64,000 nt of DNA from assembly GCA_963751455.1 (NCBI GenBank), contig CAVVUN010000003.1, forward strand, positions 224,001 through 288,000, read 5' to 3'. This stretch comes from Nitrospirota bacterium (GTDB lineage: Bacteria; Nitrospirota; UBA9217). The position numbers were made by a program, and so were the translations under genes. The notes beneath the pieces are model-generated. The model worked only from the letters and a program-made list of their open reading frames with translations, was not told the origin of the DNA and ran no database searches. Of this stretch, positions 1 to 64,000 are shown one piece after another. Each line of letters begins with the position of its first letter. Position 1 is the first letter of the stretch.

Positions 1-122
1 TTCCCGAGGCCAAGGGCGACTGGTCCCTCGTCTCCGCGAGGGTCCGCACCGCGCTCAAGAAGTTCATCAACAAGCGCATGGAACGCCGGCCCATGATCCT
101 GCCGATAATCATGGAGATATGA
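1..122 (+). CDS. rnj: Ribonuclease J, C-terminal fragment
   Basis: Frame from 3 reads PEAKGDWSLVSARVRTALKKFINKRMERRPMILPIIMEI*, the typical RNase J C-terminus (RRPMILPIIME). Confidence 0.8.
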   Translation, partial: PEAKGDWSLVSARVRTALKKFINKRMERRPMILPIIMEI

Positions 123-295
123 GTTTTTTTGGACGCGGATTTACGCAGATTGACGCAGATGAAAAATTACTGCCATTCACGAAGGCGGCTTTGTTGTCGT
201 GTCGACTTTTCGTCTTGGGGTCTCTGCCTGCGAACCATTCCGCAATCCGCATTCCGAAATCCGCAATCGATACCCACTCAAATTATAACTTGAGA

Positions 296-352
296 ATACC
301 CTGAAAATACCCCGTCGATTTTCTTGACAACGGAAATAATCCTGACAATAAT
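296..352 (+). promoter_or_regulatory. Promoter with ATACCC direct repeat (copy 1)
   Basis: ATACCC at 296 and 307 (11 bp apart), TTGACA 324-329, 17 bp spacer, AATAAT 347-352; paralogous to 6107-6163. Confidence 0.7.
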
Positions 353-500
353 AAACGCAGTTTTTCAGCAATTCCTCCCTCTACCTCTGGAGCTCTGAAC
401 TCTGACCTGGCAACTCTGGGCGCGCAACGTTCCGAAGTGCACCAAGTCCCTTCATCACGCGTCGAAATTGTAATGATCCATCTTATAAGGGGGCCTCAAA

Positions 501-1284
501 ATGACCCTTGTCGATAAAAAGAGAATTCTGGTTGTCGAAGACGATCCTGAAATGATCAAGCTGCACCGGGATTTTCTCTCGGAGAGTTATACAATCATTC
601 ATAAACCTGACGGGAAAAATACCATACGCTATTTAAAGGAGAACCGAAACATACATCTTGCGATCATCGATTACAAACTGCCTGACATGTCAGGCCTCGA
701 GGTTCTTAAGGAAATTAAAAAAATAATGCCCTCTGTTCCCGCCATATTCATAACCGGGCATGGGAACGAAGACGTCGCCGTAATGGCGTTCAGGTGCGGA
801 GCGCGGGACTACGTCAAAAAGCCTTTCGTGTACGAAGAGTTGATGAAGCGGATAGCTTTCTGCCTATCGCTCAACAGTACCAGAGAGAGAAGGGCTGTCC
901 GAAAAGAGCCTGAAAAAATCACTAGCGACATGTTTCCGAGCGCCGATGCCGCGAAAAAAAATTATTACGTCCAACAAGCCTGCAGATACATTCAGAACAA
1001 CTACTCCACAGATATCACTCTTAACCAGGCGGCAAGCACCCGTCGGCGTATCCAAATATCATTTTTCCCGTTTATTCAGAGAGACGACCGGTTCAACCTT
1101 TCAAAGTTATTTAAACCGCGTAAGAATAAAACGAGCAAGGAACTTATTGAGTGATAATGCGCTATCGATCACGGATATAAGTTTTTCCGTCGGGTATTCC
1201 GAGTTGAGGCAGTTTGAGAAGATGTTCAAGAAAATCGTTGGCTCAACCCCTACCGAGTACAGGAAGAGTAACAGTAGGAACTAA
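501..1284 (+). CDS. REC-AraC (YesN-like) response regulator, frameshifted at ~1040
   Basis: ORF 501-1154 has the receiver domain (ILVVEDD, IIDYKLPD, KPF); ORF 946-1284 has the AraC HTH (SKYHFSRLF, ITDISFSVGYS, TPTEYRK). One extra C in ACCCGTC separates them; paralog of 6947-7747. Confidence 0.85.
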
Positions 1285-1409
1285 GGAGTGAGGAGTACTG
1301 CATCGTTGCCTACTGCTTGCTGGAATGTACTTTATTCTGCTGGTTACGAATGTTCCCCTTCTCTCCCCGCTTTTTTCATCTCTATCACGTTTACAACTTT
1401 TCAAAAACA

Positions 1410-1472
1410 GCAATAAAAGACGCATAAAATAGCAAGAAACGCCGCGACAAATTAGAAATTTTATGTAACAAT
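1410..1472 (+). promoter_or_regulatory. Putative AraC-type activator site + promoter
   Basis: GCAATAAAAGACG (1410) and GCAAGAAACGCCG (1432), 22 bp apart; GCGACA-17-AACAAT with extended TG. Confidence 0.7.
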
Positions 1473-1476
1473 ATGC

Positions 1477-1515
1477 CGTGTTGAAGTTCGCTCCGAAGCT
1501 GCGGGCTTCAGCACG
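1477..1515 (+). other. 15-bp RNA stem-loop in 5' leader
   Basis: CGTGTTGAAGTTCGC pairs with GCGGGCTTCAGCACG using 3 G-U pairs, valid only on the + strand. Confidence 0.55.
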
Positions 1516-1708
1516 TTGGATTCATGGTTGACGTTTTTTGAAAAGTTCACAGAAAGGAGGTTAGAAGTGGTTTTATTCTGATACCACTCCAAAGGAAAAT
1601 TTTAAATATTACATCTAATATCATCCTCAGTCGTAACCATAAATTACCACGAGCAAATAAATATGCACAGAAATATTAACACATATTCTCAAAAGGAGGT
1701 TCAAATTT

Positions 1709-2518
1709 ATGAAAAAAATTGCTTTCAGTAATCTGTTCCTTATATTCGTTTTTATCTGCATAAGGCAGGCGAATGCAACAACACTATTGCAGATGAATTT
1801 CGATGATCTTGTCACAATCTCGGACGGAATAGTTGCCGGGACAGTGCACAACATTGAATCTTACTATGATGATCAGAATGAAATATATACAGATATAACG
1901 CTAAAAGATTTGGATATAATAAATGGAATTTATAATCAGAATACGTTGACCATACGACTCAATGGCGGCGAAGTTGCAGGCCATGTGCTTTTTCTTGAAG
2001 GGGCCCCCCGATTCGACCTCAATGATCGCGTAATTTTATTTCTCTTAGAAAACGGTAAAATTCTCGTGCCGATAGCAGGCTGGACACAAGGTGTATTTCG
2101 AGTTATTACGGATCCCAGCACGGCTAAGAAGACGGTCAGGGACCATCAAGGCAATCGAGTTTTTAGCATTGCTGGGGACAGAATTGTAAAGGAAAATATA
2201 TATTCCGAAACGGCAAACCTTGTTGATAAGCGGACAGGGATGGCTATTGTAGCTCATGATGATGGTCAATCTACGGGTGGATTCTCATTCGAAGGCCCCG
2301 ATGGCACAATCCGCAATAGCACGTTGACGGGTAATATGCAAAAGGAGACTCTTGACAGCCCGGATAAACCCGCTATCGAAGTAGAAGCCTTCGTTCTTGC
2401 CATAAAAAATAAGTTGAAGGAAAAAGGCAAAGAGAAGAAGATTATAGTAAATTTCAACAGGTCAGAATATCGTGCGTCCAAGAACTTCGCGGCAAAGCCA
2501 ACAGGTGATAATATGTGA
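1709..2518 (+). CDS. Secreted hypothetical protein (possible protease partner/propeptide-like)
   Basis: SD AAGGAGG, signal peptide ending ANA, directly upstream of the metalloprotease. Confidence 0.7.
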   Translation: MKKIAFSNLFLIFVFICIRQANATTLLQMNFDDLVTISDGIVAGTVHNIESYYDDQNEIYTDITLKDLDIINGIYNQNTLTIRLNGGEVAGHVLFLEGAPRFDLNDRVILFLLENGKILVPIAGWTQGVFRVITDPSTAKKTVRDHQGNRVFSIAGDRIVKENIYSETANLVDKRTGMAIVAHDDGQSTGGFSFEGPDGTIRNSTLTGNMQKETLDSPDKPAIEVEAFVLAIKNKLKEKGKEKKIIVNFNRSEYRASKNFAAKPTGDNM

Positions 2519-2608
2519 TCTGCGGTTCGCGATTCCTCTGCATCCGGATACTGAGCGAAAGTAAAAATTCATCTCTTGTATAGAGTAACTCAGAAAGGAG
2601 CATCTCAT

Positions 2609-3682
2609 ATGAAGAAACATCGAATTCTCAGAGCATTAATTTCCATATCTATCGGATTTGTGCTTACAATACTGACTTCATACAATTCAGCACACGCTTA
2701 TAGCTGGACGCTCTGCCATATCTGGCCTAACACATATAATGTTACCTGGAGATACAATCCGACAATGAATATTAACACAACATCCTTTGTCCCCTGGTCA
2801 TCATGGGATTTGAGGTTGCAGAATGCTATGTCTCATTGGACTAATGTTAATGGGTCGTACTTTCAGTTCTACGTGGGACGTGATACGGACGGAACATACA
2901 GCAGCTCAAACGGCGTCAGTGAAGTATATTTTGCATACGATCTAGGCGCGGGTAGTGGCGTTTTGGCCTTAACAAAGAAGTCATGGGATTGTTTTTGGAG
3001 GGGAGAGTATAGACATTTTTACACAGAAACGGATATAGATTTCAATCTCAATTACTCATGGTCCACATCATCATACGACTATAACAATCCTTCGGGGCTC
3101 GGATATAACTTCGAGGGAGTAGCACTGCACGAGTTTGGCCATGCCCTGGGGCTTGGCCACTCCGATGGCGGAAGTGCTACCATGAATAGTATTTATCCAT
3201 TCAGCGGGCCTATCGGATATAATAGAGAATGGGATCCATTCGCAGATGATCGACAGGGCGTTCGTTTTCTGTACCCGGATTCAACTACGGAAATCGACAT
3301 AGCCGCCTCCCCACTCAAGTACTCAGGAGCTGGTCAATCTACACTGGTTTCGAATCCAATTAATGCGTCAAGAGGATCATATGTAACCATCGAGTTTACA
3401 ACATCAAACATGAGCACATCTTACGTATCCTATAAGACTGGTTTTTACCTTTCTACAGATGAAGTAATAAATACTAATGATATCCTCCTTGGGTGGATAG
3501 GTGTTTGGCAATATCCTGGTAATACATTAACAGCATCATCTCAACAGCTTTACATACCTACTTGGATTTCGCCAGGCTATTATTATCTTGGGTTTTATCT
3601 CGACTATGATTCGCAGATATATGAACCAAGCAAAGAATATAATAATTATCAGCAGATTCCAAGATCTATCTACATTTATTGA
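2609..3682 (+). CDS. Matrixin-family (M10-like) zinc metalloprotease with C-terminal CARDB/Ig-like domain
   Basis: Signal peptide; HEFGHALGLGH metzincin motif; Met-turn ATMNS; C-terminal FYLSTD...PGYYYLG...E..E.NN. Confidence 0.85.
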   Translation: MKKHRILRALISISIGFVLTILTSYNSAHAYSWTLCHIWPNTYNVTWRYNPTMNINTTSFVPWSSWDLRLQNAMSHWTNVNGSYFQFYVGRDTDGTYSSSNGVSEVYFAYDLGAGSGVLALTKKSWDCFWRGEYRHFYTETDIDFNLNYSWSTSSYDYNNPSGLGYNFEGVALHEFGHALGLGHSDGGSATMNSIYPFSGPIGYNREWDPFADDRQGVRFLYPDSTTEIDIAASPLKYSGAGQSTLVSNPINASRGSYVTIEFTTSNMSTSYVSYKTGFYLSTDEVINTNDILLGWIGVWQYPGNTLTASSQQLYIPTWISPGYYYLGFYLDYDSQIYEPSKEYNNYQQIPRSIYIY

Positions 3683-3732
3683 TGCATGGCGATAGATAAG
3701 GTTGTTTGTCACTTCTATTAGTGGAGGTGTTC

Positions 3733-4506
3733 ATGAAAGCCGCCTGCAAACTTCTCATTCTTGTTTTATTAATCACAATAGCATCCTGTCGCGAAAGAAC
3801 TACTGCTGATATAGATTATGTTAACATAGACGAATACTGGACCCTTTACAGGAGTTCGGGTGAAGCGAGCGGAGAAAAAATATATTATTTAACGATCGTG
3901 AAATCGGCAGCGCCCGGCGCACCCTTTGGAACGTTTCAATATATTACCCCTGTAAATTTTTCATCCGGCGACCTTTCTCTCGGAGAAAAACTTCAGACTC
4001 AAACTCTTCAGCACTCGCTTCCAGATATCTCTTTTTCCTGGTTTTCTCTAACTGAAGAAGACGGCGAAATTACCTGCACAGGCCAGATCAATGGCGATGT
4101 AATGAGCGGTCAATGGACTCAGAAAATTATTTCGTCAGGTCTTACAGGAACAGGTACATGGAGGGCCTCGAAGGGTCTTGACGACGTGGAAAACGGCTCA
4201 TTTAAAAGAAACGTTGACACAGGAAAAACGCAGATCTATTTTCGGGCATGGGCAGACAGTGCGAGCAGGGTCTATGTCACATCTGATTTCATTACTGGAG
4301 CAGTCGAACTTGTTAAGTGCGGCAAGACAACTTTGAACATAGATATCTGGAAGATTTCGAATACACCCGATTGCTCAAGCGAAGGCTACTATGAATTCCC
4401 TACGCCATCAGGCTCATTAGTCGTGAAAACGCACATTGTAAAACCTTCCGGAGAAATAGTTCGTGAAAAAATAATCACTGATGGTACTGAAATAACTGGC
4501 AACTGA
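3733..4506 (+). CDS. Hypothetical lipoprotein
   Basis: SD GGAGG; lipobox IASC. Confidence 0.7.
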   Translation: MKAACKLLILVLLITIASCRERTTADIDYVNIDEYWTLYRSSGEASGEKIYYLTIVKSAAPGAPFGTFQYITPVNFSSGDLSLGEKLQTQTLQHSLPDISFSWFSLTEEDGEITCTGQINGDVMSGQWTQKIISSGLTGTGTWRASKGLDDVENGSFKRNVDTGKTQIYFRAWADSASRVYVTSDFITGAVELVKCGKTTLNIDIWKISNTPDCSSEGYYEFPTPSGSLVVKTHIVKPSGEIVREKIITDGTEITGN

Positions 4507-4854
4507 ATTGGGCGCTGCATCACTCTACAATATACCGGCAGATCTAGGACAAGGCCTGTTTCGCTAGATGAAATCCCTTCATCCAACCCCTTCAGGGCAA
4601 AAGCTTTAGCGACTGGTAGTAGTTGACGTTGTTTCAAAAAATAGATAATGTGGCATGATGATGCTGTCAGGTGTGAACTCCAGTACCTCGATTCCGGCAC
4701 CGCAGCCGGAACCAGTGCAGGAATCTGTGAAGAAATAAAATAACATCTTTAGCGCCCCTTAAATCCCCTTTGGCTAGGGGGGCAGCCTCTAAGGCAGTTA
4801 ATTCTTGTTTTTGTCAATGAACAAGTGCCGAATGTAATTTAAGGAGGAATTCAA

Positions 4855-5385
4855 ATGACTAGACTGCCGGGTTTTATCTTATGTATGGCACTTCTTTTTA
4901 CGGGCATCAGTTGCAGCATCGGGTCAAATGAAACGGGGACAGGCGGCATTATTACGGCAAGTAGTGGCTGCAAGTCGCAAACTCAAGGAAAGGCCGGCAT
5001 TGGCTTGCAAGCAGCCAGTGATACCTATCAGAGCAACAAAACGTATGTGCTTTATAGCGATGAGGGGAAAACCCTCTCTCTTAAACACATAAACGCAGCT
5101 TTCAACTGTTGCCCTGAAAGCATAACGGCTAGCGCGACTATAGCTAATGGAACGATATTGATTGAAGAAAAAGAGGATACTTCGAGACGCGCATGCAACT
5201 GTCTCTGCCTGTATGATCTTGATATGAAAATTGAGAATGTAGAGGCAGGGCAATATGTTATGAAATTTATTGAGCCATATCGCTATACTGGAGATCCGGC
5301 AATTGAATTTACCATTGATTTGGCGCAGCAGACATCAGGAGTTTTTGAAGCGGCGAGAACTAAATACCCGTGGTATATGCCGTAA
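4855..5385 (+). CDS. Cys-rich lipoprotein (NCC...CxCxCxYD), paralog 1
   Basis: SD AAGGAGG; lipobox GISC; FNCCP and CNCLCLYDL motifs. Confidence 0.75.
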   Translation: MTRLPGFILCMALLFTGISCSIGSNETGTGGIITASSGCKSQTQGKAGIGLQAASDTYQSNKTYVLYSDEGKTLSLKHINAAFNCCPESITASATIANGTILIEEKEDTSRRACNCLCLYDLDMKIENVEAGQYVMKFIEPYRYTGDPAIEFTIDLAQQTSGVFEAARTKYPWYMP

Positions 5386-5432
5386 CACCTATGCCGGGTA
5401 CACGAGCTGCAAGACAATCAGTAGGGGATGGT

Positions 5433-5924
5433 ATGACGAGACCACTGGGTGTAATTATTTGTGTCGCGATTCTTTTTATTGGCATTAGCTGCAGCAGCGG
5501 ATCAAATGGAACGGGAACAGGCGGCATTATTACGGCAAGCAGCGGATGCAAGTCGCAGACTCAAGGAAAGGCCGGCATTGGCTTACAAGCCGCTGATACC
5601 TATCAGGCGGACAGAACATATGTGCAATACGAATTCGAGAACAACAATCTTTTTCTGAAGCATATAAACGCCTGGTTCAACTGTTGCCCAACCAGTATAT
5701 CGGCCGTCGCTTCCGTCGTTGATGGAACAATATCGATTGAAGAAAAGGAAGACCTTTCGAGAAGCGCATGCAAATGTTTGTGCCGATATGATTTGGACAT
5801 GAAAGTAGACAACGTAGAGGCCGTGCAATATACAATCAGAATCATTACACCGCAAGTAGCACAACCCATCGAATTCAACATATATCTGGAGAGGCAGACA
5901 TCAGGCGTTTTTGAAGTGGTGTGA
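5433..5924 (+). CDS. Cys-rich lipoprotein, tandem paralog 2
   Basis: Near-identical N-terminus (GTGGIITASSGCKSQTQGKAGIGLQAA), FNCCP, CKCLCRYDL. Confidence 0.75.
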   Translation: MTRPLGVIICVAILFIGISCSSGSNGTGTGGIITASSGCKSQTQGKAGIGLQAADTYQADRTYVQYEFENNNLFLKHINAWFNCCPTSISAVASVVDGTISIEEKEDLSRSACKCLCRYDLDMKVDNVEAVQYTIRIITPQVAQPIEFNIYLERQTSGVFEVV

Positions 5925-5975
5925 ACCAAAGACGTTTGCTTGTAAAATACCACGCAGCTTCAAGGACGCAAACCA

Positions 5976-6004
5976 GATCCCCGATAAGGTCGTTCGGGGA
6001 TGAC
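5976..6004. repeat. REP-like palindrome
   Basis: ATCCCCGA...TCGGGGAT followed by GAC. Confidence 0.45.
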
Positions 6005-6106
6005 AAAAAGAACTGTCATGCATCTGCTTTAACCATTCCGCACTCCGCACGCGCAACTCCGAATTAGATAAGCTCCGCAATCGCGCCCTTAAATTGTAAT
6101 TTAAGG

Positions 6107-6163
6107 ATACCCTAAAAATACCCCATCGATTTTCTTGACAAAGCAGTAAATCCCGCTAATAAT
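6107..6163 (+). promoter_or_regulatory. Promoter with ATACCC direct repeat (copy 2)
   Basis: ATACCC at 6107 and 6118, TTGACA 6135-6140, 17 bp, AATAAT 6158-6163. Confidence 0.7.
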
Positions 6164-6351
6164 AGTGCAGTTTTACTATTCCTGCCTCTACACCAGTGCG
6201 ATTGTTTTTCTCGGTTTTGAACCGTCTCAATGTTTTTTTACAAGCTACTTAAGATGTTCCACGATGTGCCCTGAGGCGCACTGTTTTTACGGTGATTTAC
6301 GATGACCTTCCGCGGTACTGCATCTGTGCCGCCTGAAAAAGGGGAAGCGCC

Positions 6352-6950
6352 ATGATCCATGAATACAGCATTAATAACATTCCGGTACTGACGGGCGATA
6401 TCATCTGCACTACCGACGGGGGGCCCCGATTCTCGAAGGGCAGTTTTGGCGGTTTATCGGGAAGCTCATCCCGGGGCCGGTCGACCATGTAGCCGTATAT
6501 ACCGGGCCGGAAGGCAGGTGCGTGGAGGCAGGCCCGAGCGGCGTCGTTGCATTCGACGTCGCCGGAGGGACGTGGAATTCCCTGAATATGCAAAAGCAGC
6601 GCGGGCTCGTCGTTGATACGTTCTACGGGATCGCGTGCCCTGCGGAAAGAGACGGTCTTTCCAAAAGCGAAAAGACGGAAATCCGGGAAAATGTTGCCGA
6701 CTACTGCCTGTATCAGGCCAGGGCGCGAAAACCGTACAACCTGAACTTTCTCAATTCGCGGACGGAACATTCTTTTTACTGCAGCCAGCTGGTATACATC
6801 GCGTACCTGAAGAACGGCATAAATCTGAATACCGACATCGGCATTCCCGATTTTCCGGGAAGCCACTCGATCATTTTTCCCCAGGAGCTCTGGAGCGGCT
6901 GCACGAATAAAAGGCGTGAAGGGGAAAAGAGCGGGGCAAGACGGCCATGA
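6352..6950 (+). CDS. Permuted papain-like NlpC/P60 (YiiX/YebB-type) hydrolase, frameshift at G-run ~6420
   Basis: MIHEY..LTGDIICT then, after a one-base shift, PVDHVAVYTG...VEAG...KPYN...FYCSQLV (His before Cys, the permuted order). Confidence 0.75.
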
Positions 6951-7747
6951 TTGCCGAAACATCCCGCACAGCGGCAAAAAAGACGATCCTGGTAGTTGAA
7001 GACGATCCTCATATGATTGCTCTCCACCGGGATTTTCTGTCCGACAGCTACACGGTGATTCTTAAAACCGACGGCAAAAAGACCCTGCGCTTTTTAAAGG
7101 AGGCCCGCGGCATCGATCTTGCGATCATCGATTTCAGGCTTCCCGATATGTCGGGCATCGAGGTCCTGAAAGAAGTAAAGAAAGCGCTGCCCTTCATTCC
7201 CGCCATATTCATAACCGCGTACGGAAGCGAGGACATCGCCGTGAAGGCCTTCCGGTGCGGCGCCCGGGAATATATAAAAAAACCGTTCGTGTACGACGAG
7301 TTCGTGAAGAGGATAGATTTCTGCCTGTCGCTTAGTGAGATCCGGCAGGTGAAGAGAAGAACGCCGGTGGTGAACGAGCAGGAAGACAATATAGCCGACG
7401 CATCTGCCTCAAAAAGGAGCTATTCGCTCCAGCAGGCAAAAAAATATATCGATAACAACTATACTGCGGAGATCGCCCTGGAGCAGGTCGCCGAAATAGC
7501 CGGCGTGTCCGTATATCATTTCTGCAGGCTCTTTAAAGTAATGACCGGTGTGACTTTCCAAAGCTACGTGAACCGCCTCAGGATGGAGCAGGCCAGGAAA
7601 CTCCTGGATGACGACGGCTTTTCGATCACGCAGATTGCATTCTCGGTCGGTTATTCCGACCTTACGCATTTTGACAGGATATTTAAAAAAGTTTCGGGCT
7701 GCACGCCTACGCAGTATAAAGCTCGGGCCACAATACCGGGAAAGTAG
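6947..7747 (+). CDS. REC-AraC (YesN-like) response regulator
   Basis: Receiver (ILVVEDD, IIDFRLPD, KPF) + AraC double HTH (SVYHFCRLFK, ITQIAFSVGYSD, TPTQYK). Confidence 0.92.
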   Translation: MIAETSRTAAKKTILVVEDDPHMIALHRDFLSDSYTVILKTDGKKTLRFLKEARGIDLAIIDFRLPDMSGIEVLKEVKKALPFIPAIFITAYGSEDIAVKAFRCGAREYIKKPFVYDEFVKRIDFCLSLSEIRQVKRRTPVVNEQEDNIADASASKRSYSLQQAKKYIDNNYTAEIALEQVAEIAGVSVYHFCRLFKVMTGVTFQSYVNRLRMEQARKLLDDDGFSITQIAFSVGYSDLTHFDRIFKKVSGCTPTQYKARATIPGK

Positions 7748-7870
7748 CACGAAACACCACCCTGCCCCCCGTCCTGAAGCACAAACCGACCCTTTGTTCG
7801 TTGTGCATTTTGCAATTTACACTTTGCAATGTGCAATAATCCTCGGTCTATATCTGTTTTTTCCCGAATC

Positions 7871-7933
7871 GCAAGAAATGCTGAATGTTTAAGCAAGAAA
7901 CGCCGAGACGGGAATTTATTAATATGCAATAAT
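7871..7933 (+). promoter_or_regulatory. Putative AraC-type activator site + promoter
   Basis: GCAAGAAATGCTG (7871) / GCAAGAAACGCCG (7893), 22 bp apart; GAGACG-17-AATAAT with TG. Confidence 0.7.
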
Positions 7934-8004
7934 CATCCGGGGTACGATATTTTATCCTGATACGGCTGCGCTATAAAAGCATTTGCCCGCTGGATGGTTA
8001 AAAA

Positions 8005-8409
8005 ATGAAAAGGTCTGTTATACCTCTGTCACTGCTGCTTCTGCTGATTGCAGGCTGTCGGCCGGACCTGGTCGTGGAGAAAATCAGCTCCGACAGCGCG
8101 GCCGGGACCGTTACTGCGACGATAAATAATATCGGCAATGCGGATGCCGGTGGTTTTCTCGTATACTTTAATGCTGAAGAAGATCCCGGGTCGGAAAGCT
8201 ACTTCCCGCGGGTGAGCCGATCGGTTCCCGGTCTCGCCAAGGGTCAATCCTTGACGCTGCCGCCTGCCCAATTCGGTCCGCTGACCGGGCCGGACAATAA
8301 CGCGAGAAGGATCTACCAGGTGACGGTCGTAATAGATCCTGAAAATACGGTAAAAGAATCAAAAGAATGGAATAACGATAAAAGCATTCCTTTCCATTTT
8401 CCACGTTAG
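8005..8409 (+). CDS. CARDB-domain lipoprotein
   Basis: Lipobox IAGC; PDLVV...TINNIG.ADAG.F.V...IDPENTVKESKEWNN CARDB signature. Confidence 0.8.
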   Translation: MKRSVIPLSLLLLLIAGCRPDLVVEKISSDSAAGTVTATINNIGNADAGGFLVYFNAEEDPGSESYFPRVSRSVPGLAKGQSLTLPPAQFGPLTGPDNNARRIYQVTVVIDPENTVKESKEWNNDKSIPFHFPR

Positions 8410-8512
8410 CCGTAAGAGCGCCATAATCATATCGCTGCTCGTTGTGTTTGCCTCTTAACTATCAATTCAGCTCATAATCCTGCCTTTGTTACTTTTCTAA
8501 ACAAATTAAATA

Positions 8513-8575
8513 GCAAATAACGCCGACTGTTTTAGCAAGAAAAGCCGAGACAAATTTTTTATTTTGTGCAACAAT
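8513..8575 (+). promoter_or_regulatory. Putative AraC-type activator site + promoter
   Basis: GCAAATAACGCCG (8513) / GCAAGAAAAGCCG (8535), 22 bp apart; GAGACA-17-AACAAT with TG. Confidence 0.7.
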
Positions 8576-8612
8576 CCGAAAGTTTCGTTCTTACCAAAAC
8601 AGGAGAATAAAT

Positions 8613-9491
8613 ATGATTAACCGTTGTAACGCACTTATCAGGGCATCCTTGTTGCTCCTTGCTTGTTTAGTCATAAGCGTCGTATCGCTTCAGACAGCGA
8701 GCGCCTTTGCCGATGATGAGAACCAGGACCATCTTCCTGCCCGGTATTCGAGCGAAGCTGACTCGTTCCACTCCTACCTGCCTTCATACATGGGCTATTC
8801 GCTGGACAATTCAGTTCCCGGCAATAAAGGAGAGCTCAAGTTCCAGTTCAGCGTGAAATACGAACTCATCGCCGATACTGACTGGTATTTCGGGTATACC
8901 CAGAAGTCTTTCTGGAGCATCAGAAAGGAATCCGCTCCATTCCGCGAAACGAATTTTTCCCCGGAGACGTTCTGGCTCTATAAGCCGGAAGGAATTTCCT
9001 GGCTCCCGGTGGTCCAGGTAGGAATGTATCGCCATGAATCCACAGGAGAGGACGGAAACGGCTCCCGGGGATGGGACCTCACGTATCTTGAGCCGGCTTT
9101 TCACTGGAACGGAATCTATGTAATCGCGAGGGTATGGGCGCCTTCCGTGGTCCAGGGCTTCAACAAGACCAAGGCCGCCCCTGACAACCCCGACATATTC
9201 AAATACCAGGGATATGGAAGACTGACCGTGATCTACGGAAACGACAGCGATGTCCAGCTTTCCCTTTCCCTCCAGCACGCGCCTACGGACAACAGCATCG
9301 CCTGGGAAAGTCAGGCCGATGTGCCCTGGAAGACTGTCGCGAAAATACTGAGGCCTCTTTTCGGCATTGACTATATACCCAAGTGGAATCCGTCATATTT
9401 CATTCAGGCGCGAAACGGGTACGGGGAAGGGCTTAAAACCTACAATGTCAAAACCTCGAGTGTGGTCTTCGGTGTATCGCTGGTGAGGTAA
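8613..9491 (+). CDS. pldA: Outer membrane phospholipase A1 (OMPLA)
   Basis: ELKFQFSVK, FGYTQKSFW, SAPFRETNFSPE, HESTG...SRGW, DNPDI, GYGE motifs. Confidence 0.88.
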   Translation: MINRCNALIRASLLLLACLVISVVSLQTASAFADDENQDHLPARYSSEADSFHSYLPSYMGYSLDNSVPGNKGELKFQFSVKYELIADTDWYFGYTQKSFWSIRKESAPFRETNFSPETFWLYKPEGISWLPVVQVGMYRHESTGEDGNGSRGWDLTYLEPAFHWNGIYVIARVWAPSVVQGFNKTKAAPDNPDIFKYQGYGRLTVIYGNDSDVQLSLSLQHAPTDNSIAWESQADVPWKTVAKILRPLFGIDYIPKWNPSYFIQARNGYGEGLKTYNVKTSSVVFGVSLVR

Positions 9492-9529
9492 TACCGGGAT
9501 ATCGGCGAGACCTTGGGCCAAGGCAGATC

Positions 9530-10582
9530 ATGGAAAAAGATTTTCATTACTGTTTAATCCGGGTATTGGCTGGGAAAGCAGGCTTCAACCGGGAGGAAGC
9601 CCAGGTCATTGCCTATGCGTCTCAGTATGTCGATGATTCAGTCGAAAATCAGCCCCTCTCAATCGATAATATCCCGGATCTCGTTTTTCCCCGCCTGAAT
9701 GTCGAGAACGGCACGTTCGATCCCATCTGTACTGCTCACAGGGGCATCCAGTATCTGACGGGCATGACGAAGCACGTTCAGATGAAAGTCTATATCCCCT
9801 TTCACTTTATCCCGCCTGTCGAATACTCCGGAAACGGAGCATATGAATACTGCACGTCGCCCAACAGCACGATCGCCGGCGATCTTGTAAGGCACGCAAT
9901 TACAGAACTCAAGGATGATGGCAGCAATCGCGTTCAAAAACTCGTCAAGCTCGGCATCGCGCTCCATTCGTTTGCCGACACCTGGGCGCACCAGCGATTT
10001 TCTGGCCGCTGGAGCGCAAGGGACAATGATATTGACCGTATAGCTCTGTTCCGGAACAAAAAGTGGAAGGCCCTGAAGCATCTCGACCGGCTGAAAACAA
10101 ACATCATGCCCGACGTGGGACATGCGGAAGCGATGACGTATCCCGATCAGTCTCACCTTAAATGGCGGTACGAGCACGGCCACTCCGGGCTCGATCACGA
10201 ACGCAATAATACCCTGATTTTCCTTGAGGCAGGGCATGCTGTTTTTCAGCTGCTCTGCGATGCCGCTGGAACATCAGGGAACTGGAAGGAGCATCTGGAA
10301 AAAATCAGAAAATGTCTCTCGGTTCCGGCTGATTCCGTAAAACGGAAATTTTTCCGGTATGTCAAGCTGTTTCCCGAGATCTCATTCAGTTATCACGAGA
10401 ACGAGTGGAGAGAGAGCGCCCTCGAGGGGGAGCGGTTCAATTGGATCGATTTCAGCAGGGACGATTATTCCGGGGTTACCTACACCTTCAAAGGCAGCGA
10501 CTTGAGATGGTTTTATTTCCATATGGAAGCGTACGCGCAGAGAGAATACGTCAAAAGCAAAATCAAAGGAGATCTTTTATGA
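9530..10582 (+). CDS. DUF6765-like protein
   Basis: N-terminal DFHY..AGF..EA..IAYASQYVDD, PFHF, GIALHSFADTWAHQ.F, VGHAEA..PD. Confidence 0.7.
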   Translation: MEKDFHYCLIRVLAGKAGFNREEAQVIAYASQYVDDSVENQPLSIDNIPDLVFPRLNVENGTFDPICTAHRGIQYLTGMTKHVQMKVYIPFHFIPPVEYSGNGAYEYCTSPNSTIAGDLVRHAITELKDDGSNRVQKLVKLGIALHSFADTWAHQRFSGRWSARDNDIDRIALFRNKKWKALKHLDRLKTNIMPDVGHAEAMTYPDQSHLKWRYEHGHSGLDHERNNTLIFLEAGHAVFQLLCDAAGTSGNWKEHLEKIRKCLSVPADSVKRKFFRYVKLFPEISFSYHENEWRESALEGERFNWIDFSRDDYSGVTYTFKGSDLRWFYFHMEAYAQREYVKSKIKGDLL

Positions 10583-10607
10583 ATTCCGGCAGAAACAAGG
10601 GGGTGCT

Positions 10608-11118
10608 ATGAGCAAATTCACGAAAGTTCTGGTGGTTTCGCCGTACCAGGACGGCAAGACCTGGTACCTCCGGAGAGCGTTCGGGTATGACCGCGGCGCG
10701 GAAAGCAGCCGGCAGTACGATCATGGTCCCGGTCGGCTTCACGACCGACTTCGCGAGCATTCCGCGGATCTTTTGGATCGTCCTGCCGAAATGGGGAAAG
10801 TACGGCAACGCCGCCGTCATTCATGATTACCTCTACTACGATCAGAAACTGACAAGGAAGGAAGCCGACGATGTGCTGCTCGAAGCCATGGGCGTCCTCG
10901 AAGTGCCGCAATGGCAGCGCTGCTCCATTTACCGCGCTGTCCGATGGTTCGGATCCCTTGCATGGTCGCTCAACAATAGGAAGAAGGCGGCCGGCTACTC
11001 AAAAGTCTCGGAGACCGCGCCTGTCAAAGCAACGGACAAACCGTCGCATTGGAAGATAGAAAAAAAAGAGTGGGTACGGATTGTATTCGGGAGAAGGAAA
11101 GCGCAGCATCATGCTTGA
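10608..11118 (+). CDS. DUF1353 protein, frameshift ~10709
   Basis: VPVGFTTDFASIPR, AAVIHDYLY, RKEAD, YRAVRWFG; N-terminus lies in ORF 10608, one extra C away. Confidence 0.8.
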
Positions 11119-12172
11119 AAGACGCCCCTATAAACCATACAACCTTTTCCAAAAGCTATTTACCCTTTTAGCAGCGCTTTTTTTGCTTATAACGGGATCT
11201 GCTTTTGAAACCGCGCCTGCCGCGAAGCAGGAAGCAGGGAAAAGGAGAATGGTTCGGCAGGAGAATTTTCTTCTTCGCGCCTACGAAGAGCTCGACAAGT
11301 CCCTGGAATATCAAAAGGCCGTCATCGTAAGACTGGAAAAACGGAATCTGGCCGGAGCAGGAGCAGATTTAAAGCAGTATCTGGACTGGCAGCGAACCTG
11401 TGCTGCCTGGCTCAGGGAGCGGCTCTCGGAATCCGGATCCGATCTCGAGAACTTCTATTCTCACAAAATGATCAGACCGTTCCTTGCCGCCCGTCACTCT
11501 GCAATGGCTGAGGATTATACCCGGCTTAAGAGTGAACTCTCGCAGATGATGCTGCAGCTGGAAGAGGCAAAAGTACTGAATGCCGCTGAAATTCAGAAGC
11601 TGCTCAGAATTATCGAGTTCTACGAGTATCTGAACGAGCAGACCCTGAAAAAAAAGATTGCTGATGAAAAGCGGATTCCTGATCGAAAACCGCCCGATGG
11701 CTGGACATTTTTTTCCGGGGGCCTTAATGACGATAAGATCGAGCAGATGGGGCTCAAGATCAAAAAGCTCGACGAACTGCAGAAAGAACTGGACGACATG
11801 CTGGAGTTCGGAAACTACGAGTTACACTGGCTGGTGCTGAAGAGCGGGGACAGCGCCGCAATAAGCAGCGTTGCCGATGCCCTTGCGACAGACTCACTGG
11901 ATGAGATCGAGATCGCCTCGACCCGCATGATCAGCCGATATGAGTCCGATATCTCTTTTATCGATAAGAAACTCGGAGAAATGGACGGAAAGCGGCTAGG
12001 CCTGGCGCCGGGAACAGGGACGATGAGAACAATCGACCGCCGGGAAGAACTTTGGGACTATTACTGGACCATGAAGGACAGATTCGAGCATCACAAACAG
12101 TGGCTGAAAGAACAGGTCGGCGGTTACCGGGCGGACATAGTGCTGCTTTCTAAAGAGAAGAGTGAAAAGTAA
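11111..12172 (+). CDS. Hypothetical membrane-anchored coiled-coil protein
   Basis: N-terminal hydrophobic segment; helical charged sequence. Confidence 0.6.
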   Translation: MLERRPYKPYNLFQKLFTLLAALFLLITGSAFETAPAAKQEAGKRRMVRQENFLLRAYEELDKSLEYQKAVIVRLEKRNLAGAGADLKQYLDWQRTCAAWLRERLSESGSDLENFYSHKMIRPFLAARHSAMAEDYTRLKSELSQMMLQLEEAKVLNAAEIQKLLRIIEFYEYLNEQTLKKKIADEKRIPDRKPPDGWTFFSGGLNDDKIEQMGLKIKKLDELQKELDDMLEFGNYELHWLVLKSGDSAAISSVADALATDSLDEIEIASTRMISRYESDISFIDKKLGEMDGKRLGLAPGTGTMRTIDRREELWDYYWTMKDRFEHHKQWLKEQVGGYRADIVLLSKEKSEK

Positions 12173-12221
12173 AATCTTCATTTCGGACTCTGTCCTAAAG
12201 CACAACAAACAGAGAAACCTT

Positions 12222-12755
12222 AACTTCATGCCATGGAGTTCAAGGTTTTTTTTATTTTTCTGCAGCTGTATTTGACCTGCCCAAACCCCGGGCAGCTCGA
12301 GTACGACAAACATCAAACCGGGCATGCAAAGCACAAAAACCAGGGATCGTGGACTTCATGCAATGAAGTTCGGGATACTTTTCTTTTTTCTGCACCGCCG
12401 TTCACATTGCCGCGCAGACATGCCAGACTACTCGCAGTTTTATCCGTCAGTACAGCTTTCCATAGCGCTGAGCTTCGTTGCACTGCGCACGCGCATGCAC
12501 GATTTGTGGCCTGCGACTCTGCTACCGGTATGTAAAGCGCGGCCGGTGCTCACGCCCTACTCTCGCGCTGCAGACTCGAAGTCGTTGGGTGCAGGCGGGA
12601 TGCAGGGGATTCTGGAAAGGCAAATTTAAACACAACAAATTTGCACTTTGCAATTTACAATTTGCATTTTTCAATGTTCTTTCGTATCTGTGGGATGCAG
12701 GGGTGTTGGGAAAAACAAACTAAAACATAACAAATTTGCACTTTGCAATTTACAA
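12222..12755 (+). repeat. Modular non-coding repeat cluster (family A)
   Basis: 12350-12620 is the reverse complement of 21875-22135; extra partial modules at 12222-12300 and 12692-12755. Confidence 0.85.
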
Positions 12756-12861
12756 TTCCAATGTTTTTGTGATTTTATCAAACTCTGTCTTGCGTAAAAC
12801 CAGGTTTTGGTTTAATTTATAAAGCAATTCAAATTGAAAGGCAGCTCCGAAACAACAAGAC

Positions 12862-13575
12862 ATGAAAAGAATAATCTTCGCAATCACACTGGTGCTGGTC
12901 GTAAGCGTGTTACAGGGTTGTTTGCTGACCCGGCTCCACGAGACACAGAAGCAGGTATGCACAAGAAAAACAAGGCTGGAGATGACCCGTGACGGAATGG
13001 CGATTGTGTTTCATCAGCCGCTTTTGACACGCGAGGACATTATCGCAATCCTGGGAGCAAAGCCCGATGCAGTCCCGGAAACAACTGAACTGCTTTACAC
13101 CGCCCGGAATAAAAATGACGAGGCATACAGCTTTCCCGTCACATTTCAGTTCAGCAGCTCCGCCAAACAAGTTAAATTAACGAAGATGAGTATTGGAAAA
13201 AGATTCCAGGATCTTCTGTCCGAAGAATTGCTGCGTAAAATATTCGATGCGGGCTGCAGCGCAAAAAGAAACGGCCTGGGCATCGAGGTTGATCTATCCG
13301 GAGTGCCGAAGGAAAAATTGCCGAACGTGGAGGTTATAAAGACGTTACTGGGTCAGCCTGCCGCTGCCGCGGGGACCACTGCCACGTATAATTATGAACT
13401 GAATCGCACTGACATGGCGGAAATCATTATCTCTTATGATAATGAGCTGAACAGAATGACCGGCGCCGCTGTTTCGTTTCAGAGATATAGTCTTGTTTTC
13501 GATTTTACTAAAGATGTTGCCACAGGCAGGTTGAAGAGCTTTTCAGATGCAGTCAGATTGGGCTTCAAGCCATAG
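12862..13575 (+). CDS. Hypothetical lipoprotein
   Basis: Lipobox LQGC. Confidence 0.7.
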   Translation: MKRIIFAITLVLVVSVLQGCLLTRLHETQKQVCTRKTRLEMTRDGMAIVFHQPLLTREDIIAILGAKPDAVPETTELLYTARNKNDEAYSFPVTFQFSSSAKQVKLTKMSIGKRFQDLLSEELLRKIFDAGCSAKRNGLGIEVDLSGVPKEKLPNVEVIKTLLGQPAAAAGTTATYNYELNRTDMAEIIISYDNELNRMTGAAVSFQRYSLVFDFTKDVATGRLKSFSDAVRLGFKP

Positions 13576-13610
13576 GTCTTAGCCGATTTCCGTCTCCGCG
13601 TCCGACTCAC

Positions 13611-14174
13611 CTACGCTGCCGCTGCCCGCTCCTTCAGGCTGAGATACTGCTCGAGGTCCTTGACAAGTTCCGTGTACCTGTCCTGCGTGAAGTTTCTGTC
13701 GAACTCCCGCAATTGTTCTAGCATCGATGCCTGTTCCTTGTCGCTCAGATACCTCAGGGAGTGAATGAAAAAAAGTTTGTCTTCTTTTTCGATATGGGCA
13801 GGATACAATATCAGCAGCATTTCTATATAGTTTGTAATGTCATTGAGGGTAACGTACGCCTGCTCCCGGTACCTGACTACCTTTTCCAGCATTTGGACGA
13901 TATTTCTCGCGCGGTTGTGTTCGTCCATCAATTCCCCCATTACGATTCGGTCTTCCTGGGAAAGGGGTTTTTTATCAAGCTCCCTGAAAAGGATATTCTC
14001 CTCTTTGCCATGGTGAAATTCATCGATGTAGGTATTAAAGAAATCCACACCGATCCTGACCGCGCCATAATCAACATGTCCGGTTTTGATCATTCGCTGA
14101 CGCTCCCCTGCAATCACTTTCAGCATCCGCTCGATGGTCCTGTGCTCGATCATAAGGGGTCCTGTGAGTTTCAT
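13611..14174 (-). CDS. Hemerythrin HHE cation-binding protein
   Basis: LMIEH, HHGKEE..LF, LMDEH, HIEKED..F. Confidence 0.9.
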   Translation of the reverse strand: MKLTGPLMIEHRTIERMLKVIAGERQRMIKTGHVDYGAVRIGVDFFNTYIDEFHHGKEENILFRELDKKPLSQEDRIVMGELMDEHNRARNIVQMLEKVVRYREQAYVTLNDITNYIEMLLILYPAHIEKEDKLFFIHSLRYLSDKEQASMLEQLREFDRNFTQDRYTELVKDLEQYLSLKERAAAA

Positions 14175-14489
14175 AGCCGCTCCTTGCTTTTTTTAATTCC
14201 ATTTCGCAAAGATGCACACAAGCATGTTTCTTATAAGAATCGTATCATACTGTGAATCTTCATGCAGCATAATCCGCATCCAGCTCGCAACAGTATCCGT
14301 TTCTCATAGAATAGTCTTAGGAGAGTAACCAAAATCATTGCATTGAAGCAAATATTAGACTAAATTTGTCTTAGAGTTCGAATTTGTGCAAGTAGCCTTG
14401 TTTAGTTTGCGTTCGTTATTTGGGTTTGCTTCCTAAAACTTCTGCAGCCCGCAGATCGGATGAACATGCAAATTAAAAATTGTAAACTG

Positions 14490-14780
14490 AAAATTTGTTA
14501 TATTTATATTTGCCTTTCCAGAACCCCCTGCATCCCGTGAACAGGGATATGCTTTGTCATGCGCTGAAAAACATTGTGATATCGATCAGCCAAACAGCAC
14601 AGCGAAGCAGGGCCTAGCGTGAGTGCTGCGAGAGGGCGTAACGATTAGTAGATGGTGAAGGCAATCTGGCATGCTTGCATGGACCTGTGAACGGCGGTGC
14701 AGAAAAAAGAAAAGAATCTTGCCTGCGGCCAGTGCTTATGAGTGCATAGCGCGAATACAGGCTGCACTTCATGGCATGAT
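14490..14780 (-). repeat. Family A repeat, diverged copy
   Basis: Shares TGCCTTTCCAGAACCCCCTGCATCCC, TGTGAACGGCGGTGCAGAAAAAAGAAAAG and CACTTCATGGCATGA modules. Confidence 0.75.
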
Positions 14781-14822
14781 GTTTTTGGAGACGATACATA
14801 ATCTGTTTCCTGGATTTAATCA

Positions 14823-16130
14823 ATGATCAACATGACCCCCGCGAACATGTCCAAAAACGAAAGACATCCCCCCGGACTCTACGTCCTCTTTTTTACCGAA
14901 ATGTGGGAGCGCTTTTCCTACTACGGGATGCGGTCTCTTCTGGTCTACTACATGATCAAGCATCTGCAGTTCACGCAGGAACGCTCGTCCGAGATATACG
15001 GGCTCTACACCGGGTTCGTCTACTTCACCCCGCTGTTCGGCGGCATGCTCGCGGACCGGCTCCTCGGCCAGCGCAGGACCGTGGTCCTGGGAGCAGTACT
15101 CATGGCCATCGGGCATTTCCTGATGGCCGTTGAAAGCCTGTTCTTCCCGGCCCTGCTTTTCCTGATTCTCGGAAACGGGGCCTTTAAGCCGAATATCTCG
15201 ACCCAGGTCGGGGCGCTGTATGCCGCCGGCGACCATCGCCGTGACCGTGCTTTCAGCCTTTTCTACATGGGAATAAACCTGGGCGCGTTCTTTTCACCGC
15301 TCGTGTGCGGGACCCTCGGCGAGAAAATCGGGTACCACTGGGGCTTTGGCGCTGCCGGTGTCGGCATGCTGATCGGGCTTCTTGTGTATCTCCGGGGACA
15401 GAAGCACCTTGCGCCGGACCTCGTCATGCAGAAAAAGCAATCCGGCAGGACGAAGGCAGCAGAGCGGATGACCCGGGAGGACTGGCTCAAGATCGGGGCG
15501 ATCTTCGTCATGATGGCGCTCTGCATTGTTTTTTGGAGCGTGTACGAGCAGCAGGGCAATACCATGGCGCTCTGGGCCGATGCAAACACGGACCGCATGA
15601 TCTTCGGCTGGGAGATGCCTGCCTCGTGGTTTCAATCCTTCAACCCGCTCATGATCTTCATTTTCGTTCCTGTGCTGAACATGGTATGGTCCCGGCAGGA
15701 CCACCGCGGAAAAGAACCTTCGAGCATCGCCAAGATGGGGATCGGCTGCATTCTGCTTAGCGGGGGCTTTCTGATCCTGATTCCGCCGGCCATGGAACTG
15801 GCGCACAACCCCAGGGCCAGCCTCTGGTGGCTCACCGCCTGCACGTTCATGCTCACGATCGGCGAGATATATCTTTCTCCCATCGGCCTTTCGCTCGTGA
15901 CCAAAATCGCTCCTGCCAGGATCGTCTCCATGATGATGGGCGTGTGGTTTCTCTCCAGTTTTTTCGGCAACTACCTGTCCGGGTATCTGGGGACGTTCTG
16001 GGAAAAAATGCCGAGGGAGAATTTCTTTCTTCTGATGTTCAGCCTGTCCTTCGCTGCCGGCCTCGCGTTCTTTGCCCTGCTGAAGCCGCTGAAGAACGCA
16101 ATTGGAAAGGCCGACGTTGGACTGCGTTGA
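14823..16130 (+). CDS. POT/PTR proton-dependent oligopeptide transporter (DtpT-like)
   Basis: FFTEMWERFSYYGMR, FKPNIST, FYMGINLGA, FQSFNP, GEIYLSPIG. Confidence 0.95.
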   Translation: MINMTPANMSKNERHPPGLYVLFFTEMWERFSYYGMRSLLVYYMIKHLQFTQERSSEIYGLYTGFVYFTPLFGGMLADRLLGQRRTVVLGAVLMAIGHFLMAVESLFFPALLFLILGNGAFKPNISTQVGALYAAGDHRRDRAFSLFYMGINLGAFFSPLVCGTLGEKIGYHWGFGAAGVGMLIGLLVYLRGQKHLAPDLVMQKKQSGRTKAAERMTREDWLKIGAIFVMMALCIVFWSVYEQQGNTMALWADANTDRMIFGWEMPASWFQSFNPLMIFIFVPVLNMVWSRQDHRGKEPSSIAKMGIGCILLSGGFLILIPPAMELAHNPRASLWWLTACTFMLTIGEIYLSPIGLSLVTKIAPARIVSMMMGVWFLSSFFGNYLSGYLGTFWEKMPRENFFLLMFSLSFAAGLAFFALLKPLKNAIGKADVGLR

Positions 16131-16237
16131 AATAGCGCATGCTATTATTACGCTATGTGTTATAATGTGAAAAAATAGATTATCATGGCTTCAACCGTCG
16201 CTTCTTAGTCGGATCCATAAAAAACCCAGGAGGCCTC

Positions 16238-16678
16238 ATGAAAAAAACAAGCGTTACCATCGCAATGCTCTTCATTCTCTGCAGCACCGTATCAGCAGCA
16301 GAACATTTCGGCATCCCGGTCTATCCCGGTGCGCAAACCGACGCCGCAGCTAAGGGCTATTGCGCTTTATTCGGACCGGAATCGATACGCCAGACCCGGG
16401 AAATGTTCAAAGGAGCAGTCGACGGCGGCACGTTCTGCTATCATACGGGTGACGACTTCAACAAGGTTGTTGATTATTACCGGAAACAAAAAGACGTGGA
16501 GCCCCTCGGCGCCCCGAGCGTGCGCGGATCCAACAAAGCCATGATATTCTGTAAAACGGGCATGCAGTGCGCCAGCCTGGGCGACGGAGTGGATATATCG
16601 ATCTCAACGCCGTGGTCTGTGGGTGCGACTGTTTACAAGGATGTTCTGATCACGTTCAGGAAGGCCTCGCCAAAATAA
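16238..16678 (+). CDS. Secreted hypothetical protein
   Basis: SD AGGAGG, signal peptide, GIPVYPGA. Confidence 0.7.
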   Translation: MKKTSVTIAMLFILCSTVSAAEHFGIPVYPGAQTDAAAKGYCALFGPESIRQTREMFKGAVDGGTFCYHTGDDFNKVVDYYRKQKDVEPLGAPSVRGSNKAMIFCKTGMQCASLGDGVDISISTPWSVGATVYKDVLITFRKASPK

Positions 16679-16733
16679 CTTGAAGGTACGGACAAAGGCC
16701 GACTCGGTGCCGGAGCAGCTACCGGGCGACGTG

Positions 16734-16780
16734 CCCCTCACCTTTATCATCTCCCAGAGGGGAGAGGGTAGGGTGAGGGG
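16734..16780. repeat. REP-like CCCTCACC...GGTGAGGG palindrome
   Basis: CCCCTCACC / CTCCC..GGGAG / GGTGAGGGG nested inverted repeats. Confidence 0.6.
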
Positions 16781-16818
16781 GACTGACTTTGAATCTATGA
16801 GAAAACCGGAGGGAATAA

Positions 16819-17034
16819 ATGGCAGATAAAGCAGCAGCAATTCCATGTCCTGAATGCAGCGGTAAAGGCTCCATAACGTGTACCGTCTGCAAGGGGCAGG
16901 GAAAACAATACAGTTCCAATGCCTCTCAACGTCCTTGTCCGAATTGTCACGGCACGGGAAAAAACGTCTGTCCCGGCTGCCGGGGCGCGAGGAAGATATA
17001 CGCCGACGAGAAGCGATCGAACGCGACAGGGTGA
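16819..17034 (+). CDS. Stand-alone DnaJ-type zinc finger protein
   Basis: CPECSGKG, CTVCKGQG, CPNCHGTG, CPGCRGA; SD GGAGG. Confidence 0.8.
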   Translation: MADKAAAIPCPECSGKGSITCTVCKGQGKQYSSNASQRPCPNCHGTGKNVCPGCRGARKIYADEKRSNATG

Positions 17035-17225
17035 CGTAGGGCCGACGAGAGGCGACCGGACCCGACCGTGACGGGGAGTGGAAGGCGGCGATTCCCTCGT
17101 CGCTTTTCAGCCTCCGTGTCACCGCGTCGTTTTTTCTCTGACACTCTGCCACTCTTACACTGATTTTGAATTATCTGAACGCTGACAGCTTCTTCTCACA
17201 CACTTGCAACTTTAAGGAGGCTCTA

Positions 17226-17753
17226 ATGGGAAGCCTGGTCAAGGGAGATCTTGTGCGACATGAACGGTACGGTATCGGCCGTATCGAGGAAACAGCCGGT
17301 GCAGGGGCCGCCATTGAGTGTACGATCTATTTCCCGCGGCTCGATAAAAATGCAGTAACGCCGGAAGAAGAGCTTCAGGTTCTGTCCGAGGCCGAGACGA
17401 CTGCTTACGAGATGATGAAGCTCGCCGTGTACGAAATCAGGAACGAAGAGCTTCCCGGGATGGAGTTAGGGGCGCGCTGGAAGGGCGGCGAAATGGTTCT
17501 CAAGCCCGGAGATCCGAACCTGGCAACCAAGATGATTCCGATTGAAACGTTCTTCCATAAAATCGTGATGGTTCGTGATCGCCTGCGTGTCATGGAGGCC
17601 CAGATTAATGCGCATAAGGTCCTGACCGATAGTGAAAAGGTTGACTTGCAGCAATACATCACCCGCATCTACGGCTCTCTCACGTCGTTCAATGTCCTGT
17701 TCAGGGATAAGGAGAATTATTTCGTCGGGCAGAAAGACACAAGTAAAAATTAA
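17226..17753 (+). CDS. Conserved hypothetical protein
   Basis: SD AAGGAGG; SH3-like GDLVRH..YG.G start; FFHKIVMVRDRLRV, QQYITRIYGSLT.FN.LF. Confidence 0.75.
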   Translation: MGSLVKGDLVRHERYGIGRIEETAGAGAAIECTIYFPRLDKNAVTPEEELQVLSEAETTAYEMMKLAVYEIRNEELPGMELGARWKGGEMVLKPGDPNLATKMIPIETFFHKIVMVRDRLRVMEAQINAHKVLTDSEKVDLQQYITRIYGSLTSFNVLFRDKENYFVGQKDTSKN

Positions 17754-18090
17754 GAAATGCAGAATTAGGAAGTAAAAAACACCCCTTTTCATAATTCTTA
17801 CTTTTAACTTTTTACTTGATGTGGACATAATTCTTAATTTTAACTTCTTAATTTAGCTGCCGCTCTGACACTGATTTTGATTCTGACCGCTGAACGCTGA
17901 TAGCTATTTCTCTGACCCTCTGACACTTTGACACTCTGATACTGTTCCTGGTTCGCCCCCCCGTCGCCCCCCGTCGCTTCTCTGTCGTTTCCCTGTCAGC
18001 TCTACGTCAGCTCTAGCACTGCCTCCTGCCTCCAATCTGAACTTTAAGACTTATCTTGACCGGAACTACGAAAAGAGTTAGTATTTTAGT

Positions 18091-18513
18091 ATGAAGAAAC
18101 AAGTGGAGTATCTGCAGAAGTTGTTTTACGATATTTGGAGCGATTTCGGATGCGTTTACCTCGTCGTGAAGCATTCAGGCAAAACAAGGATCGGCAAACG
18201 AGGCTTTACTGAAGAAGAAAAGAAAAAGGGCATGATCCTCGTCTTTAACAACAAAACCAATAACACGTTAGACTGGGACACTGACGGAAACCTCACCTGC
18301 GTCCTCGCCTTTGGCGCGCGCAAGGAAGACATCTACGTTGATCACGATGATCTTGTCGGTGTGTTTTCGCAGGAAGCAGGGGTGCACTTTCTCAGGAGCG
18401 ATGAGAGCCAGGAACCTGCAGTATCGCCCCAAACGGATGCAGAGCATATTGATTCCAAGCAGGTTGTTTCTATGAGCAATTTCAAGAAGCGGAAGTCAAG
18501 CGAGAAACAGTGA
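18091..18513 (+). CDS. SspB-like ClpXP adaptor
   Basis: Beta-rich core (ILVF..L.W...L.C.LAFG...I.V....VF) plus acidic linker and C-terminal VVSMSNFKKR resembling the ClpX-binding motif. Confidence 0.5.
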   Translation: MKKQVEYLQKLFYDIWSDFGCVYLVVKHSGKTRIGKRGFTEEEKKKGMILVFNNKTNNTLDWDTDGNLTCVLAFGARKEDIYVDHDDLVGVFSQEAGVHFLRSDESQEPAVSPQTDAEHIDSKQVVSMSNFKKRKSSEKQ

Positions 18514-18863
18514 CGTTTTGCTTGGTCGATTTTCTAAATCCTGCATCATGAATCATGCATAGTGTATCAATTCCCATTCCGCACTCTCATTTCAAGGCTT
18601 CCTCCGCGCGAGATAAGTCTTAAATCATGCATCGTGCATCACTCCGTAATCCGCTCTAAATAGCTTTATCAAACCCTTTTAATTTGTTACATTCTATGCT
18701 ATTCTTGACCGAGATTGCGGTACAGTTATCGTCCGCTCTCTAACAGAGCCGGAAATCCCTCACGCTTGCCCACCAGCGCTTTCCTTGATTCTGAATTTGT
18801 TTATCTGATCGCTTTTTCTCTGACACTCTGACACTAATTTGACTGCGCTGACTGAATTCTGCT

Positions 18864-19004
18864 ATGGAAAAAGACAACCAAACCCCATCTGAACAGCAGG
18901 ACCATGAAAAGAGCCATGGCCTCCTGAACATCCTGAAGCTGTTATTTCTCGTCGCAGTCCTGGTAGGCGCTTGGTTTCTGCTTGATTGGCTCATAAACGG
19001 CTGA
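18864..19004 (+). CDS. Small single-TM protein (46 aa, absent from ORF track)
   Basis: MEKDNQTPSEQQDHEKSHGLLNILKLLFLVAVLVGAWFLLDWLING*. Confidence 0.55.
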   Translation: MEKDNQTPSEQQDHEKSHGLLNILKLLFLVAVLVGAWFLLDWLING

Positions 19005-19283
19005 TTCGGCAGCAACGTATAGACCAAAATGAAGAAGGAAGAAAACGATTTTCGCAAGCGGACGAAACTGAGGGTACCACGGAGAGCACATCAATTTCCC
19101 ACGAGATGGATCAGTGAAATCAAATGGATTTAATATTCAGGATTCCCTCTGCGATCTCTCTGGTTTATATTTATAGTCTGCGTTCCTCCGGAAAAAGATT
19201 AAAGAAATAAATAGGGACTTAAATAAAGGACATCCTCTGCGATCTCCGTGTTTAATTTTTTCTTAACGAAAGGACCGTTGACA

Positions 19284-19544
19284 ATGAGCGAAAACAAGGA
19301 AAACACCGTCACCAAGCGAGGGCCCTGGACCTGTGTCGAGAAAGTGAAGTCGGGAAATAAACATTTCTATGTTAATGTCATCTGCCACGCTGAACCGCCC
19401 AAAAACGCGGTCGAACTGGCAGGCGGAGTCTGCGCCTGGCCGCGCTGCAACGATAAGCCGGTTTGCTTCCGGCAGATCCGGTTCAAAGACGGGCACCGGG
19501 GCTATGAGTTTAGTTGTGCAAAGCACGGAAATATAACCAAGTAA
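19284..19544 (+). CDS. Small Cys-rich hypothetical protein
   Basis: SD AAGGA; six Cys incl. CAWPRC and CAKHG. Confidence 0.6.
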   Translation: MSENKENTVTKRGPWTCVEKVKSGNKHFYVNVICHAEPPKNAVELAGGVCAWPRCNDKPVCFRQIRFKDGHRGYEFSCAKHGNITK

Positions 19545-19677
19545 GAACGATGAAGTAAGAAATATTTCACTTCTTAATTTCTAACGTTTCTAATTTCTGC
19601 ATGGGTATATATATTTCATACTCGAAGTTTTTTTATATTTTTTAATTCTTACTTGCTCGTTACTTGAGGTATCAACA

Positions 19678-21693
19678 ATGGAAAATATCGGCGTTTTTGG
19701 ATATGTGATTATCATCATTCTTATTATGGCCGGGTGGAGGCATTATTCCATCCTCGGCATAAATAGAAATCTTTTGAGGACAAAAGAGCAGCTGAAGCAA
19801 AGCGAGTATTTTTCGAAGACCATTATCGAAACAGAGCCGGAATGTGTAAAGATAATAGATGCGGAGGGAAAACTGATTTTCATGAACAGGGCCGGTTTGG
19901 ACATGATCGAGGCTGAATCGCTCGAACAGGTCAAGGGGCAATGCGTTTGTCCCCTTGTTACCTCGGAATACCGCGACGACTTCATGAAGCTGACAAGGGA
20001 AGTATGCCGCGGCGGGTCGGGAATATTGACCTTCGAGATGGTCGGGTTGAAGGGTAGACGCCTGTGGCTCGAAACGCGCGCGGTCCCGTTCCGTAATGAA
20101 AAGGATGAAATCACGGCCTTACTCGGCATAACGCGCGACATCACGGAGAAGAAAAAAGCGGAAGAAGCAATAGCTGCCGAAAAAGAGCGTTTGGCCGTGA
20201 CCTTGAGAAGCATCGGCGACGGGGTCATCGTCACGGACATCGAGGGCAACATCACGCTCATTAATAAAGTGAGTGAACAACTCACCGGCTGGACAAACGA
20301 AGAGGCCCTGGGAAAGCCCCTTGCAGAGGTGTTTAACATCATCAACGAAACCACGAAAGAAAAATGCGAGAACCCCGTGGAAAAGGTCCTCAAATCAGGA
20401 AAGATCGTGGGTTTGGCCAACCATACTGCTCTCATACAAAAAGACGGGACCGAGATAATCATTGCAGACAGCGCCGCGCCGATTAAGGACAGACAAAGCA
20501 AGACCATCGGAATAGTTCTCGTGTTTCGGGATATCACCGCACAATACCGGATGGAACAGGAGATGCAAAAGATACAGAAGCTCGAATCACTCGGGCTGCT
20601 TGCCGGCGGACTGGCGCATGATTTCAATAACCTGCTTACCTCTATCCTGGGAAACGTCAGTCTGTTAAAGAAGCAGCTTGGTGCTGAACACAAATCGTTC
20701 AGCAGGCTGTCCGACGCGGAAAAAGCGGCTAAAATGGCTGCCGACCTGACTCAGCAGCTGCTTACGTTTGCCAAGGGCGGCGCTCCGGTAAAGAAACCCG
20801 CATCCATACTTGAGATTGCCAGCGAAGCTTGCGCGTTTGCGATGTCAGGCTCCAATATCAAATGCTTTCACACGACGCCTGAGGCCCTATGGAGTGTCGG
20901 GGTTGACCGGGGCCAGATAAGCCAGGTGTTCAATAATTTAATTATCAATTCCATCCATGCCATGCCGAACGGGGGAGCAGTTCATGTAGATTTTGAAAAC
21001 GTGGCCGTCCCGACGAATAATATTGCTTCTCTCAAAGCAGGAAATTATGTAAAAATCACATTCCGCGATGAAGGAAAAGGCATACCGGAAAAAATATTGG
21101 CTAAAATATTTGAGCCGTATTTCACGACAAAGGAGGGCGGGACCGGGTTGGGTCTTGCCACGGTTTTATCCATTATCAATCGGCATGAAGGAAATATTTC
21201 CGTTGAATCAAAAGCGGGAGCCGGCACAATCTTCACATTATACATTCCCGCATTAGGCGACGCCCTGTCCCCCGCTTCCCCGGAACAGAAGACGGCTCAG
21301 ACCGGCCAGGGAAGAATCCTTATCATGGATGATGAGGAATTGGTAAGAAATGTTGCCGGCTATATTTTAAACGATCTTGGTTATGAGGTGGCATATGCCA
21401 GGGACGGCAAAGAGGCCATAGAAGCATACCTGAAAGCAAAGGAAGAACAAAAATCTTTCGATGTCGTCATCATGGATTTGACCATTCCCGGCGGCATGGG
21501 AGGCAAGGACGCCATCAAGAACCTTCAAGCAATGGCTCCGGATGCAAAGGTCATCGTATCCAGCGGCTATTCAAGGGACCCCATAATGGCTGACTATAAA
21601 AATTACGGTTTCTGCGGAGTGGTCTGCAAACCGTATGAGGCCGGTGAGATCAGCGAGGAGATTGCAAAGGTGATGAAAGGAAAAACAAGTTAG
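19678..21693 (+). CDS. Hybrid PAS-PAS histidine kinase with receiver
   Basis: Two PAS/PAC, AHDFNNLL H-box, NLIINS, FTTK..GTGLGL, C-terminal ILIMDDE receiver. Confidence 0.95.
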   Translation: MENIGVFGYVIIIILIMAGWRHYSILGINRNLLRTKEQLKQSEYFSKTIIETEPECVKIIDAEGKLIFMNRAGLDMIEAESLEQVKGQCVCPLVTSEYRDDFMKLTREVCRGGSGILTFEMVGLKGRRLWLETRAVPFRNEKDEITALLGITRDITEKKKAEEAIAAEKERLAVTLRSIGDGVIVTDIEGNITLINKVSEQLTGWTNEEALGKPLAEVFNIINETTKEKCENPVEKVLKSGKIVGLANHTALIQKDGTEIIIADSAAPIKDRQSKTIGIVLVFRDITAQYRMEQEMQKIQKLESLGLLAGGLAHDFNNLLTSILGNVSLLKKQLGAEHKSFSRLSDAEKAAKMAADLTQQLLTFAKGGAPVKKPASILEIASEACAFAMSGSNIKCFHTTPEALWSVGVDRGQISQVFNNLIINSIHAMPNGGAVHVDFENVAVPTNNIASLKAGNYVKITFRDEGKGIPEKILAKIFEPYFTTKEGGTGLGLATVLSIINRHEGNISVESKAGAGTIFTLYIPALGDALSPASPEQKTAQTGQGRILIMDDEELVRNVAGYILNDLGYEVAYARDGKEAIEAYLKAKEEQKSFDVVIMDLTIPGGMGGKDAIKNLQAMAPDAKVIVSSGYSRDPIMADYKNYGFCGVVCKPYEAGEISEEIAKVMKGKTS

Positions 21694-21869
21694 AAGGCGG
21701 AATTAAGAAGTAAAAGATCATTTTCATACCAAGTAAGAATTAAGAAATTGCGAATTAGGGTTATCAAATCCCAAAAAACTGCTGCCACCACGAGGCAGGA
21801 ATCTTTATATGTCGCTTGATGACTTTTTGGCACTGTCTCAGGCCTATTGGTTCGTTGGTTTTTATCTTT

Positions 21870-22135
21870 TTGCTTTTCCAACCCCCCTGCATCCCGCCTG
21901 CACCCAACGACTTCGAGTGTGCAGCGCGAGAGTAGGGCGTGAGCAGCGTCCACGCTTTACATGACCAGGATTCGCGTCGGGAAATCACGAAGCGTGCATG
22001 CGCGTGCGAAGCTCAGCGCAAAGGACAGCAATGCTAAACAAGTAAAGCTGAAGATACTCTGTCATGTCTGCGCGGCGATGAGAACGGCGATGCAGAAATA
22101 AACAAGGATCTTGCACTTCATGGCATGAAGTCCAC
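21870..22135 (-). repeat. Family A repeat, full copy
   Basis: CCCCTGCATCCCGCCTGCACCCAACGACTTCGAGT...CATGTCTGCGCGGC...ACTTCATGGCATGAAGT. Confidence 0.85.
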
Positions 22136-22225
22136 ATCTTTGTTTTTTTAGGCGTTCATCCGTTCAAATGCAAAATTAAAAACAGCTGCAGATGCTTTAG
22201 ATTTGAAATTATGAAGTATGCTGAC

Positions 22226-22732
22226 ATGAAATTAGACTTGGCCCTTAAGGGGTTTTTCCTCGCAGCAGCCGTATTGCTGTTTCCGCTGTTTGCATCTGCA
22301 GCCGGCACGGAAGCATTTCTTGGAACCTGGGAATATCGGCAGCGGGCCGGAAAGGGGTATGACTCCGAGGGAGAAAAGCTTGAACTCCGGAGCAAAGGAG
22401 GAACGCTTACCGGGGTTTATTTCGGATTGGAAAGAGAGGGAGAGCATGGTCTTTTTTACACCGCCGTGGAGATAAAAGACCTCAAGGTGGAACAGGAGCG
22501 GATTTTTTTTACAATTCCGGACCGGCACTTGTTTTCGGACCGGCCTGAAAGCCTGAAAGAGGCGAAGCTGAATGAATCGAAATCGAGCGGTTATACGCGC
22601 GATGAATTGAAAATGCAGGGGCAGTTGAAAGACGGGAGCTTAATGGTTGCCTGCAGTTCTGATTTAAATACCTGTCCGGACAAGGTGATGGAATTCCGGA
22701 AGAGCAAATGGGATAAGAAAACTGAACGCTGA
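22226..22732 (+). CDS. Secreted hypothetical protein
   Basis: Signal peptide ending ASA; FLGTW beta-rich start. Confidence 0.65.
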   Translation: MKLDLALKGFFLAAAVLLFPLFASAAGTEAFLGTWEYRQRAGKGYDSEGEKLELRSKGGTLTGVYFGLEREGEHGLFYTAVEIKDLKVEQERIFFTIPDRHLFSDRPESLKEAKLNESKSSGYTRDELKMQGQLKDGSLMVACSSDLNTCPDKVMEFRKSKWDKKTER

Positions 22733-22844
22733 GCTTCTTCTCTGACACTCTGACACTGAATTGCTTATCTGGTAGCTGAACGCTGATAGCTTCTTCTCTG
22801 ACACTCTGACACGCTGACACTTTCTCGCCGTGGAGGTGAAACGC

Positions 22845-23150
22845 ATGGTACGAATTCTATTCGCATTAGTAGTCACTGCGCTGATGATCCGTCCTTCCCT
22901 GAGCTATGGGGAGAATCCCGAGGCCCCGTCGAACATCGAAAATGCAGCGCAGGAGATTATGTCCGGTCTGTCGGCTGATGAAGCAAAGGAACTTGCTGAC
23001 ATCGAGAAACAGGAGATGGAAGCATCTGAGGGAAAGTCTGGGAACGATTCAGGCCAGAAGAATGCTGACATCCCGCCGGAAAACAGTAATGCCCCGGCAC
23101 CCGTTCAACCATCTGATGAAACACAGGACAAGCAGCTGAAGGACCCATAA
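22845..23150 (+). CDS. Secreted acidic low-complexity protein
   Basis: SD GGAGGTG; signal peptide. Confidence 0.6.
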   Translation: MVRILFALVVTALMIRPSLSYGENPEAPSNIENAAQEIMSGLSADEAKELADIEKQEMEASEGKSGNDSGQKNADIPPENSNAPAPVQPSDETQDKQLKDP

Positions 23151-23217
23151 AAGCAAGGATAGGAGGCAGATCCGTAGACTGCAAAATAAGCTTTGACTTA
23201 TTATTAGCTAAAACTTA

Positions 23218-23525
23218 CAGGCGGCAGGAGCCCGGTTGAGGAGTTTCTCCTTGCTTTGCCCGAGGAGACGCGCCTTGAAATAGCTGATGCGATAGTCCTT
23301 CTTGAGAGTGGGCATAGACTAGAAATGCCGCTGAGCCGGCATCTTTCCGGTATTCGTCCCGGCCTGCATGAGCTTCGAATACGAGACCGGGCGGGTCAAG
23401 TGAAGGTAATTTATTACATCAAGAAAGGTGATGCCATCTATTTGGTTCATGCATTTCGTAAAAAGACTCGAACGATTCCCCCGCGGGAACTGGATATCAT
23501 CAATAAAAGACTGAAGGAGATTTGA
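23218..23525 (+). pseudogene. RelE/HigB (Gp49-like) toxin, 5'-truncated
   Basis: GGRSPVEEFL...GLHELRIR...IYLVHAFRKKT..P..EL; no in-frame start upstream (TAG), joined directly to a TTGACT promoter at 23193. Confidence 0.7.
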
Positions 23526-23527
23526 TC

Positions 23528-23808
23528 ATGGCTTGGAAGAAATTTCCATTGAGGAGTTGGCAAAGTCCCTTGGGGCTAATGTTACCGAGATCCGGGAAAA
23601 ACAGCGTCTCGTCGGATTGATTGTTAAGACCCGAAAAGCGAAGAAGCTGTCCCAGGCTGCGCTTGCCAAAAAACTCGGAATCAGCCAGGCGAGAATCGCA
23701 CAGATAGAGTCCGGGGTCGGCTCAGCGAAGGTCACCTTTGACGTGCTTTTCAACATGCTTGTTGCCCTGGGGTACGATTATCGAGTCGTGACGAAAAAAG
23801 CGGCCTGA
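23528..23808 (+). CDS. XRE/HTH antitoxin (HigA-like)
   Basis: RKAKKLSQAALAKKLGISQARIAQIESG; ATG 23528 needs one extra A (MAWKK-ISIEE). Confidence 0.85.
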
Positions 23809-23980
23809 TGCTGACTTGAAGACCGACACGGTACAAAGCGCTATGAGCAGCATCAAAAAAACATGCCAGTTACCCCCAGGACCTTGCTGATATTGAAGCC
23901 CTGAAAGCCGGCGCCGGAGATACGTCAGCCGGGAGGGGGCATTCGTCTTTGCGGCCCCGGCTTAATCCGGGAGTTACGGT

Positions 23981-24276
23981 ATGAATTCTGTACAGATCGT
24001 TGATGACCGCAGCAGAGAAACGTCAAAACATGCGAAGAACGGCGCCCTGCGCGTAGAGCATAAAAGCATTCTGAGCAGGCGCAGCTACCGGAGTATTCTC
24101 AGCTATGCCAGCACCGGGTCGATCCTGAGCATTGGAGCGCGGGATGTATTCTGAGCATTGGAAGCGCAGGAAGCATCCTGAGTTTCCTGAGCGCCGGGAG
24201 TATCCTCTCGCTGCTTGCCGCAGGCAGTATTCTGAGTTTTCTTCGCTATCGTTCGATCAGTAATAAGCCTCGTTGA
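23981..24276 (+). CDS. Small SILS 9-residue-repeat protein, frameshift ~24136 (absent from ORF track)
   Basis: SD GGAG; ...SILSRRSYR SILSYASTG SILSIG/SAG CILSIGSAG SILSFLSAG SILSLLAAG SILSFL; 27-bp periodicity. Confidence 0.65.
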
Positions 24277-24346
24277 CCTGTCGGACTGACAATGCTCTTG
24301 CAGTCCAGGACAAAACATGCCTCCCCTCCGGGGCCTTCGGCTGTGT

Positions 24347-25753
24347 TTAGCGAGCCAGCACCCCGCCATGCGCCATGCCCTTTGCGCTCTGCTCCTCCAT
24401 TCCGCAATCCGCAATAGATCGGCCTTCCTCCGCGTCTCCCTGTCGACTTACGTCTCGTGTCTGCATCATCGTCACCGCGTCCGACTTTCCCCTCTCCGCG
24501 TCTAATGATCTCCCTCTTTCTTTTACATTTGCAATTTGCACTTTGACATTTGCAATGCTTTGGTTCTCCCCGTCCCCCCGTCTCGAGTCTCCGCGTCTGT
24601 TCTTCCCCTGTCCCCTACCACGTACTGCCTTGTTCGCTCTGGAGATCTTTCTTCGATTGAGCCCGATCAGCAGCAGCTTTTCCGCAGCCGCAGTTTTACT
24701 ACCGAACATCCCGTCGCAGGTCAAAGGATTCGTGAACCAGTGGAATGTCGATTCGTGCAATATGCGGTCCGTCATTGTGGTGCAAAGGGACCCGCAGGGC
24801 GGCAGCTTTTCCGCAAACGCTGTTGCCGTCTGCCCGGACCAATTGCCTGCGCTCAGGTATGCTTTTTTCTTTCCCTCCGGAATTTTCAGGAACCAGTATC
24901 CGCCGGGAGGGGTAAAGAAACCGCTCATTTCAGGATTCAACGACCTGATCTTCGCGTAGGTGGTCCCGATAGCTATTGCAAGCGAGCGCAGATCAGTGGC
25001 AGCCGGGACGGCTACTAAGTCAAAACAGATCGGCCGGGGAGGGGGTACGCGGAACCCATATGCAGCGGGATCTCTCGCGATAAGGACGACTGCCATGAAC
25101 TTGGGTACGAAGTCGCTGGTTTCCCTGGACAAGCTGCCCGATTCCCTCAGGTCCCAGAAATCGTTTGAACCGGTGCTCCGTATTGCAGCCCGCACGGCCG
25201 TCAGCCCAGCATTATACGCGGACAGCACGAGCGGCCAGGAACCGAGCCGGTCGTGGAGAAACCGGAAGTGGCGGGCAGCGGCGCGGGTCGATTTTATCAG
25301 GTCCCTTCGCTCGTCCACCCATTGGTCTCCTCTGAGCCGGTATTGACGGGCAGTATCCTGCATCAACTGCCAAAGCCCGACCGCATTCGCACGTGACACG
25401 GCACTTGGATCAAACCCGCTTTCGATCATTGCCACGTATGCCAGCTCTTCAGGAAGGTTCTCGTCTCTGAATATTTCCTGCATAACATGAAGATACGATG
25501 CGGAATTGTTAAACCATTTATGCAGCCCCATTTTCCCGCTGGTGATGAAATATTCGATATAGGACTCTACGCTGTGGTTCAACACGATGGGAATAGGACG
25601 AGTCTCTTCGATCGGCTGGGAAGACGCTGCCGGCAGATAAGCAGACGGTATCGGGTCCGGCCGGGTCACAAGTTCACCATAAACAGCCGCATGCCTGAAA
25701 CCGGAGAATATAATAAAGCCGGCAAGCAGAAAGATTGCCTTTTGTCCTGTCAT
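24347..25753 (-). CDS. mltD: MltD-like lytic transglycosylase with LysM
   Basis: LPEELAYVAMIESGF, AVGLWQ, VDERRD..KST.AA, AYNAG, ETSDFVPKF; LNP LysM; C-terminal tail probably non-conserved read-through. Confidence 0.85.
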   Translation of the reverse strand: MTGQKAIFLLAGFIIFSGFRHAAVYGELVTRPDPIPSAYLPAASSQPIEETRPIPIVLNHSVESYIEYFITSGKMGLHKWFNNSASYLHVMQEIFRDENLPEELAYVAMIESGFDPSAVSRANAVGLWQLMQDTARQYRLRGDQWVDERRDLIKSTRAAARHFRFLHDRLGSWPLVLSAYNAGLTAVRAAIRSTGSNDFWDLRESGSLSRETSDFVPKFMAVVLIARDPAAYGFRVPPPRPICFDLVAVPAATDLRSLAIAIGTTYAKIRSLNPEMSGFFTPPGGYWFLKIPEGKKKAYLSAGNWSGQTATAFAEKLPPCGSLCTTMTDRILHESTFHWFTNPLTCDGMFGSKTAAAEKLLLIGLNRRKISRANKAVRGRGQGKNRRGDSRRGDGENQSIANVKVQIANVKERGRSLDAERGKSDAVTMMQTRDVSRQGDAEEGRSIADCGMEEQSAKGMAHGGVLAR

Positions 25754-26224
25754 GCCCTTCGCCTCCCTTTTGGCTCTCAAACTATACTTCTTTTGTCCTA
25801 TATAAAGTAAAGCGTATGAAAAGTCCAAAGTCAAGGTCGCGTTGGCGACATTTCAAACCCAGGAAATGAATTAATTTCTCTTTGTGAACTTTGCGGTCTC
25901 AGCGTGGCCTGTATCCTGGATCCTGTCCCCTGTCCCCTGTCCCCTGTATTTAAGAAGTACCCTGTTCCCTACCCTGTCGCCTGACTCCTGCAACATAAAA
26001 CAGCCTTTATTTCCGCCCTCCTCTGTGCTATTCTGCATCAGCTCATCAATGCCCGCCTCGTTGCGCTAAATCCTTACCTCTGTGGCAGAAGCTTTCTCTG
26101 ATATTGTGACGCTCTGATCGCGAATTGATAGTGACTACTGACTACAGTCTACTGATTTTCTTACTTTATACTTTTTACTTTGTGGAGCTCGGTTCCACCA
26201 GAGTCAAAGTTGCAGAAATTGCTG

Positions 26225-26253
26225 TTGACTAATGGTAACTTATATGTTACTTT
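26225..26253 (+). promoter_or_regulatory. TA promoter with palindromic operator
   Basis: TTGACT -35; GTAAC-TTATAT-GTTAC palindrome at 26235-26250 over the spacer/-10. Confidence 0.6.
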
Positions 26254-26269
26254 TATTGCGGCGTAATAG

Positions 26270-26683
26270 ATGACCAAAAGAAAAGTCGTCGAGTATGTCA
26301 GAAAGAGTACATCTCCGTTTGGAGCGTGGTTTTCCAGGCTGGACGGCCATGCGGCCGCAAAAGTGGTTGTAGCTCTTTACCGGCTCGAGCAGGGGAATTA
26401 TTCAAATGTAAAGGCAATTGGCAAGGGGATCTCGGAGTATAAGATCGATTTCGGTCCTGGTTACCGGATCTACTTCGGACAAGACGGTAATGAGCTTGTA
26501 ATTCTGCTCGGAGGCGGATCAAAAAAGACGCGGCAAAAGGGCATAAAGACGGCCCAGATGCTGTGGGCTGATTATAAAGCAAGGAAAGAAATAGGAGAAC
26601 CACTATGCCAGTTACCCGTAAATTTCGCACAACCATTCTCAGCCGCGCTTCGAATGATCCAAAATTTCGCCGGCAAATGCTGA
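26270..26683 (+). CDS. RelE/HigB-type toxin (HI1419-like)
   Basis: F..W...RLEQGN..K..G.GISEYKIDFGPGYRIYF...VILLGGGSK; C-terminal overlap probably due to an extra A ~26586. Confidence 0.88.
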   Translation: MTKRKVVEYVRKSTSPFGAWFSRLDGHAAAKVVVALYRLEQGNYSNVKAIGKGISEYKIDFGPGYRIYFGQDGNELVILLGGGSKKTRQKGIKTAQMLWADYKARKEIGEPLCQLPVNFAQPFSAALRMIQNFAGKC

Positions 26684-26931
26684 TCGAGGCTGTCAACGAA
26701 CTGCTGACCGGAGACATGGAAGCCGGTAAAGCAATGCTTCGTGATTACATCAACGCAACCATCACATTCCCGGAACTGGCCAAAAAACTCAAAAAAACGG
26801 ACAAGAGCGTGCATCGCATGCTCGGGCCTCGAGGCAATCCCAGGGCAGACAACATTCTCGAGATCATCAAGATCCTTCAGACAAATGAACGGGTCCAGCT
26901 TCGTGTGGACGTGCGTAAGGCAGCGGCATAA
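26605..26931 (+). CDS. HTH antitoxin (HI1420-like)
   Basis: LRDYINATI.F.ELA...KSVHRMLGPRGNP. Confidence 0.85.
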   Translation: MPVTRKFRTTILSRASNDPKFRRQMLIEAVNELLTGDMEAGKAMLRDYINATITFPELAKKLKKTDKSVHRMLGPRGNPRADNILEIIKILQTNERVQLRVDVRKAAA

Positions 26932-27132
26932 GGCAAGCTAAAAGGCGTTGATGCGACGAGGTTCGACAGGAAATCGACAAGACCCGTCGAGCGCCGACAG
27001 GGCCAGAAGCGACAAGAGGCGACAGTCGGTTCTCGGCGGGTTTACGTAGGAGTCGATTCTTGTCTGATCGCGACGGCTGATAGCTATTTCTCCGAAGTTC
27101 AAGACATAAACGTTACGAGGTTTCCTGAATCC

Positions 27133-27747
27133 ATGGACAAAGACGAGCGCTTCAACAGCATCAGCCATATGGCGGGCACTGTCCTGGCCGTCGGAGGCAC
27201 AGCCGCGCTGGTCGTAATGGCCGCGCTCCAGGGGCACCCGTGGAAGATCGTGAGCTTCAGCATCTACGGAGCGACCCTCATCATGCTGTACCTTTCTTCA
27301 ACCCTCTACCACAGCCTTCACGGCGTCAGGCGCGTTTTTCAGAAACTGGACCACAGCGCCATCTACCTGCTGATCGCGGGAAGCTATACGCCGTTCACGC
27401 TCGTTACCCTCCGCAGTGCCCTGGGCTGGACCCTGTTCGGGCTCGTCTGGGGGCTTGCCGTCCTCGGGATCGTGCTGGACCTGGTGCTCAAAGACCGGCG
27501 CCGTATTGTCCCGGTCATCCTCTATCTCCTCATGGGGTGGCTCGTAGTCGGCGCGCTCAAACCCCTGCTCCGCGCCCTGCCCCTGCCCGGCTTCGGATGG
27601 CTGCTGGCCGGCGGCGTGCTCTACACAGTGGGCATCGTGTTCTACGCTATGGATAAGAAGCTGGCCTACAGCCACGGTATCTGGCATTTGTTCGTGCTCG
27701 GCGGGAGCATCGCGCAGTTCATCGCGATCTTCTTTTACGTCCTGTAG
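27133..27747 (+). CDS. Hemolysin III family membrane protein
   Basis: ERFNSISH, STLYH, KLDHSAIYLLIAGSYTPF, HGIWHLFVLGGS. Confidence 0.95.
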   Translation: MDKDERFNSISHMAGTVLAVGGTAALVVMAALQGHPWKIVSFSIYGATLIMLYLSSTLYHSLHGVRRVFQKLDHSAIYLLIAGSYTPFTLVTLRSALGWTLFGLVWGLAVLGIVLDLVLKDRRRIVPVILYLLMGWLVVGALKPLLRALPLPGFGWLLAGGVLYTVGIVFYAMDKKLAYSHGIWHLFVLGGSIAQFIAIFFYVL

Positions 27748-27824
27748 CCGTGGAAGTTGACAGCGGTCGTAAGTAACTTGAGCTGACTTGGCGACTGAGA
27801 GGCGAGGGGGAGACGAGGCGACGT

Positions 27825-27989
27825 ATGGACTCAGAGGCAGAGGCATCGGAAACTCAAACATGGATTGAAGTGGCCCTTCGCTGCTCTTATATCGACCAGG
27901 AGACAGCAGAAAATCTGGATAATAGATACGAACACATTCTGGCTCGATTGGTAGCAATGAGCCGCGCCTCTGAGAATTGGATTCTTTAA
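27825..27989 (+). pseudogene. Four-helix-bundle (23S rRNA IVP family) C-terminal remnant
   Basis: DSEAEASETQTWIEVALRCSYI...YEHILARLVAM...W; N-terminal half missing. Confidence 0.7.
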
Positions 27990-28118
27990 GGGGGACTTAG
28001 CTTTTAATCAGTCGTCGCTGTTCGGTCTCCACGTCACACAGTCGATACTCTGTCAGATTCGGGTAGGATATAGACCTTATAAAGACCTGACCCTGAGCGG
28101 TTTGATTAATAAAATAAT

Positions 28119-28862
28119 ATGGAAAAGAAAATAATATTTAACTTGATGGTTGTCTGCCTGACCGTTTGCATTGCATGTTCCTCTGCATTTGCCGACGGAT
28201 TTGGTGATTGCGGCGGCGATCGTCAGCCCACCAAGGCCGAGAAAGACGCGATACGGGCAGTTGTGAAGACGATACACGGATCTCTCCCCGATCTTCCCAA
28301 AGGCTGGGAAATGATAAAAGTGGAATCGGCAGAGAGCGCAATGCCGTCTCAGGTTTTTGATCGCTGTCCTATCTGGTTCGGGGTTATGGCAGAATACGGT
28401 AATAACGGAAATGCCATCGATCTGGCGAAGAACACGGACGCGGAGCGGCTGGTTGAGACGCTGAAGGAAATGCAGGCCGCGATGATGAAGGGAGACAAGA
28501 AAAAGGCTGAGAGACTGGAAAAGCAATTGGCCGGCGTCGGTGAGAAAGCGGATAATGTCACAGCACTTATTATGTTCCGCGTTAATTCCATATTTTCATC
28601 GAATTTTGACATCAGCAGGGCGAAGCCTATTTTCGTCGAAGGTGCTGCCTACGCTTTTTACAACGATACGCCGGGCGACAAAAAAGTCGGGTTGTATGTG
28701 GGCAGATGGAAACAGGCCAAGGGCAACCTGGTCAATCCGTGGTTGATGAAGGACCGACCCGGGCACGAAGTTCAGCTGGTCGAGATCGTGATCACCGGGG
28801 AGATCGCGCTGGAACTGGCGCGCAGACTGGATGTCAAGCTGCTTGCATCGCTGATAAAGTAA
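28119..28862 (+). CDS. Secreted hypothetical protein
   Basis: Signal peptide ending AFA; flanked by GGGTCAGGTCT sites at 28080 and 28932. Confidence 0.7.
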   Translation: MEKKIIFNLMVVCLTVCIACSSAFADGFGDCGGDRQPTKAEKDAIRAVVKTIHGSLPDLPKGWEMIKVESAESAMPSQVFDRCPIWFGVMAEYGNNGNAIDLAKNTDAERLVETLKEMQAAMMKGDKKKAERLEKQLAGVGEKADNVTALIMFRVNSIFSSNFDISRAKPIFVEGAAYAFYNDTPGDKKVGLYVGRWKQAKGNLVNPWLMKDRPGHEVQLVEIVITGEIALELARRLDVKLLASLIK

Positions 28863-29067
28863 ACAGGAACTCTCCTACCCCTAGACGTGGTTGGCGCGTT
28901 TGTGCGAGACGGGTTTGAATCTTTGGAACTTCTCAGGGTCAGGTCTTTAATGTTTGACTTTGTCTTTTTCCTCTGATATCCTCAGTTTTGAATAATTATT
29001 CAATTCAACATACTCACAATGATAAACTCTGGAGGCGCCCATGGAATACGATAAAGACAAGCCCCCT

Positions 29068-29998
29068 AGGGTCAGGTCTTTAATGTTTGACTTTGCTTTT
29101 TGACTCTGATATTCTCGTTGCATGGCACGACCTCTCCGCATAGAATACGCTGGCGCTGTTTACCACATTACCTCCCGAGGCAACGAAGGAAAGCCTGTTT
29201 TCAGGAGCGACCAGGACCGGATCAATTTCCTGAACACGCTTCAGCATGTCAATAAGCGCTACAATTGGATCTGCCATGCCTACTGCCTGATGGATAATCA
29301 CTATCATCTTTTGGTAGAAACGCCCGACGGCAATCTCGCCATAGGCATGCGCCAGTTAAACGGGGTATATACGCAGCTCTTCAACAAACTCCATGGCAGG
29401 GCTGGTCATCTGTTCCAGGGAAGATATAAGGCGATTCTTATTCAAAAAGACAGTCATCTCCTTGAAGTATGCAGGTATGTCGTGTTAAATCCCGTACGAG
29501 CAAAGATGGTAAATATACCGGAGGCATGGAAGTGGAGCAGCTACAAGGCAACTACCGGGAGGGAATCACCGTATCCCTGCCTTACCATAGACTGGGTCCT
29601 GGGTCAGTTCAGCGGAAAAAGGGCCATTGCGGAGAAAAAATACAAGGACTTCGTTCAATGGGGGATCGGTCAGAAAACGATATGGACTGAAGTGCGCGGC
29701 CAGGCAATCCTGGGCGAGGAAGAATTCGCGAATAAAATGGTCGATCATCTCAAAAAACACAAAAACGTGCCCGAGATACCGCGAAGCCAGCGCTACGCTA
29801 ACAGGCCGGGACTCGATAAGATCTTTTCTGCAAAGGTTCTTAAGGACAGGCTAAAGCGAGATCGGAAGATCGCCGAGGCAGTCGAGAAACACGGATATAC
29901 CCAGCGGGCAATTGCCAAACATCTCGATATGCACTACTCTTATATAAGTCAGATTTTGAGTGAGCGTGAGCAAACATAAATATTAAAGACCTGACCCT
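29068..29998 (+). mobile_element. RAYT/Y1 transposase unit bounded by 17-bp inverted repeats
   Basis: AGGGTCAGGTCTTTAAT (29068) and ATTAAAGACCTGACCCT (29982-29998). Confidence 0.75.
29122..29979 (+). CDS. REP-associated tyrosine transposase (Y1 HUH) with C-terminal HTH
   Basis: MARPLRIE..YHITSRGN, AYCLMDNHYHLL (HUH), GHLFQGRYK, RYVVLNPVRA, WSSY. Confidence 0.92.
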   Translation: MARPLRIEYAGAVYHITSRGNEGKPVFRSDQDRINFLNTLQHVNKRYNWICHAYCLMDNHYHLLVETPDGNLAIGMRQLNGVYTQLFNKLHGRAGHLFQGRYKAILIQKDSHLLEVCRYVVLNPVRAKMVNIPEAWKWSSYKATTGRESPYPCLTIDWVLGQFSGKRAIAEKKYKDFVQWGIGQKTIWTEVRGQAILGEEEFANKMVDHLKKHKNVPEIPRSQRYANRPGLDKIFSAKVLKDRLKRDRKIAEAVEKHGYTQRAIAKHLDMHYSYISQILSEREQT

Positions 29999-30199
29999 CA
30001 ATGCTTCCACTCCCGCGACAGGTGGGACCACGCCTGCTGCCCGATGAACAAACTCTTCACGACGCAGGATCTCATCGACAAGAGCAAACGATGCAAGAAA
30101 AGCATTGATGCAGTTGCAGGATATAGGTATACTGAGCAGCGGATAGCAGCTTTTGTCTGATTGAGAGGATATTCGGCAGGGAAAAGAAAGGGATGCGTA

Positions 30200-31066
30200 A
30201 TGAAGAATGAAAGTGATCCAATCTCAAAAAAGGTGGATGAGTTTCTGCAAATCTTCAAAAAAGGGGAGGAGTTCACCCAGGAGCTACTGACTGAAAACGA
30301 GAAGCTCCGGTTACAGGTCGCCGCACTGGAGAAGATTGCACAATCGTCCCCCGGACGCGGCGGCATCGGACCGATTCCGATCGAAGAACGGATACAGGTC
30401 CTGGAACAGGAGAACACGGCCCTTCTCGACAGGTTCCGCGCGGTGGAGGCGGAGAACAAGGATTTCGCCAACCGGTACGTCGAGGTGGAAGCCGAAAATA
30501 ATAATCTGGCGAACCTCTACGTTGCCAGCTACCAGCTTCATTCAACGCTCGATTTCAACGAAGCTGTGAGAATCATCATGGAAATCGTCATGAACCTCGT
30601 CGGGGCCGAGGAGTTCTCCATCATGATGCTCGACGAAAAGACAGAGGAATTGACGATCGTTGCGGGTGAAGGACTGGTCCCTGAGGAAAGGTCAAGCGTC
30701 AAGCTCGGCGAGGGAATCATCGGAAACTCCGCCCTCTCGGACAAAGCCTTTTACCGGGAAGGCGATCCTGCGGATATGAGCGGGGTCGATTACACCCATC
30801 CGCTGGTCTGTATTCCGCTCAAGATCAGCGAGCAGGTCATCGGCGTAATTGCCGTCTATAAGCTGCTTCAGCACAAACAGGCATTGAACAGCATGGATTA
30901 CGAGTTGTTCAGCATGCTGGCCGGCCATGCTGCCACGGCCCTCTATTCGTCCAACCTGTATTCTCATTCAGAGCGGAAGCTTTCCACGATCCAGAGCTTT
31001 CTCGATCTGCTGAAGGAAATAATAAAACGGAGGCGAACATGCCCGATTACACGTTTCTCGTCGTAG
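30200..31066 (+). CDS. Coiled-coil + GAF domain protein
   Basis: FTQELLTENEKLR coiled coil; LANLYVASYQLHSTLD...GEGIIG...CIPLK...VIGVI GAF. Confidence 0.8.
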   Translation: MKNESDPISKKVDEFLQIFKKGEEFTQELLTENEKLRLQVAALEKIAQSSPGRGGIGPIPIEERIQVLEQENTALLDRFRAVEAENKDFANRYVEVEAENNNLANLYVASYQLHSTLDFNEAVRIIMEIVMNLVGAEEFSIMMLDEKTEELTIVAGEGLVPEERSSVKLGEGIIGNSALSDKAFYREGDPADMSGVDYTHPLVCIPLKISEQVIGVIAVYKLLQHKQALNSMDYELFSMLAGHAATALYSSNLYSHSERKLSTIQSFLDLLKEIIKRRRTCPITRFSS

Positions 31067-31417
31067 ATGATTCTCCCACCATGCGCCAGCTTATCTGCTT
31101 CTCGCTCAAACGGATTCCGGGATGCAGGATCGTTGAAGCGAACGACGGCGTCGAAGCCTTGAAGAAGCTTGCGACCGATACTTTTTCGCTGATTCTTACG
31201 GACATCAACATGCCGATCATGGACGGGCTGAAGCTGGTTTCGATGATACGGAACGATCCGAAGTACAAATCGATTCCGATTATCATTATTACTACCGAGG
31301 GCGCCGAGGAAGACCGGAAAGACGGGCCTGGCACTCGGAGCGAACGGCTATGTATCGAAGCCGGTCAAAACCGGGGAGTTGCTGGATATGGTCAATAAAT
31401 TGCTCGGGAATTCATGA
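31039..31417 (+). CDS. cheY: CheY-like response regulator, frameshift ~31320
   Basis: VVDDSPTMR, TDINMP.MDG, IIITTEG; after removing one A: KTGLALGANGYVSKPV...LLGNS*. Confidence 0.85.
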
Positions 31418-31628
31418 AGAACATCGCTGAGAACCGCTGAGGAGAGCCTCTTAGGGTCGGTCTTTCTTCTTGAAGTTATCTTACACCTCTGCTATTGGCA
31501 CGCCCTCTTCGCATAGATTATCATGGCGCAATTTATCGCAGTCTTGATACCTTTTGTTCAATCTGATGTTAAAAGAAGAATATGCTAAACTTTATCTGGA
31601 ACAGATAGTTGCTGTTCAGGAGGTAACC

Positions 31629-32048
31629 ATGCCAAAAAAGAATCTTGATATAGTGAAGACTTTCTTTGAAGCGGGACCGAAGGGTGACATGAGCGCAGCG
31701 CGTGTCGTACTTGATGATAATATCGAATGGATCGAACCCGAGGTGCCCGGGCTTTGGTTTTCGGGCGTTCACAGGGGTGCAGACACCGCATTAGAGGAAG
31801 TGGTGAAGCCGACATTCGAATATATCGATGATTTTAACATCGTGGTAGACGAGTACCTCGACGCTGGTGATGAGATTATTACCCTTGGCAGATTTGTGGG
31901 CAAGAGCAAAAAAACGGGTAAGAAACTCGATATCCCCGCTTGTTTTGTCTGTACGGTAAAGGACGAGAAAATAATCCGCTTCAGAGCCTATCACAACACT
32001 GCCTTATGGTTGGAAGAACTTGGAATGCCCATGAAGAAAGCTGCGTGA
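31629..32048 (+). CDS. SnoaL/NTF2-like protein
   Basis: SD AGGAGG; NLDIVK.F...GD...LDDNIEW...G...GD......G....TGK....VKDEKI. Confidence 0.85.
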   Translation: MPKKNLDIVKTFFEAGPKGDMSAARVVLDDNIEWIEPEVPGLWFSGVHRGADTALEEVVKPTFEYIDDFNIVVDEYLDAGDEIITLGRFVGKSKKTGKKLDIPACFVCTVKDEKIIRFRAYHNTALWLEELGMPMKKAA

Positions 32049-32060
32049 TTTAACCATCGA

Positions 32061-32099
32061 AAAGAACCCTGAGCAATTTCTTAATGCTCAGGGTTCTTT
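32061..32099 (+). terminator. Intrinsic terminator hairpin
   Basis: AAAGAACCCTGAGCA / TGCTCAGGGTTCTTT. Confidence 0.75.
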
Positions 32100-32538
32100 G
32101 CTATCGTTCCTTTTTAGGCACTTCCCTTCCTGGCACATTCCTGATCTAACTTAAACCAATTATAAAGTACCCACACCAAACCCTGAAGCCCCCTTTTAAA
32201 AATATCTCAGTTTCAGATTCATACTCTTGGACTTTTTACTTAAACTTCCGCTAAACTCCCCCTCAATCCCATGTTTCCAGCAGCTCCGTACCTTGCAAAT
32301 AATTATTGTTGTTGCTGCACTTTTTTCGTCTCCGCACATGGCCCAAACCTTTTACTTTTTGTAACAGATTTATCAACAGGTAAATAGAGATTTCCTCATG
32401 CTCGGAATTACAGTTTGACAGGCCCCTGATTGCGCGCTATAAATTCCTTTAATGAATCAAGGTTAAAGGAAACCGGTAACTTACAGTTCATAGTCAGAGT
32501 TCATTGGGCGCAGACTTTATACAGGAAGGGAGGTAACG

Positions 32539-32616
32539 ATGAAGTGTTGTGAGGAGCTCATGGAAGCGATCAGGTTGGATCTTGCAGATTTCTATGGATT
32601 GGAAGTTACGTGGTGA
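32539..32616 (+). CDS. 25-aa small protein MKCCEELMEAIRLDLADFYGLEVTW
   Basis: SD GGAGGT; promoter TTGACA(32415)-17-TATAAA; terminator 32655-32714. Confidence 0.55.
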   Translation: MKCCEELMEAIRLDLADFYGLEVTW

Positions 32617-32857
32617 ATTAGAGGTTAAGGCGGATTTTAAACTCAAGCCTCTTAGAGTCAACCATTAAGGGCAGTAACATGTTAGGGCTCTTAAATGATT
32701 GACTCCTTTTTTTTGCAAGTCACATCAGCACGTCTTCAGGCGCGGTCTGAACAGAATTTCTTTTAGTGACCCGTAGTGTAGAAGTCTTCTCTGTGAAGAC
32801 GAAGGGTGACCGTTGCTTTATTTGCCGCCTTCAACGTATAATATGCTTAGGTGGTGA

Positions 32858-33091
32858 GTGGAAGTGTTTGATGTGGAACCGGTCAACAGCACGTGTCCTT
32901 ATTGCGGTGAGCCTATTGAGCTCCTCGTCGATAGCTCCGTAAGAAAGCAGAATTATATTGAAGACTGTCAAGTTTGCTGCAGACCGATTTCTGTTGCTAA
33001 TTTCATACCAGTTGATAGTGACACCCAGTATCATCTTAACTCACTGCACGCCGCGCTGTTACTATATGTTCTGCATTTTTTCACCGGATAG
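32858..33091 (+). CDS. CPXCG-motif cysteine-rich protein (3' end possibly degenerate)
   Basis: CPYCGE..ELLVD.S...[14 protein letters not shown]. Confidence 0.75.
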
Positions 33092-33895
33092 CACCACGTA
33101 GCTGAAATAATCGATATTCCCCGAAAAATGGGACCATATTTCCGACATCCTCGTAATGTTTGCTCTGCACGAAAGTACTTTCCGTGCAATCTGCAGGCTG
33201 TTTATCAAACCCTCGTCGCGCAGAAAACCGCGAATGCTGAGCAGGCCGAAGGGATGCTCCTCACCCTTCACACGAATGAAACCCGCCTGGCGCAGCTTCT
33301 CGATCCATTCCTGATTTGAATGGAAGTTGAGTGTCTTGCAGCCGCAGATAGCATTCGTTTTTTCCCGCACGTCAGCGGGCGGATTTTTCGTCCAGCAGAA
33401 CTCGAGCCCGCTGAATACCCCTCCGCTTTTCAGCACCCTGCTGACTTCAGCCAAAGCCCTCTCCTGGTCTACAAACATCATTACAGCCTGGCAGATAACG
33501 GCATGAAACATTCCATCATTGAAATTTAAATTGTGGACATCGCCGACCAGGCTCTCCACTCTGCCCGAAAGGCCTTCCTGTGCTATTTGCTTCCTTGCCT
33601 CTTCAACGGACCGTTCTGAAATGTCAATGCTCGTTATCCGGCATTGGTATTTTTTCGCAATATGGCAGGCCGCATGTCCGCTTCCGCCGCCTATTTCAAG
33701 CACGCGATCGCCGGGTGCGAGTTTGAGTCTGTCCAGGATCTGGTCCCTGCCCTGGACACCCCCCGGATTTATAACACGCTTACCCAGGTACGCCATAAAA
33801 TCATATGTATTTAAATGAATGATGTCGCGATGCGAAAGGTTGTTCCAATCGATTGTTCTGCAGATTCCTGAAGATGGGACATGATCGTTCGCCAC
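33062..33895 (-). CDS. Class I SAM-dependent methyltransferase
   Basis: [35 protein letters not shown]. Confidence 0.9.
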
Positions 33896-34171
33896 TGTTT
33901 TTCTCCTTTGAAGGAAAAGATCTGCGTATTTGATTCCTGTGTATTTAAAGTATAATCAGATTTTTGTTGCTGTCAATTTTCTAAGCCTTTTCGCCTTATC
34001 GATTTTGTGCGTGTCCGAAACATTTGAAATATTCTGCTTGAACCGGAAAAATGTCTCATCCTTAATTCGTAGTTTAATGAAGGGATCATCTCAGCATCTT
34101 AGGGGTTCACCTTCTTGTGGCTTGACATGAACGCGACATATCAGGGTCAGGTTGTTCCGGGCTTTTGAAGA

Positions 34172-34280
34172 ATTCTTTTGAGTGGTTCGACAGGACTTCG
34201 ACGAGCTCAGTCGAGTCGCTCACCACGAACGGATGAAAGTAAATAATTCCAACGATCCTTCCGTTCACCCGTCGAAGGGT
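34172..34280. repeat. CTTCGAC..GCTCA REP-like element
   Basis: GTGGTTCGAC..GACTTCGACGAGCTCAGTCGAGTC..CTCACCACGAACGG...CCGTTCA..GTCGAAGGG; partial copies at 46687 and 53582. Confidence 0.6.
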
Positions 34281-34362
34281 TTCATTTTGACATTTCCCTT
34301 TTTCTCTGCTACTGTCTTGCCAAAATGTCCTGATGCTGACGATGGATTGCAAGGAGGGTACA

Positions 34363-34803
34363 ATGCGCAACGTATATACCGCCGGGTTGTTCGTGATCTT
34401 GTTGATCGTGTCCGTGGTCGCTTACGCGGCAACGGCAACACCGACGTCCTGTTCTGTCTGCGGTGCGAAAATCACCGAGGCTGACATGCGGTTTTCTCTA
34501 TATATTACTGAAGGCATGGAGGCCCATGCCTTTGACGATATCGGCTGCGCAGTGATCTTTTACGCTGATTTATGTGCCTCGCGTTCAATGGCTTTCGATA
34601 ATTTTGCCATGGTTCGCGACTATGGATCCGGTGAAGATGTTCCCGTGGACAAGGCCTTTTATGTACGCGGTGCGAACATTAAAACGCCGAGAGGATACGG
34701 CATCGTCGCATTTAAGACCATGGAAGCAGCGAAATCGTTCGCATCGGGGCAGGGGGCAACTCTGCTGAAGTATTCGGAGTTTTCATCTTTGAAATTGAAA
34801 TAA
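34363..34803 (+). CDS. nosL: NosL-family copper chaperone-like protein
   Basis: CSVCG.....FDDIGC...VRDY....AFYV.G..IKTP.GYGIVAF..AKSF. Confidence 0.75.
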   Translation: MRNVYTAGLFVILLIVSVVAYAATATPTSCSVCGAKITEADMRFSLYITEGMEAHAFDDIGCAVIFYADLCASRSMAFDNFAMVRDYGSGEDVPVDKAFYVRGANIKTPRGYGIVAFKTMEAAKSFASGQGATLLKYSEFSSLKLK

Positions 34804-35080
34804 CGAAAAGGGTCACCTCAACGTGATACAGTTTATGGTTTTTAGTTCTTAGTTTCTTGTTCAAATCCGAAAACTCTCCTGCCGAGCCTTTCTTACTTTC
34901 CCGCCATTTCTGTTCTTGACTTCACGCACAGCTTCCTTATTATAGTTGAGCATTATAATCCGGAGTAAATAGGGACAGGGTCCGGGTGCAGGGTCCAGGG
35001 TCCGGGGACCGGGGTCGAAAGGTGTTATGACTTACAATGATATATTGCGAAGGTTCCGCTATGCTTTGAATATCAATGAT

Positions 35081-36704
35081 CCTAAAAACGGCAGTTGAGT
35101 CTATTTTCACATTGGCTGAGGCAGCAAAGCTGGCGTCGAGAGGGGTTTCCCCTTCAGGATTTTGTTGAATGCACGGCTTAAGATCAACCTCCAACGTTCC
35201 GCCTGCGTCAACTGCTCCGCAGTTTCCCGGAGTCTTCTCAGAAACAGGGCGATCTCATTGAGCGTGCCCTGTATTTTCTCCGTCTTTGCGTGAGCGCTTG
35301 TAATGGTCACGGTAGTCTGGCTCTGGTGATATGTTTGTTTGGCGACCGCATGAAGAAGCAACGGCCGGCTCGTAACAGCCTCCAGATGCTTGTCCGGTCG
35401 GGCGAGCCGCACAAAGAGGGACCACCAGTTGTAGATCAACGCCACGATCCGGGCCATATAGCCACAGCGTTTCAGATCTTTGGTCGTATAGCCTCCCCAC
35501 CCCCACTGATTTTTCAGTTCATCGAAATTGTTCTCAGCATCGGCCCGATCCCGGTAGTGCTGCGCGATGGTAAGGACTTCGCCCGGAATGGTTGTGGCCA
35601 GCACTGCGTATTCATACCGCTTTGCGGTTCCATTCGTCTCGACGAAACCAAGCTCCATCTGATCCTTGTCTTTCTCACTGATGACGACATCGCCCTTGAG
35701 CGCCCGTCGAAGTACGATGACGCGCCGCTTTATCTTCCACCCCATAAGCTGAAGTTCTTCTTCCACACCTTCCCATCCCTGACCGGCTTGCTGCCAACCA
35801 TTCCGCTGAAATGTCTTTTCGATGAGCTTCCGCACGTTTTTGGTGAGGCGGAGCTTGACCAGATAGGGCAGGCCTTTTGTTTCCGCCTGGGACATGAAGA
35901 CGTCATTTCCCCAGCCTGAATCGCCCCGAAAAAACGCGGGCCAGTGACGTTTTGGAATGGAGCCCAGCAACTCCCACAAGCCCGGCGTGCTATAGCAGGT
36001 TGCGGTTTTGTTGCCCGCCTGTACCTCGACATCCAGCACGAGCCGGGTGTTGGCCATCAGATAGCTGTGGTAGGTATGAGACGGCCTGCCAGGCTTGTGA
36101 GGATTATAGCCGACCACTGCGCCTTCCTGTTTCCCGTACAGCGGTTTTACCGTGGTGTCGCCATCCATGATCCAGGACACAGAAAGCAGCGCGTCATAAC
36201 AACGCCTGACATGTTCCTTGAGCCAATGCACCCCCTGAGTTTCATCTATCTGGCGCAGGGCTTTTCGCACCGAGTCCTCACTCACGACGGCGGTCATGCC
36301 GAGCAGGCCGGGATTGACGTTGTCGCACCGAACGTTCGTAATATGCGAGTAGCGATGGTGGCCGGCCAGAACAGACAATAACACCGTGCCCAGCACATCT
36401 CGCTTTTCCGGTGCATTGGGGCTTGTGTAGTGAAGCGGACAATCAGCAACCCAGGGATCGTAGAGACCGCCGGTCTTCAGAAAATCGATGAAAAATGCCA
36501 TCTGTCCCAGTGGCGTAACGGCTGCAGTCGGATCCCATTCTACGTGGATACGACCGCTGAACGTATCGACCGCAACTCCCTCTGGTTTCCGTGCAGACAA
36601 CGATCTATTTGGTTCACCCATTGGGCGAGTCCTCCTCTTCGGGTTAATTGCTGCAATATCCATCAATTAACTTCGTTTGACAAGGACCAACTGCTCTTTT
36701 AAGG
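35081..36704 (-). mobile_element. IS1380-family element (1624 bp)
   Basis: Ends CCTAAAAACGGCAGTTG / CAACTGCTCTTTTAAGG; 5-bp TSD ATGAT (35076-35080, 36705-36709). Confidence 0.9.
35107..36666 (-). CDS. IS1380-family DDE transposase
   Basis: IMDGDTTVKPLYGKQEGA..GYNP.K.GRPS, FRGDSG, YRDRADAENNFDELK. Confidence 0.9.
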   Translation of the reverse strand: MMDIAAINPKRRTRPMGEPNRSLSARKPEGVAVDTFSGRIHVEWDPTAAVTPLGQMAFFIDFLKTGGLYDPWVADCPLHYTSPNAPEKRDVLGTVLLSVLAGHHRYSHITNVRCDNVNPGLLGMTAVVSEDSVRKALRQIDETQGVHWLKEHVRRCYDALLSVSWIMDGDTTVKPLYGKQEGAVVGYNPHKPGRPSHTYHSYLMANTRLVLDVEVQAGNKTATCYSTPGLWELLGSIPKRHWPAFFRGDSGWGNDVFMSQAETKGLPYLVKLRLTKNVRKLIEKTFQRNGWQQAGQGWEGVEEELQLMGWKIKRRVIVLRRALKGDVVISEKDKDQMELGFVETNGTAKRYEYAVLATTIPGEVLTIAQHYRDRADAENNFDELKNQWGWGGYTTKDLKRCGYMARIVALIYNWWSLFVRLARPDKHLEAVTSRPLLLHAVAKQTYHQSQTTVTITSAHAKTEKIQGTLNEIALFLRRLRETAEQLTQAERWRLILSRAFNKILKGKPLSTPALLPQPM

Positions 36705-37252
36705 ATGATCGAAGCATGCTCGATATTTTCCGGCTTGGTGAGCATCCGATGGATCTAGCCGGCCTGAAAGACCTGCTGAAAAAAGAGGGCGAGCAAGGCT
36801 ATGTTGTGTGCAGCAGTAAGGTCCTGGGTTCTTTTTTGGACGGGTTCATTATTTACAAACGGGGCAGGCAGGAACCGAAGGCAGGGGAGATCAAACGCCC
36901 TGATCCTGAGTTGACGAACAATGTTATTTTGAGGAAAATTCGGATCGCCCTTGAATTAAAAGAGGACGATATGCTCGGCATATTGAAGCTTGCGAAGGTT
37001 ACTATCTCGAAATCCGAATTAAGCGCTTTTTTCAGGGCTACGGAACATAAAAATTTCAAGTCATGCGGGGACCAGATTTTGAGGAACTTTTTAACCGGGC
37101 TTGCTCTTCGGTATCGGCCTGGGGACGGTTTTTAGTTTCGAGTTATTAGTTTTTAGTAATTATCCGCACCTGAACACTCAGCACGTCGGCCAGTTCTCTA
37201 CTCTACCTCCTGGTTCTTCTCGTGGTTCCTCCTGGTTCCTGTGGTTCCCGAA

Positions 37253-38430
37253 TCATGCAAGCGGCAGCGTGAAAGTTAACGTGCTTCCCTTTCCTTTTGT
37301 GCTTGCTGCCCATATTCTTCCGCCGTGGCGCTCCACGATCTGGCGCGTAATGGAGAGACCGAGTCCCGTGCCTTCGATCGCGTTGCCTGATCCCTGATGG
37401 GCGCGATGAAACTTCTCGAAGACGCGCTCAAGATCGTCCTCGGATATGCCGATGCCGCTGTCGGAAATCTCGACCACGGCATAGCGTGCGGGAGAGCCTT
37501 CCAGGCGGACAGCGACATGTATCCGGCCTGCTTCTGGCGTAAATTTTACAGCGTTGGAGAAAATATTCGTAACAACCTGTACGAGGCGGTCGTGGTCTCC
37601 CGGGACCCGGGGCAGCGCTGCGAAATCCGTCGTGACAGTAAGCTTTTTGTTCTCGAACAGCGGCGCCATGCCGGCGAGCACATCGCGAATCAGCTGTTCG
37701 ATGAAAATCTCGCTCGCCCGCCATTTCATGGACCCGGCTTCAATCCTGGCCAGATCGAGCAGGTCCGCGACAAGGCGGGCCAGGCGGTCGGTTTCCGAGT
37801 TAATCGTCTTCTTCAGCTTCAGTTTCCGCTCTTCCGTCATGCCCTGCTTCACAAGAAGCAGTTCGACGAACGCCTTGATCGTCGTAAGCGGCGTCCGCAG
37901 CTCATGCGAGACCGTGGAAATGAAGTTCGATTTCATGGTGTCGAGCGACTTGAGCTTCTCGTTCGCCTCCTGGAGCCGGCCGATCAGCTGCTCCCGCTCC
38001 TCCTCGGAGCGCTTTCTGGCGGTGATGTCGTTCACGATGCAGACGAAGGCAAGCGGCTCGCCGCTGCCGTTCCGCATTGCGGAAATGGAAAGGCTCACCG
38101 TCCGCCGTATGTTTTTTTCGGGCTGAAATTCCAGTTCGACATTCGAGCCCGAGCCGCTCAGGATCGCGGATTCGAGCTTTTGAGCAAAAGCGGGCTGGTT
38201 GACGATACTGTCCGTAAGCCGTTTGCCCACAACGTCCTCTTCCCGCCAGTCAAACAGGCCGCATGTCGCAGTGTTTACCAGGACGACAATGCCGTCATCC
38301 GGATCAAGCACAATCAGTTTCTCGTTCATGGTCTCGATAATCTGTCCGGAAGCGAACGCGGGCGTGATCGAAAGGAACCGGTAGCGCAGGATTGCGTAGC
38401 CGGCGATGAGAGTGAAGAGAAAGACCGCTA
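37253..38430 (-). pseudogene. PAS-HisKA-HATPase sensor kinase, N-terminal membrane part truncated
   Basis: SHELRTPLT, NAVKFT, DSGIG, GTGLGL; upstream GYAILRYRFLSITP (last TM of a membrane sensor) ends abruptly ~38430. Confidence 0.75.
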
Positions 38431-38728
38431 CCTACCCTGCACGCGTCGACCGTGAGCACCAGGTCAAAGCGTGCGACTTATCTCAAGAGCGCGGATTTGG
38501 CTCGCCGGGTGATGATCGAGGAGTTTTTTGCCGGAGCACAATGAAGATAGCATAATACATTTTAAAAATAAAGATACTTATCTTTCTTATCAACAGGAAC
38601 AAAATATCCCATCACGATTCTTGACATTTAACCGTAGGCGATTATAATCATCGCATTGGAAAATATTTTCCTTATGGCACGCGTGTTCCATGCTATTTGC
38701 CGCAAATCCTTCTTATCGGGAGATATTC

Positions 38729-39289
38729 ATGCGATCTAAAAAAACAGTTGCAGTTGCGTTTGCAGCGGTCCTGACCGTGGCGGCATGTGCTTCAGGGCCG
38801 CCGAAGGTGATCCATGTCGACCAGATGAAGGACCCGGGTCTGGGGATGATCTACGGACAGGTACGCCTGCCCCAGCCCGACTGGCTCCTGAACCTGGTAA
38901 TGATCCAGCACGTCGGGAAGGTGTATGTCGGCAGACTGGGCGAGAAGGTCCAGGTCACGCGAGACGGACGGTTCGCCGCTTCGAATCTGAAACCGGGGAA
39001 ATATATGCTTGCCGGGTTTGCGATAGGGCAGACACGGAGCATGCTCGGGAAAGAAGCCCTCAAATACACGGTGGAAGTAAAGCCGGGCGGGGTCCATTTC
39101 ATCGGCATCTATAACTATATCGAAGGCAGAGCCGGGAATATGGTCAGGCCGGGAAGCTTCGATCTGCAGGCTGACCATCGGAAGTCATCTCATGTGGAGC
39201 TCCTGAACTGGGCGGAGGAAGCTACCCGCGAGACCAAATGGCATGGAGGTATAAAAAGAAAACTGGCCGAAATCCAGAAGGGCCAGTAG
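38729..39289 (+). CDS. Hypothetical lipoprotein
   Basis: Lipobox VAAC; F...NLKPGKY, VKPG.V.FIG. Confidence 0.75.
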   Translation: MRSKKTVAVAFAAVLTVAACASGPPKVIHVDQMKDPGLGMIYGQVRLPQPDWLLNLVMIQHVGKVYVGRLGEKVQVTRDGRFAASNLKPGKYMLAGFAIGQTRSMLGKEALKYTVEVKPGGVHFIGIYNYIEGRAGNMVRPGSFDLQADHRKSSHVELLNWAEEATRETKWHGGIKRKLAEIQKGQ

Positions 39290-39371
39290 GCGGGGGAATA
39301 GAGAACCTCTCAGGGTAAGGTTTTTAATGTTTGACTTCCGCTGACCACTTCATCAGAGGAGCACTCTTAGT

Positions 39372-39701
39372 GTGACGAACAAGGAATTTGGAACCGATTC
39401 TTTCTGCGCCTGGGAGGGCGACACGCTGGTACTGAACATTCTCGGGAAACCCGGCTCAAACCGGGACGCGATCGGCAAGATAAAAGGCAACCAACTCAAG
39501 GTGAGTGTGACTGCGTCGCCGGTGGCGGGCAGAGCAACCGATCACATGATCCGGTTTCTTGCAGAAGAATTTGGCGTGTCGCTCAAGGATATTCAGGTTG
39601 TGTTTGGCAGATTCAATGTCAACAAGCAGCTTCGGATCAGGTCGCCGAAAAAACTGCCATCCGTGATCAGCAAACATTTATCCCAGATACGCCTGATATA
39701 G
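39372..39701 (+). CDS. DUF167 (YggU-like) protein
   Basis: KPGS.RDAI......LKVSVTA.PV.GRA...LAEEFGV....V.G....K. Confidence 0.85.
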   Translation: MTNKEFGTDSFCAWEGDTLVLNILGKPGSNRDAIGKIKGNQLKVSVTASPVAGRATDHMIRFLAEEFGVSLKDIQVVFGRFNVNKQLRIRSPKKLPSVISKHLSQIRLI

Positions 39702-39758
39702 ACACAACTTCTCGCCGCCGAATTCTTTCTGCTATCTTCATCATTGTCATTTCCTCCG

Positions 39759-39947
39759 CTAGGAGTCTGTCGGACTTAACAAGCCGATCGAAGACAGTTT
39801 TGTTACATTTCGCTGATCCTCAGCGTTTGATTGGTCCGTCGCTGATCAAAATAGATGGTAACTTGTTTTTTCTTATCGCTATCAACTCAAGGCATGCAAC
39901 CTTTTCAGGTTCCAAGCGATGCAGACCAGGTCCCATTCGCCTTGTAC
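39759..39947 (-). mobile_element. IS1182-family right-end remnant
   Basis: Minus strand VQGEWDLVCIAWNLKRLHALS* followed by end-like AAGTCCGACAGACTCCTAG. Confidence 0.65.
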
Positions 39948-39980
39948 AGAGGCAAATCCTGGTGCTAACGTCGATGTTTG

Positions 39981-41114
39981 ATGCCAATGCAGTCAAAAAC
40001 CAAAAAAAGACTTAGCGTCGTACTCGTCGTTCTTGCCCTGCTTCTTCTCGTACCCGCAGGGTTCGCGTATCGGCTCGGCATCATTCCCCGGATAGACCGT
40101 ATCCAGACCTTTCACGCGCCGGTCTTCGGACCGGACGGCCGGGAGGTCTATTACCTGACGAGGAACGCCTGGGGCGTCTCCTGGGGTCCCGGCATAGAAT
40201 TCTTTACCCCGCCCACTGCCGTGATCGTGCTGAGCGACCGCTTTTCCCTTCAGCGGACAAGCCGCGAAACAGAAAAAACAAGGACGGTCCATACCTGGCG
40301 GGCGCAGCATGCGCTCAAGCCGAAAACGCAGTACCGCAATTATCTCTTCGGCTTCCCCGACTGCGAGCTTAAGTGGAACGGCCGCACGCTTCATTACAAG
40401 ATAGGCCTTGACTTCCTTCCCAATGACCCGTCTTACCTTTCAATCAATGAATGGACTATCGGTTCATGGAACGCGGATACCGCGAACCTTTTTGAAACAA
40501 ATACGTGGAAGTCCGGCTATCAGACGACTGACCGCTGGACCGAGCAGATCCTCTCCGGCCCCTTCGAGCTCGTGGATTATAAAAGCCAGGCGCTCATCCT
40601 GTACGATTCGGTTCTGCAGACGCGAACGCCGCTCCGTGTTTCCAGTTCCGGCACAGCGCAGCTGCGGGAGGAGATTGCGACAGCGGAGCTGAAGGATTAT
40701 ACGCATCGGGCGCAATTGGAGCGGAGCAGGGCGATCCGTGAAGCCTACGCGGAAACGGTAGCAGTTTTTCAGGCGCAGGGACCTCCCGAAGGCGAAGCAA
40801 TGCTGCGGGCCAGTGATGAGATGGAAAAGAAGGGATATTATCCCAAAACGCCCAAACTCGAAGCGAAAAAAATCGAAAGCATCCCGCAGGGCGTAAAGGT
40901 CTTCTCGATCACGAACGACGAGTTCCGGTTCGGCCTGTTTCAGGATATCGAGGAAGCAATCGCAAAACCGGGCAAAGAGGCCCGTTTTTCAGGAAAGTAC
41001 ATTACGCATCGGGATTTCGATACGAGCCGGAAACTGAACGAGTATCTTGAGGCAGGGAACAAAGCGTTTATCGTGAAGACCGACAAGGGGATGTTTCTTT
41101 TGTCCGTCCTGTAG
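39981..41114 (+). CDS. Membrane-anchored hypothetical protein
   Basis: N-terminal TM; PVFGPDGREVYY (PD40-like). Confidence 0.7.
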   Translation: MPMQSKTKKRLSVVLVVLALLLLVPAGFAYRLGIIPRIDRIQTFHAPVFGPDGREVYYLTRNAWGVSWGPGIEFFTPPTAVIVLSDRFSLQRTSRETEKTRTVHTWRAQHALKPKTQYRNYLFGFPDCELKWNGRTLHYKIGLDFLPNDPSYLSINEWTIGSWNADTANLFETNTWKSGYQTTDRWTEQILSGPFELVDYKSQALILYDSVLQTRTPLRVSSSGTAQLREEIATAELKDYTHRAQLERSRAIREAYAETVAVFQAQGPPEGEAMLRASDEMEKKGYYPKTPKLEAKKIESIPQGVKVFSITNDEFRFGLFQDIEEAIAKPGKEARFSGKYITHRDFDTSRKLNEYLEAGNKAFIVKTDKGMFLLSVL

Positions 41115-41408
41115 AAACATCTTGAGGTCCCCTATGAAGGCTCTCCGTCAAGCATTCGATAAATCCGTTTCGAGTTTTTAGTTATGAGTTTAAATCGAAA
41201 CAACCTATGTTGAAGCAGTCCCAACCTCTCCGGAAGCCGGCCATTCTTAATGCGCGCCTGTTCGGTGCAACTTTTAGAAACTTCTAATCCCTATACCCCA
41301 TAAATACCCCGCACAGGGTATTGCCAGCAACTCACAATTTCCCTATATTGATACCAGCAAAAATTAGTTTTAACAAAATTAAATAGTCAATAGCGAAAGA
41401 GGTGCAGC

Positions 41409-41957
41409 ATGCTTAAAAGCGGATGCTTTTGCGAGCCCGAGCAAATAATGGAGAAGAATGATTGCGGACAGAAAGCAATAATTATCAGCGATGACAGGTT
41501 CCTCATGAAGCTTCTGCGATATGCTCTGAGCTCCTCCGAGATTGAAGCAAGGTGCTTCAGCAAGTGGAGCCCCCTCCGGCAGGAGCCGGAGGCTCCCTTG
41601 AACAACGCGACCTCCCGGGACTGCGCACTCGCGCTTACGCGACTCGCAAGTGCGAGTAAGCGCTTTCCACCCCCGGCGGAGCCGGGGGATGCCAAGTCGC
41701 GGGATAGAATGAACCACTGTCTTCCGACGATCGGGGAATTCGATACGATTATCGTCGATTACGACACCGATGGCCTCTCCAGTCCTGAATTTATACAAAG
41801 GCTTCGCGCGCTGTATCCCCGCGCCATAATCATAGTGGTGAGCCAATGGGACGTTGGAATAGCCAGCCTTCGCGCCGGCGCGAACGACTTTCTCCGGAAA
41901 CCGTTCGTACCCTACAGGCTCGCGATGATGATACACGGCGGGGATATTCTGTCCTGA
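41409..41957 (+). CDS. Receiver-domain protein with in-frame palindromic insertion
   Basis: AIIISDD...FDTIIVD...GANDFLRKPF with ~44 extra residues between beta2 and beta3. Confidence 0.75.
   Translation: MLKSGCFCEPEQIMEKNDCGQKAIIISDDRFLMKLLRYALSSSEIEARCFSKWSPLRQEPEAPLNNATSRDCALALTRLASASKRFPPPAEPGDAKSRDRMNHCLPTIGEFDTIIVDYDTDGLSSPEFIQRLRALYPRAIIIVVSQWDVGIASLRAGANDFLRKPFVPYRLAMMIHGGDILS
41561..41697. mobile_element. 132-bp palindromic insertion (MITE/PATE-like)
   Basis: Hairpins CTCCGGC-AGGA-GCCGGAG and CCCCCGGC-GGA-GCCGGGGG; CAAGT direct repeats at 41561 and 41693. Confidence 0.7.
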
Positions 41958-42037
41958 AGCGCACGCCATGTTCGATCGAAAGGCGTGGAATCCCGGAGCG
42001 CGGACAGGGGTTCCTCTTGCAATACGCGGGGTTAAAC

Positions 42038-42772
42038 ATGCATCAGAACACAAGATCAATTCTCATTGTCGACAGCAGCTCGGCTTCTATTTTCTATGCA
42101 TCAACGCTGCTCAGAAAACTACGGTATGCCGTCCGTAGCGTGCGAAACGCTGAAGATGCGCTCAATGCGATAGCGGACTCAACGCCGGCGCTTGTGATAA
42201 CGGACGTTGTTCTCCCCAAGATGAGTGGGATTGTTTTTCTGAAAAAGATCAAAAACAACGCCGGCCTCCGGTTCCTTCCGGTAATAATCCATACCTCTGA
42301 TGAAAAGGCCGGCCTGAGGGAAGATTGCATACACGCGGGCTGTGCCGCTTATTTCCTGAAACCCGTGGCCCCCGAGACCATCTACCCCGCAATTCAGTCC
42401 GCCATAGAATCTACACCCAGGGAAAATATCCGGATCAATGCCGCACTAAAAGTCCAAATCGGTCCGGAAGCTGCTGACCCGCGGTTCAGGATCGAAAACG
42501 TGTTAAACATTTCCGAAGGCGGCGTCTACGTGAAGACATCCGCGCCCGAACCGGTCAAGGCGCTTGTTTCGCTTTCGCTTTTCATGGGCAAGCATACGAT
42601 CAATGCTACTGCACTCGTCGTGCACAGTTCGTCCAAGGCAGACGGGGTTCACTCAGTACCCGGGATGGCGATGCAATTTACAAAAATAAGCGCAGGAGAC
42701 GTCAATCTGATCCGGGAATTTGTAAGGACCGAGGTGATGCGGGGCCCTTGTAGCCTCTTAAAAAGTCATTGA
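42038..42772 (+). CDS. REC-PilZ protein
   Basis: ILIVDS..LVITDVVLP..KPV; PRENIR, NISEGG PilZ motifs. Confidence 0.85.
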   Translation: MHQNTRSILIVDSSSASIFYASTLLRKLRYAVRSVRNAEDALNAIADSTPALVITDVVLPKMSGIVFLKKIKNNAGLRFLPVIIHTSDEKAGLREDCIHAGCAAYFLKPVAPETIYPAIQSAIESTPRENIRINAALKVQIGPEAADPRFRIENVLNISEGGVYVKTSAPEPVKALVSLSLFMGKHTINATALVVHSSSKADGVHSVPGMAMQFTKISAGDVNLIREFVRTEVMRGPCSLLKSH

Positions 42773-42921
42773 TTCGGAAGTCAAACGTCTATTTCCCTTT
42801 CTCCGCATCGGGTCTTCGAACAGCATCCTGCCCACCTCTTATCTCGTTTCCCGCTATTGCGGGAGGAATGCCGCATTTCTCCGGATACGGATGTCGCTCA
42901 CCTCAAGATCAAACCTTTGAA

Positions 42922-43078
42922 CCTAAAAAGAGCGATTGGGACGCAGATAAGATCGGATAAACGCGGATAAAAACTGGATAAAAAAATACTTCTGAAACTG
43001 AAAAAAGCTCACCCTTGTGGTGAAGCTACTTTACACCTGAATGTCCGGTTTTATCTGCGTCCAACTGCCGTTTTCAGG
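42922..43078. mobile_element. 157-bp MITE with IS1380-type ends
   Basis: CCTAAAAAGAGCGATTGG ... CCAACTGCCGTTTTCAGG; 5-bp TSD TTGAA (42917-42921, 43079-43083). Confidence 0.8.
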
Positions 43079-43283
43079 TTGAACGAAGCAGGTTCTTTTT
43101 ATCGACACCAGCCGATGTGATTCGAAAGTTAAATCAAACAACAGCGATATCGTTTTCCGGGGAGCATGAGAAAACCGCACGATTTGACAACCCGGACGAC
43201 GATGCTATATTTTGTTTATCCTCTAATAGTGAGAGTAGAAAAACATACAAAAAAGCTAAGTACTACGGTGAAAGGAGAACATC

Positions 43284-43805
43284 ATGAAAAAGGTCTCTAC
43301 TTTTTTTTCTGCGCTCCTTGCAGCTGCTGCGCTATTGCTTGCAGTAGCGATAATCGCGGCGGCAGCAGATAGGCCCGCAGTTACCGGCGACATTAACAAA
43401 TTGAACGCCGAAATTTCACAGATCAACAAAGATGCAAAGGTGCCTCAAGGTGAACGTATCGTAGCAAAAAAAATAGCGGATGATTTTAATGTAAGCATCG
43501 ACAGGATCAACGTATTGCTCGGCGGCATGATGCAGTACGGTGATGCGGCTGCGGTCCTCGCGTTTGCAGAGAAATTGCCGGGCGGCATCAGTAATCAGAA
43601 TGTGAACAAGGTCATGGACATGAGAAGCAAGGCAGCATGGGACAAGGTCGCACAGAACCTTCGCATCGATCCAGGGAGCGTTGCCGGCAGATTAAGCAGC
43701 GTCGAGGACGGAATTCAGACCGCTCTCGCTGAATCATATGACCGGGGCCGCGCTGCGGGAGGAGTCGACCAGTCGAGCGAAGAGCCAGGGAGCCAAAAAT
43801 ATTAA
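43284..43805 (+). CDS. Secreted hypothetical protein
   Basis: SD AAGGAG; Ala/Leu-rich signal peptide. Confidence 0.7.
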   Translation: MKKVSTFFSALLAAAALLLAVAIIAAAADRPAVTGDINKLNAEISQINKDAKVPQGERIVAKKIADDFNVSIDRINVLLGGMMQYGDAAAVLAFAEKLPGGISNQNVNKVMDMRSKAAWDKVAQNLRIDPGSVAGRLSSVEDGIQTALAESYDRGRAAGGVDQSSEEPGSQKY

Positions 43806-43869
43806 GAGCCCGCATGAGCAGCCGGAGCCAATCGGCTGCTTTTTTACTGCCCTGAGGGGAGGCATTCAA

Positions 43870-44316
43870 ATGACTCTACTTAGGAAAGCACGCCTTGCCC
43901 TTATTTCGCTTGTATTCCTTACCCTCCTTTTTCACCCCGTTGCCTTCTCCGGCGATTACGACGGGCTCACCGTAAGTCCGGTGAAGAAAACGACAACCAC
44001 CTCGAACGGCCGGAAAATAGTCTATCCCAGGACCGATTCAGCCGAAGTCACGGTGGCCATTGTGGATATTCCGCCCGGCGAGGAGACCGGCTGGCACCAG
44101 CATCAGATCCCGGTCTATGCGTATGTACTTGCCGGTGACCTAATTGTCGAAATTGAAGGTGGAAAGCAAAATTTCTTCAGAGAAGGAGATGCCATCATCG
44201 AGGTCGTAAACACACCCCATAACGGCAGAAACGCGGGCAAAGTTCCGGTGAAGCTTGTTGTGTTTTATACAGGAATTGAAGGAAGACCGAATACCATCAA
44301 GGTGCAGCATAAATAA
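43870..44316 (+). CDS. Secreted cupin-domain protein
   Basis: IPPG.ETGWHQH....YVLAG.L....F.EGDAIIE.....HNGRN. Confidence 0.88.
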   Translation: MTLLRKARLALISLVFLTLLFHPVAFSGDYDGLTVSPVKKTTTTSNGRKIVYPRTDSAEVTVAIVDIPPGEETGWHQHQIPVYAYVLAGDLIVEIEGGKQNFFREGDAIIEVVNTPHNGRNAGKVPVKLVVFYTGIEGRPNTIKVQHK

Positions 44317-44437
44317 GAGCGTGCTCCACGGCCTGGCACGGATACTTTCCCGCGTTTCATACCTCTTTGGTCCAATTTTATTTTCGTTTACATCGCGCTA
44401 TTGTCATAAAAAAGCTGAAGAGACGACGGAGAAAAAC

Positions 44438-44842
44438 ATGACCGGGAACCATTTTTTTCTGAAACTGTTTTTAGTAATCGCTATGGGCTCTTTTTTCGCG
44501 GGCACAAGCTATCCCGAGCAGCAGACGAAACAAGGAGGTTCACCCATGAATACCTACGTGATCTTTTTTAATTTTACTCAGCAGGGCATGCAGAATATCA
44601 AGGATAGTCCTAAACGTGTGCAGGACGCAAAAGAAGTTGTTAAATCGATGGGCGGCGAGTTTAAGGAGTTCTACGCGCTGCTTGGCAGCAAATATGACAC
44701 GATGTTCATCGTGCAGGCGGCAAACGATGAAGCCATTGCGAGGATGGTTCTCGCCATTGCAAAGAAGGGCAGCGTAACTACAGACAGTCACCGGCTGTTT
44801 ACAGAGGCAGAATACAGTAAAGTGATCAGTTCATTACCGTGA
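44438..44842 (+). CDS. GYD-domain protein
   Basis: YV....FTQQG...IKDSPKR...MGG....Y..LG.KYD; alternative start 44546 with AGGAGG. Confidence 0.85.
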   Translation: MTGNHFFLKLFLVIAMGSFFAGTSYPEQQTKQGGSPMNTYVIFFNFTQQGMQNIKDSPKRVQDAKEVVKSMGGEFKEFYALLGSKYDTMFIVQAANDEAIARMVLAIAKKGSVTTDSHRLFTEAEYSKVISSLP

Positions 44843-45272
44843 ACAGGATGTACGTTTCCTTACGGCTCATCTCAATCGAGGGAACGGTCTTTTTTTCTTT
44901 CCCTCGCTGCTGTCCTCGCCTTCTCGTATAAGGATATAATCACGTCTATTTCCATAATATTTCCTTTTCTCTGCTACTCATCTGATGCTACCTCTCGGTA
45001 AGAAAGTATGCCGACGCAATTTCGGCCTTATTTTCCTCGTCCCTTTTTGCAAAAATGTGATACTATTTGCTGAGTGCCTGGGTCGCTCATTTATTGGTCT
45101 TTAATACAAGCATAATGACCTGTAACAAATATTTCTCTTTGCCCCTCTTGCTTTTTTGGTTAATGTATACTATTGTAACTTTTAGCAATATGCTGGTCAG
45201 GCCGCCCCGGCTTCCCGACCGGCTTAAAGCGTGAATATCATAGACGTGACCCCTGCGGCCCGCAAGTGTTCT

Positions 45273-46601
45273 ATGAAGCTCTTCAATTTGATCATATCCT
45301 TGATAATCGTCGTCGCATCGGTTTTCCTGTGCGGGCGGTATATTTCCCATTCTTTCTCCAACCAGAAGGACAAGGCCGACCATGCAGTGCTGAATCATGC
45401 CAAATACGGCCTGTTCAGCGTCGAGGAATGGAAAAAACAGCTCTCCGCGATCGCTGCCGGGGAGATCAGCATGCTGAACCTGAATAAATCGGCCGAGCGG
45501 GAAGTTCGGAAGCGTCTTGAGGGTCTCCTCGTCATTTTTATCGACAAGGTTTACGAGCGGATCACGGAAGCAAACTCAAAAACCGCGGGGGGCCGGTTCA
45601 AGCAAACCTTCATCAATATGTTCGTCAATCTGGATGAGGTCAAGAAGGGCGTCCCGGGATATGCTAAAGCCATCATGCATGAGTTGACGCAAGCGAAGAC
45701 GAAAAAGCAGGTCAAGGCCGTGCTGCACGAGCAGCTTGAACGCTATATCGAGGAAACGTTTGATGTAGAAGAAGACTTGCGGATCGGCGCCATTCTCGAG
45801 AGGACCGGGTCTCCGGATGTCGAGAGCGCGGGCGCCAGGCTCTACAAGGACATCTCTGCACGGCGGGTCCTGATCAGGAATGAGGCTGTCCTGCTGGTAA
45901 TTCTGCCGATCGTCCTGTTCTCATGGATTGCTCTGAACAGACGCACGGTGACCGTTACCCAGTATGTCCTCCTCATCCTGTCCCTTCTCATTCTGCTCAC
46001 CGCCGGCGTGACCACACCCATGATCGACATGGAAGCAAAGATCTCGCGGATGGGCTTTGTGCTGCTGGGGCACCCCATCCAATTCCAGAACCAGGTGCTG
46101 TTTTTTCAGAGCAAAAGCATACTGGATGTGTTCTGGATCCTGATCACGGACAAGGACCTCCAGATGAAATTTGTAGGGGTCCTGCTCATAACTTTCAGCA
46201 TCCTGTTCCCTCTGTTGAAACTGGCTTCGCTGCCTGCCTATTATTACGATTACCGGGGTGCGCGAAAGAGCCGGGTGATCGAGTTCTTTGCCGTGAAGTC
46301 CGGGAAGTGGTCCATGGCCGATGTGATGGTGCTCGCCATATTCATGGCCTATATCGGGTTCAACGGGGTCATAACCAGCCAGTTCAGCCAATTGAGCGCG
46401 GCAAGCCAGGGACTGGAGCTGATGACCACGAACGGCACGTCTCTTCAGCCCGGGTATTACCTCTTCGTGACGTATATCCTCCTGGCGATGATCTTTTCAG
46501 GGGTGCTGACAGGAGAGGCTCGGGAGCGAGCCGCGCAGGGATCGCACGATCATCTTGAGGTCACCCATGGGCGCCATCAATCGAAAACAGCTATCTTGTG
46601 A
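45273..46601 (+). CDS. Paraquat-inducible protein A (PqiA) family membrane protein
   Basis: FQSKSI, FSILFP..K, GKWSMADV.V.AIF, LQPGYY.F. Confidence 0.8.
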   Translation: MKLFNLIISLIIVVASVFLCGRYISHSFSNQKDKADHAVLNHAKYGLFSVEEWKKQLSAIAAGEISMLNLNKSAEREVRKRLEGLLVIFIDKVYERITEANSKTAGGRFKQTFINMFVNLDEVKKGVPGYAKAIMHELTQAKTKKQVKAVLHEQLERYIEETFDVEEDLRIGAILERTGSPDVESAGARLYKDISARRVLIRNEAVLLVILPIVLFSWIALNRRTVTVTQYVLLILSLLILLTAGVTTPMIDMEAKISRMGFVLLGHPIQFQNQVLFFQSKSILDVFWILITDKDLQMKFVGVLLITFSILFPLLKLASLPAYYYDYRGARKSRVIEFFAVKSGKWSMADVMVLAIFMAYIGFNGVITSQFSQLSAASQGLELMTTNGTSLQPGYYLFVTYILLAMIFSGVLTGEARERAAQGSHDHLEVTHGRHQSKTAIL

Positions 46602-47097
46602 CGAGAAACGGAACGTTTTTCGTCGAGCTTCTCAGTTATCCTCATCAGTACCATTGCCGCAGTTTCATTACTTTTCGATGTCAGTTCCCTTCAACAAGCT
46701 CAGGAAAGCCTTCACTGCACCTGTCACCGAGGAGTAAGACCACGGTGAATCGTTATCGCTGGTCCTTTCCGTCTTCGGCGGACCAGAAATCTTCGGTTCC
46801 ATGCCGTGTCAAAATATTTGTATAAGTCTTATGGTTGATATCCAGTCCTAGGATAGCTCGCGTATAATCCGACCCTAAACAGTGCGACGCTTATCAGTTT
46901 TTCTCTTCAATTAAGTTTTAAAACCAGGCAATAACGAAGTTTATTAATACTTTTGGTTGATTGCCTTTTTCCTCAAATTCGTGCTACATTCATATTATAA
47001 TATGCATCCTTTCGCTTTATCTATTTCGCCCCTGGCTCGTCACCCCGCTAGGGCCTAATAAATTACCTTTTCAATAACACCGTTTATTGGGGGCTTT

Positions 47098-50000
47098 ATG
47101 TCTACTTCTTTCAACAGAAATCTCGTATTAGTAGTGGTTATGCTTTCAGCCGCGTCAGCGCTAATGAGCTGCAGCGGTAACAAAGATAGCGGTCGAGCAA
47201 CATCAGAAACAACCGAAAGTGAATCAAAGGTAATAGCACCCGATGGGCTTAATACATCCAAGCTCATTATCAGCTCGCCAGGTTCCGAACAAATAACACC
47301 ATCAGAATCCGGAAGCTTTACCTCTTCAAGAAATGGAGTATCTGGTTTTAGCACCGCGATTGCCACAGATGTCACAGGAAGTATCGTCATGTTTTCAGCT
47401 GTTACAAATTCAATCATCCCACTCGACGTATATTCGACTGCGGCAACTATTGTGGTTAGTTGTCTTAACAGCTTTGGATTTCAGGGAGAATCATACGAGG
47501 AGCAGATGCCGATACTCCGGACGATTCCCGAGGTTCGGGCGCTAGGTGATTATATCAACAATAATGTAAAATCGATGAGTGAAAAACTATATTCAATCGA
47601 TAATGAAAAATTTATGGCCCTTGTATCTACTGCTGTTACCGCAGCGATACACACCATGCAATACCCCACCAGTTCTGATCAATTTTTATTGCCAGACTGG
47701 GCACAGCCCTCGGTTCCCGTAAATAACGTTCTCACAAGCCGAGCAGCAAGCAAGTTCCAAAGACCAACCTCGGAGGTAACTGAATATTCATGGTGGCCAG
47801 AAGGTACAGATAGTGAATGGGCAATGCTGACTTTCGATTTTGAGCAGGAGAAGGCAAACTTTTTACAGGTGATGATCCACAATTATTGGTTACGAGATGT
47901 ATATGTGTATCTTGTACCATCCAGAGCATTTAGTGCATCGAACATACACAGCGGTCACTATCTTGGCAGTATAGATCCTGCACCTTCCGCTCTGACTTTG
48001 GACGGGATTAGATCAATGTTCGATGGTGACTTATATTTAAATTCTACAACCTTTGTCGATATTCCGCTCAGTGAATTCGAACTAGATAACGAGGCATTAC
48101 TGGCTTTCGTTGGTCCTGGTACAAAAAATAGAGGGTATTTGAGCTGGGATACGAATCGAGATATATTGTTGCGACTAATGATTAGATCTGTTTTAGTAAG
48201 AGTAATTGCTCCTAGTTTCTCATTAGCTTCTAAATTGCCGGCAAACGAAATTGGTAAAGCGCTCGCCGACGACATTGATCTAGTTGATAAAATATTCGAT
48301 GCCGTTGAGGCAGGTGAAACAGGTAAGAAAGCCATAACTGCTTTTCGAGAAGGCAGATACGTTGATGGGTTCTTCAATCTCGTCTCAATTGCAAATAGCT
48401 TTGTTTTTAACGACCCGGGCGATGGTCGAACGAATAGGGCATTAAGGATTTATAGACAGCTGCAGGGAATATCAATTGTCGGCGCGAGGTCCTCTGCAGA
48501 AAATTATATGCTGAACCTTTGCAGTCGTTTAGCCCTGATCGACGGCTTTAATTCTTCATGGAATCTTGTAGGATTTGGTACGACGATTAATAGAGCATCG
48601 GAGTTGGCAATTTATTCGATAACCCGCAAACCTTTAGTCTGCGATACCCCGTCGACCATTACGGTTCCAAGGACTTCGCTTACCGGTAACTATACAGTCA
48701 GCTGGAGCGGTTCGGATACTACTGGAGTAATCTACAAACTGGAAGAATCATCAACTTCGGATTTCTTAAGTTCATCCGAAGTTTACAGCAGCACAGCAAC
48801 CAGTGCGATCATTTTAGGTAAAAAGGAAGGAATTTTCTTTTACAGAGTTAAAGCAACAAAAAACGGTTATGTTAACAGCGAGTGGCGAAAGGGCGATAAT
48901 GGGTGTACTGTAGCTATTGGTACCACCTGGTATCGTGATTCAGACGGCGATGGTTACGGTAATCCCAGCATCGGCGTGTCCTCTGCCACAAAGCCATCTG
49001 GATACGTTGCTGACAACACGGATTGTAACGATGCTTCCTCTAGTATTCATCCCGGCGCTACTGACGTCTGCGAGAATACTGTTGACGAAGACTGCAGCGG
49101 AAGTGCTGCTGTCTGTCCTACCACCTGGTATCGTGATTCTGACGGCGATGGTTACGGTAATCCCAGCATCGGCGTGTCCTCTGCCACGAAACCATCTGGC
49201 TACGTTGCTGACAACACGGATTGTAACGATGCTTCCTCTAGTATTCATCCCGGCGCTACTGACGTCTGCGAGAATACCGTTGACGAAGACTGCAGCGGAA
49301 GTGCTGCTATCTGTCCTACCACCTGGTATCGTGATTCTGACGGCGATGGTTACGGTAATCCCAGCATCGGCGTGTCATCTGCCACGAAGCCATCCGGCTA
49401 CGTAGCTGACAAAAGCGACTGTGACGATTCCTCCTCTAATATCCACACGGGTGCCACTGACAGTTGTGATAACAATGTGGATGAGGACTGCAGCGGAAGC
49501 GCGGCGACATGTCCTACTACTGAATGGTATCGTGATGCAGACGGCGATAGTTACGGCAATCCAAACATCGGCGTGTCCTCTGCCACGAAACCATCTGGCT
49601 ACGTTGCTGACAACACGGATTGTAACGATGCTTCCTCTAGTATTCATCCCGGCGCTACTGACGTCTGCGAGAATACCGTTGACGAAGACTGCAGCGGAAG
49701 TGCTGCTGTCTGTCCTACCACCTGGTATCGTGATTCTGACGGCGATGGTTACGGTAATCCCAGCATCGGCGTGTCCTCTGCCACAAAGCCATCTGGCTAT
49801 GTTGCTGACAACACGGATTGTAACGATGCTTCCTCTAGTATTCATCCCGGCGCTACTGACGTCTGCGAGAATACTGTTGACGAAGACTGCAGCGGAAGTG
49901 CTGCTGTCTGTCCTACCACCTGGTATCGTGATTCTGACGGCGATGGTTACGGTAATCCCAGCATCGGCGTGTCCTCTGCCACAAAGCCATCTGGCTATGT

Positions 50001-51051
50001 TGCTGACAACACGGATTGTAACGATGCTTCCTCTAGTATTCATCCCGGCGCTACTGACGTCTGCGAGAATACTGTTGACGAAGACTGCAGCGGAAGTGCT
50101 GCTGTCTGTCCTACCACCTGGTATCGTGATTCTGACGGCGATGGTTACGGTAATCCAAACATCGGCATGTCCTCTGCCACGAAACCATCTGGTTACGTAG
50201 CCGACAATACCGACTGTGACGACGTGTTCTCTAATATTCATCCCGGTGCTAATGATGTCTGTGACGATGGATTGGATGCCGACTGCAGCGGAAGCGACAC
50301 TATCTGTCCTAAAACTTGGTATCGTGATGCAGACGGCGACAGCTATGGCGATCCCAGCATCAGTAAGTCCTCCGTCGCCAAGCCATCTGGTTATGTATCT
50401 GACAAGACCGACTGTAACGATTCCTCCTCTAATATCCACCCGGATGCCACTGACAGTTGTGATAACAATGTGGATGAGGACTGCAGCGGAAGCGCGGCGA
50501 CATGTCCTACTACTGAATGGTACCGTGATGCAGACGGCGATGGCTATGGTGATCCTTATATAGGAATGTCCTCAGCCACTAAACCATCTGGTTACGTTGC
50601 CGACAATACCGACTGTGACGACGTGTTCTCTAATATTCATCCCGGTGCCAATGATGTCTGTGGCGATGGATTGGATGCTGACTGCAGCGGAAGCGACGCT
50701 TGTCCGCCTCCTGACGATCATGGCGATACATGCACCTCAGCTACGGCAATCGCTCGAAACCAATGTAATGAATTAGGCAATATCGGGTCACAAGATGATG
50801 ACGATTATTTTAAAGTATCTCTACCGTCGTCGGGAAATTGGACTGTATATACAGAGGGAAGCACAGATACGTACGGAACGATATTTAATTCGAATTGTAC
50901 TTCGTTAAAATCTAATGATGATACCGGAGATGGCTCTAATTTCAAAATCACTTACTCCGTTACATCGGCTGGCTCTTACTACATCCGAGTTCGTGGAAAA
51001 AACGACACTACGGGAGGATATTCCTTATTTTCATCTTTCTCATCTAACTAG
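47098..51051 (+). CDS. Large surface lipoprotein: FN3 + nine MopE-like metal-binding repeats + PPC-like domain
   Basis: Lipobox LMSC; YTVSW..YKLEES..FYRVKA FN3; WYRD.DGDGYG...DC.D...IHPGA...D.DC repeats; DDDYFK..DTYG..NDD.G.G.NF.I PPC. Confidence 0.85.
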   Translation: MSTSFNRNLVLVVVMLSAASALMSCSGNKDSGRATSETTESESKVIAPDGLNTSKLIISSPGSEQITPSESGSFTSSRNGVSGFSTAIATDVTGSIVMFSAVTNSIIPLDVYSTAATIVVSCLNSFGFQGESYEEQMPILRTIPEVRALGDYINNNVKSMSEKLYSIDNEKFMALVSTAVTAAIHTMQYPTSSDQFLLPDWAQPSVPVNNVLTSRAASKFQRPTSEVTEYSWWPEGTDSEWAMLTFDFEQEKANFLQVMIHNYWLRDVYVYLVPSRAFSASNIHSGHYLGSIDPAPSALTLDGIRSMFDGDLYLNSTTFVDIPLSEFELDNEALLAFVGPGTKNRGYLSWDTNRDILLRLMIRSVLVRVIAPSFSLASKLPANEIGKALADDIDLVDKIFDAVEAGETGKKAITAFREGRYVDGFFNLVSIANSFVFNDPGDGRTNRALRIYRQLQGISIVGARSSAENYMLNLCSRLALIDGFNSSWNLVGFGTTINRASELAIYSITRKPLVCDTPSTITVPRTSLTGNYTVSWSGSDTTGVIYKLEESSTSDFLSSSEVYSSTATSAIILGKKEGIFFYRVKATKNGYVNSEWRKGDNGCTVAIGTTWYRDSDGDGYGNPSIGVSSATKPSGYVADNTDCNDASSSIHPGATDVCENTVDEDCSGSAAVCPTTWYRDSDGDGYGNPSIGVSSATKPSGYVADNTDCNDASSSIHPGATDVCENTVDEDCSGSAAICPTTWYRDSDGDGYGNPSIGVSSATKPSGYVADKSDCDDSSSNIHTGATDSCDNNVDEDCSGSAATCPTTEWYRDADGDSYGNPNIGVSSATKPSGYVADNTDCNDASSSIHPGATDVCENTVDEDCSGSAAVCPTTWYRDSDGDGYGNPSIGVSSATKPSGYVADNTDCNDASSSIHPGATDVCENTVDEDCSGSAAVCPTTWYRDSDGDGYGNPSIGVSSATKPSGYVADNTDCNDASSSIHPGATDVCENTVDEDCSGSAAVCPTTWYRDSDGDGYGNPNIGMSSATKPSGYVADNTDCDDVFSNIHPGANDVCDDGLDADCSGSDTICPKTWYRDADGDSYGDPSISKSSVAKPSGYVSDKTDCNDSSSNIHPDATDSCDNNVDEDCSGSAATCPTTEWYRDADGDGYGDPYIGMSSATKPSGYVADNTDCDDVFSNIHPGANDVCGDGLDADCSGSDACPPPDDHGDTCTSATAIARNQCNELGNIGSQDDDDYFKVSLPSSGNWTVYTEGSTDTYGTIFNSNCTSLKSNDDTGDGSNFKITYSVTSAGSYYIRVRGKNDTTGGYSLFSSFSSN
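48928..50700 (+). repeat. Nine intragenic ~198-bp tandem repeats
   Basis: TGGTAYCGTGAT recurs every 198-201 bp; several units near-identical in DNA. Confidence 0.9.
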
Positions 51052-51119
51052 AAACAGTTTTTGCGGAACACATTTGGGGTCACCCAATTTAAATAGCACC
51101 GTCAATGTGAGACAGTTTA

Positions 51120-52637
51120 CCTTGTAGTTGCATAAACATTTCTTGAAAATATGCAGAAACCTCTGGAAACAGGCTTCATTATTGGATATAGTGCTCCTGC
51201 GATATCATTATTTCACTCAAGCAGGAGGCCACTGAAAGTGAAGTCCAGTAAAGCACAGGTTCTAAGCCGCGTTCACAAAATACCGGAACTGAAGTTCGAG
51301 GATCAACAGCTCACTTCCTACGCGGGCCTTGCTATCATTCAGGCATTCTTCACGAAGCTGAATCTGAAAGCCCGCTTGAAAAGCTGCTTTGATCATCTAC
51401 CGTCGAGCGCCATCTTCGGCAATCACGTCATTACGCTCGTGCTGATCGTGCATCTGATGCTGGGTTATCGGAAACTCCGCGACATCGAATACTATCAGGA
51501 CGACCTTATGGCGCTTCGTCTTCTGGGCCTCCGAAAAATGCCGGACGTTTCCACGATCAGCCGGGCATTGATGACGGTCGACGCAAAGGACATTTTGAAT
51601 CTTCGTCGGTTCTGCCGGGAAATGTCGCTCTCCCGCATACAGGGTTTGAAGCTTCGTCGCGTGACGCTTGATTTCGACGGCTCTGTGCTCTCGACCTCCC
51701 GATGGGCTGAGGGTGCCGCCGTAGGCTTCAACAAAAAGAAAAAAGGGCAGAGAAGCTATTATCCGCTTTTCTGCATGATCGCTCAGTTGGGCATGGTCCT
51801 TGACGTCCTGCCCCGTTCGGGTAACGTACATGATTCCAACGGCGCCCGGGCGTTCATCCTTGCGTGCATCGAACAGGTGCGTGCAACCTGTTCGGATATC
51901 GTCATCGAAGTGCGCATGGACAGCGCTTTCTTCAGCGATGAAATCGTCGGCGCGCTGGAGCGCGACGGAATTGAGTTCACCATCTCGGTCCCCTTTGAGC
52001 GGTTCTCCGAACTCAAACACATGATCGAAGCCAAAAAACGCTGGAGGCGTTACGATTCCGTTGTTTCCTATTTCGACACACCCTGGAAGCCGAAAAGCTG
52101 GGACAGCCGGTTCCGCTTTCTTTTTATTCGTCAAAAAGCCAAAAAGCAGTCAAAAGAGCCGGTGCAGCTTGATATGTTCACGCCGCACGAATACGGGTTT
52201 GACTTCAAGGTGATCGTTACAAACAAAACAACGACGGTGAAGAAAGTCCTGAACTTCCATCAGGGCCGCGGTTCTCAGGAAAACATCCTTGGAGAGCTAA
52301 AGTCCCAGTGCAATATGGATTACGTGGCTGTGAGAAGATTGCACGGAAATCAGCTATACATGATGTCGGCGATCATCTCGCACAATCTCCTGAAGGAACT
52401 TCACATGGTCGCGCATGAACCCGACCGGGGCACCACCGAAAAACGGGCCGCTCTTTGGGAGTTCACGGAGCCCAATACCCTGCGAAGAACACTTATACAG
52501 CGTGCCGGCCGCCTGACACAGCCCGGCGGCAAGCTAACTCTGACAATGAACGCCAATCCACGAGTCAAAAAGGGGTTGTTGCATTATCTCGACCGATTGC
52601 AACGGGCCGCATAGCGATTTTTTATGCAACGTTAAGG
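51120..52637 (+). mobile_element. Second IS1380-family element
   Basis: IRs CCTTGTAGTTGCATAAA / TTTATGCAACGTTAAGG; TTTA duplicated on both sides. Confidence 0.85.
51238..52614 (+). CDS. IS1380-family DDE transposase
   Basis: LTSYAGL, TLDFDGS, G.RSYYPL, RMDSAFF, GRG.QEN..GELK, LRRTLIQRAGRL. Confidence 0.9.
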   Translation: MKSSKAQVLSRVHKIPELKFEDQQLTSYAGLAIIQAFFTKLNLKARLKSCFDHLPSSAIFGNHVITLVLIVHLMLGYRKLRDIEYYQDDLMALRLLGLRKMPDVSTISRALMTVDAKDILNLRRFCREMSLSRIQGLKLRRVTLDFDGSVLSTSRWAEGAAVGFNKKKKGQRSYYPLFCMIAQLGMVLDVLPRSGNVHDSNGARAFILACIEQVRATCSDIVIEVRMDSAFFSDEIVGALERDGIEFTISVPFERFSELKHMIEAKKRWRRYDSVVSYFDTPWKPKSWDSRFRFLFIRQKAKKQSKEPVQLDMFTPHEYGFDFKVIVTNKTTTVKKVLNFHQGRGSQENILGELKSQCNMDYVAVRRLHGNQLYMMSAIISHNLLKELHMVAHEPDRGTTEKRAALWEFTEPNTLRRTLIQRAGRLTQPGGKLTLTMNANPRVKKGLLHYLDRLQRAA

Positions 52638-52701
52638 TTTATAGTTTATAGTTTTTAGTTGGTAGTTTCTTGATCACACCAGAACCTCTTAGGGTCACCC
52701 A

Positions 52702-52770
52702 TATGAAGAGTCCGCCAGTACTCTACCACATTACTTCCCGCCGCGACGAGGGGAAGCTCGTTTTAAAGCG
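52702..52770 (+). pseudogene. RAYT N-terminal remnant
   Basis: LYHITSRRDEGKLV resembles VYHITSRGNEGKPV of 29122; bracketed by GGGTCACCCATATGAA copies (52692, 52819). Confidence 0.6.
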
Positions 52771-53109
52771 ATCGAACCCGTATGGATTTCCTCACCCTCC
52801 AGCACATCAAACATCTGAGGGTCACCCATATGAATTATTAGTTGGATGTCAAAGAACAAAAACTGAAGCTCTTCCTGGATACGACCCAGGTCGAAGAATA
52901 CAAGTATCAACTGCGATGATTTGATCGGATATTTATCACGACATCGCGGCTTCAGCGAATTGAGTCCACGATGTCGTGAGCATTATTTTTGTCCACATGT
53001 CCTGGACGTTGTCAATTAGTCTTTAATGATTGCCGGACTTACCCTGCAACTTTGTGTATTGCTTAATTGCTGAAGAACGAGTATTAAATAAAAAAAGGGA
53101 GGATACGAC

Positions 53110-53562
53110 CTTTGCCGTATTTACAGCAGCAAGATCGTGAAATGGAAGGATCTCGGCGGGAAGGACGAAAAGATCCTGGCTCTTACCAAGGTGGAAACGG
53201 ACACCGTAAAAGCGACGATCCGAAAGACCGTTCCCTGCTTCAAGGATCTGAAGGAGGCGGCGTCGATCGCAGTCGTTCCTGCTTCGCCGGAGACAGCCGA
53301 GATGTTGAAGTTTTCGCGGTCGATCGGCTTTACCGACATGATTTATGTCCAGGCCTCTCAGGGGAAGATCGCGGCCTTGTCGTTCGATGGAGTCCAGCCG
53401 ACAATCGAAAATATCATGAAGAACAGATACAAGCTTGTGCAGACCTTCGGTCTGGTGACGAAGCAGAATGCCGCCGGACCGGTTAAGGATTTTATCAAGT
53501 TCATACGCGGGCCGAAGGGGTCCGCACTGATCAAGTCGCATTTCGCAATACCGGCATCTTAG
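53110..53562 (+). pseudogene. PstS-like substrate-binding protein, C-terminal fragment
   Basis: IYS.KI.KWKDLGGKDEKI...DGVQPT.ENI...Y.L...VKDFIKFI..P.G; no N-terminus or signal. Confidence 0.65.
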
Positions 53563-53971
53563 GACTGAAAAAGTATTTTGCGTGGTTCGACAAGAGGGCA
53601 CCGTCATCTTGAAGCGGTTTCCGGTTTTTAATTCTTAGTTTCAGATTCGAAAAAGCTCTCCTCGCGGGCCTTTCAGCTCTTCCTTTCAGCTCTTATTGTA
53701 AAAGCAAATCTCTTGTAATACCTGAATAATCCCGCTTCCACTCCTAATACTTGCAAAAAATTGATTCTTGTTGTAGTATTCTACGGGGTTGTTGAACACA
53801 TCCTTTCTGGCCATACATCTCACCTCATTCAGAAAACAATCAAGATCATCAGGTTCGAGAGCAATAAATAGAAACCCTGTTTATGGCGCGATCGAAAACC
53901 CGCTTTGCGCAGCCCGCTCATGATCCGGAATCCGCGCACACAAGGGGACCTTTGATCAGGATGAGTCAGTA

Positions 53972-56900
53972 TTGAAATTCATTCCACTGCTGTTGTTTGG
54001 TCTGCTTTCTGTTCTCCCTGTCCATGCGGCTGAAATGTCGGATCTCGAGGTCCGGACCGCGCACGATTGGGTGACTAATTCCTTCGAAATCCCGGGACAA
54101 GAGCCGTTTTCATTCAACTACAACGGGAGGACCTCCTCTCGATTTCTGGGTTCGTGGAGGGTCTCGCAATCGAAAACCACGCTCGACTCCCGGCGCGTCC
54201 GGCACGACATTCGGTATCGGGATGCGGCAAGCGGCCTGGAAATCCTGGTCGAAGCTGTCGAATATAGAGACTTCGCCGCCGTCGAGTGGGTGCTCAGGTT
54301 CAGGAATACCGGCTCAAAAGACACTTCGATCCTCCGTAATATCTGGCCGATCGACACATCGATGGGCGCTGCCGCGGGCCCGGGAGACTATCTTCTCGGC
54401 TATGCTGCCGGAAGCGCCGCCAAAGAGAGCGACTTTCAGCCGAAAAACGCGCTTATCGCGCCCGGTAGTTCAATAACCTTGAAGCCGTTCGGCGGACGTT
54501 CCTCGGGCGGCGGAACCACGCGCGGACCGCAAGAGGGCGTCCTTCCGTTCTTCAACATCGCATACCCGGGCGGAGACGGGTTCGCCGCAGCTATCGGGTG
54601 GACAGGACAGTGGAACGCAACATTCTCGCGTGCCGCTGGTCCCGCCCTCCGGGTGAATGCCGGAATGGAACGTGTGAATCTGCGGCTGCATCCGGGAGAG
54701 GAAATACGCACTCCCTCCGTGCTTTTGCTATTCTGGACCGGCAACGACAGCACGCGCGGCCGGACATTCCTCCGCCGCCTGCTGCTGGCGCACTATACTC
54801 CCCGGACAGGAGGCGAACTGCAAGCCGCTCCCGTGGCTGCTTCACCGAACGGAACCATCCCGATGGAAGCAGTGAGTGAAACAAACATGAAGCAGGCGAT
54901 TGCAAATATCGCGGCTCATCCGCTGCCGCTCGACACGTGGTGGGTGGATGCCGGGTGGTATGCCGGGAAAAATATTCCCTGGTGCGACCCGGCCCATCTG
55001 GGCTCCGCGGATTTCAACGGCGATGGCACGCTTGATCTCCTTTGCAGCACCGAGGACGGTAAACATCTCGTCGCCCTTTCCGGGGGCGACGGCAGCTTTG
55101 CAGCAATACAACCGTGGCCGGCTGCAGGCGCCTGGTGCGATCCGGCGCATCTTTCCACGGGTGACTTCAACGCTGACGGCAGAGCCGACCTGATCTGCAG
55201 CGGCGAGGACGGCATGCATGCTATTGCCTTCTCGGAGGGCAACGGCGCGTTTTCGTCGCCGGGGTGGTGGCAGCAGGCGTGGTGCGAACCGCGGAGCCTG
55301 GACATGGCCGACTTCAACGGCGATCGCAAGCTTGACCTCATTTGCAACGCGGACGGCGGCATACACTTCGTCGCCCTTTCCAAGGGCGACGGCAGCTTTG
55401 CGCCAATGCCGGCGTGGCCTGCCGGCGGCGCATGGTGCGATCCAAAGCATCTCGCGATGGGTGACTTCAACGGCGACAATAAAGCCGACCTGATCTGCAG
55501 CGCTGAAGACGGCAGGCACATTATTGCCTTCTCGGACGGAAACGGCGCGTTTTCCTCGCCGGGTTGGTGGCAGCAGGCGTGGTGCGAACCGCGGAGCCTG
55601 GACATGGCCGACTTCAACGGCGATCGCAAGCTTGACCTCATTTGCAATGCCGACGACGGCAAACACCTCGTCGCCCTTTCTCAAGGCGACGGCAGCTTTG
55701 CGCCGATGCCGGCGTGGCCTGCGAGGAGCGCCTGGTGCGATCCAAAGCATCTCGCGACGGGTGACTTTAACGGCGACCATAAAACAGACCTGATCTGCAG
55801 CGCCGAAGACGGCAGGCACATTATTGCCTTCTCGGAAGGCAACGGCTCGTTTTCCTCTTCGGAATGGTCGCATGACGCCTGGTGCGATCCGGCACATCTC
55901 AGAATAGGCGATTACAGCGGAGCGGGAAAAACCGGATTAAGTTGCCACTCGGACGACGGAAGGCACATCGTGGCATTCTCGAACGGGCTCGGCGGCTTTA
56001 TTTCGCCGGGCTGGTGGACCAACTCGAACTGGGCTGAAAATGTCGGGAACTTCGATCCCGACCCGGTCAGGTTCCCGCATGGGCTGAAACCCGTGGCAGA
56101 CGCAGCGCACGCAAAAGGGCTCAAGTTCCTTTTATGGTTTGAGCCGGAGCGCGCCATGCCGGGCACCTGGATGTACGACAATCATTTCGACTGGCTTATC
56201 CCTCCTCCCGGCAACTTGCCCGATGACGTAAACTACTTGTACAGGGACGGATTTCACCTGGTAAATTTAGGACTGCCTGAGGCGCGTGAGCTGCTGCGCC
56301 GGAAGGTGTCGGCCATGATCGCCGACATAGGGATCGACATCTATCGTCACGATTTCAATATGTATCCGCTCTATTACTGGCGCAGTCAGGATGAGCGCGA
56401 CCGGCAGGGCATGACGGAAATACGGTATGTCACGGGACCCTATGCGTTTCTCGACGGGCTCAGGCAGGATCATCCGGACCTCGTGATCGACAACTGCGCC
56501 TCGGGAGGGCGCAGGATTGATTTCGAAATGCTGCGGAGAGGGTTTGTGCTGACGAGGAGCGACTACTTGTGGGAGCCTGCGGGGCAGCAGAACCATACGT
56601 ACGGGCTTTCCGAATGGGTACCCATATCAGGAATCGGAGCGGCGAGCAACGACGCATACAGCGTGCGGAGCGGAATGGGCTACCATGGAGTCTTCGCATT
56701 CGACTACTTCTCCGTTGATCCCTCGTATTGGCTGCAAAGCAACAGGGTCTTGACCGAGATGACTTCCATGCGGGACCTTTTCCTGGGGGATTTCACGCCC
56801 CTTACGCCGACGGACAATGACAATTCCCGCTGCATTGCCTGGCAGTTCCATCGGCAGGATTCGGGCCGCGGATTGGTGCAGGCATTTCGGCGTGAGGGAT

Positions 56901-57094
56901 GCCTGACAGGAGCGATGACGGTCCGTTTGACCGGGTTGTTGCGATCGCGTGAGTACCAGGTAATCGATCTGGATGATGACATGCCGCGGCAGATGAGCGG
57001 CGACGAACTGATGGACCAGGGTCTGACGATCCCGTTTCCGTTGACAGGCGGGACCGCGGCCAGGGTCATTACTTTCACGCTGCAGAAACACTAG
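53972..57094 (+). CDS. Secreted GH36 alpha-galactosidase-like enzyme with inserted FG-GAP propeller
   Basis: LPFFN, AIGWTGQW, WVDAGWY, RFPHGLKPVAD..H.KG.KFLLWFEPER, YRHDFN, DNCASGGRRID, RSDY; seven DFNGD repeats. Confidence 0.88.
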   Translation: MKFIPLLLFGLLSVLPVHAAEMSDLEVRTAHDWVTNSFEIPGQEPFSFNYNGRTSSRFLGSWRVSQSKTTLDSRRVRHDIRYRDAASGLEILVEAVEYRDFAAVEWVLRFRNTGSKDTSILRNIWPIDTSMGAAAGPGDYLLGYAAGSAAKESDFQPKNALIAPGSSITLKPFGGRSSGGGTTRGPQEGVLPFFNIAYPGGDGFAAAIGWTGQWNATFSRAAGPALRVNAGMERVNLRLHPGEEIRTPSVLLLFWTGNDSTRGRTFLRRLLLAHYTPRTGGELQAAPVAASPNGTIPMEAVSETNMKQAIANIAAHPLPLDTWWVDAGWYAGKNIPWCDPAHLGSADFNGDGTLDLLCSTEDGKHLVALSGGDGSFAAIQPWPAAGAWCDPAHLSTGDFNADGRADLICSGEDGMHAIAFSEGNGAFSSPGWWQQAWCEPRSLDMADFNGDRKLDLICNADGGIHFVALSKGDGSFAPMPAWPAGGAWCDPKHLAMGDFNGDNKADLICSAEDGRHIIAFSDGNGAFSSPGWWQQAWCEPRSLDMADFNGDRKLDLICNADDGKHLVALSQGDGSFAPMPAWPARSAWCDPKHLATGDFNGDHKTDLICSAEDGRHIIAFSEGNGSFSSSEWSHDAWCDPAHLRIGDYSGAGKTGLSCHSDDGRHIVAFSNGLGGFISPGWWTNSNWAENVGNFDPDPVRFPHGLKPVADAAHAKGLKFLLWFEPERAMPGTWMYDNHFDWLIPPPGNLPDDVNYLYRDGFHLVNLGLPEARELLRRKVSAMIADIGIDIYRHDFNMYPLYYWRSQDERDRQGMTEIRYVTGPYAFLDGLRQDHPDLVIDNCASGGRRIDFEMLRRGFVLTRSDYLWEPAGQQNHTYGLSEWVPISGIGAASNDAYSVRSGMGYHGVFAFDYFSVDPSYWLQSNRVLTEMTSMRDLFLGDFTPLTPTDNDNSRCIAWQFHRQDSGRGLVQAFRREGCLTGAMTVRLTGLLRSREYQVIDLDDDMPRQMSGDELMDQGLTIPFPLTGGTAARVITFTLQKH

Positions 57095-57189
57095 GTCAAA
57101 ATAAATTAAGAAGTGAAAATTAGGAAGTAAAAAACTGATTCGTAATTCTTCCTTAGTTCCTTCTCCTTGTTTTTAGCTTGATCTTGTTA

Positions 57190-57320
57190 TTGCCTTTCCA
57201 GAACCCCTGCATCCCGCCTGCACCCAACGACTTCCATTGCTGATTTCGGATTGCGGATTTAGCACAGCTGTCGCAGCCGAGCTGCCCGGGGGGTTGGGAA
57301 AACCTCAAGCCACAGCAGAT
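57190..57320 (-). repeat. Family A repeat, partial modules
   Basis: TGCCTTTCCAGAACCCCTGCATCCCGCCTGCACCCAACGACTTC and CGAGCTGCCCGGGG..TTGGG (cf. 12281-12300). Confidence 0.75.
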
Positions 57321-57357
57321 GCAAAGCTGCATCTCACAATACGATAGAACTTCGTAA

Positions 57358-57388
57358 AAAAGGCCCGGGAACCAATCCCGGGCCTTTT
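57358..57388. terminator. Bidirectional intrinsic terminator
   Basis: AAAAGGCCCGGGA / TCCCGGGCCTTTT between convergent genes. Confidence 0.8.
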
Positions 57389-57419
57389 ATCATGCATGCA
57401 TTCCTTCTGACTTTTAGAA

Positions 57420-58967
57420 TCAATTGTAGTGGAAGAAATACCCGAAGCCGCCGGTTTCATAGAAGCCCATAAGACCGGTATTGGTCTCCGGGTGAGAGGG
57501 ATTCTGATAGTACCAGTCCTTATTCTGAGGATCGGCCTGGCAACTCGATGCGAACCTCGGGTCTGCCGGGTTAAAGCTGGTCTCTACGGTCGGATCGATG
57601 TACATATCACAGGTGCGGCGTGAACCATTGTACGTGACATCGAACTTCGCTTCTATACTCTGAACAAAGTGTTTCAAGACCTTCAGGTCCGCTGTTGCCA
57701 GCGGGGTATAGACGCCGTTGTCATAGAAAAACCATGCGACATCGACTGACGTGATCTTATTGCCGGCGTCTTTGTTGATCCTGTATGCCGGTACGAATCC
57801 CTTGAGCTGGCCTGTCGGGGTGATCGGCGGATTGATGTTCGCGACGTCGAACGCGGCCTTGACGACCCCGTTTTCCTTCCATTCCCAGAAGCCGGACGGA
57901 ATTGTTCCTGAAGTGAATGAGGCCAGCACGCTGTAGGTGATATGATCATAGCCGTTGCTGGCATAAAGGTCCGAGCCGGTTGTTTCCTGGCCGTTGTTCA
58001 CGGGATTGCATCCGGCGCCGCTGTTCTTGATCGGATTCGCATAGCTGTAGGTATTCATACCCATGGTTATGGTACCGGCTGACGCGGGCGGGTGCAGCGC
58101 TACGATGCCCGCATTGTAGCAGATTTGTGCCATGGTCACGCTGTCAACGTTCTGGTCGAGCTGGAAATTCATGCCCGTATAGGTAAGGGAAGGGGCCACA
58201 GTGAGTGCTCCAGCGCCCACAAGCGCTGAGAGGCTGCCGGTCCATGCAAAGTCAGGCCGGAGCTGGTACCATTTGCCTGCGCCGTTGTTGAACTGCCCAT
58301 AGTTGTTCACGATGTTCATCGCGTTCCGGAAGAACTTGTCCGTCTTCGCCATTGCCGTGATCTGCGTTGCCGAAAGGCTGAAATCCGCGGTGCCCACTGT
58401 TCTGCTGGTGAGCGCGTCGGTGGTCGTGGCAGACGGCCGGGAAATTGTGCCGAGGTCGATCGTTGCCAATGTAGAATCCGTGGCCGGGAAATTCAGCAGA
58501 TTGTTGGACGAGCCCGCGTTAAGGGCAAGGGAACCCACGAAGCGGCCGGTGCCGGTCGCGCTTGAATCGATCAGCATGAGGAGCCAGTCGCTGTCCTTGG
58601 CCAGGGAAAGATTGAATGTCCCGGCCGAGGGGTCAATTGTCGCGGATTGGCTTAATGCCATGGAATCGGCCCTGAGCGACCCGCTATTGATCGGAATCGC
58701 CGTCACTTTGTCGATTGTGGGGTCTCCCGAGGCCGCAACGGCCGGAGAAGCAAAGCCCAGGTAGGTAAATAAGCGAGCATAAAAAAGCGAAGAGGGTTTC
58801 GCGGCGATCTGGTAATTTCCCGATGAAGAACTGATCGTGCCGGAGAGCTGAACGTTACCCGCATTGCTGGTGCCGCCGTTGCCTCCTCCCCCTCCACCAC
58901 CACTGCAGGCGCCAATGAGCAACGATAAACTGATAACGATCATTGCAAATTTTTTCATACCTTTCAT
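57420..58967 (-). CDS. Hypothetical lipoprotein
   Basis: SD AAGGAGG; lipobox IGAC followed by poly-Gly linker. Confidence 0.8.
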   Translation of the reverse strand: MKGMKKFAMIVISLSLLIGACSGGGGGGGNGGTSNAGNVQLSGTISSSSGNYQIAAKPSSLFYARLFTYLGFASPAVAASGDPTIDKVTAIPINSGSLRADSMALSQSATIDPSAGTFNLSLAKDSDWLLMLIDSSATGTGRFVGSLALNAGSSNNLLNFPATDSTLATIDLGTISRPSATTTDALTSRTVGTADFSLSATQITAMAKTDKFFRNAMNIVNNYGQFNNGAGKWYQLRPDFAWTGSLSALVGAGALTVAPSLTYTGMNFQLDQNVDSVTMAQICYNAGIVALHPPASAGTITMGMNTYSYANPIKNSGAGCNPVNNGQETTGSDLYASNGYDHITYSVLASFTSGTIPSGFWEWKENGVVKAAFDVANINPPITPTGQLKGFVPAYRINKDAGNKITSVDVAWFFYDNGVYTPLATADLKVLKHFVQSIEAKFDVTYNGSRRTCDMYIDPTVETSFNPADPRFASSCQADPQNKDWYYQNPSHPETNTGLMGFYETGGFGYFFHYN

Positions 58968-59241
58968 AACTTCCTCCTTATTGTCATCGCCAGGCTTCTT
59001 TGCTTATGAGTGCCCGGAGCCCTTCTTGAACATATTGCCTGTATTATACATCTGAAGTATTACCACTTGGAAGAACAAATAGCAAGGGGGCAACAAGGAC
59101 ATTATCGAGACACTATTGAAATCTTCTTATTTAGTCTTGGCCTAATAAATACGGCGGACTCTCATCCGCCGTATTTAGCCATTGAAGCAAGCTGTAAACT
59201 GTATGTCCCCGCTGCAGATATTTTACTTTGAAAGCTGAGCG

Positions 59242-59911
59242 TTAAAAGAGAATCCCGGTCACTATAGTGTCTAGAATCGGAGTGCCGCTTGTGCTTAAGC
59301 TGCCGACCGCGGCATCACCTGCTTCCAAGAGGTACGTGGTATAAGACACATTGGCAATTTCAGCAGAGAGCAATGAAGCGTCGGCCGGGAGTTCCGGAAT
59401 AAGCTCAGCGGGAACGAGCGACTTCATGCTTGACCAATTATAGCCTGTTATTTTGCCCTTCGGATTAAGGCGTCCGTTCGTTACGGTCGGTTCTGTTACC
59501 GCGGTCATTCCTTCTGAACCGTTGAAAATATGGGTGACGGTTACCGTGGTCGACTTGCCTTTCCAGAGAGCACTATTCTGGCTCGCATTATCACATTTTT
59601 TCTTATTATTTATATAATAGGTGTTGTCGGTACAGGCGCCGGGCTCATTCAACCTCCGTTGTTTCCGTCGTTGAGTACTGATATGCGACAGTGTAAGTTA
59701 TTTCTACGACAACCTGCTTGCCGCTTCGGATCGCGCCGTGATTGACCGTGCCTGCTACCGCGGCATCACCCCCATCTGCAGTGCCGGGGTTTAAATACGT
59801 AGCGCTTACGACTTTGAAATCTCCGGTCACATCTGCGAACACCGGGCTTGCTATTGCTGTGAATGACAGAACTAAACCGATTAAGCCCAGTACCAATGCA
59901 AAGTTCTTCAT
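59242..59911 (-). CDS. Secreted hypothetical protein, probably one frameshifted gene
   Basis: Signal peptide ORF 59645-59911 overlaps 59242-59652; removing one T gives TEVNEPGAC. Confidence 0.6.
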
Positions 59912-60287
59912 TTTATAGCCTCCTTTTCGGTTATAAAGAGTATCAGAAAGTTTTTATTCCGTTTAAACTATGAATGCTTTTATTCAACGTATATACATTC
60001 TCTGCGGGCCGATCACCTCCCTAACCCGGAATCTCGCTCGCTTGATCCGTTGGTTTTTTTTCGAAGATCTCTTTTAAGAAAGCAAAATAAATACCATTTC
60101 CAGCATTTTGAAATTGCGGCAATTTTGGGCACATAATTGTCGCGGCTGCTGTTCCGTAAGCAAAATTGGCGTAGAAAAGTGTTACGGATGTTTCTTTTGG
60201 ATACAACTTTGATGTGAAAGGAACGACTCTGGGACAGCTCTTTCTTTACCCTTGACAAACCCTCTCTCCGGCATATAATCCCTCACC

Positions 60288-61841
60288 ATGTCCCAACCCG
60301 TTCCAGATGCAGTCATATCCTCCCGCGAGATCCGGACCGTATTCGGCGGCCTGATGCTCGCCCTAGCACTGGCCTCGCTGGACCAGAATATCGTCGGAAT
60401 TGCGCTGCCTGTGATCGTCTCGGACCTGGGCGGCCTTGGCCACCTCTCCTGGGTGGTCACCGCCTTTCTCGTCACCTCAACGGCAACGACGCCGCTCTAC
60501 GGCAAGCTCTCCGATATGTACGGCCGGAAGCCTCTCTTCATCGCCGCAATCCTGATCTTTCTTGCGGGCTCCAGCTTCTGCGGACTGTCAACGTCTATGA
60601 CGCAGCTGATCGTTTTTCGCGGGATCCAGGGGCTTGGCGCAGGGGGCCTGATCACGCTGGCCCAGACAACCATTGCGGACCTCGTCCCGCCCCGGGAACG
60701 CGGCCGCTACCAGGGACTCTTCGGCGCGGTCTTCGGCTTCTCAAGCGTGGCAGGTCCGCTGCTCGGCGGCTTCATCACGGATATCCTGTCCTGGAGATGG
60801 ATCTTCTATATCAACCTGCCCGTGGGAATGCTCGCACTGGCGCTCATATGGTTCGGGTTCCACCGGCCGCATCACGTTGTGACGCACTCGATCGATTATG
60901 CCGGCGCGTTCCTGCTGACCTCGGCGACGGTCTGCATGCTCATGGTACTGACCTGGGGCGGCGTGCACTACGGCTGGACGTCGCCGGTCATCGCGGGGCT
61001 TTCCACGACAGTATGCGTGCTGATCGTCCTTCTCGTGGTGGTGGAGCGCCGCTCTCCGGAACCGGTGCTCTCTCCGCATATTTTTCACAACAAGGTGTTC
61101 GTGATTTCAACAGGCGTCATGAGCCTTACCTTCATGGGGATCTTCAGCGCGTCCCTGTTCCTTCCGCTCTTTTTTCAGCTGGTCCTCGGCATGGCGCCCG
61201 CGAAGGCAGGGCTTATGCTGGCGCCGATGACAGGCGGCATGATCCTCACTTCCTTCCTCGGCGGAAGGCAGGTCTCGCGGACAGGGAAATATAAGATCTA
61301 TCCCGTTGCAGGCCTGGCAGCGGCAGCCTTGTCCTTCCTTGCGCTCATGGCGCTGGCCCTGGGCGGGGGCGGCATTGTTCTCATCGAAGTATCGCTTATC
61401 GTGCTCGGATGCGGCTTTGGCCTTGTCATGCCGAACCTTGTGGTAGCGCTTCAGAACGCGGTCAGTTCCCGGGAACAGGGCGCAGCCACCGCAACAGGGG
61501 CCTTCTTTCGCTCTCTGGGCGGGACCTTCGGCGCGGCCCTTGCCGGGGCCATCATGACATGGCAGTTGAACGCGCATGCAGGAAAGTGGTCCGGAAGGGA
61601 AATGTTGTCTCTGGCCGAGCAGGGCCTCCGGCAAGTCGCGGCTCTCCCGCAGGAACAGCATGAAGCGGTGCTCGGGGCGTACCGGCATGCGATAAGCATG
61701 ACGTTTTTAACAGGAGCTCTCATAACCCTTGCTGCATTCGTGCTCGTGCTCTTTCTTCCTGAACACCCGCTCAAGACAGCGCACGCCCGGGAAGGCAGAC
61801 GCGGAAATGAGAGGCGACAGGTTGACGGCGAGTCGGAGTGA
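60288..61841 (+). CDS. DHA2 (EmrB/QacA) MFS efflux transporter
   Basis: LASLDQNIV, GKLSDMYGRK, RGIQGLGAGG, ERGRYQG, WRWIFYINLPVG. Confidence 0.95.
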   Translation: MSQPVPDAVISSREIRTVFGGLMLALALASLDQNIVGIALPVIVSDLGGLGHLSWVVTAFLVTSTATTPLYGKLSDMYGRKPLFIAAILIFLAGSSFCGLSTSMTQLIVFRGIQGLGAGGLITLAQTTIADLVPPRERGRYQGLFGAVFGFSSVAGPLLGGFITDILSWRWIFYINLPVGMLALALIWFGFHRPHHVVTHSIDYAGAFLLTSATVCMLMVLTWGGVHYGWTSPVIAGLSTTVCVLIVLLVVVERRSPEPVLSPHIFHNKVFVISTGVMSLTFMGIFSASLFLPLFFQLVLGMAPAKAGLMLAPMTGGMILTSFLGGRQVSRTGKYKIYPVAGLAAAALSFLALMALALGGGGIVLIEVSLIVLGCGFGLVMPNLVVALQNAVSSREQGAATATGAFFRSLGGTFGAALAGAIMTWQLNAHAGKWSGREMLSLAEQGLRQVAALPQEQHEAVLGAYRHAISMTFLTGALITLAAFVLVLFLPEHPLKTAHAREGRRGNERRQVDGESE

Positions 61842-62026
61842 AAAACATCTGATTTCGATATCCGATTCAGCCGATATTTTTCCCGCCGGACCTTTCAGCT
61901 ATCCCCATCATTACTACAGGTCTTATCCGGCCTCGGCACGTACGCTTGCCTTTCATTCAACCTTTTCCGATTACAGTTGTCTCATAAACAAGGAAGATTT
62001 CATTCATACCAAGGAGGAATACTACA

Positions 62027-62368
62027 ATGAGAGTTTTTGTAAACACGTTCCTGGCCACATTGTTTCTCGCAGCACTTATTCAGACCGGCTTTGCCCAAAC
62101 CTATCCAGACAGCGGATTGGGCCCCGCAATACAGGAAGGCGGCGGAAAAGAGATCACCCCGCAGCAGTTCAGCGAGATGAAGACGCGAATCCTTACAATG
62201 ATCGAGGAACGAAGGAAGAGACTCGACCAGGAAAAGTCCTGCGTGGAAGCGGCAACGAACGCGGACGAGCTGAGAAAATGCAGGCAAGAGCGTCCGATGG
62301 GAGGGCAATTCCAGGGCGGTCCCGGCCAACAGCGGCCTCCGAGGGGCGGCATGGGCGAGGGTCGGTAG
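62027..62368 (+). CDS. Secreted hypothetical protein
   Basis: SD AGGAGG; signal peptide; CV.AA...EL..C. Confidence 0.75.
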   Translation: MRVFVNTFLATLFLAALIQTGFAQTYPDSGLGPAIQEGGGKEITPQQFSEMKTRILTMIEERRKRLDQEKSCVEAATNADELRKCRQERPMGGQFQGGPGQQRPPRGGMGEGR

Positions 62369-62382
62369 TCATCTTCAATCAA

Positions 62383-62412
62383 AAAAGCCGGCAGATGATT
62401 CTGCCGGCTTTT
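62383..62412 (+). terminator. Intrinsic terminator
   Basis: AAAAGCCGGCAGA / TCTGCCGGCTTTT. Confidence 0.75.
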
Positions 62413-62433
62413 GCATTCCAAGATCATCCATTT

Positions 62434-62565
62434 ACAGGCTGTTGAAAAAGGTCTCAAAACGTCAAAACGCACCCTAAAGGGTGCGGCTACCAATTATAAA
62501 ATCAATGCGTTACGATTTGGTAGTCGCAGGCTTTAGCCTGCGTAATTAGTTTTTCAACAGCCTGT
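62434..62565. mobile_element. 132-bp MITE containing two GTAG-type REPs
   Basis: Perfect 16-bp IR ACAGGCTGTTGAAAAA / TTTTTCAACAGCCTGT; internal CGCACCCTAAAGGGTGCG-GCTAC and GTAG-TCGCAGGCTTTAGCCTGCG. Confidence 0.8.
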
Positions 62566-62892
62566 TTTAAAGGTCACCTCAAGGTACATGATACAGTTTG
62601 AAGTTTTTAGTTGTTAGTTCAAAACACGAAAATTTTTCCCCGAGCCGGTCTGCTATCTTCACTCAATGGGTGTACAAGACAATTCCCTCGGCATAAGTCG
62701 CCCCTCGCTATGATTGTAAAAATGCAAAAAATAACCATCTCGTAACTTTCTACCCTGTCATCTCAACTCATTTTCTAATTCTAAAGATTGAAAATTTATC
62801 GCGGAGTTGAAATTTAATTTATTCGCGTTATCTTTCAGTAATAGGTACGTGAAAACTCAGACACGAATGCAGCTCTTAAAGGAGAACTGCTT

Positions 62893-62988
62893 ATGGACCC
62901 CCTCAAAGAAGCACGAGGAATGATACATGGAATCCTGCTCGGGGCAATGGCCTGGGGCATTATTTTCCTAATAGCGTCGCTCTTTTGA
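62893..62988 (+). CDS. 31-aa hydrophobic small protein
   Basis: SD AAGGAG; MDPLKEARGMIHGILLGAMAWGIIFLIASLF*. Confidence 0.55.
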   Translation: MDPLKEARGMIHGILLGAMAWGIIFLIASLF

Positions 62989-63285
62989 ACCGCCGGTGAT
63001 GCGTGACACGGATCAGCGTTATCGCTCCTGGTTTTTAGTTTCAAATCCGAAAACTTTCCGCGAGTCTTTTATCCCCGTCATTACCATTCCCGATGTTTTC
63101 ATGTGGTTTCGATAGCAGTCTTTATCAGCCTTGATGGGATCTCCCATCTGGATTAAGTCACTGATTATGCACGGTCACGAGCCCGTAACCCCTGCGTCTG
63201 ATATTTCTTGACAATAAAGAGTTTCAGTCCAATAATAGACGCACCTTTTTTGATTTCGTCGATATTTCAGAATGAGAGGGCTCCA

Positions 63286-64000
63286 ATGCTTTTACGAAAT
63301 AGTTCCCGGGATCAAAAACGAACACTTCATACGGCCAGGCGCCGCGCGGCCATGGCCTTTTCACTCCTTCTGCTGGCAGCAGTTATAGGCTGGAGCGGTT
63401 GTAAAGGCAGTAACAGCTTGCAGATTGCTTTTAAAGATCCCAGCTCGGAACCGATCAAGGCGGTGGTAAGGACTACCGTGCCTCTTGCCTATGCGGCTTC
63501 CGTTGCGATGTCAGCGGTAACAGGCTCCGTGCCGCCGAACGCAGAAATCCTTGTAAATACGTGCACAACAAGTCCTAAGGAGTGCTCCGCTGTAATCAGG
63601 ATCACCGACGATGATTCGAGCGCGCCTTTGCGCATTGCATCCGCGGGACCGGGGACGATGATGGTCTACGGATACTGGTCTACCCCTGACCAGGCGATTC
63701 TTACCGTCGCTTTCTCCGGAAATGCAGGAACCACTCTTTTCCCGATTCACAATGTTTCGGTGTTTCCTGTTTTGAAGAGCGGCAGCAGTTTGAAAATTGT
63801 GTATGCGGTCATCGATATTAATGCGACGACAGCCAAAGATCCTGCCACCCTGACCTCCACAGAAATGGACGCCGCTTTTGTGAAGATTAATATCACTGCG
63901 TCAAACGAAGCTTCCGCGAACCTCGACATGGATGCGTGGCTGATAGACAGGAATGACCGGGGCACCGAGGATGTTTCGGATGACACGTACACCATCAGCG
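63286..64000 (+). CDS. Hypothetical lipoprotein, runs off window
   Basis: Open frame to end; lipobox WSGC; promoter TTGACA(63208)-17-AATAAT. Confidence 0.7.
   Translation, partial: MLLRNSSRDQKRTLHTARRRAAMAFSLLLLAAVIGWSGCKGSNSLQIAFKDPSSEPIKAVVRTTVPLAYAASVAMSAVTGSVPPNAEILVNTCTTSPKECSAVIRITDDDSSAPLRIASAGPGTMMVYGYWSTPDQAILTVAFSGNAGTTLFPIHNVSVFPVLKSGSSLKIVYAVIDINATTAKDPATLTSTEMDAAFVKINITASNEASANLDMDAWLIDRNDRGTEDVSDDTYTIS

Follow-up and report, generated by a model that had tools for sequence, protein, structure and literature searches.

A paired 22-bp box as the predicted operator of kinase-less REC-AraC activators with a dispersed, mostly exported cargo in a Nitrospirota bacterium

We analysed a 64,000-nucleotide stretch of DNA (the window) from a Nitrospirota bacterium, together with the rest of its genome and its relatives, and found a paired box that probably serves as the operator of REC-AraC activators without a neighbouring kinase. 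Judged from the sequence, regulator gene and operator would form one cassette, and the operators would govern an exported programme that is scattered over the genome.

Results

Three promoters on the forward strand of the window share one geometry. Their tandem operators lie at 1410..1472 (box 1 at 1410, box 2 at 1432), 7871..7933 (boxes at 7871 and 7893) and 8513..8575 (boxes at 8513 and 8535), with an offset of exactly 22 bp between the boxes at all three. The half-site consensus is TAGCAAGAAATGCCGA, with a 22-bp period, and is laid out as box A, (A/C)GCA, followed by 6 bp and box B, GCCG. The downstream box overlaps a weak hexamer in the −35 position (GCGACA at 1444, GAGACG at 7905 and GAGACA at 8547); the 17-bp spacers carry TG at −15/−14, an extended −10, and the −10 hexamers are, in the same order, AACAAT, AATAAT and AACAAT. 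This arrangement agrees, on re-reading of the sequence, with the original prediction, which had also placed two of the elements right after two REC-AraC paralogs: operators 1 and 2 do lie behind paralogs 1 and 2.

A matrix scan of the genome had been proposed at the same time. Built from only the six window half-sites and run over the 5.72-Mb genome, the matrix finds 14 strong pairs at the 22-bp spacing, compared with 0–4 at each of the other spacings from 15 to 30 bp and with 0–6 (mean 0.64) for 25 column-shuffled matrices. The three window promoters are real and far beyond chance. In total the genome has 15 sites, of which 12 are spaced by 22 bp, two by 23 bp and one by 24 bp, and all 15 point toward the gene downstream. 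One extra box pair of 29 bits has a 32-bp spacing.

The −35/−10 arrangement fits by sequence in 12 of the 15 genome sites, its register being less clear in relatives; the three sites without these elements in register are two on C4 and one at C6:62929. In the GAGAC-type sites, position −11 is A and position −7 is T in 12/12 cases, and nine carry TG. Among 22 distinct metagenome sites, TG and T at −7 are found in 20, and with the 17-bp register −11 is A in only six, so that the exact transcription start is only uncertainly placed. Duplication accounts for some of the sites, as downstream identity between the two C4 promoters is 99% and the two C1 sites are 86% alike upstream. We also considered a dispersed repeat or the end of a mobile element, for which extended flanks or inverted termini would be expected, and rejected it, since few flanks are shared: only eight flank similarities occur among the 15 sites, located in regulator-gene ends and in the C4/C6 group. 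Rfam gave no match in positions 1–13000 of the window.

The genome encodes six REC-AraC paralogs, two in the window and four elsewhere, and five of them have the box 106–227 bp behind the gene. The sixth (C12:282175) lacks a site, and searches behind and before this gene, and before the convergent subtilase gene, turned up no variant box either. Paralog 2 (6947..7747, + strand) is an intact protein of 266 aa with Pfam REC and HTH_18 domains, the latter (E 1.3e-24) being the AraC double helix-turn-helix, and with a two-domain predicted model whose receiver fold has an rmsd of 1.1 to 3crn. It carries Asp62, Thr90 and Lys112; in its own clade Asp62 and Lys112 are each present in 91/91 homologs and Thr90 in 88/91. 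Paralog 1 (501..1284, + strand) is split near 1040 over two frames (501–1154 and 946–1284), the second of which also matches HTH_18, and represents a pseudogene or an assembly indel; the split went unremarked in the first reading, and a look-up of sequencing runs for window positions 300–9500 listed none. Many homologs are annotated as 'YesN' by JGI, no NCBIfam model among the 25 listed for the regulator reaches its cut-off, and a related-locus search of the genome contigs returned distant homologs only (best 35–38%).

The original prediction that no cognate kinase is adjacent holds for 6/6 loci in the genome, where no kinase core lies within 11 kb of any of the six paralogs (nearest 11–92 kb away), and for 18/20 regulator loci of relatives; one of the two relatives' loci with a kinase has its own NtrC-type partner for it. 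Hybrid kinases behind two sites (C2:528337 in this genome and C99 in G018) were considered as one conserved feedback partner and discarded, as they share only a generic 24–30% identity.

Both window regulators are located behind a second box of NarL type, the NarL heptamer consensus being TACCC-led. It has the form TACCC-N6-TACCC and lies at 297..312 (+) upstream of regulator 1 and at 6108..6123 (+) upstream of the unit that contains a Peptidase_C92-like gene and regulator 2. Predicted sigma-70 promoters, TTGACA-17-AATAAT with 11/12 consensus matches each, are found at 324..352 (+) for regulator 1 and at 6135..6163 (+) for the regulator 2 unit. The NarL-type box is family-wide, with a direct repeat of 11 bp just before a good −35 as its constant feature, and an inverted GGGTA (7-2-7 form) is present in 5 of 36 intergenic sites. 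It flanks a REC-GerE gene that neighbours a HisKA_3 kinase, and it precedes the regulator clearly in two relatives and partly in a third; it is not upstream of the regulator in genomes G009, G014 and G049 or of the C1:131186 paralog. The position of both window regulators behind this box suggests a two-tier cascade, in which input likely arrives partly via transcription, from a NarL-type response regulator (C3:204144–204767) with its own kinase.

These findings bear on the original prediction, which in its strict form is a self-contained regulon, confined to the three window promoters and run by the two window paralogs subject to phosphorylation. Within 8.6 kb there are indeed three sites and two paralogs, the receiver residues are intact, and a sister clade (see below) keeps its box at the regulator locus. 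Nevertheless, a local regulon is extremely improbable in the face of 12 further sites and four further paralogs elsewhere, the frameshift in paralog 1, the distance of at least 11 kb from every paralog to the nearest kinase core and the family-wide second box that precedes both regulators. The regulon is dispersed, not self-contained.

Synteny in relatives had been named as a check. Across 63 family genomes, 5/5 that have an ortholog of at least 55% identity keep the 22-bp box behind it. The pattern itself occurs in 5/63 family genomes and 0/237 other genomes of the phylum (reversed-pattern control 0); four of the five family carriers also have the ortholog, and in the remaining one the contig ends 31 bp from the site. 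A motif-first metagenome scan yielded 27 loci, several of them near-duplicates, and in 15 a regulator of 51–66% identity ends 169–269 bp upstream on the same strand; such adjacency may also arise when a box is co-inherited without being a target, and counts from related genomes are not independent of each other.

A sister protein clade (17 rows, support 100/99; L013, which is frameshifted, L032, L118 and L120 were left out of the tree) has its own variant box with a period of 21 bp and carries Glu at the phospho-site in 15/17 aligned members. Of its 28 sites, detected in 17/63 genomes, 27 closely follow the regulator or tandem partial copies of it, the box being confined to the regulator locus in these genomes. 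The distant homologs L106, L029 and L030 have tandem GCAA-led boxes of their own; no box was found behind homolog L121.

We also weighed whether some other factor, or an alternative sigma factor, uses the box while the REC-AraC genes just travel along. Linkage alone accounts for adjacency, 10 of the 15 genome sites have no regulator beside them, and GCCGA resembles the sigma-28 −10 element. We nonetheless regard this explanation as very unlikely, because box sequence and period shift with the REC-AraC clade and because the pattern was not found in 295/301 genomes and the regulator is present in each carrier that could be tested. A sigma factor is further disfavoured by the sigma-70-like −10 in register 17 bp downstream and by the duplication of GCCGA, which would be needless for a single sigma promoter. 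The operator of the REC-AraC proteins is very probably what the box is, as had been predicted, judging by its position behind the genes, its co-occurrence and covariation with their clades, and its XylS-like layout.

Pfam upholds the gene names given earlier in the window (REC + HTH_18, Peptidase_M10, CARDB, PLA1, DUF6765 and DUF1353), and all genes described here are on the + strand. Downstream of operator 1 are a 269-aa protein with predicted export and no family match (1709..2518), possibly the protease's partner or pro-domain; a matrixin-like metzincin protease whose zinc motif and Met-turn are intact and which has a weak C-terminal CARDB match (2609..3682); and a predicted lipoprotein without family match (3733..4506). 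Two paralogous Cys-rich predicted lipoproteins (4855–5385 and 5433–5924) start 350 bp after the preceding gene and are only candidate members of the protease transcript. The gene directly preceding regulator 2, unremarked in the first reading, encodes a Peptidase_C92-like permuted papain-like amidase (6352..6950), matched below the curated cut-off and frameshifted near 6425.

Operator 2 is followed by a CARDB-domain lipoprotein identified by Pfam (8005..8409), and operator 3 by an outer-membrane phospholipase A1 of the PLA1 family with a His-x-Ser motif (8613..9491), DUF6765 (9530..10582), a DUF1353 gene (10608..11118; the Pfam match is in the 10687–11118 frame and the plausible start at 10608 in another) and a 363-aa ORF with an N-terminal hydrophobic stretch and no family match (11081..12172), a candidate member of the regulated unit. 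DUF6765 has invariant His/Asp and a predicted phospholipase C/P1-nuclease-like fold. In a structure search its top six matches all belong to the zinc phospholipase C/P1 nuclease superfamily (Z 5.1–7.3, rmsd 3.3–4.6) and the next has Z 3.7; Foldseek gave no significant match, and PF00882 was found on 1 of 120 DUF6765 homologs among those listed. DUF6765 is a probable phosphoesterase.

Genome-wide, the next gene passes a signal-peptide test at 13/15 sites, compared with 518/2234 in the background, the test being an in-house heuristic run on roughly called genes, which at C15:1405673 passed over the DUF6765 gene. A gene of at least 1200 aa lies within 5 kb of 8/15 sites (background 101/2234). By Pfam the cargo comprises proteases, phospholipases, giant Ig proteins and RHS/SpvB proteins, and in one relative it is a contractile injection system. 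The secreted and envelope hydrolases originally named as targets are thus borne out, most cargo being exported hydrolases. Not all of it is exported or hostile here (DUF6765, an HTH/kinase unit), and relatives also have CysQ-like, alpha-amylase and hybrid kinase genes behind the box. At C1:130280 an opposite-strand 410-aa ORF separates site and cargo, and only 3/9 RHS clusters of the genome are behind a site. The programme most likely serves competition and scavenging, to judge from the cargo.

The surroundings of the targets raise the question of whether the regulator binds and represses, or whether mobile islands carry the box along mainly as a silent relic: 13/15 target regions are below the background GC mean of 0.512, IS-like genes adjoin them, and several genes are broken. 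Either is very unlikely, since the weak, overlapped −35 is the pattern of class II activation in the available part of PMC10268841, and since the boxes are conserved though most flanks have no detectable similarity.

Discussion

The location of the box before exported-cargo clusters and behind regulators makes it the likely binding site of these regulators. From the half-site layout of box A, 6 bp and box B and the overlap with a weak −35, it is most likely the operator of a class II activator of the AraC family. Two copies of the protein would bind the head-to-tail half-sites two helical turns apart, the downstream one overlapping the −35 position, and would bring RNA polymerase to a promoter that is weak by itself. 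As its basic unit the system would have a cassette in which the regulator gene is followed by its own operator-promoter, driving whatever cargo comes next; this arrangement is observed, and activation of the cargo is inferred. The operator has spread to 15 places here, and would thereby reach dispersed proteases, phospholipases, giant surface proteins and RHS/SpvB-type proteins. It is possible that a distant kinase phosphorylates Asp62.

More speculatively, the portable activator with its own promoter could be the plug-in master control of interbacterial weaponry across uncultured Nitrospirota-like bacteria, set under a family-wide NarL-type tier, with one branch locked on by the Asp-to-Glu exchange and driving giant DUF11 surface proteins. 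The weaponry would consist of RHS/SpvB-type toxins, the contractile injection system, proteases and phospholipases, and such a switch would mean an inducible attack or predation programme in these organisms.

The activation mechanism is textbook knowledge; the novelty lies in the layout of the cassette and in its cargo. Literature searches, with most subscription papers and all supplements outside their reach, found nothing on Nitrospirota AraC response regulators with RHS, on AraC response regulators with direct repeats in Nitrospirae, on DUF6765 or on an AraC-family activator of an Rhs/polymorphic toxin regulon. The result is a readable regulator-operator pair with a predicted 15-site regulon in an uncultured lineage. 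As a tag, the operator can guide searches of related genomes and of metagenomes for exported enzymes and for conflict systems, and it has already pointed to DUF6765 and the contractile injection cluster. The clades, which differ in box and in period (22 versus 21 bp), constitute a natural series for how AraC proteins read DNA.

The second box resembles NarL-family operators in its heptamers, which begin with TACCC and in some cases have an inverted copy, and differs in that its constant feature is the 11-bp direct repeat before a good −35. Response regulators of the YesN/AraC family (PDB 6swi) share REC, the AraC double helix-turn-helix and intact phospho-site residues; here, in contrast, the protein is compact (266 aa), has no adjacent kinase and is not beside sugar transport genes, and Glu occupies the phospho-site in most of the sister clade. 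The best PDB sequence match of the regulator is 12aw, a REC-AraC module of a Bacteroides hybrid two-component system. The accessible portion of PMC3878776 describes predicted operators of such hybrids as direct repeats about 21 bp apart that adjoin the regulator. Sensor, kinase and regulator form one protein for glycan use there, whereas here REC and HTH_18 make a stand-alone protein of 266 aa.

The closest operator parallel is XylS, whose half-sites consist, in the part of PMC5481539 available, of box A (TGCA), 6 bp and box B (GGTA). XylS at Pm and the MarA/SoxS/Rob class II promoters are alike in having two direct-repeat half-sites; the predicted overlap with the −35 here is a likely further parallel, as the available part of PMC10268841 gives a forward site overlapping a weak −35 for class II AraC/XylS activators. 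The XylS class senses through an effector-binding domain; here sensing falls to a receiver domain, the operator stands directly behind the regulator gene, and the cargo consists of exported hydrolases, adhesin-like giants and toxin-like proteins.

Candidate operator in the window and across the genome

The three promoter elements lie where the original prediction had placed them, with half-sites starting at 1410/1432, 7871/7893 and 8513/8535 and a period of 22 bp. In each element, the −35 hexamer is weak and overlaps the second half-site; 17 bp, with TG at −15/−14, and then AAYAAT follow. Pfam also bore out the predicted gene names.

REC-AraC regulator 1 (501–1284) is read in two frames with a break near 1040, and the Peptidase_C92-like gene preceding regulator 2 (6947–7747) is broken near 6425. 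Since the enolase of the same assembly (contig C4, 27820–29082) is likewise split over frames, both frameshifts may be assembly indels. DUF1353 probably has a frameshift at about 10700. The two regulator units share ∼160 bp of homologous upstream sequence (about 222–384 and 6021–6190), indicating that the units arose by duplication. An AT-rich sequence of ∼40 bp occurs twice, about 100 bp apart, at 12620–12760 in the gap before the gene at 12862.

We carried out the proposed scan of the 5.72-Mb genome with a matrix built from the six half-sites, which reveals 14 strong pairs at 22 bp; other spacings from 15 to 30 give 0–4 pairs each, and 25 column-shuffled control matrices give 0–6. A refined matrix built on the 12 best sites, for which its scores are circular, finds 12 pairs at 22 bp (36–55 bits), two at 23 and one at 24 genome-wide, with the half-site consensus TAGCAAGAAATGCCGA.

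The genome encodes six REC-AraC paralogs, and a site is situated 106–227 bp behind five of them: the two in the window, C1:130280, C1:100685 (interrupted) and C15:1523393. No site was found behind the C12 paralog; the gene converging on it encodes a 2309-aa subtilase that contains many Big_5 domains (C12:283296–290222; locus L133:7296–14222, minus strand). The −35/−10 arrangement is present in 12 genome sites, all of which carry −11A and −7T. At three sites (two on C4, and C6:62929), the −10 position is taken by a second, NarL-type motif. A run of the tetranucleotide TACA follows the predicted −10 just downstream of C1 site 130280 (minus strand). A repeated 410-aa ORF with no Pfam match (C6:56233–57465 and C1:128774–130006) is probably a transposase; one copy lies 63 bp upstream of a site and the other between a site and its cargo.

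Cargo behind the sites

Outside the window, the genes behind the sites encode a papain-family protease fused to DUF6531 and RHS repeats (2007 aa), DUF6765 with a papain-family protease, a thermolysin propeptide with an M4 protease, BNR, NHL and PKD proteins of up to 2501 aa, two transglutaminase/phosphodiesterase giants, beta-helix and Ig giants, a transposase-interrupted SpvB-domain protein and an SpvB/TcdB_midN/RHS protein of 3401 aa. The 24-bp site is followed by a small ORF and a hybrid kinase gene. A simple signal-peptide heuristic is passed by 13/15 next genes versus 518/2234 in the background, and 8/15 have a gene coding for ≥1200 aa within 5 kb versus 101/2234; the sites are partly interdependent. 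Only three of the nine RHS clusters in the genome, and two of its five SpvB genes, are found behind a site.

DUF6765 genes follow two sites, one in the window (9530–10582) and a paralog at C15:1406000; a named homolog is from a Nitrospirae bacterium. The window protein lacks a signal peptide and contains invariant His/Asp residues. Its predicted fold (pLDDT 94.9) has phospholipase C or S1/P1 nucleases as all of its best six structural matches (Z 5.1–7.3; next 3.7), a middling but coherent hint that DUF6765 may resemble the zinc phospholipase C/P1 nuclease fold.

Covariation of box and regulator

The nearest named homologs come from Nitrospirota MAGs, at only 35–38%; with the Nitrospirae homolog of DUF6765, they suggest that the genome belongs to Nitrospirota. 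A regulator homolog is present at E ≤ 1e-45 in 23 of 63 family genomes and at 55–57% identity in five of the 63. In these related genomes, which are not independent, the 22-bp box stands behind the regulator in all five with the 55–57% ortholog. The 22-bp pattern occurs in five of 300 other phylum genomes, all within the family; four of these have the ortholog, and in the fifth the contig ends 31 bp from the site. Scanning metagenomes with the motif alone gave 27 loci, some of them near-duplicates, and a regulator ends 169–269 bp upstream in 15. Where at least 400 bp of upstream sequence is available, it is present in 13/22.

A sister clade (∼40% identity) has a 21-bp variant box starting GCAT or TCAT, and 27 of 28 such sites, in 17 genomes, closely follow either the regulator or tandem partial copies of it. 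A tree computed for 35 proteins (four rows left out) places the 21-bp group on one side of a branch (support 100/99) and clusters seven of eight proteins with a 22-bp box at 99/99. Among more distant homologs, those of G060, a deltaproteobacterial MAG and a Geobacter MAG are followed by tandem GCAA-led boxes of their own; in four further ones, the box is partial or ambiguous by eye.

Behind the 22-bp box, relatives have papain and caspase (G009), patatin (G057), SpvB/FG-GAP (an orphan site in G018), alpha-amylase, a CysQ-like gene or a hybrid kinase. In G023, a sigma-54 activator is followed by the contractile injection genes Pvc16, sheath, tube, spike and baseplate. Six of the 16 metagenome ORFs scanned have Pfam matches (sigma-54 activator, MAP3K_TRAF_bd/TPR-S, papain, thermolysin propeptide, DUF6345 and Phd antitoxin), and a giant DUF11 protein lies behind the 21-bp box in 10/14 fetched loci. 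Thus regulator and operator form the constant unit, to which different cargo is attached in different relatives.

The G023 cluster on C70 (L145:7459–15000 and L178) is a contractile injection system of the extracellular type, and its sigma-54 activator also stands behind a box in several metagenome loci (L206, L211, L221). In sister-clade loci L149, L151, L152, L154, L155 and L157–L161, a regulator with Glu at the phospho-site precedes a giant DUF11 surface protein of >1600 aa, often with tandem partial copies of the regulator, each with its own 21-bp box, in between.

Input to the regulators

Receivers of this clade are canonical, with Asp62 and Lys112 each found in 91/91 homologs, and the phospho-site is Glu in 15/17 aligned sister-clade proteins. 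As predicted, no cognate kinase is adjacent: there are zero kinase cores within 11 kb of the six paralogs and one in only 2/20 relatives' loci. We put the chance that phosphorylation controls the regulators at about even.

The second motif, TACCC-N6-TACCC, precedes both window regulators (297–312 and 6108–6123), and 11 bp after it are the two best sigma-70 matches of the first 13 kb. It has 39 matches in the genome, 36 of them intergenic (reversed control, 1); genes after 17 of these 36 pass the signal-peptide heuristic. The motif is found in 51/63 family versus 9/237 other genomes, and a NarL-type REC-GerE regulator, adjoining a HisKA_3 kinase in this genome, in 49/63 versus 12/237; seven of the nine carriers outside the family also have that regulator. 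In 15/19 relatives' loci, the NarL-type gene has the motif within 250 bp, never antisense. Upstream of the REC-AraC gene, the motif is present in G018 and G060 and partly in G023, but not in G009, G014 or G049, nor does it precede the C1:131186 paralog. A NarL-to-AraC cascade in this genome is somewhat favoured, in which the NarL-type system would switch on transcription of some paralogs.

Discussion

What is new is a regulator-then-own-operator cassette with exchangeable cargo, spread over 15 sites; the cargo is exported and conflict-related, a NarL-type upper tier is probable, and a sister clade bears Glu. No published description of such a system was found in the literature searched, whose coverage was incomplete. 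The data show how regulator and box are arranged, that they co-occur and covary, and that the cargo is biased; we consider it very likely that the box and REC-AraC form an operator–activator pair. Two regulator molecules would bind the tandem box and activate the weak promoter, and the paralogs probably share sites. The programme may serve competition, scavenging or surface attachment; a mainly antagonistic role is possible, at somewhat less than even chances.

XylS binds two 15-bp direct repeats, each consisting of box A, 6 bp and box B (PMC5481539), a forward site overlaps the poor −35 of class II AraC-family promoters (PMC10268841), and repeats about 21 bp apart are predicted for Bacteroides REC-AraC hybrids (PMC3878776). 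The original interpretation is supported in part: the predicted system would work like an AraC/XylS class II switch, but the box is not confined to the window, 12 of its 15 genome sites lying elsewhere. In a YesN-type pair the kinase adjoins the regulator, whereas here it does not, and a hybrid two-component system is a single polypeptide, unlike the system described here.

Follow-up and report, generated by a model that had tools for sequence, protein, structure and literature searches.

A family of long hairpin repeats in a Nitrospirota genome, likely folding as single-stranded DNA and invaded by a 43-nt micro-element

The window, a whole stretch of 64,000 nucleotides from a Nitrospirota bacterium (assembly GCA_963751455.1, contig CAVVUN010000003.1), contains copies of a non-coding, non-autonomous repeat whose rod-shaped core, named L, would fold on one strand as single-stranded DNA. 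In the preferred reading, to which we give a probability of about 0.55, this fold would be served by an unlinked TnpA-REP-like enzyme, while in related genomes the repeat is carried within ISL3-type MITEs. A first-pass annotation had described the family as a modular repeat of about 280 bp, possibly a structured RNA or a non-autonomous element. The elements located in the window are the following (H, linker hairpin; K, sibling rod; M1, micro-element):

12223–12265, no strand assigned: remnant of the linker palindrome H (12223–12239), T-tract and truncated rod start
12280–12334, plus strand: sibling rod K with an internal deletion (start 12280–12299, end remnant 12318–12334)
12342–12381, no strand assigned: linker hairpin H, copy 1, core palindrome 12353–12369, with an A-run and a T-run on its sides
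12384–12621, minus strand (predicted folding strand): L rod of subtype A, copy 1
12473–12482, no strand assigned: duplication of about 10 nt at the central tip of copy 1, recurring in several other copies
12553–12595, minus strand: M1, 43 nt, in an arm of copy 1, without target duplication
12638–12760, no strand assigned: heptamer repeats (12638–12675 and 12733–12760) and a second L leader remnant (12691–12716)
14512–14708, plus strand: L rod of subtype B, copy 3, with a different centre and free of inserts
14712–14785, no strand assigned: linker hairpin H, copy 3, split by M1
14722–14764, plus strand: M1 variant inside H of copy 3
21875–22100, plus strand: L rod of subtype A, copy 2, GNA tip 22006–22012
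21897–21939, plus strand: M1 in copy 2, at the same site as the M1 of copy 1
22100–22140, no strand assigned: linker hairpin H, copy 2, core palindrome 22115–22131
57192–57234, plus strand: fragment with L leader and rod start (57192–57216) and a 5' piece of M1 (57217–57234)
57262–57295, minus strand: fragment, start of sibling rod K

The two full copies, claimed at 12350–12620 and 21875–22135, were found at 12342–12621 and 21875–22140, and the diverged copy, claimed at 14490–14780, was located at 14512–14785 with a divergent centre. The claimed fragments are present at 12223–12334, 12691–12716 and 57192–57295, and every window copy sits between genes, as proposed. The K remnant at 12280–12334, which folds on the strand opposite to L, was identified by eye against three full K rods of this genome. 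The full copies are thus real, but the insert-free unit measures about 245 bp once M1 is removed. It consists of the palindromic linker hairpin H, a T-tract, the rod L and a short G-rich leader (in copy 1, T-tract 12384–12389, rod 12390–12605 and leader 12606–12621). The conserved blocks lie where they had been placed, except that the last two in the list (12553–12595 and 21897–21939) belong to M1, a separate inserted element. Terminal inverted repeats and target duplications had been denied, which holds for transposon-type ends (0 of 23 copies of this genome) but not for the core, itself a long imperfect inverted repeat. What had been called module shuffling is due mostly to micro-elements nested inside the repeat, to the existence of three subtypes of the centre and to the alternation of L with sibling rods.

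A profile from 69 insert-free cores, run over the whole 5.72-Mb genome (15 contigs), detected 36 intergenic loci, of which 30 are full-length; a shuffled genome used as control gave 0. A two-end pattern matched the window once, against 0 matches in 100 shuffles. In one Nitrospirota family, 21 of 61 genomes were matched by a two-end pattern and none by the reversed control pattern. One of the 21 was a chance match in coding sequence, which leaves 20 of 61 genomes with the repeat. Among the all-genome matches listed, 33 of 80 titled loci scored with the profile, all 33 titled Nitrospirota, and the other 47 were dropped as chance or coding matches. In viral contigs, 4 pattern matches for L were found and none was scored by the profile, while in plasmids and phages the L pattern was unmatched.

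A coding remnant was rejected, in agreement with the claim that no credible ORF is conserved, since no codon signal was found in any of the six frames of three subtypes (synonymous share 0.22–0.33). For the 10 type-A copies of this genome that lack inserts, mean pairwise identity was 0.89 and 0.92 in the arms, 0.91 in the centre, and 0.57 and 0.72 in the two loops. With arms and centre high and loops low, the blocky conservation reported earlier is real.

The rod is built of two arms of about 35 nt each that pair with each other, two loops of about 30–38 nt that keep their length while their sequence drifts, and a central hairpin that is conserved inside each subtype. Subtypes A (32 cores) and B (12 cores) have rods of 164–177 nt, and those of subtype D (25 cores) measure 180–187 nt; window copies 1 and 2 are of type A and copy 3 is of type B. 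When 21 type-A rods from relatives were compared on the folding strand, 8 of the 35 pairs covaried, with 24 cells changed on both sides, counts reached in 0 of 500 shuffles and in none of the slid controls. The 23 type-D rods gave 6 covarying pairs out of 41 and 12 such cells, with 1 and 0 of 500 shuffles as high, respectively; in the full set of 69 rods the pair type changes at individual positions, for instance G-C 36, C-G 14 and T-A 4. These are counts and not probabilities, because the rods are related, the structures come from the same alignments and the outermost, terminal pairs were preset by the search patterns. The rod fold is under selection, as had been suggested from the blocks, and its stems covary. 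A whole window copy including its insert folds weakly (z −0.7 to −1.6).

The two strands of the rod are not equivalent. In our own tally of variable stem columns in the 69 rods, the written strand carried 54 A-C mismatches and 14 of the G-T kind, an excess that assigns the wobbles to the other strand. On the folding strand a tandem G-A/A-G pair is found in 66/69 and 69/69 rods, one side of the motif being preset by the search patterns, and the motif is directly repeated in both arms (in copy 3 its halves lie at 14537–14542 and 14687–14692). Of 35 rods, 31 are more stable on the folding strand when DNA parameters are used and 28 when RNA parameters are used, and with the latter the strand asymmetry is as strong as with the former (median z −3.7 against −2.0). 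Since both parameter sets favour the same strand, folding energy picks the strand and not the molecule.

The tips are more informative about the molecule. Using a free loop pattern, GNA triloops closed by C-G were found at 40 of 42 tips of L-A, 8 of 12 of L-B, 19 of 21 of J and 17 of 18 of N (J and N being further sibling rods), while type-D tips are a variable loop and not GNA. In the window, a GNA tip is found at 14602–14608 in copy 3, and both tips of copy 1 are mutated. According to PMC13037366, GCGNAGC is an extra-stable DNA mini-hairpin with much less stable RNA counterparts, and thus the GNA tips point to DNA. Overall, the L fold is likely that of single-stranded DNA on one strand.

An action of the fold as RNA is improbable, whether as a repeated structured RNA or as an element that stabilises or terminates mRNA, in which H would terminate transcription from both sides. 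RNA energy z-scores are strong and strand-biased, so that folding energies still allow RNA, in which both G-U wobbles and tandem G-A pairs often occur. The tips, however, are of the DNA-type triloop kind and not GNRA or UUCG tetraloops. Many copies lie right after gene ends and H with its T-run scored as terminator-like, but the terminator score was at chance, with 1 found against 0.7 expected. The copies show no orientation bias either: relative to neighbouring transcription, the sense/antisense counts for L are 7:6 and 9:9 (two anchors), and those for M1 are 33:35, unlike what would be expected for a cis-acting RNA. The Rfam scan that had been suggested, once run, found no family in the window at the gathering score, and three loci that carry L, K and J gave none at E 0.5 either. 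A microRNA-family match on a related rod was rejected as sub-threshold (29.6 of 86 bits). Copies are also gained and lost at orthologous sites, and inserts in the stem are tolerated. The structured-RNA half of the earlier proposal is therefore not favoured.

Replication strand was assessed by GC skew. The counts for L (11:22 and 16:19) and for M1 (54:67) are not significant, and a bias was found for a further micro-element, M2 (19:38, p 0.016). The bias is weak, and its direction differs from that expected for lagging-template insertion.

M1 is a hairpin of 43 nt (range 40–46 nt), which starts at its 5' end with CCTG or CTTG, unpaired at the foot. This genome carries at least 90 un-nested copies and 141 starts, compared with 2 starts in each of two shuffles. 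Five positions covary (for example C-G 78 / T-A 9 and C-G 76 / G-C 11), one stem position accepts both G-T and A-C, and no excess of folding energy was observed. At one L site M1 is present or absent, and in either orientation. Its insertions make no target duplication, the left flank is G in 72 of 90, and the targets are, by inspection, almost only other repeats, M1 itself included. Elsewhere in the family, 17 of 36 genomes carry M1, whereas 0 of 114 other Nitrospirota searched do. The viral contigs gave 2 M1 matches, both in one phage-like contig, and at one of these two loci no candidate enzyme was present among the ORFs listed. M2, about 58 nt long with 53 matches, inserts into M1 and into M2, and a third micro-element, M4, interrupts the G-A motif of some L copies from metagenomes. 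M1 might move by a peel-and-paste-like route into the hairpins of other repeats.

L alternates head-to-head, in inverted orientation, with the sibling rods K, J and N, in arrays of the types K-H-L, L-K, L-J and L-N. K is homologous to L, its profile matching 9 of 32, 7 of 12 and 12 of 25 L rods with 1 match in shuffles. J, N and rods from betaproteobacteria have a common centre (J to N 4/14, betaproteobacterial to N 8/14), which gave 0 matches in viral contigs when the J/N centre was searched. The betaproteobacterial rods form an inverted doublet in one genome, and 6 of the 101 genomes of its family contain them. L was not detectably related in sequence to J or N, so that they are grouped with it on the basis of architecture and co-location. 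In two relatives, G072 and G069, near-identical tandem units of about 427 bp occur, together with dense clusters that have varied small genes between them.

Mobility was evaluated from filled and empty sites, a comparison proposed earlier. At four orthologous gaps in one genus (g17), rods are present in one genome and absent from two to four others, and at one of these gaps a second genome carries a different L in the opposite orientation. The amplified unit there is an L+K doublet of 604–710 bp with inverted ends and 8-bp AT-rich duplications. Its ends match 1378-bp autonomous ISL3 elements found in two genomes of another genus at 29/32 and 22/25 nt; in G070 and G071 themselves no ISL3 transposase was seen. 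Presence and absence at orthologous sites, together with ISL3-type MITE shells in relatives, bear out the proposal of a non-autonomous element; the L core holds no transposase. An IS91-like boundary was also considered and rejected, the ends being only ragged.

These shells raise the question of whether ISL3 is sufficient. In that case the rods would be the built-in interior of ISL3-derived MITEs, the window copies would be old MITEs that have lost their ends and no second enzyme would be needed, a reading that we regard as doubtful. ISL3 alone shows a mobilising signature, namely inverted ends matching an autonomous element and 8-bp duplications, and two different ISL3 end types carry rods, one with L+K and the other with L+J. 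A stem-loop MITE driven by ISL3 is also known (PMC11448079). Moreover, ISL3-like left ends precede L at 19 loci of relatives, in several genera and at about 60, 91, 100 and 115–118 nt upstream, and at 2 loci in this genome, both eroded, one of them at identical spacing; ISL3 may therefore explain more of the spread than assumed. On the other hand, a blind scan for inverted ends with an 8-bp duplication picked out just 9 of 161 copies. Eight of them are of ISL3 type and fall into two end families, and two mismatched-flank controls gave 0; none of the 23 copies of this genome qualified, and its L copies fade raggedly. The ISL3 element of this genome has different ends that occur once, and autonomous ISL3 elements hold no rod. 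Tandem H-L-N arrays and the betaproteobacterial doublets have no such ends by eye, and M1 inserts without duplication. A double-strand DDE transposase would also leave the one-strand wobbles, the G-A pairs and the GNA tips unexplained. Under ISL3 alone, the fold might be kept as an aid to transposition or as a limit on harm.

A partner enzyme was searched for around the copies. No recurrent transposase, nuclease or integrase was found beside about 190 copies (69 + 121 loci, 41 of the 121 metagenome loci having short flanks), and no recurrent mobile-element protein in 20 stretches around clusters in G070 and G068. The HUH or reverse-transcriptase gene that had been suggested beside the repeat did not flank any of the copies examined. 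None of 58 Y1-transposase loci (33 in this genome, 25 in 8 relatives) is flanked by rods on both sides; two have a rod piece nearby, one an L end about 830 nt away and the other an N rod outside its own inverted ends. RAYT-like genes among those listed carry their own short repeats, and G069 has arrays and no Y1 match (genome 89% complete). The 6 GIY-YIG genes of this genome lie, by eye, at least 11 kb from any L locus. Among the genes of this genome listed, no rods flank the integrases, IS110 or the 6 reverse transcriptases, whose flanks resemble those of group II introns. Autonomous long forms were found neither in the 121 metagenome loci nor, in this genome, among the bracket matches listed.

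One L copy has an integron-type integrase gene 107 nt away. It is very improbable that the rods resemble attC in function, serving a tyrosine recombinase as single-strand recombination sites and shuffling neighbouring genes. PMC2727003 describes attC sites as folding from one strand with bulges, as the rods would. The rods are longer, at 164–187 nt compared with 57–142 nt for attC. The dense clusters of G072 and G069 with their varied small genes would suit such a function, but orientations are mixed and direct-repeat cassette arrays are not seen; most neighbours are housekeeping genes, and the copy cited is the only one of 69 loci near an integrase. The rods also have no R-box ends.

Returning to the preferred reading, the L core, whose arms pair and enclose two variable loops with a central hairpin, would fold as single-stranded DNA and be recognised by an unlinked enzyme acting on such DNA, with an HUH/TnpA-REP-like protein as a first guess. 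The same enzyme might make ragged, duplication-free copies and tandem arrays; a TnpA-REP-like enzyme of this kind would explain the ragged ends, the arrays and the duplication-free insertion of M1. ISL3 ends could capture rod doublets through insertion in their A/T-rich feet, and the window copies would either have lost ISL3 shells or have moved without them. A bolder version is unlikely: a superfamily of single-stranded DNA rods across phyla (150–190 nt, GNA tips, tandem G-A) with a nesting 43-nt micro-transposon, moved by an unlinked enzyme as yet unrecognised, on which ISL3 merely hitch-hikes.

The family extends the REP/BIME idea to hairpins several times larger, and it is a clear example of layering in selfish DNA, with a 43-nt element in a 170-nt rod in an ISL3 shell. 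M1 is near the lower size limit of mobile elements and its fold is set by covariation. Since matched filled and empty targets occur in one genome and the fold covaries, M1 is a ready substrate in the search for a new transposase or nuclease acting on single-stranded DNA. For annotation, these repeats explain why genomes of this Nitrospirota family yield short ORFs that are spurious and candidates for non-coding RNA that are false.

In the literature and supplement text searched, L, K, J, N and M1 are undescribed. Clusters of palindromic and heptamer repeats that share intergenic gaps are known as multicopy intergenic elements in Geobacter (PMC2700814, PMC2996986), a similar setting, and six motifs of the present elements were unmatched in the supplement text of 12/15 and 12/19 files. 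As in attC sites, one strand folds and unpaired features distinguish the strands (PMC2727003), while the length of L, the absence of R boxes and that of direct-repeat cassette arrays set it apart. The NTS/SRM repeats of Ssn are likewise strand-specific hairpins of single-stranded DNA in intergenic, clustered mosaics (PMC11893778); however, SRM are 20–50 nt long and flank a small GIY-YIG gene, whereas L has no GIY-YIG gene nearby.

The ISL3-driven MITE of Microcystis aeruginosa (PMC11448079), 187 nt long with a stem-loop and 8-nt duplications, is comparable with the copies in relatives, which are transposase-less, have ends matching autonomous ISL3 elements and make 8-bp AT-rich duplications. 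Their shells differ from it in measuring 550–710 bp and enclosing two covarying rods, and the window copies have neither such ends nor duplications. On sequence grounds, L is MITE cargo in relatives and not demonstrably so here.

The closest likeness is to REP, BIME and REPIN elements (PMC3333891, PMC3116915, PMC6006769): both are extragenic and multicopy, with imperfect one-strand hairpins, inverted doublets, two kinds of linker and tandem arrays, and in both the length is conserved with compensatory changes and other elements insert into the repeat. BIME-2 forms alternating inverted arrays and tandem units (PMC3333891), and the REPIN layout is comparable (PMC3116915). The L unit, in contrast, is 164–187 nt long against 21–65 nt for REP, a range into which only M1 (40–46 nt) falls, and it has large internal loops and a central module. 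Its foot is CC(C/T)G in L, K and J, and CCTG/CTTG in M1, against GT(A/G)G in REP, and no tnpA-REP (RAYT) gene was found flanked by L. As far as the sequence allows a classification, the family is a REP/BIME-like mosaic that differs from REP in size, tag and partner gene.

In the window, a gene for a RAYT-like Y1 transposase with a C-terminal HTH (29122-29979) is bracketed by its own short inverted repeats, the whole unit spanning 28926-29997, and an additional solo copy of the short repeat was found at 28083-28093. This gene has more than 10 relatives in the same genome. Two DDE transposase genes of the Pfam DDE_Tnp_1_4 type are located at 35107-36666 and 51151-52614.

Several intergenic families of heptamer and octamer tandem repeats are also present (7804-7837, 12638-12760, 17131-22821 and 34821-62619), and repeats of this kind are frequent insertion sites of M1, the 43-nt hairpin micro-element. 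Large repeat proteins are encoded in two regions of the window:

47098-51051, large repeat protein region
53972-57094, large repeat protein region

In this pair, nine putative metal-binding repeats with a period of 198 bp were observed, as well as a fusion of FG-GAP repeats with a GH36 domain.

Two M1 copies (L273 and L274) lie on a phage-like contig of 38 kb. A second inserted element, M2 (about 58 nt), occupies many sites in G000, read as the window's own 5.72-Mb genome (e.g., contig positions C1:390421 and C15:1354548), where it is nested within M1 and within M2 itself and forms tandem runs of 4-5 copies each. At loci L170, L177, L179, L198 and L246, the non-coding rod L is interrupted by M4, an insert of 80-95 nt whose insertion point falls precisely within the rod's tandem G-A motif.

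An integron-type integrase gene is found directly downstream of one L copy and is followed by an NTPase gene, of the KAP type judging from its motifs (L061:1470-3020). At L296:4010-6148, an ISL3-type MITE shell with an intact 8-bp duplication contains a K rod, a sibling of L, and additionally encloses an IS110-like transposase gene.

Related rods were found in Betaproteobacteria (L322:1380-1920, L325-L327 and L329-L336), with GNA triloop tips in all 15 of 15, and their terminal hairpin also has matches in Ralstonia megaplasmids.

Follow-up and report, generated by a model that had tools for sequence, protein, structure and literature searches.

The window, as we call here the whole 64,000-nt stretch of DNA under analysis, holds near 29 kb a gene for a Y1/HUH nuclease, enclosed by a 17-bp inverted repeat (29068-29084 / 29982-29998), together with a series of GGGTCA-like sites that an initial annotation had read as one family punctuating accessory genes. 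All 15 sequences that it placed in the window are present as described, the inverted repeats around the transposase are confirmed, and the distances to stop codons agree with the ORF list, with the site at 46551 lying inside the pqiA ORF. The features of the locus are:

28080..28104, minus strand: solo end, 15-nt exact match plus leader, pointing away from gene 28119
28119..28862, plus strand: orphan gene, 247 aa, both flanks running into leaders of outward-facing ends
28926..28987, plus strand: truncated left end, leader and 53 nt, stacked ahead of the full element
29059..29121, plus strand: left end, with a leader of ~10 nt, the GGGTCA head and the inverted repeat 29068-29084
29122..29979, plus strand: TIRYT gene, 285 aa, intact Y1/HUH nuclease with a C-terminal helix-turn-helix (HTH)
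29982..30007, minus strand: right end, inverted repeat 29982-29998 plus leader
30200..31418, plus strand: GAF and CheY-like pair, between the right end of the element and the 31453 remnant
31443..31540, plus strand: decayed left end of another TIRtron, with gene start
34134..34152, plus strand: probable short end, leader and GGGTCAGGT
34809..34860, plus strand: GGGTCACCTCAA site, resembling 62571
39303..39337, plus strand: truncated left end, leader and 26 nt, 23 nt past a stop codon
41118..41152, plus strand: degenerate end with a short IS1111-type stub (marginal)
46551..46685, plus strand: degenerate end with ~130 nt of IS1111-type non-coding end, overlapping the pqiA tail
51066..51118, plus strand: end with 42 nt of an IS1111-type element, cut off by an IS1380-family element
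52682..52830, plus strand: leader and GGGTCA with 10 nt like an IS end, TIRYT remnant, second such end
62571..62620, plus strand: AGGTCACCTCAA site, resembling 34809

The TIRYT protein carries the motifs NHYH (residues 59-62), FQ (98-99), YVVLNP (119-124) and SS (139-140), as compared with Table 1 of PMC6006769. Its catalytic residues are intact (H60-Y-H62, and Y119 within YVVLNP), and in an alignment of 67 sequences H60 and H62 are invariant and Y119 is at least 90% conserved. Pfam detects Y1_Tnp (E 3.3e-11) and, below the Pfam cut-off, HTH_3 at 250-281 (E 3.7e-4), whereas NF047646 of NCBIfam scores above its cut-off. The predicted structure (pLDDT 79.7), whose best fold match is the E. coli TnpA-REP (4er8), has three helices at 243-283 (block pLDDT 76-92) with weak HTH matches in the PDB. 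A -35/-10 promoter is predicted, by consensus match only, at 29087-29115, 6 nt 5' of the TIRYT ATG. The repeats beside the gene are non-palindromic TIRs; GT[AG]G-footed hairpin REPs are absent and, as the initial annotation had stated, the sites themselves are directly seen not to be GTAG hairpin REPs.

TIRYTs and TIRtrons were described in 2013 (Di Nocera et al., PMC3733652) and correspond to subclass 2.1 of TnpA-Y1 (Quentin et al. 2018, PMC6006769); our literature searches returned no biochemical or in vivo data on any TIRYT. Judged by its protein motifs, HTH tail and TIRs, the window element is a TIRtron of subclass 2.1, probably 2.1.2, which is the equivalent of RAYT group 1 (Bertels et al. 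2017, PMC5581495). As in the TIRtrons described, a Y1/HUH gene with NHYH, FQ, Y--NP and SS motifs and an HTH tail is flanked by TIRs, without GTAG REPs, and accompanied by moderately abundant loose TIR copies. It differs in its head, AGGGTCAG, which agrees at 7 of 8 positions with the published motif GGGGWSAS, itself described in some but not all TIRtrons; the full GGGGTCAG is present in more distant relatives. The leaders of the window element are not identical on the left and right, which sets it apart from the freshest copies.

Against 0.04 expected per 64 kb, the window contains four copies of the exact 15-mer AGGGTCAGGTCTTTA, at 28080 (-), 28935, 29068 and 29984 (-), and the rest of the 5.72-Mb genome contains none. 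The tandem copy at 28935 and the outward copy at 28080 are exact and bracket gene 28119, which has no Pfam or NCBIfam match, two weak matches among 63 family genomes and none in a metagenome scan. Each site was aligned locally to the element and judged against 200 shuffles, scored with a matrix of leader plus GGGTCA trained on 138 ends of other genomes, and compared with IS1111-type ends against the maximum of 100 random genomic stretches each. Four sites are truncated element ends: 28935 (53 nt aligned, score 79 vs a shuffle maximum of 35, promoter-like boxes retained), 31453 (96 nt including a decayed gene start, 59 vs 33), 39312 (47 vs 33, both adjacent genes looking accessory) and 28080, whose alignment ties with the shuffle maximum (34 vs 34) and whose score is 26.4 in a second matrix, trained on gene-flanking ends of this genome. 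Probably of the same kind are 34143 (score 16.1 in the first matrix, for which 64 kb should hold 0.68 sites; its match to the element does not extend), 52692 (20.1) and 52819 (14.6). The last two resemble an IS1111-type end over ~10 nt, with a score that does not pass the random test, and enclose the TIRYT gene remnant that had been reported between them (52724-52810, score 74 vs a shuffle maximum of 38).

The sites at 46551 (score 92 vs a random maximum of 39; 140 nt aligned at 82% with L018 and L111) and 51076 (49 vs 30) are ends struck by an IS1111-type element, and 41118 (36 vs 33) is probably another. Alignment to the element gave nothing above shuffles for 34096/34143, 34809, 41118, 46551, 51076 and 62571; in the leader-plus-GGGTCA matrix 34096, 41118, 46551 and 62571 are at background and 34809 scores 12.7 (3.1 expected per 64 kb). 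Neither the element nor any IS1111-type end among those tested matches 34096, 34809 or 62571. Part of the supposed single family derives from this different, IS110-family element, whose stubs explain the clearest GGTCACC sites. For the window's own sites, neither an empty site nor a close relative was found in the family genomes or the metagenome scan. An IS1380-family element lies at about 51116-52643, one of two in the region. The GAF/CheY-like pair is a second copy outside the chemotaxis-operon context, 73% identical to its paralog at C3:91135-92294; its CheY-like ORF has an apparent frameshift near the end, and at most of the 10 loci of relatives, crude ORF calls put the start of a CheB-like ORF next to the pair.

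The IS1111-type element is 1.52 kb long, with a probable IS110-family DEDD transposase, subterminal inverted repeats and, 3' of the transposase gene, non-coding sequence that is conserved and structured. One broken copy of the transposase, of 280 aa, matches NF033542 of NCBIfam (E 3.5e-36) with 125 bits vs a cut-off of 140, and other copies have open frames of 344-357 aa. Read from its junctions, the insertion point is GGGTCA^RGTC, as 7 of 9 copies with both ends rebuild the TIR head around a duplicated CA. Of 64 family genomes, 33 carry one of its two junction patterns and 32 the other, against 0 for reversed-pattern controls. The 74 head-side vs 55 far-side junctions, which rely on different patterns, are a small excess, uninformative on one-endedness.

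GGGTCA sites are not special to the window: 59 ends reach a matrix score of at least 19 genome-wide (3.3 expected), 4 of them inside it, with a matrix trained on this genome's gene-flanking ends, themselves among the 59. The coincidence with gene ends that had been proposed holds in the window, where a site scoring at least 10 in the matrix from 138 ends of other genomes follows 6 of 54 ORFs, all six on the plus strand, vs 57 of 4679 elsewhere in the genome; outside the window the lean is modest, since 46 of 178 intergenic ends (26%) follow stop codons vs 16.5%, and 6 of 18 in this genome. We propose that this lean exists because selection likely keeps whole genes. Solo ends are mostly intergenic (18/29 vs a non-coding background of 15%), and 80 of 258 ends lie within ORFs by crude ORF calls. 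Sister copies have spread recently: sister family A has five copies that are complete or nearly so, 96-98% identical in nucleotide sequence, and two partial ones, with flanks unrelated to one another. One of these copies is nested in another TIRtron, replacing ~400 bp of it, and no direct repeat (target duplication) was found at the joints of the 8 elements checked.

The sequence anatomy of these joints can be read directly. For 15 joints whose outer flank belongs to a known repeat, inspection by eye showed that in most of them the homology stops 8-12 nt short of the head, and a scripted search placed 13 of 22 at an offset of 9-12 nt, several longer offsets being double leaders; on these alignments, the true element end is 9-12 nt outside GGGTCA. 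In 12 of the 15 joints a G stands at the junction, as the first inserted base or the last one shared, and neither inspection by eye nor the scripted search yielded a target consensus. An exact 7-mer leader repeat stands ahead of 81 of 306 ends but of 0.66% of random positions, the commonest periods being 10-11 and 15-18 nt; 58 of these 81 aborted units copy 0-3 nt of the head only, and 16 end after GGGTCA. Duplicated units start at the head and stop anywhere. Those of the element itself measure 372 nt and about 900 nt, a 1.0-kb unit at L042 cuts a DsbA-like gene at 137 and 294 aa, a 1.13-kb unit with a YhgA/Rpn gene has three copies (94-95%) on both sides of the TIRYT gene at L090, and a 1.3-kb unit with a DUF7309 gene is 98% identical on two contigs of the window's genome. 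The element sequence kept per site ranges from ~14 to >900 nt, and joints fall inside DsbA-like, hsdM-like and TIRYT genes. TIRYT-free end pairs 300-6000 nt apart (n=67) are 48 direct, 13 outward and 6 inward, or 31, 7 and 2 without the regions picked by eye (n=40). Given truncated ends of variable length, joints often in mid-gene and inward pairs around passengers in 6 of 67 cases, the fixed, cassette-like boundaries of the initial annotation are not supported.

Its attribution of the sites to the HUH element is supported, and they mark real rearrangement joints: in relatives they punctuate accessory arrays that four congeners each lack at that locus, and duplicated units with unrelated genes begin exactly at an end. 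These loci, fumC and trpB, were picked because ends adjoined a core gene. In genus g10, fumC runs directly into the sdh operon in four of six genomes and into head-punctuated accessory arrays in two. In genus g8, five genomes yielded the trpB-trpA locus, which is uninterrupted in four and split by ~6.5 kb in one, where 65 nt of the trpB 3' end (98%) are joined straight to a leader. Both the fumC-sdhC and the trpB-trpA arrays are punctuated by co-oriented ends. An island edge need not be a head, the distance between the two being about 55 nt at fumC and about 650 nt at trpB. At fumC the cargo behind one end family differs between genomes, and some cargo is flanked by direct repeats of 50-200 nt. 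Relatives show an association between ends and gained DNA. No head stands at the far joint of any cargo block, so this joint must be made by another process. By eye, many array genes form toxin-antitoxin-like pairs.

We consider it fairly probable that the TIRtron of the window lies amid truncated copies of its ends that are scars of one-ended joining by its own enzyme. TIRYT would nick 9-12 nt outside an end, keep hold of the 5' end so released and ligate it to any available 3'-OH, and the host polymerase would elongate the 3'-OH of the flank across the end. The length copied before rejoining would set the outcome: 10-18 nt for the stuttered leaders, tens to hundreds of nt for the stacked truncated ends and ~1 kb for the tandem gene copies. 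Joining to foreign or distant DNA would produce transposition, a deletion or an accessory block newly placed between two ends of the same orientation. From such splicing of one end at a time, neighbouring genes would likely be copied, deleted and sometimes brought in. The position and polarity of the nick, the catalysis of the joints and of one-ended transposition by TIRYT, and a causal role of the ends in gene gain or capture are all proposed here on sequence grounds.

The E. coli TnpA-REP performs strand exchange in vitro (Ton-Hoang et al. 2012, PMC3333891), cleaving at a distance from its binding site with a 5'-phosphotyrosine, and its authors proposed BIME amplification through nicking, extension and rejoining (their Fig. 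7B model) and suggested a pick-up of flanking genes. The fold is shared (4er8), and that model fits the stutters; in contrast to REPtrons, the TIRtron lacks the GTAG-footed hairpin, has an extra HTH domain and spreads as a whole element, and a strict CT site is not established at its joints. The one-ended pattern, and likely the way of working, resembles that of IS91/ISCR, with HUH chemistry, no target duplication and variable termination that mobilises adjacent DNA (PMC13181058). However, IS91 is described there with distinct oriIS and terIS, a tetranucleotide target and no terminal inverted repeats, whereas the TIRtron has two similar ends, units start at either, and its joints revealed no target consensus.

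A passive pile-up, in which the TIRtron is a two-ended IS that persists in dispensable or intergenic DNA and is eroded later without moving genes, is in our opinion unlikely. It would agree with the multi-copy, IS-like spread of sister family A, with the intergenic position of 18 of 29 solo ends against 15% non-coding DNA, with heads that are not always at island edges and with the other IS types in the region, but erosion predicts neither stuttered leaders at 81 of 306 ends, nor units whose non-element genes start exactly at a leader, nor 3' ends of core genes duplicated and joined to a leader, and it leaves the bias of direct over inward pairs unaccounted for.

Integrons combine a tyrosine integrase, attC hairpins and fixed cassette boundaries, with co-oriented sites between small accessory genes. 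That the sites are likewise fixed attachment sites, with genes as discrete units and the HUH enzyme as integrase, could explain the small accessory genes arrayed between direct ends, the co-oriented sites after the stop codons of 6 of 54 window genes, the differing cargo at fumC behind one end family and the promoter-like boxes kept in solo left ends. We find it most improbable, since site length varies from about 14 to >900 nt of element, joints cut DsbA-like, hsdM-like and TIRYT genes, short heads show no apparent attC-like hairpin, the placement after stops is weak outside the window and several window sites are IS1111 stubs; no IntI tyrosine recombinase was found among the 48 window ORFs scanned against Pfam (of 148 listed). 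It is also very unlikely that others do the shuffling, either the putatively RNA-guided IS1111 recombinase at GGGTCA^RGTC or RecA between co-oriented ends, with TIRYT supplying the repeats only. Insertion exactly at that point, where 16 of 81 aborted units end, and direct repeats of 50-200 nt beside some cargo would suit them, yet the constant joint is 9-12 nt outside the head rather than at the CA core, 58 of the 81 units copy 0-3 nt of head only, and the first duplication, at a homology-free leader, is beyond RecA.

A broader and more doubtful extension of one-ended joining is that TIRtrons form a widespread gene-capture system, in which any end already in place can receive DNA, the HUH enzyme joins to it whatever DNA end comes in, every gain leaves a second copy of the end with the 50-200 nt that follow it, and a dedicated RNA-guided IS1111 element parasitises the ends. 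If true, polar arrays of toxin-antitoxin and defence genes could grow within core operons without an integrase, attC or any sequence requirement on the cargo.

IS1111-type IS110 elements that strike the ends or repeats of other elements have been described, such as IS4321/IS5075 (Tn21 TIRs), ISKpn4/ISPst6 (attC) and ISPa11 (REP) (PMC11187229). The one found here shares with this group a probable IS110-family transposase, subterminal inverted repeats, a structured non-coding region and one fixed insertion point, and differs in its target, the TIRtron head, for which a literature search not designed to exclude one returned no report. We predict that an RNA guides it to these heads, as the conserved stretches AAAGGGTCA and GACCT fit the target in the order given in PMC11187229. 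Both putative guide stretches also pair together in the consensus fold of the non-coding region, where 17 of 107 predicted pairs have a two-sided change.

The TIRYT gene of the window (29122-29979) encodes a 285-aa Y1/HUH protein, recognized by the Pfam profile Y1_Tnp and, above the cut-off, by the NCBIfam profile REP_Tyr_transpos, with a weak match to an HTH at its C-terminus. H60 and H62 are invariant among 67 aligned relatives, and Y119 is nearly so. A structure model from these 67 sequences (pLDDT 79.7), used in place of a poor one from 12 sequences (pLDDT 53), has the E. coli TnpA-REP 4er8 as its best match, and profile searches of the PDB gave no significant match. A 17-bp inverted repeat that begins AGGGTCAGG lies on both sides of the gene. 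Because it combines a Y1/HUH protein carrying an HTH, conserved residues, a TnpA-REP-like model and flanking inverted repeats, the element is, judged from its sequence, a TIRtron with its TIRYT as named in the available text of PMC3733652, i.e. subclass 2.1 in that of PMC6006769. The membership tests for IS91, REPtrons and integrons all came out negative. Subclass 2.1 Y1 nucleases, which are without known activity, were found by Quentin et al. in 14.9% of their sampled species; the accessible text of this work reports no evidence of mobility for class 2 (PMC6006769). Among the papers listed by our literature searches, no experimental study of TIRYTs or TIRtrons came up, and both names occurred only in PMC3733652 and PMC6006769. 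The window TIRtron is a further member of this known kind, and published lists of terminal inverted repeats (TIRs) may bear on its novelty. A plasmid search gave one match at E<1e-40 among 72,556.

The genome of the window harbours about ten near-full TIRYT genes with about 57-73% identity to that of the window, plus many fragments. Family A, a sister TIRtron family, is represented by five full or near-full copies, 96-98% identical in nucleotide sequence, and by two partial ones; one of its copies is nested in another TIRtron, where it replaces about 400 bp. From such sequence relationships we conclude that the element moves and that its sister copies have recently spread in this genome. Other, more distant TIRYT families (C6:112456-113499, C9:160374, C2:431165) have different heads (GGGTCAAATC, GGGGACGTAG), the head being the start of the TIR (GGGTCA in the window element), with leaders of the same style just outside, so that several TIRtron types coexist in one genome. 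Two family-A copies (C3:359910-361811 and C1:505690-506250) are interrupted by what we take, by eye, to be group II intron-type-like and IS200/605-type-like inserts.

No direct repeat was found at the joints of eight elements checked, and in five of the eight the inverted symmetry of the ends extends to the 9-10 nt outside the two heads. At joints whose outer flank belongs to a known repeat, homology ends 8-12 nt before GGGTCA in most of 15 inspected cases, and of 22 scripted joints 13 lose it at 9-12 nt; since it stops there, the leader travels with the element and defines its end (leader plus head). The joints examined yielded no target consensus, and in 12 of 15 a G is either the last base shared or the first one inserted. 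A rule of cleavage between C and T, as in TnpA-REP, fits many joints of repeated leaders (stutters) by eye and was rejected, the first lost target base being T in only 7 of 15 scripted joints. Throughout, locus L081 was left out of all counts, and loci duplicating DNA already in the set were left out of the scripted joints (six) and of the leader-repeat, pair and intergenic-stop counts (three).

The initial annotation had listed fifteen GGGTCA-related positions with their sequences, all of which were borne out, and had read them as sites of an HUH element that mark shuffling joints. Element alignments, units that begin at ends and joints with cargo agree with this reading. Its further claim, that the sites are cassette boundaries of one type, is contradicted by units that stop anywhere and by the second element found at some of the sites listed here.

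Sites of the window with their relation to the TIRtron element (alignment against 200 shuffles) or to an IS1111-type element
28080: 15-nt exact match to the TIRtron; ties the shuffle maximum only
28935: 53 nt aligned to the TIRtron; beats the shuffles
31453: 96 nt aligned, including a decayed gene start; beats the shuffles
39312: 26 nt plus leader aligned; beats the shuffles
41118: marginal junction of a TIRtron end with the IS1111-type element; 20-130 nt of the latter left
46551: junction of a TIRtron end with the IS1111-type element; 20-130 nt left
51076: junction of a TIRtron end with the IS1111-type element; 20-130 nt left
52724-52810: TIRYT gene remnant; beats the shuffles

The stretches at 34096/34143, 34809, 41118, 46551, 51076 and 62571 do not beat the 200 shuffles in alignment to the TIRtron. 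A matrix of leader plus GGGTCA was trained on 138 ends taken from other genomes; on it, scores such as those of 28080, 28935, 34143, 52692 and 52819 are expected about once or less per 64 kb, and those of 31453, 34809, 39312 and 51076 two to five times; 34096, 41118, 46551 and 62571 score as background. The noted placement of sites after stop codons held up: the matrix is positive after 6 of 54 ORF ends in the window versus 57 of 4679 outside it (ORFs called by a simple and noisy longest-ORF rule), so that the placement exceeds chance in the window. The trend is weaker outside, where 46 intergenic ends out of 178 have a co-oriented stop no more than 80 nt away, versus 16.5% of random intergenic positions (6/18 in the genome of the window). 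Ends are abundant beyond the window, with 59 genome-wide versus 3.3 expected and 39 in the flanks of 78 related loci versus 4.1. Their strand relative to replication, by local GC skew, which is near zero in the window, splits 24 versus 18 for all ends and 14 versus 7 for solo ends. No Rfam family or tRNA was found within the window. Three 72-bp miniature elements made of two inward-facing heads, 87-93% alike, occur at C12:204451-204521, 213393-213465 and 215165-215237. A T-rich AGTTTTTAGTT-type repeat lies before or after four of the annotated sites (34830-34860, 41170-41195, 52643-52672, 62590-62620), and two other dispersed palindromic repeat families with many genome-wide copies occupy 34165-34270 and 62440-62565, the former also written into a TIRtron remnant at C12:233589.

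The second element was recognized from the junction GGGTCA-CCCATWTRAAGG, which 33 of 64 family genomes contain; the reversed pattern gave no match. At this junction starts an element of 1.52 kb that has a probable IS110-family transposase, subterminal inverted repeats and, 3' of the gene, a conserved and structured non-coding region; its far junction occurs in 32 of the 64 genomes, and the element in about half of them. Nine copies have both ends, and for seven of them the two flanks put together restore a TIR head around a CA that is duplicated; insertion at the CA of a TIRtron head is seen at L191, L193, L200-L202, L204, L207 and, in the genome of the window, at C12:620000-621530 and C15:193566-194891. 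By sequence, the GGTCACC class of sites belongs to this IS1111-type element, clearly so for 46551 and 51076. Sites 52692 and 52819 resemble its junction over about 10 nt only, and 34096, 34809 and 62571 matched neither the TIRtron nor the IS1111-type end in the tests run. An explanation of the GGTCACC sites as head-to-head excision footprints was discarded when they proved to be IS1111 junctions. The short motif is not enriched genome-wide (51 versus 51 expected) or in the 78 related loci (22 versus 17), only in the window, whose 7 occurrences are the highest of 163 overlapping windows. Five metagenome matches to the 52692 pattern looked like chance, with no TIRYT nearby. IS1111 members that target Tn21 TIRs, attC or REP are known from the available text of PMC11187229; the present element behaves like them, with the TIRtron head as its target, and among the papers listed by our literature search there was no earlier report of such an insertion. 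The head would thus be a new natural target for these predicted RNA-guided recombinases, whose insertions independently mark TIRtron ends as stable and abundant across the family. One copy (L195) occupies another target, a multi-copy repeat about 130 nt long. The window also contains two elements of the IS1380 family, both of which have identical copies at other places in the genome: that at 35065-36705 appears to split a DUF1456 gene, and that at 51116-52643 cuts the IS1111 stub at 51118 and also directly adjoins a TIRtron left end at C1:186144.

Of 306 ends, 81 have an exact 7-mer repeat of the leader in front of them, versus 0.66% of random positions, and this stutter scar is found family-wide; 58 of the aborted units carry 0-3 nt of head and 16 carry 6 nt. 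The same holds for longer units, which, as read from the sequences, begin at an end and stop anywhere. Duplicated units of the TIRtron itself (372 nt and about 900 nt) start from either end; in L042, 1.0-kb repeats of a DsbA-like gene break off at different codons; in L090, a YhgA/Rpn gene is present in three 1.13-kb copies, 94-95% identical, on both sides of the TIRYT gene; and a 1.3-kb unit with a DUF7309 gene is 98% identical on two contigs of the window's genome, with unrelated leader-side flanks. Among 67 end pairs 300-6000 nt apart without a TIRYT between, the direct ones number 48 (including C15:1100913 and 1106153, probably chance motifs within a long ORF that is itself duplicated), the outward ones 13 and the inward ones 6. 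When the regions picked by eye for at least two close ends (L101-L128) are set aside, the 40 remaining pairs divide into 31, 7 and 2, both inward ones being interrupted TIRtrons. Given this rarity of inward pairs, composite transposons are not the main form. At C15:1424332-1433997, RES/HEPN, RhuM, Fic, hsdM-like, MscS and rhomboid genes are kept apart by four co-oriented solo ends, and in L126 a TIRtron is followed by Fic, hsdM and RhuM-like genes again, their order changed as judged by ORF start.

Two core loci, chosen because ends lay near a core gene, can be compared empty and filled. In genus g10, fumC directly precedes the sdh operon in 4 of 6 genomes. Genome G050 has about 6.9 kb of accessory genes in between; a head with three copies of the leader opens this stretch some 55 nt after fumC, and two further co-oriented heads lie within it. 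In G049 the gene set is a different one, and behind it the fumC 3' end is repeated over 199 nt at 83% identity, together with a head. In genus g8, five genomes gave the trpB-trpA locus and a sixth had no match; four of the five keep the two genes together, and G022 carries about 6.5 kb between them, with two co-oriented heads, where 65 nt of the trpB 3' end are joined straight to a leader. The far joint of the cargo bears no head at either locus, the heads at trpB being inside the island. At the sequence level, these cases show ends associated with gained DNA and leader joints that built tandem structures including cargo; for TIRYT as the cause of the gain they are association, not proof.

Most likely, the HTH-bearing TIRYT would bind the head, nick 9-12 nt 5' of GGGTCA and keep the 5' end of the leader as a phosphotyrosine, as is established for HUH chemistry. 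Host synthesis through the end could then start from the 3'-OH of the flank, and the adduct might be resolved by whatever 3'-OH is available, whether nascent or foreign: early rejoining would leave stutters, later rejoining stacked ends and tandem genes, and joining to a 3'-OH that is distant or foreign would yield transposition, deletion or capture. The bias towards gene ends would come from selection for whole genes, perhaps helped by promoter-like boxes in left ends. We consider this one-ended nick-extend-rejoin activity plus selection, as deduced from the joints, the probable explanation. A passive pile-up of TIRtron ends is a weaker candidate that still deserves consideration. Shuffling by the IS1111 recombinase or RecA, with junctions in the heads beside units that start at the leader, seems improbable, and true integron-like cassettes, with sites after stop codons beside units that stop anywhere, slightly more so.

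A nick-extend-rejoin scheme was proposed for BIMEs by Ton-Hoang et al., whose available text also shows TnpA-REP strand exchange in vitro and suggests pick-up of flanking genes (PMC3333891), and one-ended transposition of IS91, from the accessible part of PMC13181058, serves as a working analogue, despite the failed IS91 membership. The present analysis adds the recent multi-copy spread, the defined end outside the head, the two empty-versus-filled loci and the IS1111-type element inserting into heads. That TIRtrons form a general one-ended gene-capture system is a tentative proposal. The joints give a precise, testable prediction: a substrate of leader plus GGGTCA head, a nick 9-12 nt outside and a 5'-phosphotyrosine on the leader, with stutters, one-ended units and cargo between direct ends as products. 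If this prediction is true, accessory genes would have a further route of gain beside those of integrons and ISCR elements, and TIRYT would be a small enzyme able to link one defined DNA end to arbitrary 3'-OH ends.

In the window itself, gene 28119 and a GAF/CheY-like pair each lie between outward-facing ends, and could be products of element-cargo-element structures after erosion. The closest DNA matches to the window are gene-sized, at 70-78%; gene 28119 gave no usable homolog, gene 38690 was not found in the 24 relatives searched, and the YggU-like gene is a second, divergent copy. The gene at about 27600-27990, ending just left of site 28080, presumably encodes a four-helix-bundle protein by its look. 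Two large proteins are also encoded, one with nine Cu-binding_MopE repeats and a PPC domain (47098-51051), the other with FG-GAP repeats fused to a GH36 melibiase domain (53972-57094).
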